NCBI RefSeq assembly: GCF_004010195.1
Contig: NC_057748.1
Coordinates: forward strand, 1,048,246 to 1,112,245
Direction of reading: 5' to 3'
DNA length: 64,000 nucleotides
Origin: Chiloscyllium plagiosum
Taxonomy: Eukaryota
The notes beneath the pieces were generated by a model. It was not told the DNA's origin. It saw only the letters and a list, made by a program, of their open reading frames with translations, and did not search any database. Every line of letters begins with the position of its first letter. The first letter of the stretch is position 1. Positions 1 to 64,000 of the stretch are shown piece after piece. The translations under genes and the position numbers were made by a program.

Positions 1-1325
1 CCCCTCATCATCCTCCTTCGTCACCTTTTCAAAGAATTCAATACGGTTTGTGAGGCACGACCTGCCCTTCACAAAACCATGCTGACTATCCTTGATCACA
101 TTATTCCTATCCAGATGTGCATAAATCCTATCCCTTACAATTCTCTCTAAGACTTTGCCCACAACGGAAGTGAGACTCACCGGCCTATAGTTACTAGGGC
201 TATCCCTACTCCCCTTTTTGAACAAGGGAACCACATTTGCTATCCTCCAGTCTTCTGGGACTACTCCTGTAGACAAAGAGGACATAAAAATCAAGGCCAA
301 TGGCTCTGCAATCTCCTCCCTTGCTTCCCAGAGAATCCTAGGATAAATGCCATCAGGCCCAGGGGACTTATCTATTTTCACCTTTTCCAGGATTTCCAAT
401 ACCTCTTCTCTACATACCTCAAAGCCATCCATTCTACTTATTTGTGCCTCAGTATTCTCATCGACAACAATGCCCTGTTCCTGAGTGAATACTGAAGAAA
501 AGTATTCATTCAGTGTCTCCCCAATCTCTTCCGCCTCCACACGCAACTTCCCCCTACTATCCTTGACTGGACCTATTCCTACCCTAGTCATTCTTTTATT
601 CCTAACATACCTATAGAAAGCCTTAGGGTTTTCCCTAATCCTATCTACTAAGGACCTTTCATGTCCCCTCCTTGCTGCTTTTAGCTCTCTCTTCAGGTCC
701 TTCCTGGCTACCCTATAACTCTCAATCGCCCCAATTGTACCTTCACGTCTCATCTTGAGATAGGCTGCCCTCTTCCATTTAACAAGGGATTCCAATTCCT
801 TATTAAACCACGGCTCCCTCGCACGACCCTTTCCTTCCTGCCTGACAGGTACATAATAATCAAGGACACTCATTAGTTGCCCCTTGAACAAGTTCCACAT
901 ATCATTTACACTCTTGCCTTGGAGTCTACTTTTCCAAGCCACACATCCTAAGTCATGCCTCACCGCATCATAATTTCCCTTACCCCAGCTATAATTCTTG
1001 CCCTGTAGTACACACTTATCCCTCTCCATCACGAGTGTAAAAATCACCGAATTATGGTCACTATCCCCAAAGTGCTCACCTACCTTTAATTCTAACACCT
1101 GGCCTGGTTCGTTACCCAGAACCAAATCCAGTATGGCCTCACCTCTTGTTGGCCTGTCGACATATTGTGTCAGGAAACTCTCCTGCACACATTGAACAAA
1201 CACTGACCCATCTAACGAACTTGAGCTATAGCTTTCCCAATCAATATCAGGAAAGTTAAAGTCCCCCATAACAACCACCCTATTACTGTCACTCATCTCC
1301 TGAATCACCTTCCCTATCCTTTCTT
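1..1325 (-). mobile_element. CR1-type LINE ORF2 fragment (endonuclease C-terminus to RT N-terminus), in a WBP11 intron
   Basis: Reverse complement resembles the ORF2 segment of the + strand CR1 at about 30.9-32.1 kb (e.g. PTRGEAILDLVLGNEPGQV, SDHNSV, QHGFVKGRSCLTN); runs off the window start. Confidence 0.85.
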
Positions 1326-2655
1326 CAATTGTTGTTGCTAAGCCATATAGCCCAGAGGGGTCCTAAGCTTAATCCACAGCATATGCTGTTTTAGCTGACT
1401 TATGTAAGGCAGGACTGTTAGACATTACAAATCAGGAAAATTATAAAGGAACATTTGCAAATAGAAGTAAACAGGAACTTGTAAGCAGATAGAATGGTCT
1501 TCCTTTATCTTATCTATTGTTACGTCAGGTATGTCTATGTCCTGGGGCTAGAGATTTAAAGTCATTGGCAAAAGATCTGAAACACCTTTGCCTGAAAGCA
1601 TGTTGGAGTTAATTCCACAAATAATTTCAAATGTAAGTCAGACATTAATTGAAGGTGAAGAATTTAACAGGTTTGTGGACAACAAGCAAGGACATGAGAC
1701 TGAACAGGACTGCTTTTTCGAAGAACTAACAGAGTCATGTGTGACAGGCTAAATTTCCCTTCCTGTGCTGTAATTTTCCATTTTACTAGGAAATTTAAAG
1801 TCTGTCATGGTTTAAATGGAAGTTAACAAATTACAATTGAGAAATGGCCTCAGTTCCCCAGATTCTGGAAGTGTAAAATCAGCTGCTGTTCAATATCTAG
1901 TAACTCTTGTTAGAAATTGTGAGAGAGAATGTTGCTGAAAGTGAGTTTAAAGTCCAACTGATAATCTCACCATGGTGAACCATTTGTCACTCACGACCAA
2001 AACCTGAGGAATGTCCGATTATCCCTGCTGCCAAAGGTTTTCCAGGATTGGGTAACTGTAATGAGATGATAATTGGTCTTTTCAGGACAAAATATGGTTG
2101 TATGGGTCTACGATGAGAAGAACTGAATGATGTATCAAATTATCCTGAGCTAGATACCTACAGATCCCATTCTGAAGTGGCTGATATAAGACCCAGGGTC
2201 CCTACGTTTCCAGATGCTTCCTGTGAATTTAGCAGCTAAATCACCAAAGATTTATTTTTAAAATGCATTTTATGTTGCCAGTATTACAGAGGAAGCTCTA
2301 ATGTAATTTCAGTGTAATGGCACTTTACACTCATGAAAAACTACTCACAATATACACCAGGACAGCATGTTTGGTAAAATGCCCAGGTGGCATTATTGAC
2401 CTTGGGGTGACAGTTTGTCTTCTCTATACTAATATTTCACTGGTGCATGCTGAGTTTTAATTTTCTTTCCTGTGTTGCTGTAATGATGAGTGACTCGCCA
2501 GTAGCCATGTTGTCTCTATAAGAGGAATGTGTGGTTAACTTGAGTGGGGGCCTGTGTAGACTCTTGATTCTTTGGTAGCAAATCCATCAGTTTTGTATTT
2601 TTCAAAGTTGTGTGTGCAGAATATGAAGTTTAGTTGATTCTGTACCTTCTAATAG

Positions 2656-2937
2656 GTCAGGATTTCCCCGATGAAGAGGAGGAGGAGGAGGAGGAAGCAC
2701 ATACTGAGGCAGCTGCAGAAGAGGAAAAGATGGATGCTGAAGAGCAGAATCGAGAAAAGCGGCAACGAGAGGAACCACGGCCAGAAGGGCCGCAGGTTCC
2801 ACCACCGACTCCGATGCCCCCCCGGGCACCAATGCAGGCCCCACCAATGCCTGGGCCTCCACCTCTCGGTCCTCCTCCTGCACCTCCACTGAGACCCCCA
2901 GGACCACCATCTGGTTTACCACCAGGACCACCTCCAG
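2656..2937 (+). CDS. WBP11: WW domain-binding protein 11, internal exon (GQDFPDEEEE...PPGPPP)
   Basis: Acceptor ttctaatag|GTCAG; donor CCAG|gtaaga; acidic then proline-rich sequence (PPLGPPPAPPLRPPGPP) typical of WBP11; phase 1 at both ends. Confidence 0.92.
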
Positions 2938-3029
2938 GTAAGAAAACAAACACAATGGATGCTCCTCCAGTGTGACAGTATGATTAATGTCATTTGGAAA
3001 ACAAACACTTAGAGGGTTAGTATAAAGAT

Positions 3030-4060
3030 ATAATTTGGAAGCAGAGGTGGGCTATTTGGCCTCTCAAGTTTGCTCTGGTATTCACTGTGATGTTGCCTGA
3101 TCTATTTATGCTTTGAATTCTTGAATACCAACTAACCCCAATAATTTTTAATTCCTTAGCCTAATATGAATCTATCTACCATTGCCTTAAAAATATTCAG
3201 AGACCCAGCTTCCACTGCCTTCTGAGGCAGGGAGTTCCAAAACTGTACAACTTTTCTGAGAAAAGATTTCTCTTCCTCTCAGTCTATAAAATGGCAATCC
3301 CTAACTGTAGAGCAGTGCTGGATAGCTCTGAACTCACCCTCAAGAAGAAATGTCTGTTTAGATCCACTTTATTTTACACATTTCATTTAAGTCACACTTA
3401 ATTAAGCTTCTTTTGTAAACTGCAGTGACAACAAAGCAAGTCTTTCCAACCTCTTCTCATAAGACATACCAGTCAATCTAGATATCAATCTAGTAAACCT
3501 CTTCTGAACATGTGTCCAATATATTTACATCTTTCTTTCAAAAAAAAGACCAAAACTTCAAACTCTATGAAATGTGGTCTCACTAAGGTCATTTCTAATT
3601 GATGCATACCATCATTACTTTTATGTTCAATTCTTCTAATAAATTCTATTTGTTGTCTTAATTACCTTGCTGTACCTTGAAAAAGCATTTTTGTGACTTG
3701 TGCATTAGAAAATTTCTATTGAAGTAATATTCTGGTTTATTGACATTTCTGTCAAAATGAGCAACTTCACATTTACCTACATTATTTTCCAGCTGCCAGT
3801 TTTTTGCCCATACACTCAATCTATTGACAGCTTTCTGCAATCTCCTTGTTTCTTTCACTACCTATGTTCCTATTTATACTTATGGGATTTACAACTTTAG
3901 CTATCATGCCTTTGCTCCCTTTATCTAAGTCATTGGCATAAATTGTAAAAAGCTGAGACCCCAGCACAGAGTCACCGCAGAGAATCCACTTGTCACATCC
4001 TCCCAGTCAGAAAGAGACCCATGTATAGATACTGATTACTGCCAGCCAATCTTACCATCC
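3030..4060 (-). mobile_element. old degraded CR1-type LINE 3' fragment
   Basis: ORF 3658-3858 (RLQKAVNRLSVWAKNWQLENNVGKCEVAHF) matches the CR1 RT C-terminal region; boundaries approximate. Confidence 0.65.
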
Positions 4061-4826
4061 ATTTTTGTGCCGCCTGTTAGTGGAATTTGAGTAATTGTTC
4101 AATTTGACGGAAAATACTTGCCACCGATGTGTTTAGGACATTTTGCAGAGTACTTGGCCTTGAGTAGCTGAAGGAAAACTTTTCAAAGTAGTTTGTTATT
4201 CCCTCCATGGAGATGCTGAAAAAGGAAGAAAAAGATTTTGTCCTGTCTTTCAGAGAAGTAGGTGAGAATCAGTTCTCTACAGTGGGCTAAGGGATACTAA
4301 GATGCGAATATTTGAATGGTGAGATAACTAATTGGATGGCAAAATGAGCAAGTGTATTTAAACTTTTTTGTTCTAAGTTGAATTTTTTATTGCAGTTCTA
4401 AAGCTAGGGATTGTTCTAGGAGCAGGGTAGAGGGATTTGTACTTTGCATTACTGATTGCACATGATGAAGAACTGCATCTTGCCAGAGGTGCTTAAAATA
4501 AAGCCCCTTGCCTTACTCAATTATCACAAAATTATATTAATAGAAAAATTTCCTGTCCCTAATAAACTTGCATTTGTTCCAGGATTAATAAATCACTTGG
4601 ACTCTCAGGCTTTGCCACAAATGCAGAAACTGAATTTGTTTTCTAATTTTGTCTTCTTTGAAATAAACTTGAAATTTTGAAAATGTGTCAGAATTGTCAT
4701 GGGACACTGACACTTTGTGAATATTTTTTGAAAAGGAGGTCCAAAATAATACCTCTGACAGGGAGGAATTTATTACTGTGATCAGTTATGTGCAGTCTGA
4801 TTGTAATTGTTTGTCGTTGATTACAG

Positions 4827-5009
4827 GTGCACCTCCATTCATACGACCACCAGGATTGCCTGGCATAAGAGGGCCAATTCCACGATTGCTTCCTCCTGGG
4901 CCACCTCCTGGGCGACCTCCAGGCCCACCACCAGGACCCCCACCGGGCCTTCCTCCGGGTCCACCACCACGGGGACCTCCTCCCAGATTACCACCACCAG
5001 CACCCCCAG
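4827..5009 (+). CDS. WBP11: WBP11 penultimate coding exon (GAPPFIRPPG...PPRLPPPAPP)
   Basis: Acceptor gattacag|GTGCA; donor CCCAG|gtaaga; 183 nt, phase 1-1; proline-rich repeats as in WBP11. Confidence 0.93.
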
Positions 5010-5949
5010 GTAAGATATTAAACTGATATTGATTCTGTTTGTATAACCTGTAGTGACAGTACTCTAAGGGTGTACCTGTAGGTGGGGCTGCATGAATCAG
5101 TTGACATAGTGAGACTGCCTGAAATGTTTTATAGTGGATTGCTGCATTTGTTTCAAGGTCCCTCTTCCATGACCCTCTATAGAATTTAGGGAATCCCATA
5201 TAGAAGCAGAGATTTTTCCTACAGCTGTACTAATTTTCAGTAACCTGAAAAAACTTCAGAAATTCTCAAATCACCTTAAACATTGTTAAATTGACAAAAA
5301 GGGAAAATATTCAAGTGTACTTGCTGTTATCATACAGGAAACACGGCATCATATTTGCACGCAGCAAGCACCCACAAACAACAATTTGATAATGACAAGA
5401 TTTTTTTTTGTTAATTGAGGGTTAGAAAACTTCTTTGAGATAGTGCTATGGGGTCTTTAGCATAACATAAGCTAGCAGATGTGACCTTGCTTTAATGTCT
5501 TATCTCATCTGAGAGACAACATTTCCAACAGTGGCAGCATTCTCTCGGTGCTGTATTGGAGCTGGTGATCTTGATTTTTGTATCAAAACCTGAGAGTGGA
5601 CTTTAGTCTGAGTTGACAGTAGTATACATTATACCACAGCTGATGCTTCAGGAATTTGTAAAATACGTTGAGAATTTTGAAAGTGCACGGAGACTCACAG
5701 TATTAATTCTTTTAATTTGCAGGGGCTGTAATATGTTGGGAATTACTGCTGTTTTCCAAAGATCATATTTTATTTCATTTTTTTGAAACTTCAATTTTAA
5801 TAACCCTCCTCGGGGAATCTTAACAAAATCACTGATTTGATGACTCCTGCAGTTTATCAGATGTACATCAAAACAGCACCCTGACTGATGATTAACTGTG
5901 CTTGATAAACAGAGCTAGGCACCTATAAAATGATCTGTGGATGTAAATA

Positions 5950-7830
5950 GTTCATAGACTCAGAGATGTACAGCACGGAAACAGACCCTTCGGTCGAACT
6001 TGTTCATGCCGACCAGATATCCTACCTGCCCATATCCCTCCAAACCCTTCCCCATCCAGATGCCTTTTAAATGTTGCAATTGTACTAGTCTCCACTACTT
6101 CCTCCGACAGCTCATTCCATACACTTACCTCTGCATGGAAAAAGTTGCCCCTTAGGTCTCTTTTATATCTTTTGCCTCTCACCCTAAACCTTTGCCCTCT
6201 CGTTCTGGACTCCCCCACCCCAGGGAAGTGACTTTGTCTATTTATCCTATCCATGCCTCTCATGATTTTATAAACCTCTATCAGGTCACTCCTCAGCCTC
6301 CGACGCTCCAGGGAAAACAGCCCTAGTCTATTCAGCTTCTTCCTATAGCTCAAATCCTCCAACACTGGCAACATCCTTGTAATGTCTATTTATCCTATCC
6401 ATGCCTCTCATGATTTTATAAACCTCTATCAGGTCACTCCTCAGCCTCCGACGCTCCAGGGAAAACAGCCCTAGCCTATTCAGCTTCTTCCTATAGAATT
6501 TAGGGAATCCCATATAGAAGCAGAGATTTTTCCTACAGCTGTACTAATTTTCAGTAACCTGAAAAAACTTCAGAAATTCTCAAATCACCTTAAACATTGT
6601 TAAATTGACAAAAAGGGAAAATATTCAAGTGTACTTGCTGTTATCATACAGGAAACACGGCATCATATTTGCACGCAGCAAGCACCCACAAACAACAATT
6701 TGATAATGATAAGATTTTATAGCTCAAATCCTCCAACACTGGCAACATCCTTGTAAATCTTTTCTGAACACTTTAAAGTTTCACAACATCCTTCCTATAG
6801 GAAGGAGACCAGAATTTCACGCAATAATTTAACAGTGGCCTAACCAATGTCCTGTACAGCTGCAACATGATCTCCCAACTCCTGTACTCAATACTGTGAC
6901 CAATAAAGGAAAGCATACCAAATGCCTTTTTCACTATCCTATCTACCTGCGACTCCATTTTCAAGGAGCTATGAACCTGCACTCCAAGGTCTCTTTGTTC
7001 AGCAACACTCCCTAGGACCTGACCATGAAGTGTATAAGTCCTCCTCAGATTTGCTTTCCCAAAATGCAGCACCTTGCCTTTATCTGAATTAAACTCCATC
7101 TGCCACTTCTCATCCCATTAACTCATCTGATCAGGATCCCGTTGTAATCTGAGGTAACTTTCTTCGCTGTCCAGTACACCTCCAATTTTGATGTCATCTA
7201 CAAACTTACTAACTATACCTCTTATGTTCACATCCAAGTCATTTTTATATAAATGACAAAAAGTAGTGGACCCAGCACCAATCCTTGTGGCACTCCATTG
7301 GTCACAGGCCTCCAGTCTGAAAACAACCCTCTACCACCACCCTCTGTCTTCTAACTTTGAGCCAGTTCTGTATCTCCCTCTATTCCATGAGATCTAACCT
7401 TGCTAATCACTCTCCCATAGGGAACCTTGTCGAATGCCTTACTGAAGACCATATAGATCATGTCCACCGCTCTGCCCTCGTTAATCCTCTTAGTTACTAC
7501 TTCAAAAAACTCAATCACATTTGTGAGACATGATTTCCTATGCACAAAGCCATGTTGGCTATCCCTGATTTTTCCTTGCCTTTCCAAATACATGTACATG
7601 CTGTCTCTCGGGATTCCCTCCAACAATTTGCCCATCACCGACGTCAGGCTCACTGACATATAGTTCCCTGGCTTGTCCTTACTATTCTTAAAAAGTGGCA
7701 CCATGTTAGCCAACCTCCAGTCTTCCGGTACCTCATCTGTGACTATCGATGATACAAATATCTCAGCAAGGGGCCCAGTAATCACTTCCCTAGCTTCCCA
7801 CAGAGTTCTAAAATACACCTGATCAGGTCC
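5950..7830 (-). mobile_element. 5'-truncated CR1 LINE (RT and 3' end) with internal rearrangement
   Basis: ORFs 7351-7839, 6773-7099 and 5952-6374 encode CR1 RT motifs (QHGF, FSKAFDKVP, LFSLERRRLRSDLIEVYKIM); 3' end near 5950. Confidence 0.9.
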
Positions 7831-8009
7831 ATTACACAAACATAGTGCTGATTGGGAATGGCATCGTTCTACGTGAAAACTAGCCTCAAAGACCAGTAAG
7901 ATCCTAAATCCTCTGGGGCCTACAGACTTTGCTGAGTAAACCTATCCCACATAAAGATGTAGCAAGAGCTCTCCAAATGAACTCTTCGCGTCAAGCTAGC
8001 TATTTAGAT

Positions 8010-8490
8010 ATAACAGAAACGTTCAACATAATCAGGCAGAGTCGACATGGTTTTGTGTGAGGAGGAATAATCTATTGGAGTTCCATCAGGAGGTAACATG
8101 CGCCCCAGATAAAGAGAAACCAGTGAATGTGTTAAACTTGGATTTTCAGAAGGCATTTGATAAAGTGCCACATAGGCTATTGCAGAAAATTAAAGTTCAT
8201 GTGTAGTGGGTAGCTTTTTAACATGGGATAGAAGGTTGGCTGGTTAACAGGACATAGAGATTAGGCAGAAATGGGTCTTTTTTAGGTTGGCAATATGTAA
8301 CAATTGATGTGTCTCAGGGATCAGTCCTGGGACCTCAACTGTTTACAACTCATATAAATGACTGATGAAAGGACTGAAGGAATGATTGTGATATTAGCTG
8401 ATGACATAAGGTTGGTAGAAAATTAAGTTGCAAAGAGGACATAAGGCTACAAAAGGATAAAGATAGGTTAAAGGAGTGGACGAAGTTCAG
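8010..8490 (+). mobile_element. degraded CR1 RT fragment
   Basis: DFQKAFDKVPH-, QGSVLGPQLF- and ADD-like motifs readable on the + strand. Confidence 0.65.
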
Positions 8491-8738
8491 TTAAAAGTTT
8501 TAAACACAAACTTATGTCCATTTTAGTGTAATTTATTTTTAGTTATAATTGCATCTCACTGAAAGTTCCATGAATGACCCTTTTGCATCTTTTGTTTGTT
8601 GAAATGATATTAATTAAGAGAACAAGTGAGATACATCTGTTCAGTTGAACCTTCTAAATGTTCTTTGAAGGGTAGTGAGATTCTAATGATTTTCTGAAAC
8701 TTTGTTGCCCAAATCTAACAAATTGGCTTTCTCCCCAG

Positions 8739-9154
8739 GTATCCCACCTCCTCGACCAGGTATGATACGTCCACCAATGGCCCCTCCACTGGGACCTGCG
8801 CCACCAGGATTGTTCCCCCCAGCGCCAGTGCCAAACCCTGGTGTCCTCAGTGCTCCTCCAAGTCTCATCCAGCGTCCAAAAATGGATGAGACTGTGACCA
8901 CCATCGAGAAGAAAGCAATTGCCACCATCAGTGCGAAGCCCCAAATCACCAACCCCAAGGCTGAGATCACTCGCTTTGTCCCCACTGCGCTGCGTGTAAA
9001 ACGAGAAAGCAAGAGTCAGGCACCTGTGAAGAAGGGAGAGGAAGAGATTGTTGCTCCAATAAAGCCAGTACCAAAAACCACACCTGCTGTCTCTATCCAA
9101 ACAAAGGACGATATCTACGAATCATTCATGAAAGAAATGGAAGGACTTTTATAA
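8739..9154 (+). CDS. WBP11: WBP11 terminal coding exon (GIPPPRPGMIRPP...TKDDIYESFMKEMEGLL*)
   Basis: Acceptor ttctccccag|GTATC; ATISAKPQITNPKAEITRFVPTALRV and FMKEMEGLL-stop match the WBP11 C-terminus; TAA at 9152-9154. Confidence 0.96.
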
Positions 9155-9857
9155 GTAACCCAGATGTGTGCGCTCTTCTTGTCCTAGACCTACCAACGTC
9201 TTGGTATTTGTTTGAGATTTGTGTATATTCATTTCTGAGCCTGCTGTGTATTCTTTTCAAACATTTATGAAATCTGCTCATGTGATGTACAGACTGAACA
9301 AACATTATACATGCGGTAAAGCTCAGCCTGATGATATATTATGGTTGAAGTTCAGTAGTTGAGGGTGTACTCCCATTTGTGACTTTATAAACACTGTACC
9401 CGAAGATCAGACTTGCTGCCCGCTTATAGACTTCAAATGAGGGAAGAACTGGGGTTCAGTACGTGTCAGCATATATAAAAATGTTTGTTCTGAGAATGCT
9501 CCTCCAGACATAGCCTAGTTTACTTAGACATTGTATGAGTATTTTAAGTATTTTCCCTTTCATATTATGGAAATTCTGGTGACAACATGCATTAGTCCAT
9601 TATTCCATGGACCTGAACAGTAAGGCACTGCAATCCTAAAGAAGTTCATTGTGGTGAATTATTGTTGTATTATTTGATTCCTTTGGGTTTGTTTGAATAA
9701 TCTACATGATGAAGTAAACCGAATTGGTCCAATGATGGTAGCTGTCAATTTTATTTATTTAAAGAATCAGGAGTTTGATCGCTCTCATAAAGTACTTGCC
9801 GTTTTTTGGTAATAGTATATTTATAACTTTCCTATGGGTGGTGTACTATACAAATAT

Positions 9858-10392
9858 TCAAAGTTTGGGTGAAGATTTGTAGCTCGGGTGCTCGTTGTTG
9901 TGGTTCTGTTCGCCGAGCTGGAAATTATTGTTGCAAACGTTTCGTCCCCTGTCTAGGTGACATCCTCAGTGCTTGGGAGCCTTCTGTGAAGCGCTTCTGT
10001 GGTGTTTCTTCTGGCATTTATAGTGACCTGTCCCTGCCGCTTCCGGTTAGTATCCTTAGTAGCCACACACGCAGACGACAAGCAACATGAATTCGACTGG
10101 GACAACACTACCATTATAGGGCAAGCCAAACAAAGAACAGCCAGGGAATTCCTAGAAGCATGGCACTCATCCACAAACTCCATCAACAAACACATCGACC
10201 TGGACCCAATATACCGGCCACTACAGCGGACAGCTGAAACTGACAACCGGAACCGGACAGGCCACTATAAATGCCGGAGGAAACACCACAGAAGTGCTTC
10301 ACAGGAGGCTCCCAAGCACTGAGGATGTCACGTAGACAGGGGACGAAACGTTTGCAACAAAAATTTCCAGCTCGGCGAACAGAACCACAACA
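9858..10392 (+). mobile_element. Penelope-like element remnant: inverted pLTR, GIY-YIG C-terminus, pLTR
   Basis: About 150-bp inverted repeats (9894-10048 and 10245-10394); HADDKQHEFDWDNTTIIGQAKQRTAREFLEAWHS is PLE endonuclease-like; flanking duplication actatacaaatat at 9845-9857 and 10393-10405. Confidence 0.85.
10316..10355 (+). ncRNA. minimal hammerhead ribozyme motif in a Penelope pLTR (second copy on the - strand at about 9933-9972)
   Basis: gca-CTGAGGA-t-GTCAC...GGGAC-GAAA-CGT-T-tgc: conserved core, stem II, palindromic ACGT stem III and a 3-bp stem I. Confidence 0.7.
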
Positions 10393-11029
10393 ACTATACA
10401 AATATATTTTTAACTTTTCATTCTAACTGCACTTAATATTCTAGGTATCCAGATTTTATTTATAATGTAGGCTGTGATGTTGTCTTTCATTTGTAATATT
10501 TTCATCAAATAAGGGATGGAATGTTACAGTAAAATATAATTGCACTACTTTTGTTGCATCTGTGGCACCTTTTACAATCTCAGCATGGCCCAAAGTGTGT
10601 TGCAATCAGTGAAGTATTTCAGCAATAGTTTGGTAGTACAGAAATTCGGTACTATTTTGTTGAAGTTTTTAATCTTGAACTCTCCAGGATCATTTGCAAG
10701 AACACCAGTTTAAGGATAATACCAACATTTGCACTCTATGAAAGGAGAGTGCTGATTTGTTGGCAAGTATGTTATGACTGGTAGAGTTTTCCAATGCAGC
10801 TACTGTAGGTGTCGCTAAACCCAATCAATTGTAATGGTTCAAGAAGGCAGCTCATCACCACCTTCTCAAGGAGCAACTAGGGTGGCAATATATTCTGACC
10901 CAGTCAATGATACCCACATTCCATGATGATTTTAAAAGGTCTAGTCCAACAAAGGATAAACATGTAAAGAAACTCAACAGGTCTGGCAGCATCCATAGAT
11001 AGAAAGCAAAGTTAAGTTTCAACATTGGG

Positions 11030-11840
11030 TTCTGAGCATCTCTTCCACTTCCCGCTCCTCCGCCCTTGAGCCCCGCCCCTCCAACCACCACCAGGACAGA
11101 ACCCCACTGGTCCTCACCTACCACCCCACCAATCTCCATGTACAGCGCATCATCCGCCGTCATTTCCGCCAAGGCCCCTGCCTCCTCTACATCTCCTGAC
11201 AGTGCAGCGAGAAATGTCAACATGTGTGAGGTGCTCAGGTACTAAAGTGGGTCTTGAACTCTTAACCGCTGTCTCAGGGAAAGTGTGCTACCACTGAGAT
11301 AAAGGACAATTTCCTCCATGTTTAGGTCTTCCGCGGCGTTGGAAAGTTTGACTTTGAAAGATAAAAACCCATGACAATTCTGCAAATCCCTGCCTTTGAT
11401 CAGTGTCATTAAATAATACAGCAGATGCCCACAGAACGTGATTTGAGACTGCGGTGTTATTCACTCCATTGTCACTGCTGTTTTCCAACAGCTCAAAGTC
11501 ATTTAATAACTGAGTCATTTGTCTCAGTCAAATCCATCGAATTCAGCACCGCCTTCCTAACCTGAGATCTTCTTCCCGCCCTCTCCGCCCCCACCCCAGT
11601 CTGACCTATCACCCTCACCTTGACCTCTTTCCACCTATCACATTTCTGACGCCCCTCCCCCAAGTCCCTCCTCCCTACCTTTTATCTTAGCCTGCTGGAC
11701 AAACTTTCCTCATTCCTGAAGAAGGACTCATGCCCGAAACGTCGATTCTCCTGTTCCCTGGATGCTGCCTGACCTGCTGCGCTTTTCCAGCAACACATTT
11801 TCAGCTCTGATCTCCAGCATCTGCAGACCTCACTTTCTCT
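11030..11840 (+). mobile_element. Penelope-like fragments ending in a hammerhead-bearing pLTR (11711-11840)
   Basis: PLVLTYHP-like PLE linker at about 11100; CTGAAGA-AGGAC-TCAT-GCCC-GAAA-CGTC at 11716-11743, followed by the repeat tail gatgctgcctgacctgctg...ctccagcatctgcag. Confidence 0.65.
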
Positions 11841-12769
11841 TCTGAGGAAGGGTCACTTGACACAAAATGTTAACTGCTGCCAGACCGACTGATTTTCATT
11901 AGCAACTCCTGCTTTTGTCTTGGATTTCCAGCATGTGCAATGCTTTGTTTTGTTTTTAAAATTTAAGATTCTGTCTGCGCTGCTTACTCTTGGAAAGTGT
12001 AGTTCTTCTAATACTGTGTCGATGTTACATTGCAAACTTTTGAATGGTGAGGAATATTTAGGGCTTTTTGGGGCCTTTATCTTCAAGACATTTAAGCAGT
12101 ATTTAGGTGAATACTTGAAACACCATCAGGTAGACCATAAGAAATAGGAACAGGAGTAGGCTGCTCAGCCTATAGAACCTGTTAGTTACTCAATAGTCTT
12201 GTGATAATCTGATACTCCTCACTTCCACCTTCCTACCTTTCCCAGTAACTGTTGATCTCTCCCAGTGACTGAAGATACAACGCTGGAAAAAGGGGTGAGG
12301 ATAGTCCTGGTCGCCCTGCTCGAGTAAGGGTGTTCTTAAATTGGAAAGGGTGCAGAAAAGATATACAAGGATGTTACTAGGACTTGAATTATAACGAGGA
12401 TCTGGGAGCTTTTTCCCTGGAATGTAAGAGGCTGAGGGGCCTTTTTTAAGAGAGATTTGCAAAATCATGAGTATAGATATGGTGAATATCAACCTTTCAC
12501 TCGGTAGGGAGGTTCAAACCTACAGGGCGTAATTTTAAGGTAAGAGTAAAAATATTTAAAAGGGCTGTAAGAGGCAGAGATTGGTTAGTATATGGAATGA
12601 AATGCTAGCTCGGGTCTTTGTTCCGGTGGGCGGGGGTTGGAAGGAATATGTACCAGTTAGTTGGGGGGTGGGGTGCGGCGGAATGTCCCGATGAGGTGGT
12701 TTGGGGTGTGGGAGGGGACATATGTCAAGGTGAGGGAGCTGTGTGTCCTGGGGGGAGGGGAGGGGGAGG

Positions 12770-13150
12770 GGCATAGCCGGGTGTGGGTGTGGCCTGATGA
12801 CGCCGCGGTCTCCTTGGTAACGGAGATGCCGAGATGGTGAAGCTCCGTGAGGTAAAGGGTGGCGGGTTTCAGCCTTTTCACCGAATTGTTTACTTGGAGC
12901 GGAAAGCAAAGCGTCATCTGTGGCATGCGGTGACGGCGGGTGTTTCTCTCCGCTCGGGATTAACGAGTTAAATCGAATCCGCGGTTTCATTTCCAACCGG
13001 CAGGCCTCTGGCCCTGGTCCCGCCCTCACTGTGCTCCTATTGGATCGAGCGGCTGTCCATCGGTTTCCGACCCGCCCCATCTTGTCCCTATTGGTCACAT
13101 TCTGTGAATGGCGTCGGCACCTGTGTTCCCATTGGCTGCCGCCGGAGTGA
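12770..13150 (+). promoter_or_regulatory. CpG-rich promoter, probably of the CCDC96-like gene: RFX X-box and three CCAAT boxes
   Basis: GTCTCCTTGGTAAC at 12808-12821 fits the X-box consensus; ATTGG at about 13040, 13090 and 13131; GC box near 13071; candidate donor GAG|gtaaag at 12851/12852. Confidence 0.6.
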
Positions 13151-13204
13151 ACGTTTTACTCTTGTTTTGAAATTTCATCCAAAACCTCCACCACCCCCCA
13201 CTAC

Positions 13205-13306
13205 CGACTGTCTCCCAATTACCCCCCCAAACCACCAGGAACAGTCCCCCAATTACCCTCCAAAACCGCCAGGAACAGTCCCCCAATTACCCTCCAAAAC
13301 CGCCAG
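13205..13306. repeat. 34-bp tandem repeat running into an assembly gap
   Basis: ccaggaacagtcccccaattaccctccaaaaccg at 13235 and 13269, with a degenerate copy before and a partial copy after. Confidence 0.8.
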
Positions 13307-13721
13307 NNNNNNNNNNNNNNNNNNNNNNNNNNNNNNNNNNNNNNNNNNNNNNNNNNNNNNNNNNNNNNNNNNNNNNNNNNNNNNNNNNNNNNNNNNNNNN
13401 NNNNNNNNNNNNNNNNNNNNNNNNNNNNNNNNNNNNNNNNNNNNNNNNNNNNNNNNNNNNNNNNNNNNNNNNNNNNNNNNNNNNNNNNNNNNNNNNNNNN
13501 NNNNNNNNNNNNNNNNNNNNNNNNNNNNNNNNNNNNNNNNNNNNNNNNNNNNNNNNNNNNNNNNNNNNNNNNNNNNNNNNNNNNNNNNNNNNNNNNNNNN
13601 NNNNNNNNNNNNNNNNNNNNNNNNNNNNNNNNNNNNNNNNNNNNNNNNNNNNNNNNNNNNNNNNNNNNNNNNNNNNNNNNNNNNNNNNNNNNNNNNNNNN
13701 NNNNNNNNNNNNNNNNNNNNN
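13307..13721. other. assembly gap
   Basis: Run of N. Confidence 1.
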
Positions 13722-14827
13722 CATGTTCCCAACCCCCATGCTCAAGAAATCACCCCCATCTCAAGGGACTGTCCCCCAATTCCTCCTCCCCTCCCGAGCC
13801 CGCCTCCACAGGACTGTCCTTTATCCGAGTAGTCCCCAGGGCATTCCCCTAGCACCTGGCCCCCAATGCTCATTGAATGGGATTGGGATCAGCCACTGCC
13901 ATCCGACCTCTTCCCACGCCAGTTGGTGAGACCTGACTCCAGGGGACCCAGGGAGGGCATTGGGAGCGTGGGATCCATCCTGAGCTCCCAGCCCTGGGGG
14001 AGAGGGGTACCTGCCTTAGACCCCCAGCTCTAAGTACAATCTTTGGGAAGCTCGGTTTGATAAAACAGTATTTTCTGACACCATCTCGGTCTGTCTGCAT
14101 CTCATTCTCTGTGAACATATGTTTACATTCCAGTCACTGCACGTTCACCGGGCAGTTTTAGCATGTTTTTTTTAAGTTTAGGGAAGGCAAGAGTTGATAC
14201 TGATGCACAATAAATTATTATTACTTGGCACAGAATGAATAGCTTCCTTTTGTGGCAGAGACAGATATAAATAAATACACGGATTGCAGGAAAAGCTCAG
14301 CAAGTCAGCGTTTGTGCAGAGAAATCACGGTTAACATTGCGGGTCCGGTGACCGTTCCTCAGAAAAGAGACATAGATTCTCGTTAAGCAAGGAGGTAAAA
14401 GATTTTGAGTGGAAAAGTAGGGTTGAGATTACAGTCAGATAAACCAGGACCTGTTAGGCGGAACAGGATCGAAGGGCCGAATGGTGTGCTCCTGTTCATA
14501 TCCATTTGTTACAGTAATGCAGAAGACAGAAGATATATAAAGTTACATTTTTATGGCGTCAGATTCCAGCTCTCAGGCCTTCGCATGTAAATAACTTCGG
14601 CTTTTACGGGCGATTCGCCAGATTTTACCGGCTCGTACTCAAGGTCGTGAGCAAGATATGCAGTTGTTTTTGGTTACAAGTGAAACTAAACGAGGTTTAA
14701 GACGGATAGAAAATCATGAAGTTACATTGGTGATCGCCCAACCCAACCTACAGTGATGTTACCAGCAGTGTTACCGTCTCCGTCCATTCCAATACAACTT
14801 GTTAACGCTTTCATTTCCCCCCAATAG

Positions 14828-14864
14828 CAACAGCCAAGTCCACAGCAATCTCACATAGAGCAAG
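14828..14864 (+). CDS. candidate small upstream exon of the CCDC96-like gene (QQPSPQQSHIEQ)
   Basis: Acceptor ttccccccaatag|; strong donor CAAG|gtgagt; ends in phase 1, compatible with the 16758 exon. No homology support. Confidence 0.35.
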
Positions 14865-15233
14865 GTGAGTCATTGTACTACCTTTAATTTTGCCTTGGTT
14901 AGCATTCTTACCGATTGGAAGCGATACTTTTCATAATAAAAGTGTGATTTGCAGCAAGTGCTACAGTGTAATTTATTCTTAATTTATTTGAAATGAAAAA
15001 CAAGTTGCTGTCATTTCCTTGGGGTTTCTGCTGATCGTTAACTTCGGTGGGTGATCGGATTAACGTTGTCAACAGTGGTGCAGCGTTTGTTTTACCGTTA
15101 CTTGTATATTCATTGTTGAGGATATTATTGTAACAAAGTTTGGAAAAAAATCCTCCACTGGTTTTAAGAGGATGTAACACTGTTTGGTAGCTTTGCTCTC
15201 CAGACTTTCTCCAAGAACAATCTTTCTGTGTGT

Positions 15234-16050
15234 NNNNNNNNNNNNNNNNNNNNNNNNNNNNNNNNNNNNNNNNNNNNNNNNNNNNNNNNNNNNNNNNNNN
15301 NNNNNNNNNNNNNNNNNNNNNNNNNNNNNNNNNNNNNNNNNNNNNNNNNNNNNNNNNNNNNNNNNNNNNNNNNNNNNNNNNNNNNNNNNNNNNNNNNNNN
15401 NNNNNNNNNNNNNNNNNNNNNNNNNNNNNNNNNNNNNNNNNNNNNNNNNNNNNNNNNNNNNNNNNNNNNNNNNNNNNNNNNNNNNNNNNNNNNNNNNNNN
15501 NNNNNNNNNNNNNNNNNNNNNNNNNNNNNNNNNNNNNNNNNNNNNNNNNNNNNNNNNNNNNNNNNNNNNNNNNNNNNNNNNNNNNNNNNNNNNNNNNNNN
15601 NNNNNNNNNNNNNNNNNNNNNNNNNNNNNNNNNNNNNNNNNNNNNNNNNNNNNNNNNNNNNNNNNNNNNNNNNNNNNNNNNNNNNNNNNNNNNNNNNNNN
15701 NNNNNNNNNNNNNNNNNNNNNNNNNNNNNNNNNNNNNNNNNNNNNNNNNNNNNNNNNNNNNNNNNNNNNNNNNNNNNNNNNNNNNNNNNNNNNNNNNNNN
15801 NNNNNNNNNNNNNNNNNNNNNNNNNNNNNNNNNNNNNNNNNNNNNNNNNNNNNNNNNNNNNNNNNNNNNNNNNNNNNNNNNNNNNNNNNNNNNNNNNNNN
15901 NNNNNNNNNNNNNNNNNNNNNNNNNNNNNNNNNNNNNNNNNNNNNNNNNNNNNNNNNNNNNNNNNNNNNNNNNNNNNNNNNNNNNNNNNNNNNNNNNNNN
16001 NNNNNNNNNNNNNNNNNNNNNNNNNNNNNNNNNNNNNNNNNNNNNNNNNN
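15234..16050. other. assembly gap flanked by (GT)n-rich sequence
   Basis: Run of N; tgtgtgt before it and a GT-rich tract at 16051-16170. Confidence 1.
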
Positions 16051-16757
16051 GTCTCTCTGAGTGTGTGATGTGTGTGCGGTGGTGACTGTGTGTGTGGGGG
16101 GGGGGGAGTGTCTCTGTGTGTTTGTCTCTCTGTGTGTGTCTGGGGGGTGTCTGTGTGTGTGTGTGTCTGGGGTGGGGTTGGGAGGAGGGAATAGGTGTCA
16201 CTCCCAGTTCGGAATCCCAGTCAGCGCAGTGCTGCCCTGCAAAGGTGTGTGCGCGGGGGTTTGACCATACCATACCGTTCTCGACCACGTAACACAGCTC
16301 CGATTGTTACGGGAATCCTGGTAGCGACGGATTCGGTGGAGCCCCTGCTCGTCCCATTGCTGTTGGGTCATTTACACTGAACAGGCAGAGGGGAGCTTGG
16401 CTTATTGTATTTCATCAGACAGCATCCAAAGCTCGATCAAGAGACGTCTAACCTTCCTGGCCGGTGCCTGCTCCTCTTAGTAACCAGCTGCACAAACATC
16501 AGGGCTAAGGGGCTGCCTGCCGTTCTCGGTCAATGAACCTGCAGGTATCCACACATTCCAACAACACAAACACTTCGGAAAGTAATTCACTGGCTGTGAA
16601 ATGTTGTGGAATTGTGAGAGGTGTGCTAGACCTGGTGTGATAGTGTTCTGTGTGGTGTGCGGTTTTTGAAAAGGCATCTCCTGTGAATAACCCCCTGAAA
16701 GGGTTGCTTCATACCTCAGTCAGAAAGGATGCAAACTGCAATATTTCTTTCTCCTAG

Positions 16758-16880
16758 TCCCAGCCGCCCTTATTGAAGAGGAAGATGAGGAGGGGGCTGC
16801 AGGAGACCCACCAGACCACACACCGACCACAGGCCCCAGTCTGAGCCAAATGGGAATTGAAACAGCAACACACGAACCAG
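16758..16880 (+). CDS. CCDC96: CCDC96-like acidic N-terminal exon (PAAPIEEEDEEGAAGDPP...HEP)
   Basis: Acceptor tttctcctag|; donor CCAG|gtgaaa; 123 nt, phase 1-1; open and acidic like the low-complexity CCDC96 N-terminus. Confidence 0.6.
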
Positions 16881-17280
16881 GTGAAAAGGGCACAGGGGCT
16901 TGCATGTGAATATTAGCTGTGTATGTTAACAGTGGCAAAGACTCCACTGAAAGCACCACTCCTCCCTCAAGCTCAAATCTGTTGTCACTCACTCATTTCA
17001 GAAACTTACTAGCATCTTTTTGAGTAAGTTTTGTTACTTTGTGTGCATCGACCAGCCTGAGAGTTTGAGGCTTGAGTGGAGTGAGTGCCAGGCAGAATGG
17101 GGCTGCCTGATTATAGACAGGGAGGTAGGCCTCACTAGCAGTCATGGAGCAATCCTTACTTCCATTGGATGTTCCAGTCAGTAATGGTGCCCTCGACCAG
17201 GGATAGCCCCGCTCCCTCATCATGGCGACTCTGTTCTGCTGAAAAGCACGTAATTGTTTCATTTCTCTACGCCATTGCAG

Positions 17281-17418
17281 GGATCAATCCTGGCACTCCT
17301 GCAGGAGAGGAGAAACTTTCTGAAGCTGTGCAAGAGAAGGAAACGGTCAGTGATGTGAAAGAAATAAACTTTCCTCCTCCCAGCGATGGAGCAAGCCCAG
17401 ACATTCAGGAACAGAAAG
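17281..17418 (+). CDS. CCDC96: CCDC96-like N-terminal exon (GINPGTPAGEEK...DIQEQK)
   Basis: Acceptor ccattgcag|; donor AAAG|gtgatg (weak; alternative ACG|gtcagt at 17345); phase 1-1. Confidence 0.55.
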
Positions 17419-18381
17419 GTGATGACATACCTGAAGAAATATTAAAGAGAAAAAGGGAACCAAGTAGCAATATAGATATGTTTGTCTGAATAAAGACAGA
17501 GAGCATTCAGAACCCCATCAGAGCATGGCAATGGCTGAGTGGTTGCTTTCTGCTGGTGACTTTTCCCTCCAAGTTTAGCTGTCAAACCAGCTAATGAAGG
17601 AGAATGTATTGACAGAATTCCCCTTTTCCACTTTGGATGCTGTTGATGTTCTCCTGTAAATCAGAGCGATTCCTGAGTTATAATAATGACTAAAGTGAAG
17701 GAATCTACTCGAAGATGTGCACAGGATAGGCGGAACAAAAAGGGCAGAAAGAGTAGAAATAATAGATACAGCATCTTGCATTCTCTACTGAAGGGACAAT
17801 CGGTTGTTTAAATTCAGAATAATGACCTGTTTGATTTTTTAAAAAGTTAATGAACAAAAAAAAATCTTACATTAGTGAAATGTCATAATTATAATAACTT
17901 TATAAAAAAAACCTATATTAAATCTTTAACTAAGTCTGCAATTCCAGGACCAGCTGCAAGGTCCATGCTGTCCGTTCTCTGGAATATTTTGAAGCCACCA
18001 GGCTGAAGGTGAAGGCCAAAGGCATGATCCCGGCCACCAGCAAGATTGAAAAAGACAACATAAACAGACCTAGAGAGCTATGATTAAAATATTAGCAAGG
18101 CTTGAATCTTCTAAACATGTATATTATGGGGGAAGGAGAGGCTAAGTGAGCTGAGGAACTCCGTAGTATTGAGATGCGTGGAGAGATGTTAGACTGGGAT
18201 GTAGAATGGTGGGTCTTGATTTCAATGTTGGAGACATCACAGAGAGGAGACAGAGAGCATGGTGTCAGGAGAGTAAGGGGCAAAATTGGTTGGACAAATT
18301 CTCCACAATATGATTTAATTATCTTTCAACTTGATTAATGTAAAAATAAAAATATTAATTGTGAGTCTTTTAATTCTGAAG

Positions 18382-18413
18382 GATTAACAACTGCTGAGCT
18401 GGAAATGACTGCT
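18382..18413 (+). CDS. CCDC96: CCDC96-like micro-exon (GLTTAELEMTA)
   Basis: Acceptor ttttaattctgaag|; donor GCT|gtgagt; 32 nt converts phase 1 to phase 0, as needed to join the 21113 exon. Confidence 0.5.
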
Positions 18414-19177
18414 GTGAGTATTTGCTCTTGCTTTTACAACATATTCAAACAGTGATAAGAAAACATATCATCTATAAACAAATTCTTATGCACATGTTTA
18501 TAATTACCTTGCCCATGATGATCTACCAGTCTATAATAATATTCGAGTGCCATTGTCTGCAACTCCTATCTCTTCAGTCAGTTGCCACCAGTTCGATCTC
18601 CCTAACCTCTGCAAGTTATGCCCTGCTGTTTCTGTATTTTTTGTCTGATATTCACTCCTGTATGAAATAAAATTCTCTCCAATTAAAAATTAAGAAGAAC
18701 AAAGCTATTGCCTTTAGTATCTGCCACAAATTGTGTTCCCCTTTTCTGGCCACTGTCTTTGTCTGAACCAGAACAACCTCAGGGACCCATTTGTCCCTGA
18801 CTGAACTGCTAAGCTGACAAGCCAATTCTCGACATGAAGAACTGCCTAATTCCACCTCCATAATACCACCCGTCTCAGTCGATCTCCTGCTGAGATCCTT
18901 ACCATTTCTTCTGCTAAAAGTAAAAATTTTAAAAAGTTGGAAATTCAGGAAATACTGAGCAGATCCATGGAGAGATGTTTCAGGTCATTGAATTTTCATC
19001 AGAACTGTTTTCGCACAATTTTCGTGATGAGATTCCCAACCTGTTTAGCCTTTGCTCATAAGACAATCCCTCCATATCAGGGATCATCCTGATGAACTTT
19101 CTCTGAACTGTCTCCAATGAAATAATATCATCCCTTAAGTAAGGGCATCAAACCTGCTTGCACGACTTCAGATGTTG

Positions 19178-19457
19178 TCTCAACCAGCATCTTGCTCAGT
19201 TGCAGTAAGACTTCCCTAGTCTTTCTTGAAGTAAGGGCCAACTGTGTGGAGTTTGCACCTTCTCCCCATGCCTGCATGGGTTTCCTGCAGGTGCTCCATT
19301 TCCTCCCACAGTTGAAAGATATGCAGGATAGGTGGATTGGCATGGGAGGTGCAGGGTTGCACGTATAGGATAGAAGGAAGGAGTGGATCTGGTTGGGATG
19401 CTCTTCGGAGGGTTGGTGTGGACTCGATGGGTTGCTTCCACACTGTTGTGATTCTAT
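19178..19457 (+). mobile_element. partial V-SINE within old CR1 debris (about 18990-20100)
   Basis: tgtgtggagtttgcaccttctcccc...ttcctcccacag core shared with the SINEs at 28681 and 52290. Confidence 0.65.
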
Positions 19458-21112
19458 GATTCCACTAACCCTCCTGATTACCTGCTGCACCTGTGTGTTC
19501 ATTTTCTTCGTTTTGTGCACAGTACCCTCAAGTCCCTTTGTGTTGCAGCTTTCTACAGTTTCTCTCCATTTAAGTAATACCTTGTTCTTTTGTTCTCCCC
19601 CCCAAAATGAGCAAGTTCATATTTTCCCACCTTTTATCTATTTGACAACTTTTTGCCCACTTACTCAACCTATCAAAATGTCTTTGTTAACTGTATCCCT
19701 CTTGCAACCTGACCTTCTACCTATTTTTGAGTATTCTGCAAATTAGCTCAGTACAATCAGTTCGTTCTTCCAAGCCATGAATATATATTGCAGACTGTTG
19801 TGGATCCAGCACTGATCCCTGTGGAACCCTACTGGTCACAGGTCACCAACCTGAAAAAAGAACCTCTTAGCCCCACTTGCTGTTTTCTGCCCACGAGCCT
19901 ATTCGCTATTAATGCGGATATGATTCCTCCAACACTTGGGCTCTTATGACTTAACCTTTTGTGAGGTACCTTGTCGAATGCCTTCTAGAATTCCAAATGC
20001 AACACATCTACTGTTCCCCTCTACCCAGTCTAGTCAGGACTTTGTCAGATGCGACACATGCTGGCAGTACATAATTAGGTTATGATTTTCCAAATGTTCT
20101 ACAATTACTTCTTTAATAATTGGTTCCAGTACTATTCCAACAATCCTGTTTACCCAACACCCCTGATCACTGGCCCGACAAGGCTTCCATATTTTAACTT
20201 CTCATCCTTGTGTTCACATCCCTCCACGACATTACCCTCTGTACCTCTCTAATCTCCCCCAAGTCTATAACTTCTGAAATTGCTAACAATGCCTCACTTC
20301 ATTTGTGAGGCAATTAGTGGACATGTATTCACACTTCTTGGTCTTAAGTTCTGCAATTGCCCCTCTAAGCTTCCCTGTCTCCCACTTCCTCATATCTTTT
20401 AAAATGCATTGTAAAGTTTATTGCTTTGCCTAATCATTGAGACTCACTACATCGTTGATTGACACCACATCAACAAGCATCTACTGCCTCCACCAACAAT
20501 ATTTCTTTCTTAGTTCAGTTGCCTGAGATTCCAGAATTTAAATTGGTCTTTAAGAGATCCTGCTCCAAAATTCTATTTGTCTGAAATCTGCAAACTGGTT
20601 GCTTTGAACATAGTTGCATCGTTAAAGCTATTATTGGTTTTAGTTACCAATGCATAGGCAGTGGCCATTGGTTTGCTAATAACTAACTTTACTATTGAAA
20701 GTCTGCCTGACAGACACAACACTGCCACTGGTGGGAATGCATCCCTTCAGTTTAATAACTGTGCATGGCTGTAGAAATTAACCCCAAGGTTAAACACCCA
20801 AAAAATGCTGTATGAACAAAATAGGCAATAGTTCAATAATATGTAAACTCCAAAAATCAGTATTCAAATGTGGTTGCTATGTATGTGCCAAGTATGAACA
20901 CTATGCTAACATTACTAAAATAAAATGTCAATTTTTATATAAAATGCCCTAAGATGGTCATTGGTCATTATTATACTGGATTGGAGGAAGCCTGATATTC
21001 ACTCCAATTCACACGCTGCAAAAGCATCTTTCAAATTCAGATTTCAACCCTGCTACCATTTCAATCAGTCTGATACACATTGTTTCACTCAACCTTTTCT
21101 ATCATTAACTAG

Positions 21113-21299
21113 CCTGAAGAAACAAAAGAAATGGAGAAGACCACATCACCTTTGCCCACTAGTATGACTTTTTCAGAAGGGGAAAAGGAAGAACCACTGA
21201 CTATAATCGGTGAAGATTTAGCACGTGATGATGATCCTGCAAAAGAGGAATTTTCAAATGGTCCACCAATCTTAGAACTTGGAACACCAGAGAGACAAG
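21113..21299 (+). CDS. CCDC96: CCDC96-like exon (PEETKEMEKTTSP...GTPERQ)
   Basis: Acceptor cattaactag|; donor CAAG|gtatga; phase 0-1; acidic. Confidence 0.65.
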
Positions 21300-22121
21300 G
21301 TATGATTACATGGCAGAGGATGGTACTCTGAAAATTACATCAGTGCAAAGGTATGTCATACATTTGGATCAGATGGTAAGGTTATCATGAAAACCAGAAC
21401 CACAATGATTGAATGGCATTAAGTTAAGGAAGGAAGGTACAGCTTGCAATGAATCGTGAAGGATAGAGGATAATGTCTTGCACCTGGATGAAAATATCAA
21501 CTTGTATTTAGAAGCACTATGGATATTGGGAAGAAATCAAGAGCAAGCCATGATTAATTTATTGGGAGCTATAACTTAGGAAAAAATTGCTGCCACAGTG
21601 ATTTATTAAAAATGGATATTCTACCCATTAGCAGGTTTGAATGTAGGACCAGCAATAGGAGAATGATTTCAGGCACTTGGGTTTTTAATAATCCCATAGT
21701 GGATTTTCCTAGTTCTTTGTCTGGTGTAGCGTAGTACACAAGAATGTCAGGCAGTAAGAAGCTCAAACACGTATGGGAGCTTATCTGAGATTTCATCCAT
21801 CTAAATTAATAAGCACACATTGGTTGGGTTCCCTTACTGGCATAGATTGCTCCCTGATGAGGTGTTGTGTACAAACAAATGAAGCTGAATACAGGATCAG
21901 GAGAATTCATCATCCCATTTTGCTGAGCTTTGTAAGTTTGTCACTCATCTCCTCCACACTTGTTGAAGCTCTCCAGAAAAGAGTCTGACTTTATTTTACA
22001 AATCAGAACAAATGTTTCTACTGCTATTGCAAGGAACACACATTAGAATTCAAAAGAATTCTGATCAGATGCCATGACAGAAAATATATAATTTTAAAGG
22101 GTGTCTTTCATCTTCTGTTAG

Positions 22122-22210
22122 CGACACCCATCAATGAAGAAAAGATTGACGATGAGGTTGAAGATGAACAAGCAACTTTTGAACGAATGGAGATGGAATA
22201 CAAATATCAA
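22122..22210 (+). CDS. CCDC96: CCDC96-like exon (ATPINEEKIDDEVEDEQATFERMEMEYKYQ)
   Basis: Acceptor tcttctgttag|; donor CAA|gtaagt; phase 1-0. Confidence 0.8.
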
Positions 22211-22534
22211 GTAAGTCCTTTTGTTTTTTGATTTGTTTTTCTCTTCTATTTACATTATTTCCCAGTCTTTTACTCTCTCAGTAGTTTGTTAGGTTCCCTA
22301 TTTCACTCTCTCTTTATTTTAAACAACCTCTACTGTAGGGTAGTTGTGTGCGTACAAGTTAACTGGAGCATTGTGAGTCACCATGGGTTTAAGTCCCAGT
22401 TCCTTCTTGAAGTAATGTTAGAGAATCAGCTGGCATACATTTCCAAATGCTCACTATTCTCTTTGCCTAGGAAAATGAAAATGCCTAAAGTTCAGTCTAT
22501 TCTTATTCTTACCTTGGTTATCTATAAATAGTGA

Positions 22535-22820
22535 TGGAAATGTGTTGCTGGAGAAGCGCAGCAGGTCAGGCAGCATCTAGGGAACAGGAGAAGGGGAAAT
22601 GAGGAAACTGGTGAAATCTGAGTTCATCCCTTGTGGTTGGAGGGTTCCTAGGCGGATGATGAGGCGTTCTTCCTCCAACCGTTGTTTCGCTGTGGTCTGA
22701 CGATGGAGGGGTCCAAAGACCTGCATATCCTTGGTGGAGTGGGAGGGGGAATTGAAATGTTGAGCTACAGGGTGGTTGGGTTGGTTGGTCCGGGTGTCCC
22801 AGAGGTGTTCTCTGAAACGC
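22535..22820 (-). mobile_element. Penelope-like fragment (GIY-YIG C-terminus and pLTR tail)
   Basis: Reverse strand reads FREHL...HPVAQHFNSPSHS...LEEERLIIRLGTLQPQGMN, followed by the same pLTR tail as at 11750-11800. Confidence 0.75.
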
Positions 22821-22916
22821 GGTGTCCCAGAGGTGTTCTCTGGTTGTTATGAAACAGATTCAACTGTACAAAATGCAAAGCTGATTAAAATCCTTGTTCC
22901 TCCCATTGTTGCTCAG

Positions 22917-23070
22917 GCATTATTTGTGGAACGGCAGACATTGAGGAACCATAATAACCAAATACAGAATAAGTTAGCAGATTACTACCGAAAGAAGATG
23001 ACAGAGGAATCAAAGGCCGAGTTAAAGAAAGCCCATTCAGACTATGAGCAACGATATGTGAAGTTCATGG
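22917..23070 (+). CDS. CCDC96: CCDC96-like exon (ALFVERQTLRNHNNQIQNKLADYYRKK...EQRYVKFM)
   Basis: Acceptor gttgctcag|; donor ATGG|gtaagg; phase 0-1; coiled-coil sequence. Confidence 0.88.
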
Positions 23071-24630
23071 GTAAGGGAGATTGAGGTGTGAAGAGCATAT
23101 CTGACATCATGTCAATTCTAGAAACGAATATAAATCCAATATTTGCAGAGAAGACTAAATTAATAGAGTATTTGTTCCCAAACAATAGATAACCTAGAGT
23201 GCTGTCATTAAAGCTAGTCAGTGAGATTGAACTGTGCATGCACAGTTGCTTTGGTGAACTATCTATATGGTGAAGTGTAGCTTGTAGTTTAAAAATTGCA
23301 TAGTTTTGATACACTTTTAAACATTAATTTGCTTTTAAACAGAAGCAAACCCCAAGTTGTCTTTACTGCAATTTCTCTGAAAATGTCATGGATTTTAATG
23401 TTAAAGATTTCATGTAAAATATGGTCAGACTGATTTCAGCAGAATGTGCAAGTAGCTGTCTCCCAGAATAGCCTGATGTCGTAAAATTAAGGGCAAGGTG
23501 CAGAAATTGGGCATGTGCAGGACAAATAGGGCAGCCTCTTAATTGAGTTGGGAAATAAGAGTAAAGTACAGAATGCCCATAAAACACGATTGGTACAAAA
23601 TTCTAAACATGGTCCACACTTCAAAAGATACTTTCAAGGGCTCGCCCCAAATGTATTTCATTGCTTTAGCCCTGGTGACCTTAATTACACTTACCTATGA
23701 TCCACAAGGTGTTTGTGCTTTAAAATTAGGGATCACCCTTTCAGGTTTCAGAATCCTGGTCCGCATGGATGAGTTGGACCAAAGGGCCTGTTTTCATGCT
23801 GTATACCTCTATGATAGATGAGAAGAAGTTTTTCTCTGAGGATTGTATGACTTTGGAACCCTTTGCTTTAGATGGCAATGGAGATGGGTTTTTGAATATT
23901 TTTAAAGTAGATGTGGGTAGATTCTTGTTAGACTAAGGAATCAGGGCTTATTGGGTTAAATGGGAATATGGACTTTGAAACACAGATGTGCAGGCATAAC
24001 CTTATTGACCGACAGAGCAGGTGTGAGGGTTCTGATAGCATGTATTGAGTATATGGTACTCCACATTGTGCCAAAATGAAACTATCTTGCGATGCTTCAG
24101 AATGCCAAAAGTAACCAGCTGAACATGAACAGGAAGTTGGTCACATACACAGCCTTAACCTAAAAATCCAAGAACCAACTGATGTGCTAGGTAAGGGCAT
24201 GTCTATGGGTGTTATTTATATGGACCTTTTGAAGGCATTCAATAAGACATTCACATCAGAGAGTTATACTCAAGTTAAACAGTCCTAACAATGACTGCAC
24301 TTCCTTTCAATTATCCCATCCCACCTAAGTCCACATCTTATTTAAACCTTTCAGTAAGCAGCTGTTTCTTAACAAAGGTCATGTTCAGTCAAGACCATGT
24401 TCAGCTGGTTACTTTTGGCATTCTGAAGCATCGCAGGGTAGTTTCATTTTGGCACCAAAAACCAAAGGGTGCAATAATAACTGGGCTGCAGGAACAGGTA
24501 GACCCGGTGGTGTAAGTTTATAGATCTGTGGAGATGGCATAACAAGTTATGATGGCTGTTAAATAGCACCAAGGAGTTAGTGAAGAGCCTGAATGAATGA
24601 TACTAATTGAAGTTTGCTTGTTGGGCACAG

Positions 24631-24824
24631 ATTCTCTGGCTAAATTGCAGGCCATGTATAGAGAGGAGGTTGAATCCTACCAGGAACAGATCGCTGATCT
24701 CTCTGCTCAATGTGAGGAGAAGCAGCAGCTGACAGAATATGCATGGAGAATGTTTACGTCTAGGAAGAGATCTGTGGCAAAGACCATAATAAACAAACGG
24801 CCGGGGAGACATGCAGCATTACTG
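24631..24824 (+). CDS. CCDC96: CCDC96-like exon (DSLAKLQAMY...GRHAALL)
   Basis: Acceptor ggcacag|; donor CTG|gtaggt; phase 1-0. Confidence 0.88.
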
Positions 24825-26790
24825 GTAGGTCAACTTTTTTTTCTAGTGAGTAAAACAAAGAACTGTGGATGCTGAAGATCTGAAACAAAATCAGAACATG
24901 CTGGAGAAACTCAGCAGGACTCAAAACGTTGCGCTGCTTTCTCTCTCCACAGATGCTGCCAAACCAGATGAATTGCTGGTTTGCTGGAAAAACTCAGCTG
25001 GTTTGGCAGCATCTGTGGAGAGAGAAAGCAGAGTCAATGTTTCAAGTCCTGCTGACTTTCTGCAGAAATTTATATGAGTAGTTTGCAGGAGTGATATTGC
25101 TTTTTAAATAGAAATTGGACAAATTCTCAGCTGCTTGCAAATATCATCTTATGCACCTATCCTTTCCTCTTCCCACCATTCCCAACTAGACAACTTCTTA
25201 AGGACCAGCTAAGATGGCTTCTTACATAAAAGCTCCATGTAATAAAATCAATGTTTCAATTCCAGTGTGTCTTTTCAAATTCAGAAAGTCAGATGAAGGG
25301 ACAAGGTGTGTGATAAAGGACATCACCGAGGTTGAAGAGAGAAACCAAGATACATTAAAAGTGGTATTAATTTGGCTGATGGCTGAGGTTTTAAACATTC
25401 CATGGATGAAGGGAGAACCTAAAGATGATATGAGGCTCCACTGGTAGTCACAAGTCGGACTAGGCCTCACCTGGGCCTTCATTGTGTGGCAGTCTTTGTA
25501 CCTGCATTAACTTAAATGATTATTTAAGTAGAAAAATGCATAGAATTATGGGGAAAAGGCAGTAGATTGGCACCAATCCAGAGAACTGGTGCAGACACAG
25601 TGGGCTGATGACATTCTGTGAATTAGACAAGAAAAACTGGCAAATGCCTTATGGGAGTGCGCTGCTCAGATATGCACCCAAACCTGAACCTCACTCAAAT
25701 TCCCTAGCAGTATGCTGTAATTTGAATCATATATTCACCTTCTCATTGGGATTAGTCTTTTGCTTACCATCCAAGCTGCCCAGTCTGGCAGTTAAGACTG
25801 AATGAATGAGCACATGTGTCTGTACTGACTCTGTGAATTTGTGAAAAGCTATAAAAGCTGCTGCCTCATTTGTTTTTTCTGATCACTCCCTTCTGATCAT
25901 GTACAAATGAGTGTGCCCAATTAGATGGTATACTCCATTCTTACCAAATCAAATTTGAATGCAGTGACAAGTCGGAGAGTGTAGTTGGAACTTAGTAGGA
26001 ATAAGACTATAGCAGTGCAGAGAAGTTGGAAAAAGACAGGAACTATTGAGATAAAGATAGAATGGAGACAAGACATGAGAGAACAAGGCTTTCTTTGAAT
26101 GTTATCATTGTTACTGAAGATGGTCCTGGTTATGGGTCAATATATTATTTAATGCCACCATTTAAGCTGTCTTCAAGGGGAGCAGAATCCAAACTCTAAA
26201 ATAGGAACCTGCATTCCCTTACCTGATGCCCACATGGATGTGAGTTTCTGTGAGGGGCAGTAGGTCATGGAATCTCCCTTACTTGGTCTTCCACTGAATA
26301 AACCTATTAGAGAATTGACTGTTCTTGTTGAGGGACAAATTCAACTCCACTATTTTCATTTGGGAAAACTCCAAGGGTATTCACTGGTAATTTTACAATC
26401 TCGAGGGAGTTGCAGAATAATGGGAAGCTATTTCAATTAGCTTCCCATTTGTTCACTTGCAACCTTCAACCAAGAAAGTAGAATAATGAGACCTAGACTC
26501 TTTGACATGGTCTCAAGCTGATCCTGGAACTAGAAGCTGCAAAATTTCAAAATTTAGTCATTAATCTTCAAAATTGATTGGGATCTCTTTGCCAGGATAC
26601 TTTTTCTTTTGTTAATATTATGCTTATCAGCTGAGAATGAGGCAGTCTCTATTGTAGACTCCGCTGTCAGTATCAAACACTCTAAGCTCAAACAATACAT
26701 GACTGAGAGCAAAGCTTCAATTCTCCCCCCACACCAATATTCATTCATTGTAAACTCATAAAAAGTAACTAACACCATTTGTGTCTGTAG

Positions 26791-27003
26791 GAATTGGAAC
26801 GCATTCAGAATATTGAGGAGCAGAAAGAGAAGGAGATGAGGCAAATTCGATTCCTAACTATCAAGATGAAGAATAAACTGAAGTATTATGAGTATCAGCT
26901 GAAGGCGAAGGAGGAGCTGGCAGGTGGATTAAACCTGATTGACTACGAGCAGCTAAAAATCGAGAACCAGTCTTATGGGGAGAAAATTGAGGAGCGCAAT
27001 GAG
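26791..27003 (+). CDS. CCDC96: CCDC96-like exon, DUF4201 region (ELERIQ...EELAGGLNLIDYEQLKIENQSYGEKIEERNE)
   Basis: Acceptor gtctgtag|; donor GAG|gtaagg; LIDyEQLKIENQxxxEKIEERNE is the CCDC96/CCDC113 hallmark. Confidence 0.93.
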
Positions 27004-27419
27004 GTAAGGAGGAAGAGAGCTGTCAATGTCCTCCTCAAGCTGGATGGACTGTTTAAATTGCTGTTGTGAAACACTTGGATCAATACTCTCCTTACTTAAT
27101 CAACAACTATTTCTTGCCCTCGGCCATCTGAACATTAAAGAGAGTTTCCTAATTGAAATGTCAGCCGATCTCAGCCTGACCTTTGGATTGTGGAGGGGAA
27201 GCAAAATCTGCCTGAATTTCACTGTCCACTGATGGGATTTGTTGATGTCAGGTGGGGGTCAAAATTTGAAGTACATCCAGATGAACAGAAGGACATGCCA
27301 GACAACAAGGGTTAACAAATTTAGGTGAAAGTGAGGATTGCAGATGCTGGAGATTAGACTCGAGAGTGTGGTGCTGGAAATTTAGGGACAGAGGAAACAG
27401 ACCATAAAAGAGCATTTAA

Positions 27420-28300
27420 TGTTTTCAAGGAATGTAAATATACAGATTGATACAAACAGGCTGTTCAGATGGGCTGAATGGTGGCAAATAGAATTTAATC
27501 CTGAGGTGATGCATTTGGAAGGACTACAAGGCAAGAGAGTACACATTGAATGATAGGACCGTGGGAAGTCTAAAGAAGTTTAGGTTCTTTGGTGTGCATG
27601 TCCATAGATCCCTGAAGACAGAGGACAGGTATATAAAGTGGTTAATAGGCCTTATGGGATTCATGCCTTTATTGATCAAGGCATAGAATAGAAAAGTGGT
27701 TAGTGGAGGTGGGGGGGCAGGAGAGGTGGTTATGGCAGAGTTGTGTAAGACATTAGGCCACAGCTGGAACACAATATACTGTTCTGGATTCCACACTATA
27801 GGAAGAATGTGATTGCACTAGAGAGGGTGCAGAAGAAATTCACCAGAATGTTGTCTGGAATGGAGCATTTCAGAGATGAAGAGAGTCTACACATGCTGAG
27901 ATTGTTTTCCTCACAGCACAGAAAGCAGAGGGGAAATATGTTGGAGGTGAACAAACTTCTAAGGAGCATAGTTGGGTAGATAGGGAGAACCGTTTCCCCA
28001 GGGTAGAGAGTTTAATTCCCAAAGGGCACAGTTCTAAGGCATGGATCAAGAGGTTTAGAGGGAATTTGAAGAAAGTTTTTCACCTAGAGGGAACTGGAAC
28101 TCATTATCTGAAAGGCTGGTAGAGGCCAGAGTTCTCATAACACTGAAGACACATTTAGATGAGCGTATGAAACACCATTGCAGACAAAGTTATGGGCCAA
28201 GTGCTGGAAAATGGGATTAGAATAGATAGATGTTTAATGACCAGAATGGACATCATGGACCGAAGGACTCTTTTTTCATGCTGTAAAAATCAACTCTGAC
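27420..28300 (+). mobile_element. degraded CR1 3' fragment
   Basis: FWIPHYRKNVIALERVQKKFTRML-like segment and a CR1-type 3' end. Confidence 0.7.
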
Positions 28301-28381
28301 TCTAAGTGTTGGATTAATAGTGAAACTCTTCTCGCTTTTAGCTCCTTTCTCTTTCTCTGTTCTTAAAAGTTCTAATGCTAG

Positions 28382-29417
28382 TGTTATGAAGATGTGGGTG
28401 TACTGTACCTTTAAGAGAGTAAAAGCCAGCAGTGACAGCACCAAGTGATCTCAACAAGACACAATGCAACATGTGCTCCAGCTACTGAAGTAGCTGGTTG
28501 CCTGGAAATGACAAAACAGATTTGAATTCGACCAATCAGTTTAAATTATTCCCTGAAAAATACCAAATTCCAATCAAGTTTGAATTGAGTATATTGACAA
28601 TCTGAAAAGCTAATGACACAATCCGATGCTTTGGGGTATAAGACTGGGGAGAACTGAACAGGTGAAGGGGTGGGTGGAGAGGTACAGTGGCTCAATGGTC
28701 AGCACTGCTGCCTCACAGCACCAGAGACCTGGGTTCAATTCCCGCCTCAGGCAACTATCTGTGTGGAGTTTGCACATTCTCCCCGTGTCTGCGTGGGTTT
28801 CCTCCGGGAGCTCCGGTTTCCTCCCACAGTCCAAAGATGTGCAGATCAGGTGAATTGGCCATGCTAAATTGCCCATAGTGTCAGCTGCATTAGGCAGGGG
28901 TAAGTGTAGGGGAGTGGGTCTGGGTGGGTTGCTCTTCGGAGGGTCAGTGTGGACTTATTGGGCCAAAGGGCCTGTTCCACACTGCGGGGAATCTAACCTA
29001 ATCTAAAGAACTGCCACCAGACCAACAGCTGTAGACCTCTCTCTGAGAGGTACCTGTCTAGAGAAGGAATTTGCCCAGAGAAAAACCTCAACACTGACCT
29101 GGAGAGCCAATCCACTGACGAAGATAAAGAGAAGATTTGACCGCTAGCTGGTTTTAAATATTGAATTTTCCCCTTAATCTTAATTGAGAGTTTTATCGGA
29201 CCAGTACTATAGAAGGGAAAGTAAAGATAGGTTAGATAAAAGATGTGTAAATAGCTGTCAGTTAATTGTTCTCTGATTTACTTTAAGGAAGAAAGTTGCA
29301 AATTCTCACTTTAAATTGTTCTCGGCCTATCAAATTTTCACAGGTTACTGCACGGGATAAATCCTTTCTGTGTTGCAGGTTTAAATTAAGCAGGAGGGTT
29401 TATCCTGTGTTGTAACA
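28382..29417 (+). mobile_element. solo LTR related to the LTRs at 52807 and 57842, interrupted by a SINE
   Basis: Begins TGTTATGAAG and ends TGTAACA; both ends resemble the reverse complement of the Gmr1-like LTR ends; 4-bp duplication ctag at 28378-28381 and 29418-29421. Confidence 0.8.
28681..29005 (+). mobile_element. tRNA-derived V-SINE (HE1-like)
   Basis: A box tggctcaatgg, B box ggttcaattcc, V-domain core tgtgtggagtttgcacattctccccgtgtctgcgtgggtttcctccggg, (aatct)n-like tail. Confidence 0.85.
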
Positions 29418-29421
29418 CTAG

Positions 29422-32400
29422 GGAAATCAGGTGAGGTTTTTCTCTCTCTCTTTAGTTTCTCAGTAAGGGAGGTTAGCAGGGATGGCAGCGCAGGCAGTGC
29501 GATGTTCCTCCTGTGGGATGTTTGAGGTGAGGGACATGACTAGTGTCCCAGCAGAGTACACCTGCCAGAAGTGCACCCAACTCCAGCTCCTTGAAGACTA
29601 TGTTAGGGAATTGGAGCTTGAGCTGGATGAAGTCAGCATCATTCAGGAGGCAGAGACAGTTATAGATAAAAGCTACAGGGAGGTAGTTACTCCTAGAAAT
29701 GAAAATACTTATGTAACTGTTAGAAAGGCTAAGAAGCAGTTAGTGCAGGGATCCCCGTGGCCATTCCCCTGTGAAACAACATACCGTTTTGGATACTGTT
29801 GGGTGGGGAGTGGTACTTACCAGAGGTAAGCCATGGGGTAAGCCATGGGGTAAGCCATGGGGTACAGGTCTCTGGCACAGAGTATGTCCCTATTGCTCAG
29901 AAAGGAAGTGGGGAGAGTAGTGGAGATTAGTCATTGGGGACTCTATAGTTAGGAGGACAGATAAGAGGTTCTGTGGGAACGAGAGAGACTCACGGTTGGT
30001 GTGTTTGCTTCCAGGTGCCAGGGTTTGTGATGTCTCTGATTGTGTTTTCAGGATTCTTACAGGGTAGGCGGAGCAACCCAAGTCATGGTCTACATGGGCA
30101 CCAACGACATAGGTAGGAAAGGGGATGGGAATGTAGGACAGAAATTCAGGGAGCTAGGGTGGAAGCTGAGAGCTAGAACAAACAGAGTTGTTATCTCTGG
30201 TTTGTTGCCCATGCCATGTACTAGCGAGGCAAGGAACAGGGAGAGAGAAGAGTTGAACACATTGCTACAGGGATGGTGCAGGAGGGAGGGGTTCAGATAC
30301 CTGGATAATCACCTGAACCTGAGGGGCACCAGTATCCTTGGTGGGAGGTTTGCTAGTGCTCTTCGGGAGGGTTTAGATTAATTTAGCAGGGGGATAGGAA
30401 CCTGAATTGTAGCTGCAGTGTACAGGAGGTTGAGAGTAGTGAGATCATGAATAAAGTTTCAAGGTCGCAGGAGTATACCGGCAGACAGGAAGGCAGTTTG
30501 AAGTGTGTCTGCTTCAACGCCAGGAGCATCCAGAATAAGGTGGGTGAACTTGCAGCATGGGTTGGTGCTTGGGACTTCAATGTTGTAGCATTTCGGAGAC
30601 ATGGATAGAGCAGGGACAGGAATGGTTGTTGCAGGTTCCAGGGTTTAATATTTTCAGTAAGAACAGGGAAGGTGTGGCATTGTTAGTCAAGGACAGTATT
30701 ACAGTGGCAGAAAGGATGTTTGACGAGGACTTGTCCACTGAAGTAGTATGGGCTGAGGTTAGAAACAGGAAAGGAGAGGTCTTCCTGCTGGGAGTTTTCT
30801 TTTGGCCTCTGAAAAGTTCCATCGATGTAGAGGAAAGGATTGCAAAGATGCTTCTGGATAGGAGTGAAAGTAACAGGGTAGTTGTTATGGCGGACTTTAA
30901 CTGTCCAAATATTGACTGGAAATGCTATAGTTTGAATACTTTAGATGGGTCAGTTCCCTGACACAGTATGTGGACAGGCCAACAAGAGGTGAAGCCACAT
31001 TGGATTTGGTACTGGGGAATGAACCAGGCCAGGTGTTAGATTTGGAGGTAGGTGCGCACTTTGGTAATAGTGACCACAATTTGGTTATGTTTACTTCAGT
31101 GATAGAAAGGGTAAGGTATATACTGCAGGGCAAGAGTTATAGCTGGGGGAAAGACAATTATGATGTGATTAAGCAAGTTTTAGGAATGCATAGGATGGGG
31201 AAGGAAACTGCAGGGGGATGGACACAATTGAAATGTGGAGCTTGTTCAAGGAACAGCTACTGTGTGTCCTTGATAAGTATGTACCTCTCAGGCCGGGAGG
31301 AAATGGTCAAGTGAGGTAACCATGGTTTACTAAAGAAGTTGAATCTCTTGTCAAGAGGAAGAGGGAGACTTATGTAAAGATGAGACATGTAGGCTCAGTT
31401 AGGGCGCTTGAGAGTTACAGGTTAGTCAGGAAGGAGCTAAATAGACAGCTAAGAACCAGGAGGGAACATGAGAAGTCACTAGCAGGTAGGATCAAGGCAA
31501 ACTCTAAAGCTTTCAACAGGTATGTCAGGAATAAAAGAATGACCCAGGTAAGATTAGCGCCTGTCAAGGACAATAATGCGTCAAGGAAGTTGTGCGTGGA
31601 GTCCGAGGAGATAGGAGAGGTGCTTAATGAATATTTTTCATCAGTATTCACATTGGAGAAAGACAATGTTGTCAAGGACAGTACTGAGATACAGGCTAGT
31701 AGACGAGATGGGATTGGGGTTCACAAGGAGGAGGTGTTAACAATTCTGGAAAGTGTGAAGTAGCTAAATCCCTGGGCAGGATGAGATTTATCCGAGGATT
31801 CTCTGGGAAACCAGGGAGGAGATTGCAGAGCCTTTGGCTTTGATCTTTATGTCATCATTGTTGACAGGAATAGTGTCAGAAGAATGGAGGAAAGTAAATG
31901 TTGTTGCCTTGTTTAAGAAGGGGAGTAGAGATAGCCCTGGTAATAATAGACCAGTGAGCCTTACTTTGGTTGTGGGTAAAGTGTTAGAAAGGATTATAAT
32001 CATTTAGAAAGGAATAATTTGATTAGGGATAGTCAGCATGGTTTGTAAAGGTCATGCCTCACCAACTTTTATTGAGTTCTTTGAGAAGGTGACCAAACAG
32101 GCGGATAAGGGTAAAGCAGTTGATGTGGTGTATATGGATTTCAATCAAGCATTAGATAAGGTTCCCCATGGTAGGCTATTGTGCAAAATATGGAGGCATG
32201 GGATTGAGGGTGACTTAGCAGTTTGGATCAGAAATTGGCTAGCTGAAAGAAGACAGAGGGTGGTTGTTGATGGGACATGTTGATCCTGGAGTTCAGTTGC
32301 TGGTGGTACATAGAACGTAGAACAGTACAGCACAGAACAGGTCTTTTGGCCCACGATGTTGTGCGAGATTTAATCCTAATGTAAAATATAGTAACAACCT

Positions 32401-33847
32401 ACGCACCCCTCAACTCGCTGCTATCCATGTGCATGTTCAGCAGTCGTTTGAATGTCCCCAGTGACTCTGCTTCCATCTCCACCGCTGGTAACGCATTCCA
32501 TGCATTAACAACTCTCTGTGTAAAGAACCTACCTCTGACGTCTCCTTTATACCTTCTTCCTAATATCTTCAAACTATGACTTCTCATACCAGTCAATCCT
32601 GCCCTGGGGAAAAGTCTCTGGCTATTGACTCTATCTATTCCTCTCATTATTTTGTACACCTCGATCAGGTCTCCTCTCTTCCTCCTTCTCTCCAGAGAGA
32701 AAAGTCCGAGCTTATTCAACCTTTCTTCATAAGGCAAGCCCTCCAGTCCAGGCAGCATCCTGGTAAACCTTCTTTACACCCTCTCCAAAGCCTCTGTATC
32801 TTTCCTATAGTAGGGCGACCTGAACTGGACACCGTATTCCAAGTGTGGCCTCACCAGGGACTTGTAGAGCTGTACCACAAGAATCTGTTTTGGGGCCATT
32901 GCTCTGTCATTTTTATAAATGACCTGGATGCGGTCGTAGAAGGATGGGTTAGTAAATTTGTGAATGACACTAAGGTCGGTAGAGATGTGGACAATGCGGA
33001 AGGATGTTGCAGGTTACAGAGGGACATAGATAAGCTGCAGAGCTAGGCTGAGAGGTGGCAAATGGAATTAAATGTGGAAAAATATGAGGTGATTCACTTT
33101 GGAAGGAGTAACAGGAATACAGAGTACTGGGTTAATGGTAAGATTCTTGGTAGTGTGGATGAGCAGAGAGATCTCGGTGTCCATGTGCATAGATATCTGA
33201 AAGTTGCCACCCAGGTTGATAGGGTTGTTAAGAAGATGTGCAATGTGTTAGATTTTATTGGGAGAGGGTTTGAGTTTTGGAGCCATGAGGTCATGTTGCA
33301 GATGGACAAAACTCTGGTGCAGCCGCACTTAAAGTATTGCTTACAGTTCTGGTCACCACATTATAGGAAGGATGTGGAAGCTTTGGAAAGGATGCAGAGG
33401 AGATTTACCAGGATGTCGCCTGGTATGGAGGGAAGGTCTTATGAGGAAAGGCTGAGGGACTCGAGGCTGTTTTCATTGGAGAGAAGAAGGTTGAGACGTG
33501 ACTTAGTAGAGACATACAAGATGATCAGAGGATTAGATAGGATGGACAGTGAGAGCCTTTTTCCTTAGATGGTGATGGCTAGCATGAGGAGGTATAGCTT
33601 TAAATTGAGGAGTGATTGGTATAGGACAGATGTCAGAGGTAGGTTCTTTACTCAGAGAGTAGTAAGGTGGTGGAATGCCCAGCCTGCAACAGTAGTGGAC
33701 TCGCCAACATTAAGGGCATTTAAATGGTCATTGATTAAACATATGGATGATAATGGAATAGTATAGGTTAAATGAGCTTTAGAATGGTTTCACAGGCCAG
33801 CGCAACATTGAGGGTTGAAGAGCCTGTACTGCCCTGTAATGTTCTAT
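29422..33847 (+). mobile_element. near full-length, decayed CR1 LINE (ORF1 zinc finger/zipper/esterase; ORF2 APE and RT)
   Basis: ORF1 CSSC...CQKC, ELELELDE and a GDS/GTND esterase motif; ORF2 ISETW, MADFN, SDHNLV, YMDF..ALDKVPH, LFSLERRRL; (gttctat)n tail; many frameshifts. Confidence 0.92.
32308..32870 (-). mobile_element. second CR1 3' fragment nested antisense in the full-length CR1
   Basis: ORF 32399-32758 (LFSLERRRKRGDLIEVYKIMRG) on the - strand; its tail (atagaacgtagaac) interrupts the host RT. Confidence 0.88.
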
Positions 33848-34641
33848 GTTCTAATGCTGAGGCTTATTTCCAGAACAGCTGTGTTTGAGCCTGGAAAACA
33901 TGAAGGGAAAATAAAAGGTGTGTTTTTTCTCAGCACTATGTGTTTTTGGTAACAGATACCAGACTTGCTGTATGTAAAATAAAGTTTCAGCAGTACTGTC
34001 TCAATAAAGACGGTTTCTATAATTAAACTAAGGTCCTGCATTTCTTCCAGGAGTGAAACCTAATATGTCAGGAGGACAGGAAATCAGGTCGGATTGGTCT
34101 GCACTGGCCTGTCAACAAACAGTGAACCTGAGGGCCTGGCATGTAGGAAACCTGTATCCATTGTGTACGTGACCTGATTTGGACACCCTGACTTTATATA
34201 CCACAAATAAACCAAGTTAGAACAATCTTTAGATTGTACTTAACTTCAACTGCTGCCTATCATCCTGGAACAGTGCAATACCATCTATGTGTAAAGATTA
34301 AATGGAAAACAACAGACACACCTTGATGCAAGGATTCCATCGTGGCCAGCACAGGACAATATAACTGGTGTCAGTGGAGCAGATGAGGCCAAGATTGTTG
34401 TTACTGGTGCTATTCTTGAATTGCTACTGGTAGAAGTATGTTCTGTCACTAACTCTAACTCATTGTCAGCCAGTACCTTCTCCAAAGTAAGAGGAAAGGG
34501 GAAGGATGGAAAATTAGATGACGTATGGAACATTTAGGTGTAAGCTGGAGTTCAAATTCTGAAGTGTTGAATTCAGACACAACTGTTTCATATGTTACTT
34601 CACTTTTAAATGGACTTTCAGAACAATGTGTTCATTTACAG

Positions 34642-34779
34642 GAAGTCACAAAGATGCGGAAGAAGATTGCAGTTACCGTTGGGATTATGACCCATATCAA
34701 GGAGAAGCTGGAGTATGTGGAAGCTGAGAATGTTGAGAAGAAAAACCAGCTCATGGACCTGGAGGCTGTCGTTGCCCAG
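34642..34779 (+). CDS. CCDC96: CCDC96-like exon (EVTKMRKKIAVTVGIMTHIKEKL...AVVAQ)
   Basis: Acceptor catttacag|; donor CAG|gtagca; THIKEKL motif; phase 0-0. Confidence 0.92.
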
Positions 34780-36914
34780 GTAGCACGATGGGGCTGGGCG
34801 GGGACCACAGCTGAGGTGTTAAGGGTGGATATTTCAGGGTGGGGGCTGTGGGCAAGTGTCGCACTGTGGCGTGGGGGCATTGGGGAGCAATGAAAAGCAG
34901 GTACTGGGATGAGGGAATCAATGCCAAGGAGTGGGCTGGCCAAGAGTCTTCATTGGTCTACTCCTGCTCTTGAGTCCTAGGTTCCAGTATGGAATGAGCA
35001 GTATAGAATGGAGTGATAGAACACAGCAAAAACATGAGGTTGTCATGCAGTACGTATGGGGATTGTTTTTGTTATAAACTGGGGGTGAGGTGGACAATGG
35101 ATCATGCACCACTGAGCACTGAATACTGTGTGTAGACAGAACCTTATACCTGAGCTCTTTGATACAAGGATATGCCATTAACATATATACCTCATGTCAA
35201 AGCAAGAACAGAACTGAAACAATTGCCCAGAGCAGAATGGGAGAGAACATTCAGCATCCAAAATGTATACCCAGTGTGCAACATTAGCAGAGACCCACAT
35301 GGAAAGATTGAGAATTGCAGCTTTACTTTTTGACGTGTCTGAATAGTTTGCTCAAGAGGAAGAGTGCTAGAAATAAAAACAGAAAATACTGAAAAAACTC
35401 AGCAAGTCTGACAGCATCTGAGGAAAGAGGGAAATAGAGTAACATTTCAAATTGATGAGTTTTCACCAGAAAATTTGATGAAGAGCAATTGACCTGACAC
35501 ATTTACTCAAGTTTCTGTTCAAGAATGCTGCCTGACCTGCTGAATTTCTCCAGCACTTTCAGTGTTTATTTTAGAGTTTCAGCATCTACAGTATTTTGCA
35601 CATGTTTTAGAGGGAGGGTGCTTGTGCTATGAATGGATCACTTCCCATTACTTCCCAGTGTCAGCATCAAGCACTCCCTGGATAGCTACAACTGGTGAGA
35701 CGGAGAGTGGAATTCCATCATTCTGCTCCAACAATATTCCTCCTTCTCAACTTCAGGAGAGGCTGACATGTTACTTCACTTAGTATGTCACCAACCATTG
35801 TTGTGGTTTCTCCGAATCAGCTGGAGTTGTTAGCAATATTAACAGGAAAACATTATTAGATTGTCAAAAATAAACCCTGTTAGAAATTTCTCAGAGAATG
35901 TGGCACTCATGCCCACAGAATGGCTTGATGTGAACAGCAAATGTATATTTAAGTTGTATAAACATGAGGGATAAACACACAATGGACAAAGCAATGGAAG
36001 GAGATGCTGATAGATGATGTGAATACATGGAAGGAACCTCATGTGATCACAGAGTGATTGGGCTAAATGCCCTTTCTGTTTGTAAACTTTGTCTAATTAT
36101 CTGTGCCACTGAATGCGAGTGGAGCTTATATTCTTACCCCTATTTGTTAGTCTATTTGTCTATAAAAAAAAAATCACAAAATCTTTTCGATGGACTTCAG
36201 TGAAATTTAATACACAGATCAGGAAACATGGCCCAAGGAAGAACTGATTACTTTTTGCAAAGATGCACACCTGGATTCACTTAAAAATAAATTGAATTTG
36301 AAGATTGCAAATTGAGACTTTTTAAAAGAAAATTAAAGATGTCTTAGTGAAACTTGTTACAGTTGTCAAAATATGAACAGAGTTTTAAGAGCACATAGTT
36401 GTATTTAGATTGACCTGAAACCTCCCCAGTAAGATAGATGCACTTATTAAAATGATTTCTTGTTTCAGATTTGAGAGCATCGACCAGGGAAGGGCTCAAG
36501 CTACAGCTGCCCAGTTGTCACTTGGAAATATGATTGTTTTTCAGGAAGTTTTAATAATCCTTTTATCTTCTCTATGTTAATATCTGTGGTAGAATCAAAG
36601 CCTATGCTAAGTGATACTGAAATCAGCCCAGTCATATTTCAGTTTTAATGAGAAGGAAAGGGTCTGCATTTCTACAGCATCTTCCATGAGTACTGGATAC
36701 TCAAGAGCACTTTGCAGCCAGTACAGTACTTTTGAAAGATAATTGTTTGAAACATTGGAAACACTGCTTCATTATGAACAGGTTTGAGCAAAGATCAGAC
36801 CTAGTCATTTTGGATAGCAACTGTATTTTTTTTCCAACATTATCCATTGATGTTTGATTTTGTGGTGTGGCTTTGCCTGCTATGACTCTGTAACTCTATT
36901 TGTGTTTGTTGTAG

Positions 36915-37169
36915 AAACGGGAAATTCTGACCAAAACCAAACAAGCACGGGACAGAGTCCGTGCAGCCAATTTCAAACTGAAGGAGAAGTGTGGCCTCCT
37001 GTGTAACAAAGTGCTCCTTCGTGACTATGAGGATAATGTAGACACCAGCGACAGACTGCGGCAAAAGCTGGAGGTGCTGAAACGGCAGCACGCTGATCTG
37101 ACACTCGACTCCTACGGTATCAAGAAGAAAATTGAATGGGTGAAGATGGGACAGTTACAGACTCAGTAA
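36915..37169 (+). CDS. CCDC96: CCDC96-like terminal exon (KREILTKTKQARD...KCGLL...LLRDYE...LQTQ*)
   Basis: Acceptor tttgttgtag|; KRxILTKTKQARD, KCGLL, LLRD and LKRxHA match the CCDC96 C-terminus; TAA at 37167-37169; ATTAAA at 37216-37221. Confidence 0.93.
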   Translation, partial: KREILTKTKQARDRVRAANFKLKEKCGLLCNKVLLRDYEDNVDTSDRLRQKLEVLKRQHADLTLDSYGIKKKIEWVKMGQLQTQ

Positions 37170-37299
37170 CAGCCCCTAGAGGGGAGCTTTTCCGTTTTAT
37201 TCTGTTATGATAAATATTAAATCAACTGGCATCTACACATGGGTGTTTCCTTTTGTTGAAGTAAGAAACAGAGACAATGGGGCAGCTTCTAATGATGTT

Positions 37300-37495
37300 C
37301 ATGATTTGGAGATGCCAGTATTGGACTGGGCTGTACAAAGTTAACATCACACAACACCAGGTTATGGTCCAACAAGTTTAATTGGAAGCACCAGCTTTCA
37401 GAACACTGCAACCACCTGATGAAGGAGCAGTGCTCCAAAGCTAGTGCTTCTAATTAAACCTGTTGGACTATAACCTAGTATTGTGTGATTTTTCA
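37300..37495. mobile_element. palindromic Penelope-derived mini-element with a degenerate hammerhead core
   Basis: Inverted arms (atcacacaacaccaggttat...) around cac-CTGATGA-AGGAGC-AGT-GCTCC-aaa-GCTA-gtg at 37413-37446. Confidence 0.75.
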
Positions 37496-37682
37496 CACTA
37501 TAATGTTGCAAGCCATGAGCACAGATCCAAGAGATCAGCTTCTAAACACTCTCAATGTTCTAGATTTGTAGACAGAGAAACAAACACCACCATCTTATTC
37601 AATCTGCAGTTTTCTAACCTGATTATTACCAATTCAAGCCCAGCATAAAATGTAAAGTTCATTCTTAAACTTCAGTAGATGT

Positions 37683-37769
37683 TAAAAATCACACAAGACC
37701 AGGTTTTTATCCACCAGGTTTAGTTGGAAGCACTATCTTTTGGAGTGCTGCTCCCTCATCAGGTGGTTC
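37683..37769 (-). mobile_element. single-arm copy of the same Penelope-derived mini-element
   Basis: 13-bp duplication cttcagtagatgt at 37670-37682 and 37770-37782. Confidence 0.8.
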
Positions 37770-38203
37770 CTTCAGTAGATGTGAATGTAATTGTCTTGAC
37801 AGAGTGCTCCTTCCTATTTAGTTATAGTCACCGAATCAACTCATTGAGAAATTATATTCTATCTCTCTCATCTTGCAGGAGAATCTAAATTGACAGTTTT
37901 ACAGAATGAATACAGATGATGATGATGATGATGATGCAAAGATGAATGTTTTGCAGGAGCTAGGAGTAACTGTTTAAGCTCACAACCAAATGTCACATAA
38001 GCAACATAAACGCACTTAAACTGTACAAACATTGTCTAAAAACTGACACTGACTTTTATGTTTATGCTAATGGAATTGAACAATAATGTGAAGTACTGTG
38101 CACAGCGACGTTAGTAGTAATCCAGCTTCATCTGCTTCACTGTAGTTGCTGTTTCAGCTGAAGTGTGGGCCAGTTACTAAGGCCTGTTTAGCATTACCCA
38201 GTA

Positions 38204-38280
38204 TCAAACGATACCATACTGAGCCAGTTCATGCAGCTCCAAGTGGCTGAATGCCTCCCAAGGACAGATCACAGTGATAT
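38204..38280 (-). CDS. PDE6H: PDE6 gamma subunit, last coding exon ([25 protein letters not shown])
   Basis: Minus-strand acceptor tttttacag|ATATC; matches the PDE6 gamma C-terminal inhibitory segment; TGA at 38206-38204. Confidence 0.95.
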
Positions 38281-38347
38281 CTGTAAAAATTAGAGGTACT
38301 ATTAAACACTCTTTTCTCTATCCATTTCTCCGTGCTGATTTTCAAAA

Positions 38348-38576
38348 GTGAGGACTGCAGATGCTAGAGATCAGAGTCAAGAGTGTGGTGCTGGAAAAGC
38401 ACAGCAGGTCAGGCAGCAGCCGAGGAGCAGGAGAATCGATGTTTTGAGCATAAGCCCTTCATCAGGAATTACTGAGGCCTCATTCCTGATGAAGAGCTTA
38501 TGCTCAAAACATCGATTCTCCTGCTCCTCGGCTGCTGCCTGACCTGCTGTGCTTTTCCAGCACCACACTCTTGACT
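38348..38576. mobile_element. palindromic Penelope-derived mini-element in a PDE6H intron
   Basis: About 98-bp near-perfect inverted arms (38371-38469 and 38482-38580), each with a CTGATGA...AAAAC decayed hammerhead; duplication ctgattttcaaaa at 38335-38347 and 38577-38589. Confidence 0.85.
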
Positions 38577-38752
38577 CTGATTTTCAAAACCACCAACTCT
38601 GAGCCACAGAGCTCTCTACTGCCCTGTCTCAGGGGTCATTTAACATGTTTGTGTGTAAGTTCAGCACTCATCTGACCTACAGAGTGAGTGTGAGATCAGA
38701 TTAAAATTCAGTGCTTTTGAGGGAGGGGTTGAGAATGATTTCTGTAACATAC

Positions 38753-38793
38753 CTGTGCCAAGCCCCTCCATTCCAGGAATATCATCTCCAAAC
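38753..38793 (-). CDS. PDE6H: PDE6 gamma subunit, 41-nt middle exon (GFGDDIPGMEGLGT)
   Basis: ctcctgcag|GTTTGGAGATGATATTCCTGGAATGGAGGGGCTTGGCACAG|gtatgt; invariant PDE6 gamma motif. Confidence 0.96.
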
Positions 38794-39349
38794 CTGCAGG
38801 AGAATGACAATCAGAGGCTGAAACCCCACTTAGCACAAAGCTGCTGAAAACAACATCGCATTGCAAAACTATCACATGCATTATTTTCATAAATTATAAA
38901 GACTGAGCTCATTCTACAAGTTATTTGTGTGATGTAACTTTATCAGGTGGGGTCCCTCCTCTGGTGAAGTAACAGGCAGAACAATGTCATGCAGGCACTT
39001 TAAATATTTGTCCATCGATATTGCAATCTTTTCTAGGTTAATGGCTGTATCAGTGTTTGGTGTTTAAATTAATACAGTTAGATTGTTCTTTTGATGCTAG
39101 AAATTGGAATCCTGCACTGTCCCAGTTTACAGAAAACAATCAGTTGCACTGTGTTGTTTCTAACACTGGCCCAACTCCTTGTGATGTGGTTTTACTGCTG
39201 GTGTTAACCCCGTTTATCTCTCTCCTAGCCTTAAAGTGAGCTAACAGAAAAATTCAGTGATACACCACAGTGACAATATGTAACAAACAGTTAATAACAC
39301 TGTTAATAGCTCTGTTACTAGGCAGACACAACCCTGACTTCTGAATGGA

Positions 39350-39826
39350 ACAGAACACGTTCCTGTCCCATTCTGGGGAAGTTGAATGGTATTAATGCCA
39401 GATTGTTAATCCAGAGACCCAGGTAAGGTTCTGGGGACCTGGGTTTGGAACAAGAACACGTTCCTGTTCCATTCTGGGGGAGTTGAGTGGTATTAATGCC
39501 GGACTGTTAATCTAGAGACCCAGGTAAGGTTCTGGGGACCTGGGTTTGAATCCCAACCATCTTAGTTGGTGGAATTTGAATTCAATAATTTTTTAAAAAA
39601 TCTGGGATTAAGAGTCTAATGATGATCATAAATCAATTGTCAATTGTTAGAAAAATCCATCTGGTTTAGTAATGTACTTCAAGGAAGGAAATTGCCATCC
39701 TTCGTTGGTCTGGGCTACATGTGACTCCAGACCCACAGCAATGTGGTTGACTCTTAACCACCCTCTGGGCAATAAATGTTGGCCTACACCAGTGACACCC
39801 TCATCCTGTGAATGAATAAAAAAAAC
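39350..39826 (+). mobile_element. SINE (Deu/SacSINE1-like) with a tandemly duplicated 5' part
   Basis: Two copies of about 100 bp (gaacacgttcctg...ggggacctgggtttg); body gactccagacccacagcaatgtggttgactc; A-rich tail. A related - strand copy lies at about 43700-44360. Confidence 0.6.
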
Positions 39827-40371
39827 TAAGTAAACTCAGAGTTCAATTTTCATTTTAGTCTTAATGCTAAACATGGTTAGTGGAACAACAGACAAAATGT
39901 TACAACAATAATTTTAAGGAAAACATTACTGGTTACATCTGGGATTATGGAGATAGTGGGAGAGTTTGACCAGCTAAGTTTTTGTTCCCTTTGCTGTGAT
40001 TTGCACCTCTCTGATATACAAGAGATGTTGGTGAAATAGATAGGGCAGTCATTTCCAGACTGTCCACAACTTCAAAACTGGCTTTCATTGAGTTAGAGAC
40101 ACCAAGGGGTGTTCAGAATGTGGGCAAAAAAAGCAAAAGTTCACCAATGCCCCTGTATTGAGGAAGCTGCAACTTGTGTAGTACTGGTACACGGAGAAGG
40201 AGCAGTTTCACTGGAACAGAGTTCAATTTCACTGCTAAAGGGGTTAAAGAGACTCTGCCCAGGTCAACGATGCCCGTCTGTCCGCTGTGGATTGTGGGTA
40301 ACCCTCCAACAATCTCATTCTGTCAGTCTGCCCACAGGGAGTGGGGCAGAAAGGCTGGTACTGACTCCAGT

Positions 40372-40712
40372 CTGTGTGTGTGTGTGTGTGTCTGTCTGTG
40401 CGTGTGTGTGTGCGTGTGTGTCTGTGTATATGTGTGTGTGTGGTTGTCTATGTGTGTGGCTGTCTGTCTGTGTGTGGCTGTGTGTATGTGTGCGTGTTTG
40501 TCTGTGTGTGTGTGTGGCTGTCTGCGTGTGTGCGTGTTTGTCTGTGTGTGTGTGGGGCTGTCTGTGTATTCCTGATGAAGGCCTCCGGCTCGAAGTGTCG
40601 ATTTTCCTGCTCCTCGGATGCTGCCTGACCTGCTGTGCTTTTCCAGCACCATACTCTCAACTCGTGTGTGTGAGAGTGTGTGTATATGAGAGTGTCTGTG
40701 TGTGTGTGTGTG
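40372..40712. repeat. (GT)n-rich microsatellite interrupted by a hammerhead-type mini-element (40569-40660)
   Basis: GT repeats; cctgatgaaggcctccggctcgaagtgtcgattttcctgctcctcggatgctgcc is inserted within them. Confidence 0.85.
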
Positions 40713-40820
40713 GAGAGAGGAGAAGATCCTAATGTCATTTCTATTAAAACTCCAGCAAAATAGTTCTCAGACCCTTGGATTCCAAGGCTCAACCTGTAAA
40801 TCAAAATTTCTCAGTTATAC

Positions 40821-40942
40821 CCTTTCACGCCTGCTTTGGGGGGTTTGCTCTTGAACTGTCGAGTCGCTCTTTGCTTGAACTTTGGTGGCCCCTTCCTAGG
40901 GGACGTGGCACCTCCAGAAATATTAGTTGGTGAAATATTCAT
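40821..40942 (-). CDS. PDE6H: PDE6 gamma subunit, first coding exon ([41 protein letters not shown])
   Basis: ATG at 40942-40940; [21 protein letters not shown] polycationic motif; donor AAAGG|gtataa; the three exons total 240 nt (79 aa plus stop). PDE6H is preferred over PDE6G from FSHLEL and linkage to WBP11. Confidence 0.93.
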
Positions 40943-43900
40943 TTCCACAGAACAGGGTTACTGAGACAGGAAACACTCACTGAAAGACAAAATGTCACAG
41001 TCAAACCAACGATTCTGGACACACCATCCCTGGTTAGAAAGGGAGGAATTTTCTGTCAATTATTTGTGGGGATTGAAGGTGCAACAGCTACTGTCTGATC
41101 CCTTCAGTAGCCATAACAAAGAGTTTATTCACAACTTACAAAACTGTCAAGTCAAGAATAGCCACCCATAATGTCCGTGAAGTGTGGCAGTATAGTATTA
41201 CCAAAGAAATGCACTTAGACCTTGCTCAGTCATTTCAGCTGCAGCAGACCCTAACACTTCCAACAAAATGAATCAATGGCACAGAAACGTCTGGAGTGAG
41301 CCTTGACTCCACGGGAGCATTCTTGCCCAGAGTCTGGAATCCATTCCCGCCATCAGACATTGGGTAGAAAAGGTCTAATTCCTAAACACTGGGAAGGTAT
41401 TCAGCAGATCACACCAACAATGTCAGGAAATCCATCTCTGTCTGGCACTGTAACACCCCCAGTCATAGAGGAGTACAGCACGGAAACAGACCCTTTGGTC
41501 AAACCTGTCTATGCCGACCAGATATCCCAACCCAATCTAGTCCCACAGTCGAGTTGTATTTTTGCCCTCCTGACCTAATTTGTAAATAACGAGTGGTAAA
41601 ACTTAATACTGAGAAAGTTATTCTGCAAGCTGACACTTCCAAGTCCCACAGCCCCTCGTTATATTGGAAATGGACAGGCTGCTTTGTTTAAGATTCCTCT
41701 GACAGATGACATTGAATCCTCTTACAGGATGAGCTAAGTGCTTGAATTGGGCTTAGCCCAGTTGATCTCAGTGACATCTTATTCTGGTTCTTTCTTATTT
41801 TGCAATATTTTTCCAGGTGGGTCTCTGGACAAATAGCAACATTACAGAGTTAAAGTAAAGGGAATGTGATTGGGAGACAGCGGAACATTTTCTTTTTGTT
41901 TGCCAGCATGGGGTATTGAGCCCATTGGCTGTTTCTGTGCCACATCCCATGCATTCTATGTATAATATTTGGATCCCATTGAATCTGTATACAATATGCT
42001 ATACAGATCCTATATACACCATACATTATATATTTCCTTGGGGTCCTGTGGTTCAGTGAGGGCCTGGGTTCAAGTCCCACCTACTCCAGAGGGTGTCACA
42101 ACCTCCTTGAACTGAATGATTTAAATTATTTACAATACTATCTGTACATGCTGGGAGAAATTACATTGTACATCTTGGCTTACAATGATTTTGTCTTTGT
42201 TGATTTTTTTTCTGTGTCATTGAATTACAGCAAAGGCTTACATTTATGTAACATCTTGGAAAATTTTCCAAAAGAACTTCACAGCAAAATGATCAAACAA
42301 ATATCACCATGACCCCAAAGGTGGAGTTATTGGGGATGGGGAGTTCACTACACGTTCGGCTAAAAAGTGTTTTGTGGAGGTTGGAGGGATCAGATAAGGG
42401 ACAAAGAGATGGAGTGAAGAAAGGGACTTTAGCGTTGAGACTGCTGGGGATTGGCCAGTAAAGGAGTGATGGGAAGAACTGCATAAAGGCTGGTTTTAAA
42501 GGAAGGACATGTTTCTGGAGGTTTGTATGCTGGAGAGATTTGCATAAATGCAATTTGCAATCTCCTTGGGAGAAGGAGAAAATATGATGGTCAGTAAAAA
42601 GTCACTTCTAACCTGTTTCATTACACACTGGGGATGTTTAATGAGGGGAAAGAAGCTAATATCAGGGAATGAATGTGTTTAGCTATTTTAAAAAGATTAT
42701 TTAAAAGAAACACAGACACAAAAGCATACACACACGAACAAGCACTGATGGCTACACAGAGACAGAGATATGCATGCACAAACACACATCATTTTACTTA
42801 CTAAAGTATAGAACCTCAATATCTACAAACTGGCTGGAAAAATATCATAAATCCTTTTGCATATATCACTGTTTGTTGAGAAGCTCTCAATCTAATGCAT
42901 TTGTTCACTTCTTTGTATGTTCACACGTAGTACCTCTCTATTTAATCAATTGCTTATGGTGGTACTTACAGATTATGTAGCAGATTCCATCCCTAGTAAA
43001 TTGCTTGAATGTAAACTGACAGCTACCCCTGCTGTACATTGATACTACAAGCTGATTTTCTTATGGAAGCAATCTCTATAAATACCATGAAGAAAGAGCA
43101 CACAGGAAAATATGAACATAGAACAGCACGGCACAGTACAGCACAGCACAGGACCTTCAGTCCACAACGTTATGTGAAGCATTTTTCTTAATCTAAGATC
43201 AACCTAATCTACACACTTCTCAATTTACTGTCGTCCATGTGCTTGTCCAGAGGCATGATTCATCACAAATCTACCTCTCACTCAACTACTCAAGAAAAGA
43301 GTATGATGTTCAAAACATGTTACACTCTGCATAGGTGTTATTTTTCACATGAGCCCCCAGTCTAATCTCATCTCTATCTCACTCAGTGCAGCTTTCAATA
43401 ATCATGAGAAAGTCAGAACCAGGAGTAGTTCAGCTGCATGAGCCTGCTCCCCCATTCTATCCCATCATGGCTGATCTCATCTCAGCCTCAACTCCATTTT
43501 CCCCTCTACCTTCCATAACCCTTCAATCTATTACTGATTAAAAATCTATCTCCTCCTCAAATTTACTTAATGTCCCAGCATCCACTATACTCTGAGGTTG
43601 TGAATTCCACAGATTCATAACTCTTAGAGAAATAATATCTCCTTGTGTCTGTTGTAAATCTGATACCCATTATCCTAAAACAAGTCCTTTTTTTGTATCC
43701 ATCCACAGATGTATGTATTGCTGGCTGGGCCAGCACTTATGGCCCATTCCCAATAGCCCACAGGGCAGGAGTCAACCACGTTGCTGTGGGTCTGGAGTCA
43801 TATGTAGGCCAGATCAGGTAAGGACAGCAAATTTCCTTCTCTGAAGGACATTAGTGAACCAGATGGATTTTTCCTGACAATGGTTTGATTGTCATCATTA

Positions 43901-45351
43901 GACTTTTATTTCAAGCATAGCCCCTTCGTCAGGTGAAGTGATAAAGGAGCAGCGCTCCAAAAGCTTGTGATTTCAAATACATCTCTTGGACTATAACCTG
44001 GTGTCGTGTAACTTAAGTCATAGAGATGTACAGCATGGAAACAGACCCTTCAGTCCAACCCATCCATGCTGACCAGATATCCCAACCCAATCTAGTCCCA
44101 CCTGCCAGCACTTGGCCCATATCCCTCTAAACCCTTCCTATTCATATACCCATCCAAATGCCTCTTAAATGTTGCAATTGTACCACCTCCACCAGACTTC
44201 TGACTTTGTCCACCCCCCGTCATCTCCACATCAAAATTATTACTAAATTCAAATTCCAGCAATCTGCCATGGCTGGATTTGAACCTGCATCCCCAGAACA
44301 TTACCTGGATCTCTGGATTAATGATATAATATTAATATCACTAGGCCATTACCTCCCCTGTCCATATTTTAATATTCCTTTTTTAGAAGCAAGTGTCTAA
44401 TTTCATTTTCTTGGAACCATTGAAACTGGTGGCAAGAATTTTAAACAGAAACTATAAACCATAGAACAGTGCAGAAAGCTCACACAAACTACAAATCGAC
44501 ACCAAATTAATCCCATGATCCGTTCATAATTTACTTAACCCATATCTGGATATGCGAATGTTACAAGTAATGATAAGAAGTTAAAAAAAATGCAGTAAAA
44601 GGGAATGGGTAGTGCAGTGGTAGTGTACCTATTTCTGAACTGGGAGGTCTGCATTCAAGTCTCACCTGCTTCAGAGGTGTACAACAACATCTTAGAGAAG
44701 GATGATTAGGTAATAAATGTGAAGCATCAAAGGGGTGTGATTACAAAACAATCTGATGTTAGGAGAACCAAGTGGACGTGTTCTGTGGACTTGGATCTCG
44801 TTTCCCAGCCATTCATATTGCTTCAGATTTTGATTTGATTTGAATTGAACAGAATCATCAGCCCCCTCCCAGTTTGGTATACACAGCACTTCATGTTTCA
44901 GTAAAATTGGATTTACTAATCTTCTCACAGAGCTTCCCATTCAATATCTCAGGAGCACATGTTCGCTAATCGACTCAGTTCCTGATGATCCCAATTAGCA
45001 GCAGTGAATCCAAAAAGCTCCTGATGGACAGATACACTTGGATTAGGATTACTGCTACAGGCTGTCACTTGCAAGCCTGACTGTCACTGACACAAAAAGA
45101 TGGAACACATTGGAAATACTCAGGAAATCAGGCAGCAGGAGGAATTCCAGTCTTTACCATCTTCTGATAGACACACGGCTGATCAGTGGGAATTTCAGAT
45201 ACAGGCACTGCAGGGAAGGTGTATTCCTCTAAGTAGTCCTGAAAACCATAATGGAAACAAATCTGCAAAACGTGCTACAGCTTATCATCTGAAGTGAAAT
45301 CATAGACAAGTTCTGAGAATTAAACCCAATATTGCCGCTTCACTGAGCAAG

Positions 45352-45485
45352 ATTGATTTGGAGGTTCCAGTGTTGGACTGGGGTGTACAAAGTTAAAATT
45401 CACACAGCACCAGGTTATGGTCCAACAGGTTTATTTGAAAGCACTAGCTTTTGGAGCGCTGCTCCTTCATCAGGTGGTTGTTGTA
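45352..45485 (-). mobile_element. Penelope-derived mini-element with a hammerhead core
   Basis: Reverse complement reads caaccac-CTGATGA-AGGAGC-AGC-GCTCC-aAAA-GCTA-gtg; same family as 37300 and 52709. Confidence 0.75.
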
Positions 45486-46434
45486 TCCTTGGCATGTTTT
45501 GCATTTCTACACAACAAACAGACTCCCCACAAATTCCCTGGGGAATCTCAGTGGAATTATGAAACAGTGGGACAAATAGAGTTGTGAACAAATTCTCGGT
45601 TAATGCTTTCATTGTTCATGAGCATTTCAACAATACAAGATTCTTTGGGGATGCGACAGGAGATGTTATTTCCCCTTGTGGGAGCGTCTAGGACCAGAGG
45701 CATAATAAGGAGTCAGCCATTTAAGACAGAAATAAAGAGGAAGTTCTTCTCTCAGAGAGGATGAGTCAGTGGAATTCTTTACTGGAGAGTTGTTGAGGCT
45801 GGGTCATTAAATACATTCAAGACTGAGATAGAGAGATTTTAGTCAGGAAGGGAATCGAAAGTTATGGGGGAAAGGCAGGAAAGTGGAGTTATCAGATCAG
45901 CTTTGAATGATACAGCAGACTTGATGGGCTGAATGGTGTAGAATCCTAAAATGTCTACAGTGCAGAAAGAGGTCATTTGGCCCATCAAATCTACACTGAC
46001 CCTCTGAAGAGTATCCAGACTCACCCACACACCTTTTTAAACTATGGCTACCCCACCAAACCTGGACTGCACCATTCATACATCTTCTGGTCTGATTTCA
46101 ATATTTGTGAATCTTGAAATCAGCATTTGACCCTTCATTGTTAATTGTTGATATTATATAAAAACTGGCAAGTGACCAAATTTAAGTCAGTAAATGTGGG
46201 ATTGCACTGACATTCCACTGACTGGTCGCTGAGCTGAAGGGTACTGAAGGGTACCAGGATCCCAACACTGCAACCTCAAGGAGAACAATCAGGGGCATTG
46301 CAAATCCTCTCAAGATCAGCTGCTCAGGTCCCAGGAAACTGACTAAACTGAAGTCACGTAATTGATAGTCATTCAATACCAATGACATCTGTACATTACA
46401 AACATCATCAGCTTGAGAAGTCCCGCACTTTCAA

Positions 46435-46697
46435 AGGGTCAGTACCAAGGGAATTCTGCACTGTCAGAGGGTCAGTGCTGAGGGAGTGCCGCACTGTCGG
46501 ATGGTCAATACTGAGGGGATGCTGCACCGTCAGAGGGTCAGTACTGAGGGAGTGCCACACTGTCAGAGGGTCAGTGCTGAGGGAGTGCTGCACTGTCGGA
46601 GGGTCAGTGCTGAGGGAGCGCCGCACTGTCGGAGGGTCAGAGCTGAGGGAGCGCCGCACGGTCGGAGGGTCAGAGCTGAGGGAGCGCCGCACTGCAG
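46435..46697. repeat. 33-bp minisatellite (about 8 copies)
   Basis: Unit gagggtcagtgctgagggagtgccgcactgtc(g/a); gives the 11-aa periodicity of the overlapping ORFs. Confidence 0.9.
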
Positions 46698-46824
46698 GAT
46701 AGATTGCTTCCTGTGACAATGTTCTGTCTATCTGCCAATATTTCAAATGATGTCTGCAAGTTTGTATTCTGAGCCAATTCTTATTCTTTTATTGAAAAGG
46801 GGATGAAAGTATCACTTTACTTAC

Positions 46825-46970
46825 AAGAAGCAGCAGCAGCAGACAGTATTGAGGCTGGGCTCTGTCCCTTTCTCGCTGTCCCTGCAGATTCTCTGACTCC
46901 CTCTCCTTAAATCCTCTCTCAGTCACGCTATGCTTTCACAATCCTCTTCCAGCTGCCTTATTGGCTGCAC
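46825..46970 (-). promoter_or_regulatory. candidate PDE6H promoter and non-coding first exon
   Basis: On the - strand: CCAAT (46964-46960), TATA-like GATTTAA (46913-46907), then a perfect donor CTT|gtaagt at 46825/46824. Confidence 0.5.
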
Positions 46971-47929
46971 CCTGAGCTCTCCATCCCACTTCAGGTCAAG
47001 CTTCATGAACCTTTCCAGAGAATACCCTCCACCCCCAGCCCCTCTGCTGCTGAACATGAGCAGAAAGCTGTTCTTAAACAGAGCAACGTGGAGGTTGGGG
47101 TGAGCCCCTGATCTTGGGGTTTGATACTCAGTGCAGCCCAGTTTCCCCTCCGCATCCACACTCTGGTTTTAGGGATCAGTCCTTGCCTTTCGAAGTCTGA
47201 GTGTATTAGAAGTGGGCTTTGACTCTGCTTTGATTGAGTTTCTGGGACTAGGTCTGAATTTTGTGAAATAGATGTGTGTTTGGAATAAAACAGTCAGATC
47301 CAGTGCTGGGAAAACACTGCTTCTGTGTGCAGATGTAACTCTGAATGTTTGATTTGAAACTGGAGACTGCAGAATGACATTACCAGAAAGTGGTCCACGC
47401 ATCAGAGGCTGAATGTTTTTTTTAAATCTCGGGGTCATTAAGTTCAGTTGTACAATGTTAAACTCACAAGGATTAGCAGTGAAGCTTAGAAATGTTCTGA
47501 CTGTGGTGGGTATGACGTCACAGTGAGTTGGTGTTGGAATGGTGTAACACATCCCATACTAGGGAAAATGTGACACTAATGGGTGCGACGCTGATGAGTG
47601 TGACACTAGTGACACAGACAGTCCTACACTTTGCTATACATTTGACAAGATCATTACATCTGCACTGAAGTGTAAGTGAATTCTGCACACTGTTATAGTG
47701 ACCTGTGTAAATGGGATGATTATTAGAACAGTACAGCACAGAACAGGCCCTTCGGCCCTCGATGTTGTGCCGACCTTTTATCCTACTCTAAGATCAGACT
47801 AACCTACGTACCCTTCATTGTACTATCATCCATGTGCCTATCCAAGAGTGGTTTAAATGTCCCTAATGTATGACTTTGCAATCACTGCTCTTAGTGAATA
47901 TTCTGATGGAGACTCTGTTAGTCCGTTTA

Positions 47930-48050
47930 CAGAGGATTATTGTTGCGACAATCACCTTACTGTTCAGGCAGATTAGTGAGGTGAAGCTGCTACTAATCTG
48001 TTTCAGCAGGAGAGGACATTACTGATTAGACAATCCCCAGCAGATTAAAT
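47930..48050. promoter_or_regulatory. cluster of CRX/OTX2-type homeodomain sites (candidate photoreceptor enhancer)
   Basis: GGATTA 47934, AGATTA 47970, TAATCT 47994, TGATTA 48023 and AGATTA 48042 within about 115 bp. Confidence 0.5.
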
Positions 48051-48267
48051 CATGTCTCTGAGAGATTGGTTCATGCGATATCTGGCCAAGTCACTTTGTA
48101 AACAGTTGGTAACAAATCCAGAATAATGCTGCTCAGGCGACTCTATTTTACTGTGTTCCTGCGAGAAGATGAGTAACTGATGGAGATTGCCAGAGACCGT
48201 GGTGATATCAGGGCTGACCATTTATCAAAAAATCAATCCAGAGCAACATTAATTTCACAAATTGACT

Positions 48268-48510
48268 GACAGGTAGCCCCTCTGACAGTGCAGTATTCCC
48301 TCGCTGTTGGACAGGTAGCCCCTCTGACAGTGCAGTATTCCCTCGCTGTTGGACAGAGCCCCTCTGACAGTGCAGTATTCCCTCGCTGTTGGACAGGTAG
48401 CCCCTCTGACAGTGCAGTATTCCCTCGCTGTTGGACAGAGCCCCCCTGACAGTGCAGTATTCCCTCGCTGTTGGACAGAGCTCCTCTGACAGTGCAGTAT
48501 TCCCTCGCCA
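48268..48510. repeat. minisatellite of about 38-41 bp (about 6 copies)
   Basis: Unit ccctctgacagtgcagtattccctcgctgttggacag(gt)agcc. Confidence 0.9.
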
Positions 48511-48745
48511 TTGGTTGGAGCTGTCATCTTAGACTCAGTATCTGTCTGGCAGTGGGATCAAAACAGATGACCGTCCGCTCCACAGCACCAGCTGACTCAG
48601 GAAAGAGCCATGCAGCAAACAAACTGATCCATGCAGATGTTCCTAGAACAGGAAATGGCTCTGGATAAATTCAAACTTCAGCAGTTCATGGAAGAATATA
48701 AACATGGGACTGGAAGGAAATACAGACACTGAAATCATCTGATTT

Positions 48746-49285
48746 GATTTGAATTATTATTGTCACAGGTACCAAGATACAGTGAAAAGTACTATTTTGC
48801 ATGTTATCCAGACAATTCATATCTTAGATAAGTACAGAAGGGTAATAGAACAGAATGTACTATATAGAGAAAGATATTTGAGAGGTCTGCTCACAAGTCT
48901 GATAACAGCAGGAAGAAACTGTTCTTAAATCTGTTGGTACATGTATTTAAACTTTTGTATCTTCTGACTGATGGAAGAGGGTGCAAGAGTGTATAACTGG
49001 GGTGATTGTACTGGCCGCTTTCCCAAGGCAGTGGGAAGTCGAGATGGAGTCGATGGATGGAAGGCTGTTTTTCAGGATGGACTGAGCTATGTTCAGGACT
49101 CTCTGTAATTTCTTATGTTGTTGGGCAGAGCAGTTGCCATACCAAGCTGTGATGGACCCGGATAGGATGCTTTCTATGGTGCATCTATTAAAATTCCTAA
49201 GAGTCCTTGTGGACATGCTGGATTTCCTTAGCATTCTGAGGAAGTAGAGGCGATGGTGTGCTTTCTTAACCATTGTTGCAATCTC
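48746..49285 (-). mobile_element. Rex1/Babar- or L2-group LINE 3' fragment
   Basis: KKAHHRLYFLRMLRK...RCTIESILSGSITAWYGNCS...LQRV is the post-RT domain typical of Rex1/Babar elements. Confidence 0.75.
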
Positions 49286-49904
49286 TCTTTCGATGCCATC
49301 CAACCTGCTGAGTATTCCTGACATTTTCTGTTTTGTATTTTCCAATGCTCACCATTTGGTTCGGGGGGGGAGGCTGAACTCAGTCTCAGGTGAACTCTCC
49401 TCCAACTTATCTGAGAGCCAGGTTTAGTCAAGACAATCGCTTTGGAATTTTTAAAATGCCAACAGGTCTTGCAGAGAGAGTGATAACTCCATGGCAGAGT
49501 ACATCCAGGCTGAAGAAACAAGCAAAATGCTGAAACCAGTTATTTATTACATTATACAGCATTATTTGAATTTCCGGAGGTTTTTGCTATAATTGTCAAG
49601 GGGATTGTTCAGGCCAACATTGAGATAAAATGCAAACAAAACTACAGATGCTGGAAATCTGAAAGATTGCTGGAGAAACTCCGCGGGTCTAGTAGTCTCT
49701 CTGGAGAGAGAAAGATTCTATAGAGCTGCGGAGTTTCTCCAGTAATACCTCTTTGACTCTAAGCTGGTGGGGCTCCTTCTACCTTCGTTCCCAGGACAGT
49801 CCCAGAGTCACAATGGTCCCAACACGACGGCAGGCTGCAGTGTCCTGACCGTCCGCTGGATGGCAGACGTGAGACGGTCTGCAGTTCTCGTTGTAGCCGT
49901 GGGA

Positions 49905-50556
49905 GGCGGCTGTGAGGCCGGGCTGTGGTTCCCCTGGTGTCCGCAAGGAGCGGGTGTGAGACCAGGTTGCAGTTCCTCTGGTGGCCTCGGGGAGCGGGTA
50001 TGAGACCAGGTTGCAGTTCCCCCGGTGGCCACAGGGAGCGGGGCTGAGCCGAGTTGCAGTTCCCCCGGTGGCCGCGGGGAGCGGGTGTAAAGCCGGGCTG
50101 CAGTTCCGCCGGTCGGCGCGGAGAGCGGGTGTGAGACCGGGTTGCAGTTCCCCCGATGGCCGCGGGGAGCGGGTGTGAGACCAGGTTGCAGTTCCCCCGA
50201 TGGCCGCGGAGAGCGGGTGTGAGACCAGGTTGCAGTTCCCCCGATGGCCGCGGGGAGCGGGTGTGAGACCAGGTTGCAGTTCCCCCGATGGCCGCGGGGA
50301 GCGGGTGTGAGACCAGGTTGCAGTTCCCCCGATGGCCGCGGGGAGCGGGTGTGAGACCAGGTTGCAGTTCCCCCGATGGCCGCGGGGAGCGGGTGTGAGA
50401 CCAGGTTGCAGTTCCCCCGATGGCCGCGGGGAGCGGGTGTGAGACCAGGTTGCAGTTCCCCCGATGGCCGCGGGGAGCGGGTTTGAGACCAGGTTGCAGT
50501 TCCCCCGGTGGCCATGGGGAGCGGGGCTGAGCCGGGTTGCAGTTCCCTCGGTGGCC
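49905..50556. repeat. GC/CpG-rich 44-bp minisatellite (about 14 copies)
   Basis: Unit gggagcgggtgtgagaccaggttgcagttcccccgatggccgcg; central copies identical or nearly so. Confidence 0.95.
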
Positions 50557-51200
50557 GGTGGTGTCGCGCGTTCCCCTTGGTACAGGCACGCCGCCATTTT
50601 GTGACCGTGTCTCAGCCGTGGCCCCGGATCCGGCTTCTCCCGCTCGGTAAGTTCCGACGCCGCCACCCCGGGCCTCGCTTCTCCACGGTTCCAATTCCTT
50701 CTGCACCCTGGTGGCCATCTTGTGCCCGAACCTGGCTCATTGGTCGCAGGTCAGTGCTGCCCGGACGGGGCTCTCGAGCAGAGAGAATGGCAGAGCCTGA
50801 GGCCTGGTCCCTGGTCAGTTTGAGGGGCTAAGGCGGAGGGAGGGGGTGGTGTTGTGGAAATGGAGCGAGGCCAAGCCTTGGGTTTGGCATTGACTCCGAT
50901 ACCGTATACTTCTGGATCCTGAGTGTGAGCAACACGATTCAGCCCTTTATGCCAGCATGGTGTCGCCTTGGCAACGGTGCTTTCCAATCTGGAGTTATTG
51001 TTACCGAGAGCACCGCCGATGGGGGATGGGGGGGGGGGGGTCGGGTCGTCCCACTACCCGTGGCTCCGTCCTCAGCCGGTAACGGCAGGGACCCGTGCTG
51101 TAGAAACGCCAGCACACAAAAAAAGGAAGGCCTCGGCCCCTCAACCAAAATCACCCGAAAACGGCCACTTCTCACCCGTCCCCCGGCGCTGCCTCAGTGC
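50557..51200 (+). promoter_or_regulatory. CpG-island promoter and non-coding first exon of an unidentified + strand gene
   Basis: YY1 motifs CCGCCATTTT (50591) and GCCATCTT (about 50714); donor CTCG|gtaagt at 50646/50647; X-box GTCGCCTTGGCAAC at 50962-50975. Confidence 0.6.
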
Positions 51201-52289
51201 TGTGTAGCTCTGGCACTTTGGGTTTTAATTTATTTCGATGAGCGATAGGCCTGAGGAAGAGGAATTGGGGGAAAGTAGAGAGTGCCCAAGCTCTGCGCTG
51301 GGAGCCTGAAGGTCTTTGTGCGGTTTGTGCATTCGTGCTGGCTGCTTGAGGGAAGCTGTTGACAAAGGAAGATTCGTATCCTGTGCATTCGTATCACATC
51401 TTGCTGTCTGCAGAGATCTCGAAGTCTTTCATACAAAATTCATCACTTTCTAGACTGCAGGTTGCTATTATAGCAAAATCAAAGTTGACAAAATCCATTC
51501 TGTGCATCAGCAAATCATTAATGCGGTACTGTTACTTTCACAATAGCTCAACATTTTCACCAAGTGTTTCATAAACAAGCCCCTTCTTGTCAAATGTAAT
51601 GAGTAGCTAGGAACTTTGTGATTTGGTTCAGTAAATTGGAGTATATACCTATGAAACCGTGCTAACAATACTGCTGCACATCACAGGCCCCACAAGTGAA
51701 TTGTGTTGTTCGGCATCACTTATCCCTCTCCCCTTTTACGGTATTCAGAAAGCTTGTTGTCCCTGTAATGCATACTTGGCGTTACAACATTCTTAGATGT
51801 GTCCCTGCTTCTGTCGACATCTTAGCATCAAGGCTAAAGTGAAATTGGTGCTTTTCTCTCAGTTTTGTAATTTTTGCAACAGACAGCAGTTAGTTTTACA
51901 GAATTGAGAAGCAAGATTTAGATTTGATCTCATTCAGGGAAAGGGAGGTTGGTGAATCAATACAGAAGCTGATACTAGCTAGATCTTGTACTGATCGAAC
52001 ACACACATGGTGAGTCAAGTGCAACAATATTCAGAAGGGACTCTCAGTTCCTGCACATTCTACACTGAAAGCAGATGGTGGTAGGGGATGGGTGTGATGG
52101 CGATGCAAGGCACAAAATACTAACTTGAGGCAGTCTATTGCATGCCCAGTAACCAACTTGACATTGTGACCCTCTTAATGCCGATCTCTCATTTTTTTTT
52201 GTAGAGATCTTTCAGATCAGAGAGTGCTTTCTCTATTATCACAGAATTCTCCACAGAGTAGGACAAGGAGTGACTGCCCTAGTGTTTTT

Positions 52290-52573
52290 GTGGCTCAGTG
52301 GTTAGCACTGCTGCCTCACAGCGTTCAATTCCCGCCTCGGGCAACAGTTTGTGTGGAGTTTGCACATTCTCCCCGTGTCTGCGTGGGTTTCCTCCCACAG
52401 TCCAAAAATGTGTAGGTTAGGTGAATTGGCCATGCTAAATTGTCCGTAGTGTCAGGTGAAGGGGTAAATGTCAGGGAATGGGTCTGGGTGGGTTGCTGTT
52501 TGGAGGGTCATTGTGGACTTGTTGAGCTGAAGGGCCTGTTTCCACACTGTAAGTAATCTAATCTAAAAAAAAA
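52290..52573 (+). mobile_element. V-SINE (HE1-like)
   Basis: tggctcagtggttagcactgctgcctcacagc, V-domain core, taatctaatct plus A tail. Confidence 0.85.
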
Positions 52574-52806
52574 TGCCAGTTTTCAGGGCAGAGTTGGAGA
52601 TTTTACTGGGAACTGAAATGAACAACAGTCTTATCAATGGATCTGTGATTACCTATAGCATATATCAATGAGAGCTGTGATTTGGTTCACACACACACTG
52701 TAAAATATGATGTGCAGGAACCGCTTTTGGACTAGGGTGGGCAAAGTTAAAAATCACACAACACCAGACTATAGTCCAAAAGGTTTATTTGGAAGCGTTT
52801 GCTTTC

Positions 52807-55800
52807 TGTTATGACATGCAGTAAATCACTCAGCTAATTTAAACCCGACACACAGAGAAGCTCATCTCGCGCTGTAATCTATTAAATTTCGAAAGGCAAA
52901 AAACTATCTCAGAGGTCGCTATTTAAAGTAAAAATTAACAATTTTATTCTTTAAGTCCAAAAGAGAACTTTAGATAACTATTTACAACACCTTTCTCTTA
53001 AACCTATCTTTTACCTGCCACTCTATAATACTGGTCTGATTTAAAAAAGAATCCCATTTAAATATTACAGAAAAAATCACGTTTCAAAACCAGTCAACTT
53101 TGTTGATTCGCCTTTATAGATTTTCCTCTGTAGACTTTTCTAGATCAGCTTTTCTTTGGTCTTCTGCTGCTCAACTTTTCTGATGGACAGATACTTTTCA
53201 GAGAGCTATTCAGCTAGCAGTCTATACTTGTTGATGTTCTTGACAGTTCTCCCCCTAACTGTTCAAAATGTCTGGTTTTATACCTCAGCATTAGATAATT
53301 TTGTTGGTTTGATGTCATCAAAACATTCAATTCAAATTCGATTGGATTTCGGTATCTGAGGCATAATTTAAACTGATTGGCAGAATTTGAATTTGTTTTT
53401 GTTCCATGGCATTTGAATCCCAGCGATTTGTTTCAACCAATGTTACATTTTTAAATTGTTCAGTACACTGTGCTTTCAGTCAGTCCTTGCTAGCTTCCTC
53501 TCTCTCGAAGGTATAGTACACACCTACACCTTCATAACACCTCCCTCTTAAGAAAACTTGAACGATCATAATGAAAAGATGGCTTCATTTTTTTCTCTAT
53601 TCCTTAACCACATTACTATGACATACATAAGACTTTAAGTTCGTATTAATTTCTTCCCACCTATATAACATTGAATAGAAATCAATCTCATCTATACTTT
53701 CAGTTAAATCCATGATAACGCATCTGCGATTACATTCTTACAACCCGCTAAATGTATGATTTGTAAATTAAAACTCTATAACATAAGACTGCAATGAAAT
53801 AGTCTCATATTCTTGTCTTTAAAGCGTTCCCAGAATATAAGAGGATTGTGATCCGTCTCCGACACATTGTTCGTGACGTACACATTAAAATGTTGTAAGG
53901 CCAGAACCAAACTCAATAGCTATTTTTCGATCGTGGAGTATTTCCTCTGGTGGATGTTGAATTTCTTCGAAAAGTGCTCAACTGGCAGTTCAATCCCATC
54001 ATCTTCCTGTAGCAGTACAGCTCCAACTCCTGTGTCACTAGCATCGATGGCAAGTTTGAAGGTTTCAAAAAGATTGGTGTGGCTAAAACTGGTGCAGTGG
54101 TTAATATTGCTTTTAACTGGTCGAATGCCTCCTGGCATTGTTCTGTCCACCGAAACTTTGTGTTGTTCTTTAGCAAATCGGTTAATGGTGCCACTACACT
54201 GCTGAAGTTTGGAACAAACCTCCGATAGAATCTGCTTAGTCCCGAGAATCGAAGCACTTCTTTCTTTGAGGTTGGTTGTGGAAATTCCTCGATGGCCTTC
54301 ATCTTTGTGTTCCATGGGGTCAACCTTCCATGTCTGATGTTATGTCCCAAGAACGTCATTGCTGCTTTCATGAATTCAGTTTTATTTAAGTTTATCACCA
54401 GTTTTGCTTCTTATAGGCGTTCAAAGAGTTTAACAACTGTACCACGTGATCTTTCCAGGACTTAGTAAAGATCACTACATCATCCGGATGTAACCCAGCC
54501 ACAACTCTGTTCATAAGTTTTTGGAATATGGCAGATGCATTCTTCATTCCAAAGGACATCACTTTGAATTGATATAGCCCATTTGGGGTTACAAATGCAG
54601 AAATTTCTTTTGCCATCTCTGATAAAGGTACCTGCCAATAACCATGCTGTAAGTCCAACTTGGTGATGTAACTGGCTTGTCCAACTTTCTCCATATAGTC
54701 CTTCAATCTTGGTATTGGATATAAGTCCAATTTTGTAATGGCGTTGACCATCTGATAATCCTCGCCAAATCGTTAAGTCCTGTCCAGTTTGAAAGCTAAG
54801 ACAATTGGCAAACTCCACTCATGCTACCTTGGTTCAATGATATCCTCACTGAGCATGGCCTCCACCTCCTAGACCTGTCCGGCTTTGAATGGATTAAGCC
54901 GATAGGGGTGTTGTTTTATTGGAACAGTATTCTCTATGTCTACCTCATGCACAATAGCATTATTCCTCCCCATCTGTTTCCTACATATGTCCTCATACTG
55001 CAGTAACAAACCTTTTAACTGTGTTCTATGCTCCTATTCCACTCCTCAAGGACTTCATTTTTTAACATATTTTGAGGCACATCAAACTCCACAATATATG
55101 GATTTGATCCTTCACTCTGCGGGGCAGTAACTAACACATGTTTCTCCAGTTCTTTCTTCTAGTTCTCTGGAGGGGACCTACACAATCAATTATTACCCGC
55201 GTGAAAGGTTCTTCGAATGCAGAAATTGGCAACAAAGGTGCTGGTTTTATTACCATCTGTGGCTTACGTACCATTTGGTATATATGACACTATGGCAAAA
55301 GTTAACCACATCCTTGTGCATTCCCAACCAATAAAAATGTTTTTGTATTTTAGCCTGAGTCTTTCATACCCCTAGGTGACCTCATACAGGTAGTTCATGT
55401 GCTACCTATAACACTTCCTGTCTGTATGCTACTGACAATACAATCTGGTGCATTCAGCCCATTTTACCTCCGCACTAACCTGCTGTGGTCTCCATTTTCG
55501 TCTTAGGATTCTATCTTTCAGATAATAACCCTCAGGAATATTCTCCGCCTGCTTTTTGGAATACACAGCCACATATACATCTTTTATCATCTTGCCTTTC
55601 TGTTGCAAGTGTCTTAGCTCTTAAGGACTAAACACTTCAGTCTGACCCTCCTCCTGTTCAGGTTTTTCCTGCACCATTATGTCAAATAGGTAGTCTCTTA
55701 ACTGAACCTCAACTCCTTCATCTTTCTCTTTAGTTTTTGCTTCATGATGTGACTTATGATTTTGGGATCTTGTTACTACACAGTCTGGGAAAATACCAGA

Positions 55801-58800
55801 GTATTTTTCTTTTAACTCCTCAGTTTCTTGTTCTTCCTTGGGCTTCTCCACAACAAGAGATGTCACTCCCACCTTGGACCCTGCTAAATCGTTCCCAAGA
55901 TCAAACTGGATTCCTGGAACTGACACTCTTCAATCACTCCCACTGTAACTTCCCCAGTCTTGAGTTCGCACTCCAACCTGATCTTACATAGGGGAATGCT
56001 AAATTTCTGTAAATCGTTCCCAAGATCAAACTGGATTCCTGGAACTGACACTCTGTCAATCACTCCCACTGTAACTTCCCCAGTCTTGAGTTCACACTCC
56101 AACCTGATCTTACATAGGGGAATGCTAAATTTCTGTACATCTATCTGACAAATTACCACTTTCTCGGGTAACGTCAGAAAGTGTGCAGATTCACTCATCT
56201 CTTACTAGTAGAGACCGGTTAGATCCTGTATCTCTCAAAATTTCTTGTGTCGTTGCCTGCCCCTCTTTCTGAGTAAACTTTACCCATCGAGGTGAATTCT
56301 TTATAGAGATCAGGTACTAACTCCATACCCAGCCCTTGCCGAGGCTGTGCACTCACCTGCAGCTCCTTGGCTCTTCTTGGGGTTTCCTTTACTACTTTCA
56401 CTAATGCCACTGGCTTAGCTTCTTTTACCACATCTTTGCCCATTATGCCTTTCTTTAACGGCCAGCACTGTGACTTTACATGTCCCCCTTTACCACCATG
56501 GAAACATCTGAGGCCTTTCACCTACTTGCCACCCTCTTGGGCTTCTTTTTTAACCTGTTGTAAACACTTAGAAGTGTTCTCTATTCTTTGTTTCTTGTGT
56601 AGGATCTCCCCTTCTCCCAATTTCTATCCCTCACAGACAAAATGCTGCCCGGAATCTTGGCTTATGTACCAACATGTATTCATCTGCGAATTCTCCTGCC
56701 CTTCTCATTTCCTGAACTTCCTGTGAATTAAACTACCCCAGCAGAATAATCTGTCTTAGAGCCTCATAGGTCTTATCTATCTTTAATGCCCACACCCATC
56801 AATCAAAGTGACTATGTTTAATTCTTTTGAACTCAAAATAAATCTGACCTGGTTCCTCCTTTTGTGTTTCTGACCTGCTGTGTGTTTGCTTCTGGTACCA
56901 ATTCATAAGCACTTGAAATAGCCTGTTTGACCACTTCATAATCTCTTGACCCCTCATCTGACAGCATGGCAAATACCTCACTAGCTCTGCATACCAGTTT
57001 AGTCTGAACTAGCATTACCCATGAATCCTCGGATCACCCCGTCTGCCTCGCCAATTTTTCAAATGAAATGAGGAAGGCTTTGATATCTTTCTCATCAAAA
57101 TGTGGCAGAGTTTTGACATATTTGTATATATCACTACCTTCTCTTTTAATCTCCATCCTGTTAACTTGACTTTGCTTACTAAGTTGCAACTTCTCAAGTT
57201 CAAATTCTGTCTCCTTTTGCTCAGCTAAGAACCTTCCATCTCTTTCACCTTTCTTTTCTCTCCTCTCTCTTTCTTCTATTTCTCTTTCCCTTTTTTCTTT
57301 CTCTCTCTTTGCTCAACTAAAAACCTCCTCTCTCTTTTTCCTCTCTCTCGCTTTGTTTATCTTCTAACTCCATTTTCCTCAATTGTAATTTTTTTTTTAA
57401 CTCTACTGTACTTATCTGTTTCTCTGGCATGCCTAAGTGTTTGAGTAATTCCCTACAATTTCAGCTTTGTTTTTGTCCTTGGTTAAACCCAATTCTAATC
57501 TCTTTGCTAATTATTAAAGTATGTCTTTACTTTTCTTTCTAAACTTTCTTGGCAAATTTGGGAATCATCTTCAAACCCCAGAACTTCTTTAGCAATTTTA
57601 ACAGCCATTTCTCTCACTTTTAATTGAACCAACCACAAGTAACCGAAATTAAACAAATTGTCCCCCACGTTTTATTTAAAGATCTAGGACACTAATCGGC
57701 AAGTGTTTAAATGTGCTGGGCTTTTGTCAAACCCCAAATCTATTCAAATCTGTCTAAATCTCAGACTGGGTCTGTCTAAGCCTGTTCACTTCACGAATCC
57801 GAGACCCAAACTGTTCAAATCCTGGCATGGAGCCCCCAAACTGTTATGACATGAGGTAAAACCCTCTGCTAATTTAAACCTGACACAGAGAAGCTCACCA
57901 TGCGCCATAAATCTGTTAAATTTTGAGAGGCAAAGAACTATCCCAGCGGTTACTATTTAAAGTAAAAATTAACAATTTTATTTTTTAAGTCCAAAAAAGA
58001 ACATTAGAGAGCTATTTAAAACTGCTTTCTCTTAAACCTATCTTGCCTCCCACTCTACAATACTGTTTGGATAAAAAAAAATTACGTTTCAAAACCAGTC
58101 AGCTTTGTTGACTTGCCTTTGTAGGTTTCCTCTGTAGATTTTTCTAGAGTTAAGGAGATGTCCAGCATGGAAACAGACCCTTCGGTCCAACCTGTCTATG
58201 CCCCACCTGCCAGCACCCGGCCCATATCTCTCCAGACCCTTCCTATCATATATCCATCCAAATGCCTCTTAAATGTTGCAATTGTACCAGCCTCCACCAC
58301 TTCCTCTGGCAGCTCATTCCATACACGTACCACCCTCTGTGTGAAAAAGTTGCCCCGTTGATCTCTTTTATATCTTTCCCCCCTCACCCTAAACCTATGC
58401 CCTCTAGTTCTGGACTCCCCGACCCAGGGAAAAGACTTTGTCTATTTACCCTATCCATGCCCCTCATAATTTTGTAAACCTCTATTAGGTCACCCCACAT
58501 CCTCCGACGCTCCAGTGAAAACAGCCCCAGCCTGTTCAGCCTCTCCCTATAACTCAAATCCTCAAACCCTGGCAACATCCTTGTAAATCTTTTCTGAACC
58601 CTTTCAAGTTTCACAACATCTTTCCGATGGGAAGGAGACCAGAATTGCACGCAATATTCCAACAGCGGCCTAACCAATGTCCTGTACAGCCGCAACATGA
58701 CCTCCCAACTCCTGTACTCAATACTCTAACCAATACAGGAAAGCATACCGAACGCCTTCTTCACTATTCTATCTACCTGTGACTCCATTTTCAAGGAACT

Positions 58801-59484
58801 ATGAACCTGTACTCCAAGGTCTCTTTGTTCAGCGGTACTCCCCAGGACCTTACCATGAAGTGTATAAGTCTTGCTAAGATTTGCTTTCCCACAATGCAGC
58901 ACCTCGCATTTATCTGAATTAAACTCCATCTGCCACTTTTCAGCCCATTGGCTCACGTGATCAAGATCCTGTTGTAATCTGAGGTAATCTTTTTCGCTGT
59001 CCACTACACCTCCAATTTTGGTGTCAACTGCAAACTTACTAACTTTACCTCTTATGCTTGCATCCAAATCATTTATGTAAATGACAAAATGTTCTAGGTC
59101 AGCTTTTCTTCGGTCTTCTGCACAACTTTTCTTACGTACAGGTACCTTTCAGTGAGCTATTCGGCTAGTAGTCTATACTTGTTGGTGTTCTTGGCAGTTC
59201 TCCCCCTAACTGTTCAAACTGTCTGGTTTAAACCCCAAAACATCAGATCATTTCATTGGTTTGATGTTATTTCAAATTTGTTTGGATTTTGGCACCTGGG
59301 GCATAATTTAAACTGATTGGCCGAATTCGAATTTGTTTTTGTTCCATAGCATTGGAACTCCAGCTACATGTTTCAGCCAAGTGTTACATTTTTAAATTGT
59401 TTAGTGCTGACTGTGTTTTCAGTCAGTCCTTGCTAGCTTCCTCTCTCTCTTGAAGGTACAGTACACACCTACACCTTCATAACA
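52807..59484 (-). mobile_element. decayed Gmr1-like Ty3/Gypsy LTR retrotransposon
   Basis: LTRs 57842-59484 (5') and 52807-53539 (3'), both TGTTATG...CATAACA; tRNA-Pro-like PBS (TGGGGGCTC) at 57838-57817; polypurine tract at 53540-53550; gag, zinc knuckle, protease LRDTG, integrase HH-CC and IDCVGPL, RT and RNase H remnants. Confidence 0.9.
58148..59091 (-). mobile_element. CR1 3' fragment inserted in the 5' LTR
   Basis: ORFs 58726-59067 and 58384-58698 are CR1 RT C-terminus; absent from the other LTR; ttctag duplicated at 58142-58147 and 59092-59097. Confidence 0.9.
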
Positions 59485-61879
59485 CTTTTGGGACGCTGCT
59501 CCTTCAGGTAGCTGTTTAGCAGGATCAGGGACACAGAATTTATAGCAATGCATTACAGTGTCATGCAACTGAAATTATATATTGAACAAACCTAGATTGC
59601 TGTTAAGTCTTTCATTTTTTAGAATGGGTTACAGGTTCGGTTCTTTAATATGTAAATCCCAGAATTTTTTTAACTCACATTCTCAAGATAACTTAAAGTT
59701 TTATAAAACAAAGTGACATCTCAGCTCAGATAGTGCATTAAAGGTATGCGGTTAGAGTCTGTCTGTATCCCCATCTTGAGTTGGACTGGTTCTATTTCCA
59801 AAGTAGGAATTTATAAAATATTGCGTGGATTGATTGTGCCTGCATTGACTGCTTGTAGATTATGTGCTTTTTGAGCAAAATAGAACATATCTGCAAATAT
59901 AATTCTGCAGATGCAAAACCCCCATAGACTTATATGTGTGTGTGCATGCATGAGAGACTGAGAGTGTGTGTTTGCATGTGTGCATACTTGGTAAAGTGTT
60001 TGTGAGTGTGATGGAGTATAAGCCTGTGACAGGGTGTGTGCATGGATGTGAGTGTGGAGGGTGTATGTATGTATATGTGTGTGTGTGTGAGAGCGTGTGT
60101 ATATGAGAGAGTCATGTATATGGGTGTGTGAGTATGTAAGAGTGTGTGACAGAGAGAGAGTATGGTACAGTGGGGTCACCTGTAATGTGACATGAACCCA
60201 AGATCCTGGTTGAGGCCATTCTCATGGGTTCTGAACTTAGCTATCAGCCTCTGCTCCATGACTTTGCGTTGTTGCTTGTCCTGAAGTCCGCCTTGCAGGA
60301 TGGTCACCCGAAGATCCAAGGCCGAATGTCCCTGACCGCTGAAGTATTCCCTGACTGGGAGGGAATACTTCTGTCAAGCAATCCGTTGTCGTAGCGTCTG
60401 CTTGGTCTTGCCGATGTACCATGCCTCAGGGCATTCTTGCCTGCAACATATGACATAGACAGCATTGCCCAAGCCTCATGAGTACCTGCCGCATACATGG
60501 TGGGTGTTGTCCCCACATGTAATGGTGTACATGTGGGGGCACCACCCACCATGTACACGGCAGGTATGCATGTGACTCGGCTAACCTTGTCTATCTCATA
60601 TGCTGCAGGCAAGGATGCCTTGAGAAATGGTACATTGGCGAGACCAAGCAGACGTTATGACTGCGGATGAATGGATACTGTACAACAATCACCAGACAGG
60701 GATGTCCTTTCCTAGTTGGGGAATACTTCAGCGGTCAGGGACATTCGACCTCGGATCTTCAGGTGACCATCCTCCAAGATGGATTTTGGAATATGCAACA
60801 ACGCAGGGTGGTCAAGCAGAGGCTGATAGCTCAGTTCCAAACCCATGAGAATGGCCTCAACTGGGACTTTGGGTTCATTCACAGTACAGGTGACCCCACC
60901 ACACTATTTGCTCTCTCTCTCGTGCGCACACACACACACCCTGTCACATGCTTCTACTTCATCACACTCTCTCAGACACTTTACCAAGCATGCACACAAG
61001 CAAACACACACTTTCTAACGCACACACCTCTCTTGCTCATGCATGCACACACACTTAGAAGTCTGAGGTAAATTTGCATTTGCAGAACTATTTTTGTAGA
61101 TATATTTTGCTCAAAAAACGTACACGTCTGCAGGCAGTCAATCCATGCAATATTTTGTAAATTCCTACTGTGGAAATAGAATCAGTTTGACTCAAAATTG
61201 GGATACAGACAGACTCTAACCTCACACCTTTAATGCATTGTCTGAGCTGAGATGTCACTTTGTTTTATAAAACCTTAAGTTATCTCAAAAATATGACTTA
61301 AATGAAGTTCTGGGATTTACATATTAATGAACCGAACCTGTAACCCATTCTAAAAGATGAAAGACTTAATGGCAATTTAGGTTTCTGTTGCATGACACTA
61401 ATCTTTTGCTATAAATTCTGTCTTATGATCCTGCTCCACAGCCACTTAATGAAGGAGCAGTGATCTGAAAGTTAGTGCTTCCAAATAAACCTGTTAGATT
61501 ATAACCTGGTGTTGTGTGATTTTTAACTGTAAAACATACCAATACACTATTTAAATGTCTAAAAATTGCAAATTATCTGTTAGTTTATTTCAGCATTACT
61601 TATGGGAGCTTGATGTTTACAAACTGACAACTGCTTTTTCTACATGACAGTAGTGACTGAACCTCAAAACAATAACATCTCATTGGCTGAGGTAGGATTT
61701 CCTGAAGCACTATATAAACAAATTCACTCTTTGGTCTTTTATCCAGTGTAGTATTTGTGTTTATTTAATAATATTCAGTAAAGCCAGTTCTGCTTACTTA
61801 CTGTTATTTGGTAAAGTGATTGTTTACTGAAGTAGTGAAAGTGAACTTCATTTGCTAGAGACAGCAGAGTTTAGAGATG

Positions 61880-63140
61880 AATTGACTGTTCGTTTCAAGA
61901 AAAAATATAAAGAATACCAGAAATGCTTCATTGCATTCATTGATCTGACCAAAACATTTGATTTATTAAAAATTAGGAGGTTCTGTGGATTATGTTCCCA
62001 GGATTAGGATGTCTAACAAACATCCTCACAATCTAGCAGCTGTTTCATGATGATATGACTGCAACCATCTTGAGTAGGAGATCTGAAACAGATGGCAAAC
62101 TCTTTAACCGCAATCACCTCTGTGTCCCAAATTGAAATAACTACTGTAGACATGCATGATTTACAGTTTGTGGATGATTACTGTGAAACTGCTCATTCTG
62201 CACCACGTTTGCAGGTCACTCTGAATCTTTTCAACTTTGCACACAGGAAGCTTGGTTTGACCATGAGTGTTTCCAAAACAAAACTTATGTCAACCCATAC
62301 CTGGTCAGACAAATATTCTACCTTCCTAATGTGCTCAATGAGGGAAATGTTGAGCATATGCCACCTTTGATGAAGAGATCCAACATAGGAGCGGTTGTGT
62401 CTGTTCAACTTCCTGCAAATTACAACAAAAGTGCTGACAGCAAATACCTCAACAAATTAACAGAAGTCCTAGTGTACAGAGCAATTGTATTCACCAAATC
62501 CCTATACTGCAGTGGGATTCAGATAGCATATTAGTCATGCACAAAAACATAAAAGAAATTCTGTCAGCAATCTCTCTGCCACATCCTTCAAATTCAATGG
62601 AAGGATTGTTGAATAAATGCAATGTCTTCCTTGAAGCCAGTTCCACAGCATTAAGTTAAAACTCTTGCAGAATAATGTTCCATGGGCTGGACATTCTATC
62701 TGAGTGACTGGAAACTATCTTCCAGATGAGGTTGAGGAAAATGCTTCAAAGAGACTCTGAAACTCTCTTGAAGAATGGCAGCATTGATCACCAGGTGGGG
62801 CTTTCTGCCAATCACTGGTGAAATTCATCTCTCGCTGTATCAGGTGTTGAGGCCAAGTGATGGTGAAGGAAAGAAAAGGAACAAACCAGGACTGTGGTTT
62901 ACTTCGCTCGTTTTGTAAAATATTCTGTGGCACCTCTCTTGACCTCAAACCTAAAAATGATTAATTCAGCACTCTAGAATCTTGCTGTGCACGGATTGAC
63001 CACTGCAGTTCCTATGTTACAATATCTTTGCTACTGCTCCCACATGGATATCCTACCCTGTCTGTCCAAAGATTGAAGGGTTGCGAATTGACCTGTGAAG
63101 TCAAATGAAAGCATCATCCACAAATGGAGGGACAACTAAT
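61880..63140 (+). mobile_element. highly degraded RTE-type LINE RT fragment
   Basis: FIAFIDLTKTFD, QLFHDDM and DLQFVDD motifs, and a C-terminal ggagggacaac-like end typical of RTE elements. Confidence 0.6.
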
Positions 63141-64000
63141 GATGGCATCATGTGGTGAGAATTATGATAAATCATAATGTGTGGTGATCGATGATTTATT
63201 TACCAGACATATTTATTTGGGGTATTGACGACTGCTGCTCCATTCAGTACCTTAAACTTTCATTTCTTCCAATGTTTGCCCTCCACAAGATATACGGCAA
63301 CAACTCACCAAGATTCTTTTGACAGTGTCTATATCATCTGGAAGAATAGGGCAGCAAGCACACACGCCATGTTGCCTTCATTGTTGCTGAAAAGCCTGGA
63401 ACTTCTTCCTTAACAGAATTGCACACACAGCTGCATCAGATGGACTGCAGTGGTTCCAGAAGTTAGGTAATCCCCAACTTTTTAAGGACAATTAGGGATG
63501 GACAATGAATGCCTACAAGTGACATTGACATTTCAAGAACAAATAAAGTTGAAGCTAAAGATTGGAGGTATGGATAAGGATGTTAAAAAAAATGAGGTGA
63601 AAGGTTAGGAAAATGAAGGGCAGGAAATTGAGGTGAAGGAGAAAATGGAGGTGAAAATACTCATGTCTGAGTGAATGAGACAAAAGATTTGTTCATTCCT
63701 AGCATCTCATGGGAATGAAGTTTAGCATTGTTTTAGCATGAGACATTGAAGGATTCCTTGCAGCTATCGAATTTCCTTGAGAGATTAGGTCGTATGGAAT
63801 ATTTTGTCCCCAAATAAATTTGAGCAGAAGTTTAACCTGGATCCTACAATGCATCAGCACTGTCACAAAACTAAATCCTGTTTGATACTAACAGAATATG
63901 CATCACGCTAGTTACTTCTATGGGGAATTCTCAATTCCATTGAACTATGCTGGTCTGTTTGTGAAGTGGGAATATTTCTTGAATTATTTGGAAAATCCCT

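Follow-up and report, generated by a model that had tools for sequence, protein, structure and literature searches.

The 64,000-nucleotide window analysed here, from contig NC_057748.1 of Chiloscyllium plagiosum, is strewn with short, often palindromic repeats built around hammerhead-like motifs, and raises the question of whether these are mini-elements in their own right or parts of something larger. The first-pass annotation favoured the former, proposing a dense population of non-autonomous, retrozyme/MITE-like elements mobilised by Penelope reverse transcriptase (RT) and GIY-YIG endonuclease. The small ribozyme-bearing repeats do exist, and the genome has them in very large numbers. In an evenly spaced 1.54-Mb genome sample, minimal-hammerhead arms occur at 356 per Mb and occupy ∼3.4% of bases, which extrapolates to ∼1.2 million arms genome-wide, and a strict minimal-hammerhead descriptor returns 39 matches in the window and 0.8 Mb of evenly spaced genome taken together versus none in each of 10 first-order Markov controls, bearing out the proposed density. 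None of the 39 lies inside the window, whose copies have decayed or pair imperfectly in stem II, and an Rfam search with E up to 10 gave no hammerhead match. A hammerhead-like motif is present at all 13 places first listed, although the core is broken at 40572, 43940 and 61445. The arms form four families (A–D), each with an ACGT/AGCT palindrome and with compensatory pairs in stems I and II, as the annotation had led us to expect: the I.1 pair is CG, CG, UA and AU in A, B, C and D, respectively, the I.2 pair is UA, AU, UA or CG, and CG, and the II.3 pair is GC, AU, GC and CG. With their core boxes, both stems, the palindrome and covariation, the families qualify as minimal type I hammerheads, and may already bear names in Dfam or Repbase. 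Core boxes are intact in 168 of 306 core-spanning arms, stem I is 2–4 bp long, and a U3-A8 variant occurs in 8 of 63 C arms. Unconstrained cofolding gives the palindrome duplex for D only. For the RNA of an inverted pair, a single hairpin is predicted (−206 to −210 kcal/mol), and each strand has only one arm in sense, so that a cis dimer is impossible from such a pair.

Family HMMs place 24 arms in the window, several of them beyond the first listing. Absent from that listing are a family C arm fragment (10968–11021, − strand), a family A fragment downstream of the core (22530–22592, −), a complex inverted cluster of three family C arms (24862–25068), a family A tail fragment with a 9-bp duplication (27324–27380, −), a family C head-to-head pair (35367–35592, within 35355–35622, with a 14-bp duplication containing 2 mismatches), a family C fragment (49641–49712, −) and a family B tail-bearing arm truncated within the hammerhead (52707–52808, −). 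A short piece resembling the family A ORF, judged by eye, adjoins the 10968–11021 arm at ∼11030–11170. Single arms and inverted pairs had both been described, and both are found. Family B contributes a head-to-head pair (37301–37497; tail arm on − from +11, tailless arm on + from ∼−6), a single tailless arm at ∼37683–37767 (−) inside an exact 13-bp duplication (37670–37782), an arm with a broken core (43938–44014, +) and a single tail-bearing arm (45354–45478, −). Family C adds a decayed arm that has lost G12 (11840–11940, +) and a tailless arm (14266–14364, −), and family A a single tailless arm inside a TG microsatellite (40568–40663, +) and a head-to-head pair (38345–38581, within 38335–38589) with its tail on the − arm and an exact 13-bp duplication (38335–38347/38577–38589). 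The arms of the latter pair are 99% alike; the pair is unusual in this respect, and decayed CpGs are common to both arms.

Short arms exist as annotated, whereas the copies at 61445, 9935/10319 and 11716 are not mini-elements. The hammerhead at 61445 ends a 2-kb inverted, 5′-truncated family B element (59496–61530; tailless end ∼61530) with a GIY-YIG-type ORF end at 60661–60891 (+) that is mirrored at 60191–60382 (−); its pLTR has TATAAA at 61410–61415 and a broken hammerhead at ∼61446, and a second hammerhead lies near 59510 (−). The 9935/10319 pair is a family D inverted insertion (9858–10392) bounded by an exact 13-bp duplication (9845–9857/10393–10405), whose tail-bearing arm (−, C3 at 9969) extends to −79 and whose tailless arm (+, C3 at 10319) extends to ∼−270 and contains a GIY-YIG ORF end (10050–10232). 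The pLTR at 11600–11839 (+) is the youngest family A copy, with C3 at 11716, a predicted cut after 11743, a tail end at ∼11836, a TATA-like TTTTATCT at 11680–11687 (+) and an Inr-like TCATTCC at 11710–11716 (+); it keeps at least 116 nt of upstream pLTR, and 40 of 40 scored places are 100% identical over 11600–11725. A Pfam search of five window frames gave no match.

Sequence context identifies families A, B and D as the 3′ tips of longer Penelope-like elements (PLEs) of the GIY-YIG type, which sustains the annotated Penelope link. The arms align collinearly with the pLTR end, hammerhead and tail that form the 3′ tip of longer GIY-YIG elements, two of which are the 59496–61530 and 9858–10392 copies. 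In 28 of 30 loci, a GIY-YIG match is followed downstream by a B arm of matching orientation, and GIY-YIG motifs occur in A upstream frames and at one D locus. At locus L282, a 493-aa frame contains RVT_1 (E 1.4e-9) and then a GIY-YIG-type motif, with a D hammerhead downstream, whereas the GIY-YIG matches of the A and B frames fall under the Pfam cut-off (E 1.8e-4 and 1e-3). The nearest named proteins of the A frame are from shark and ray, and its relatives carry RT and GIY-YIG; no RT is seen in cis at the A and B loci, and no ORF link was found for family C. In family D, an ATG frame is open from +3 or +6 through the tail. On sequence motifs, we provisionally assign A, B and C to Neptune, A and B having a cysteine motif before the endonuclease, and D to Poseidon. 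As in EN+ PLEs, a pLTR with a hammerhead stands at the 3′ end of the unit, together with an optional tail, an inverted 5′-truncated copy and a target duplication (65 of 102 pairs versus 4 of 102 controls). No intact master was found among six loci examined, all of which contain assembly gaps, nor was a pLTR running into an ORF (0 of 399 tail arms with a shared element-like continuation); the tail-selected locus sets are of B only, 60-nt A and D tail queries having come back empty, probably as too-common words. Long young copies often abut assembly gaps.

The ends of the short copies recur, as had been anticipated: 3′ ends lie at two sites 30–38 nt apart in all four families, and 5′ ends are crowded near C3 in A and B. 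Exactly one tail is found in 92 of 104 compact pairs versus 50% expected (p 7e-17), a count that omits long-spacer pairs (>400 nt, 21 of 125) and becomes 103 of 125 with them. The longer arm is the tail arm in 24 of 64 pairs and the tailless arm in 25, with 15 level; the central junction is distinct in 61 of the 64, and 38 have microhomology there. Neighbouring arms (152 in total) are head to head in 127 cases, tandem in 14 and tail to tail in 11. Testing of 429 arms gave 125 duplication-bounded candidates (15 control matches), and removal of duplicates, window copies and unclean junctions left 88 clean events, tail-selected B loci included; loci chosen on 5′ sequence were left out of end and junction counts. 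Of these insertions, 81 of 88 are ≤260 bp. The 13-bp duplications of the annotation are exact at 3 of 18 window spans tested (9845/10393, 37670/37770 and 38335/38577), whereas the genome-wide median is 14 bp (range 11–23), with a score threshold that misses short duplications and chance matches that lengthen others. Duplications of ∼14 bp support the suggested mobilisation by RT and GIY-YIG. A distinct retrozyme/MITE-like class is not borne out: the arms are collinear tips of ORF-bearing elements, the tandem units, each with a hammerhead, of non-LTR retrozymes are rare, and most family D arms are long (at least 40 nt upstream in 27 of 38). A MITE keeps one internal sequence and length, has terminal inverted repeats for a transposase and makes a short duplication of fixed size, whereas here junctions vary, ends are asymmetric and duplications span 11–23 bp.

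The 5′ ends of A and B pile up at the hammerhead 5′ edge at 5–6 times the rate on either side. Over all sampled arms, the rate per 100 nt at risk in −22..+12 is 2.69 for A (0.43 below, 0.62 above) and 3.33 for B (0.59 below, 0.60 above), and 101 of 148 A and B ends of duplication-bounded events fall in −10..+12, as a 20-nt band around C3 rather than a spike. D exhibits no excess (0.46 versus 0.48 per 100 nt, 38 arms). Where upstream references are lacking for an old subfamily, ends near C3 can be an artefact; C (7 references) is the most affected. A TATA-like box is present in 64 of 71 long A copies (−35 to −38) and in 30 of 40 long B copies (−36 to −40), ∼30 nt above the band in both families; 8 of 13 long D copies have a TATA box at −47 to −53. 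At least 40 nt upstream, and with it the putative promoter, is retained by 73 of 297 A arms. G precedes the A at −4 in 8 of 15 A arms versus 16 of 69 elsewhere (p 0.03, at a position picked after viewing the data), A arms ending at −1 also have G (6 of 11), and the counts for B are 3 of 6 versus 5 of 21 (p 0.32); this G signal is weak. In DNA contigs of run X15, joints into 11712 have G, AG or TTAAG in 3 of the 12 listed among 36. RNA reads, which were poly(A) single-cell, lie on both strands with no pile of starts or ends in run X19, and run X20 placed none; no sequencing run listed as containing the stretch is recorded as RNA. A spliced-leader origin, with an exon junction at the hammerhead, is ruled out for B, whose short copies agree with the long pLTR in its unspliced form. 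Cleavage by the ribozyme as the cause of the ends was likewise rejected, with no clear excess at +28 and three arms (A or C) starting exactly at the cut.

Loss of the GAAA G had been attributed to most copies; it applies to 7 of 13 listed arms but G12 is lost in only 98 of 448 sampled arms. The proposed cause holds, as changes at C11.1/G12 are symmetric (CG>CA 82, CG>TG 97), indicative of CpG decay. The arms of a pair decay independently: in 69 pairs, which include those retrieved by a centre-selected search with the window pair, 57 variants are shared versus 464 private, with no trend with spacer length. These numbers rule out arm-to-arm gene conversion, and decayed copies as main sources, and in agreement with the latter, the shared fraction of variants (11%) is below that of cross-locus near-neighbour controls (21%, 256 of 1248).

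Taken as a whole, the arms are the terminal 90–130 bases of PLEs, most of those in A and B probably being run-off cDNAs of the leader, likely primed at both nicks and joined head to head. A putative pLTR promoter, with its TATA-like box at −36 in A and between −36 and −40 in B, would start RNA at the hammerhead 5′ edge, and RT would start internally at one of two sites, so that copying would be possible only as far as the RNA 5′ end; internal starts at two sites are reported in vitro for an Anolis element (PMC11167929). Two cDNAs, one per site, would then meet at their 3′ ends through microhomology, ribozyme cleavage would play no part in setting the ends, and the short copies, without a promoter, would decay neutrally. 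This promoter/hammerhead layout is not general, since the promoter of Drosophila virilis Penelope is described as internal and TATA-less, with an intron ahead of the hammerhead (PMC2377424, PMC4209133). A more ambitious version, which we advance tentatively, is that the ∼million insertions record one PLE step, in which RNA starts at hammerhead stem I, an RT dimer primes both nicks at two staggered internal sites of one capped RNA, run-off at the cap leaves the extra G, and the cDNAs are joined. If true, the tail, inverted structure and mini-insertions of PLEs would be explained in one step, a reaction that the portions of the PLE literature cited here do not describe.

It is unlikely that the arms are instead ordinary 5′-truncated copies from the 3′ end of full-length RNA, on which RT was stalled or displaced at a folded (protein-assisted or dimeric) hammerhead. 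The band is broad and overlaps the core and stem II base, no RNA start is seen, and 5′ truncation with an inverted copy is a known PLE pattern (PMC8557442); however, RT moving 3′ to 5′ would meet stems I and II first, yet the rate of ends at +13..+40 is only 0.43–0.59 per 100 nt, the upstream edge of the band keeps its ∼30-nt distance from a conserved TATA-like box in two families of different spacing, and D has a hammerhead without a band. Dedicated non-autonomous masters of 90–250 bp, retrozyme- or MITE-like and transcribed and mobilised as units, would account for the predominance of insertions ≤260 bp, for the many 220–240 bp pairs of similar centre returned by the search with the window pair (selected on that centre) and for the A arms that retain a putative promoter. 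The distinct junctions, the excess of head-to-head over tandem arms, the collinearity with ORF-bearing copies and the deficit of shared variants make such masters highly improbable, although in a weak form, promoter-bearing ORF-less copies may act as sources in trans. Equally little weight is given to inverted pairs arising by self-priming fold-back of one strand, with an endonuclease then clipping the tail from either arm: self-priming with an antisense template was proposed by Arkhipova et al. 2013 (PMC3846280), resolution of the tail by an endonuclease is also published (PMC8557442), and palindromic junctions with microhomology are common, but the model predicts a longer outer end on the arm with the unpaired 5′ part, and needs the extra clipping step because either arm is longer equally often (24 versus 25); in vitro, by contrast, cutting affects both strands and each is extended, from two start sites (PMC11167929).

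The elements as such belong to a known kind. The PLE pLTR hammerheads of Cervera and De la Pena 2014 (PMC4209133) have in common with ours the CUGANGA/GAAA core, the extra base between 9 and 10.1, G10.1-C11.1, the palindromic 15/16 region and the U3-A8 variant, and are likewise mostly single motifs or opposite-strand pairs 100–700 bp apart, interpreted there as probably truncated PLEs. Their ∼4,000–9,000 descriptor hits in coelacanth and Xenopus compare with 356 arms per Mb here (different measures), the 2–4 bp stem I is a further difference, and the parts of that study drawn on cover metazoan PLEs without shark and without 5′-end mapping. Anolis Poseidon PAc (Frangieh et al. 2024, PMC11167929) also has a tail defined by two internal start sites for RT. 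Cutting and extension involve both target strands, hammerhead cleavage is dispensable, and the PAc ORF starts at stem II, which is matched in family D by the frame open from +3 or +6. Leader-only insertions and an explanation of head-to-head pairs do not figure in the passages of that report used here. The PLEs of Craig et al. 2021 (PMC8557442) and Arkhipova et al. 2013 (PMC3846280) similarly have an inverted copy at the 5′ end, a 30–40 bp tail on one end, palindromic junctions and solo pLTRs, whereas their duplications are 8–10 bp rather than centred on 14 bp, most units here are ≤260 bp, and the arm-polarity count misfits simple self-priming. Animal non-LTR retrozymes (Li, Clavereau, Pollet 2026, 10.64898/2026.07.22.740005), reported in one chondrichthyan, are also non-coding, pLTR-derived, of type I and dispersed over chromosomes as monomers, but are described as tandem units each with a hammerhead, an arrangement seen in 14 of 152 neighbours here, dispersed singles and inverted pairs being common. 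Among the papers listed by literature searches, none deals with mini-insertions of shark PLEs or with run-off of the leader.

The arm ends suggest that most of the short repeats are likely copies of just the first 90–130 letters of the element RNA, often inserted twice head to head. The formation of inverted, tailed PLE insertions has been called undefined (PMC8557442), and the finding that pairs have exactly one tail while either arm can be the longer agrees better with priming on both strands than with simple self-priming. The copy number in this genome permits PLE insertion outcomes to be counted, the 5′-end band hints at a mappable transcription start, and the pairs, when transcribed, are predicted to form long double-stranded hairpins.

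In 160 evenly spaced 10-kb stretches of the 3.56-Gb assembly (1,544,964 non-N bases), which were not chosen on sequence, family HMMs detected 550 hammerhead-bearing copies, or arms, of the four repeat families (A, 297; B, 75; C, 140; D, 38). This corresponds to 356 arms per Mb, with at least one arm in 148 of the 160 stretches, and extrapolates to ∼1.2 million arms in the genome; the window itself carries 24 by the same HMMs. A strict hammerhead descriptor gave 39 matches in the first 80 stretches and the window as opposed to 0 in 10 Markov controls, and hammerhead-like motifs are present at 13 of the 13 places where the first-pass annotation had reported them. Its proposal of several families is borne out by stem I and stem II pairs that covary between families, and also inside C and D. 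In family C, 8 of 63 arms have the U3-A8 core variant that Cervera and De la Pena (PMC4209133) described. The assertion that most copies have lost the G of GAAA does not hold for the sample, G12 being gone in only 98 of 448 arms; the CpG decay suggested for this position does hold, as CA (82) and TG (97) are near parity, which matches the expectation for neutral decay.

The suggested tie to Penelope-like elements (PLEs) is upheld by GIY-YIG frames in cis with A, B and D arms. These frames lie upstream in long A copies, and in one D locus RT is followed by the first part of the endonuclease and then by a hammerhead. In family B, the 2-kb inverted structure that ends at the copy at 61445 contains the end of a GIY-YIG-type ORF; a B arm lies downstream and in the same sense in 28 of the 30 loci found with its peptide, mostly at a spacing of 400–900 nt. 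Family C was followed 229 nt upstream only, a span in which a link to an ORF was not reached, and shares a downstream motif with A. A and C arms retain, from ∼+46 (counted from hammerhead C3) to the end of the tail (an optional extra 3′ end), an open ATG frame that is alike at its start and may represent the beginning of the ORF or an RNA motif that binds protein. For a family A element frame, the closest named relatives come from Chiloscyllium punctatum (84%), Rhincodon and Stegostoma, which points to a shark as host. No intact master element was recovered, because long young copies often abut assembly gaps.

All four families exhibit two classes of 3′ end, 30–38 nt apart, in agreement with the 3′ tail of PLEs described in PMC8557442 and with the pair of sites at which the RT of an Anolis element starts (PMC11167929). 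Target duplications flank 65 of 102 one-tail pairs versus 4 of 102 controls, with a genome-wide median of 14 bp (88 clean events); the length first noted for copies in the window was 13 bp. As the first-pass annotation described, arms occur singly or as inverted pairs, with about half (250 of 550) in detected head-to-head pairs, an undercount as short inverted arms are missed. Exactly one tail is found in 92 of 104 compact pairs, whereas an independent choice of site by the two arms would give 50%. Among 64 pairs, the tailed arm reaches further 5′ in 24, the tailless arm in 25 and neither in 15, and the junctions (microhomology, 38; blunt, 4; extra bases, 22) are of 61 distinct types. A single master palindrome as source does not fit the one-tail count, the finding that either arm can be the longer or the diversity of junctions, and simple fold-back through self-priming misfits the arm and tail counts unless the tail is later clipped off either arm. 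Two cDNAs, one per nick and per site, would explain the pair data without an added step. Two A arms on different contigs (L065 and L089) have ∼50 nt in common directly after the tail, possibly flanking DNA that was carried along.

Mates of a pair diverge by 10.3% and each arm by 6.5% from its subfamily. Variants within pairs are mostly private (464 versus 57 shared), and sharing is below the cross-locus control; therefore, the sources lay near the subfamily consensus and the arms decay separately. The pair at 38345–38581, unlike most, has arms that are 99% alike with decayed CpG sites in common, and may reflect local repair or descent from a source whose core was dead. Folding predictions give a single hairpin for the RNA of an inverted pair, and either strand offers only one sense hammerhead, so the pair is not a cis dimer.

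In A and B arms, the rate of 5′ ends in −22 to +12 is 5–6-fold that of either flank, and 101 of 148 duplication-bounded ends fall in −10 to +12. The scissile bond is the starting point of only a few arms; hammerhead cleavage therefore does not set the ends. In long copies, judged against the general consensus motifs, a TATA-like box lies near −36 in A and at −36 to −40 in B, and an Inr-like sequence at −4 to −9. An RT starting internally 90–125 nt downstream would reach the RNA 5′ end and run off within the band. The base just before −4 is G in 8 of 15 A arms versus 16 of 69 elsewhere, at a position picked post hoc; the excess is not significant in family B, and at least three of the joints into 11712 listed from sequencing run X15 end in G. 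Against run-off, the band is broad; family D has no such band, that of family C may be a reference artefact, and no transcription start was seen in RNA reads.

The first gene of the window is WBP11-like (exons within 2634–9154), its last exon (8690–9154) matching WW domain-binding protein 11 (E 1.6e-57); a family D pair at 9845 sits ∼700 nt beyond its stop codon. At 53916–54772 (minus strand), interrupted frames match RVT_1 and RT_RNaseH_2 and are likely an old LTR retroelement. Decayed LINE-like copies, which we take to be CR1-like, lie at 135–1326, 5952–7941, 30548–33568 and 58384–59148, of which 135–1326 and 30830–31999 represent one family in mutually inverted orientation. A presumably V-SINE-like repeat occurs at 19216–19445, 28733–28976 and 52323–52540, and minisatellites with units of 33, 40–42 and 44 bp at 46386–46715, 48233–48560 and 49790–50624. 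An exact 228-bp direct repeat (5177–5404 and 6491–6718, 1314 bp apart) is possibly an assembly duplication.

Earlier publications (PMC4209133, PMC8557442, PMC3846280) already describe minimal hammerheads in pLTRs (the PLE repeats), single motifs at dispersed sites, pairs on opposite strands, truncated copies in inverted orientation, and tails. The definition of a retrozyme requires tandem units (10.64898/2026.07.22.740005), whereas such units are rare among the shark arms; this, the association with PLE ORFs and the misfit of a single master palindrome argue against the separate retrozyme/MITE-like class proposed at first. Our literature search did not find the leader run-off and two-nick reading of such insertions. 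The elements themselves belong to a known kind, and this reading provides a testable mechanistic lead.
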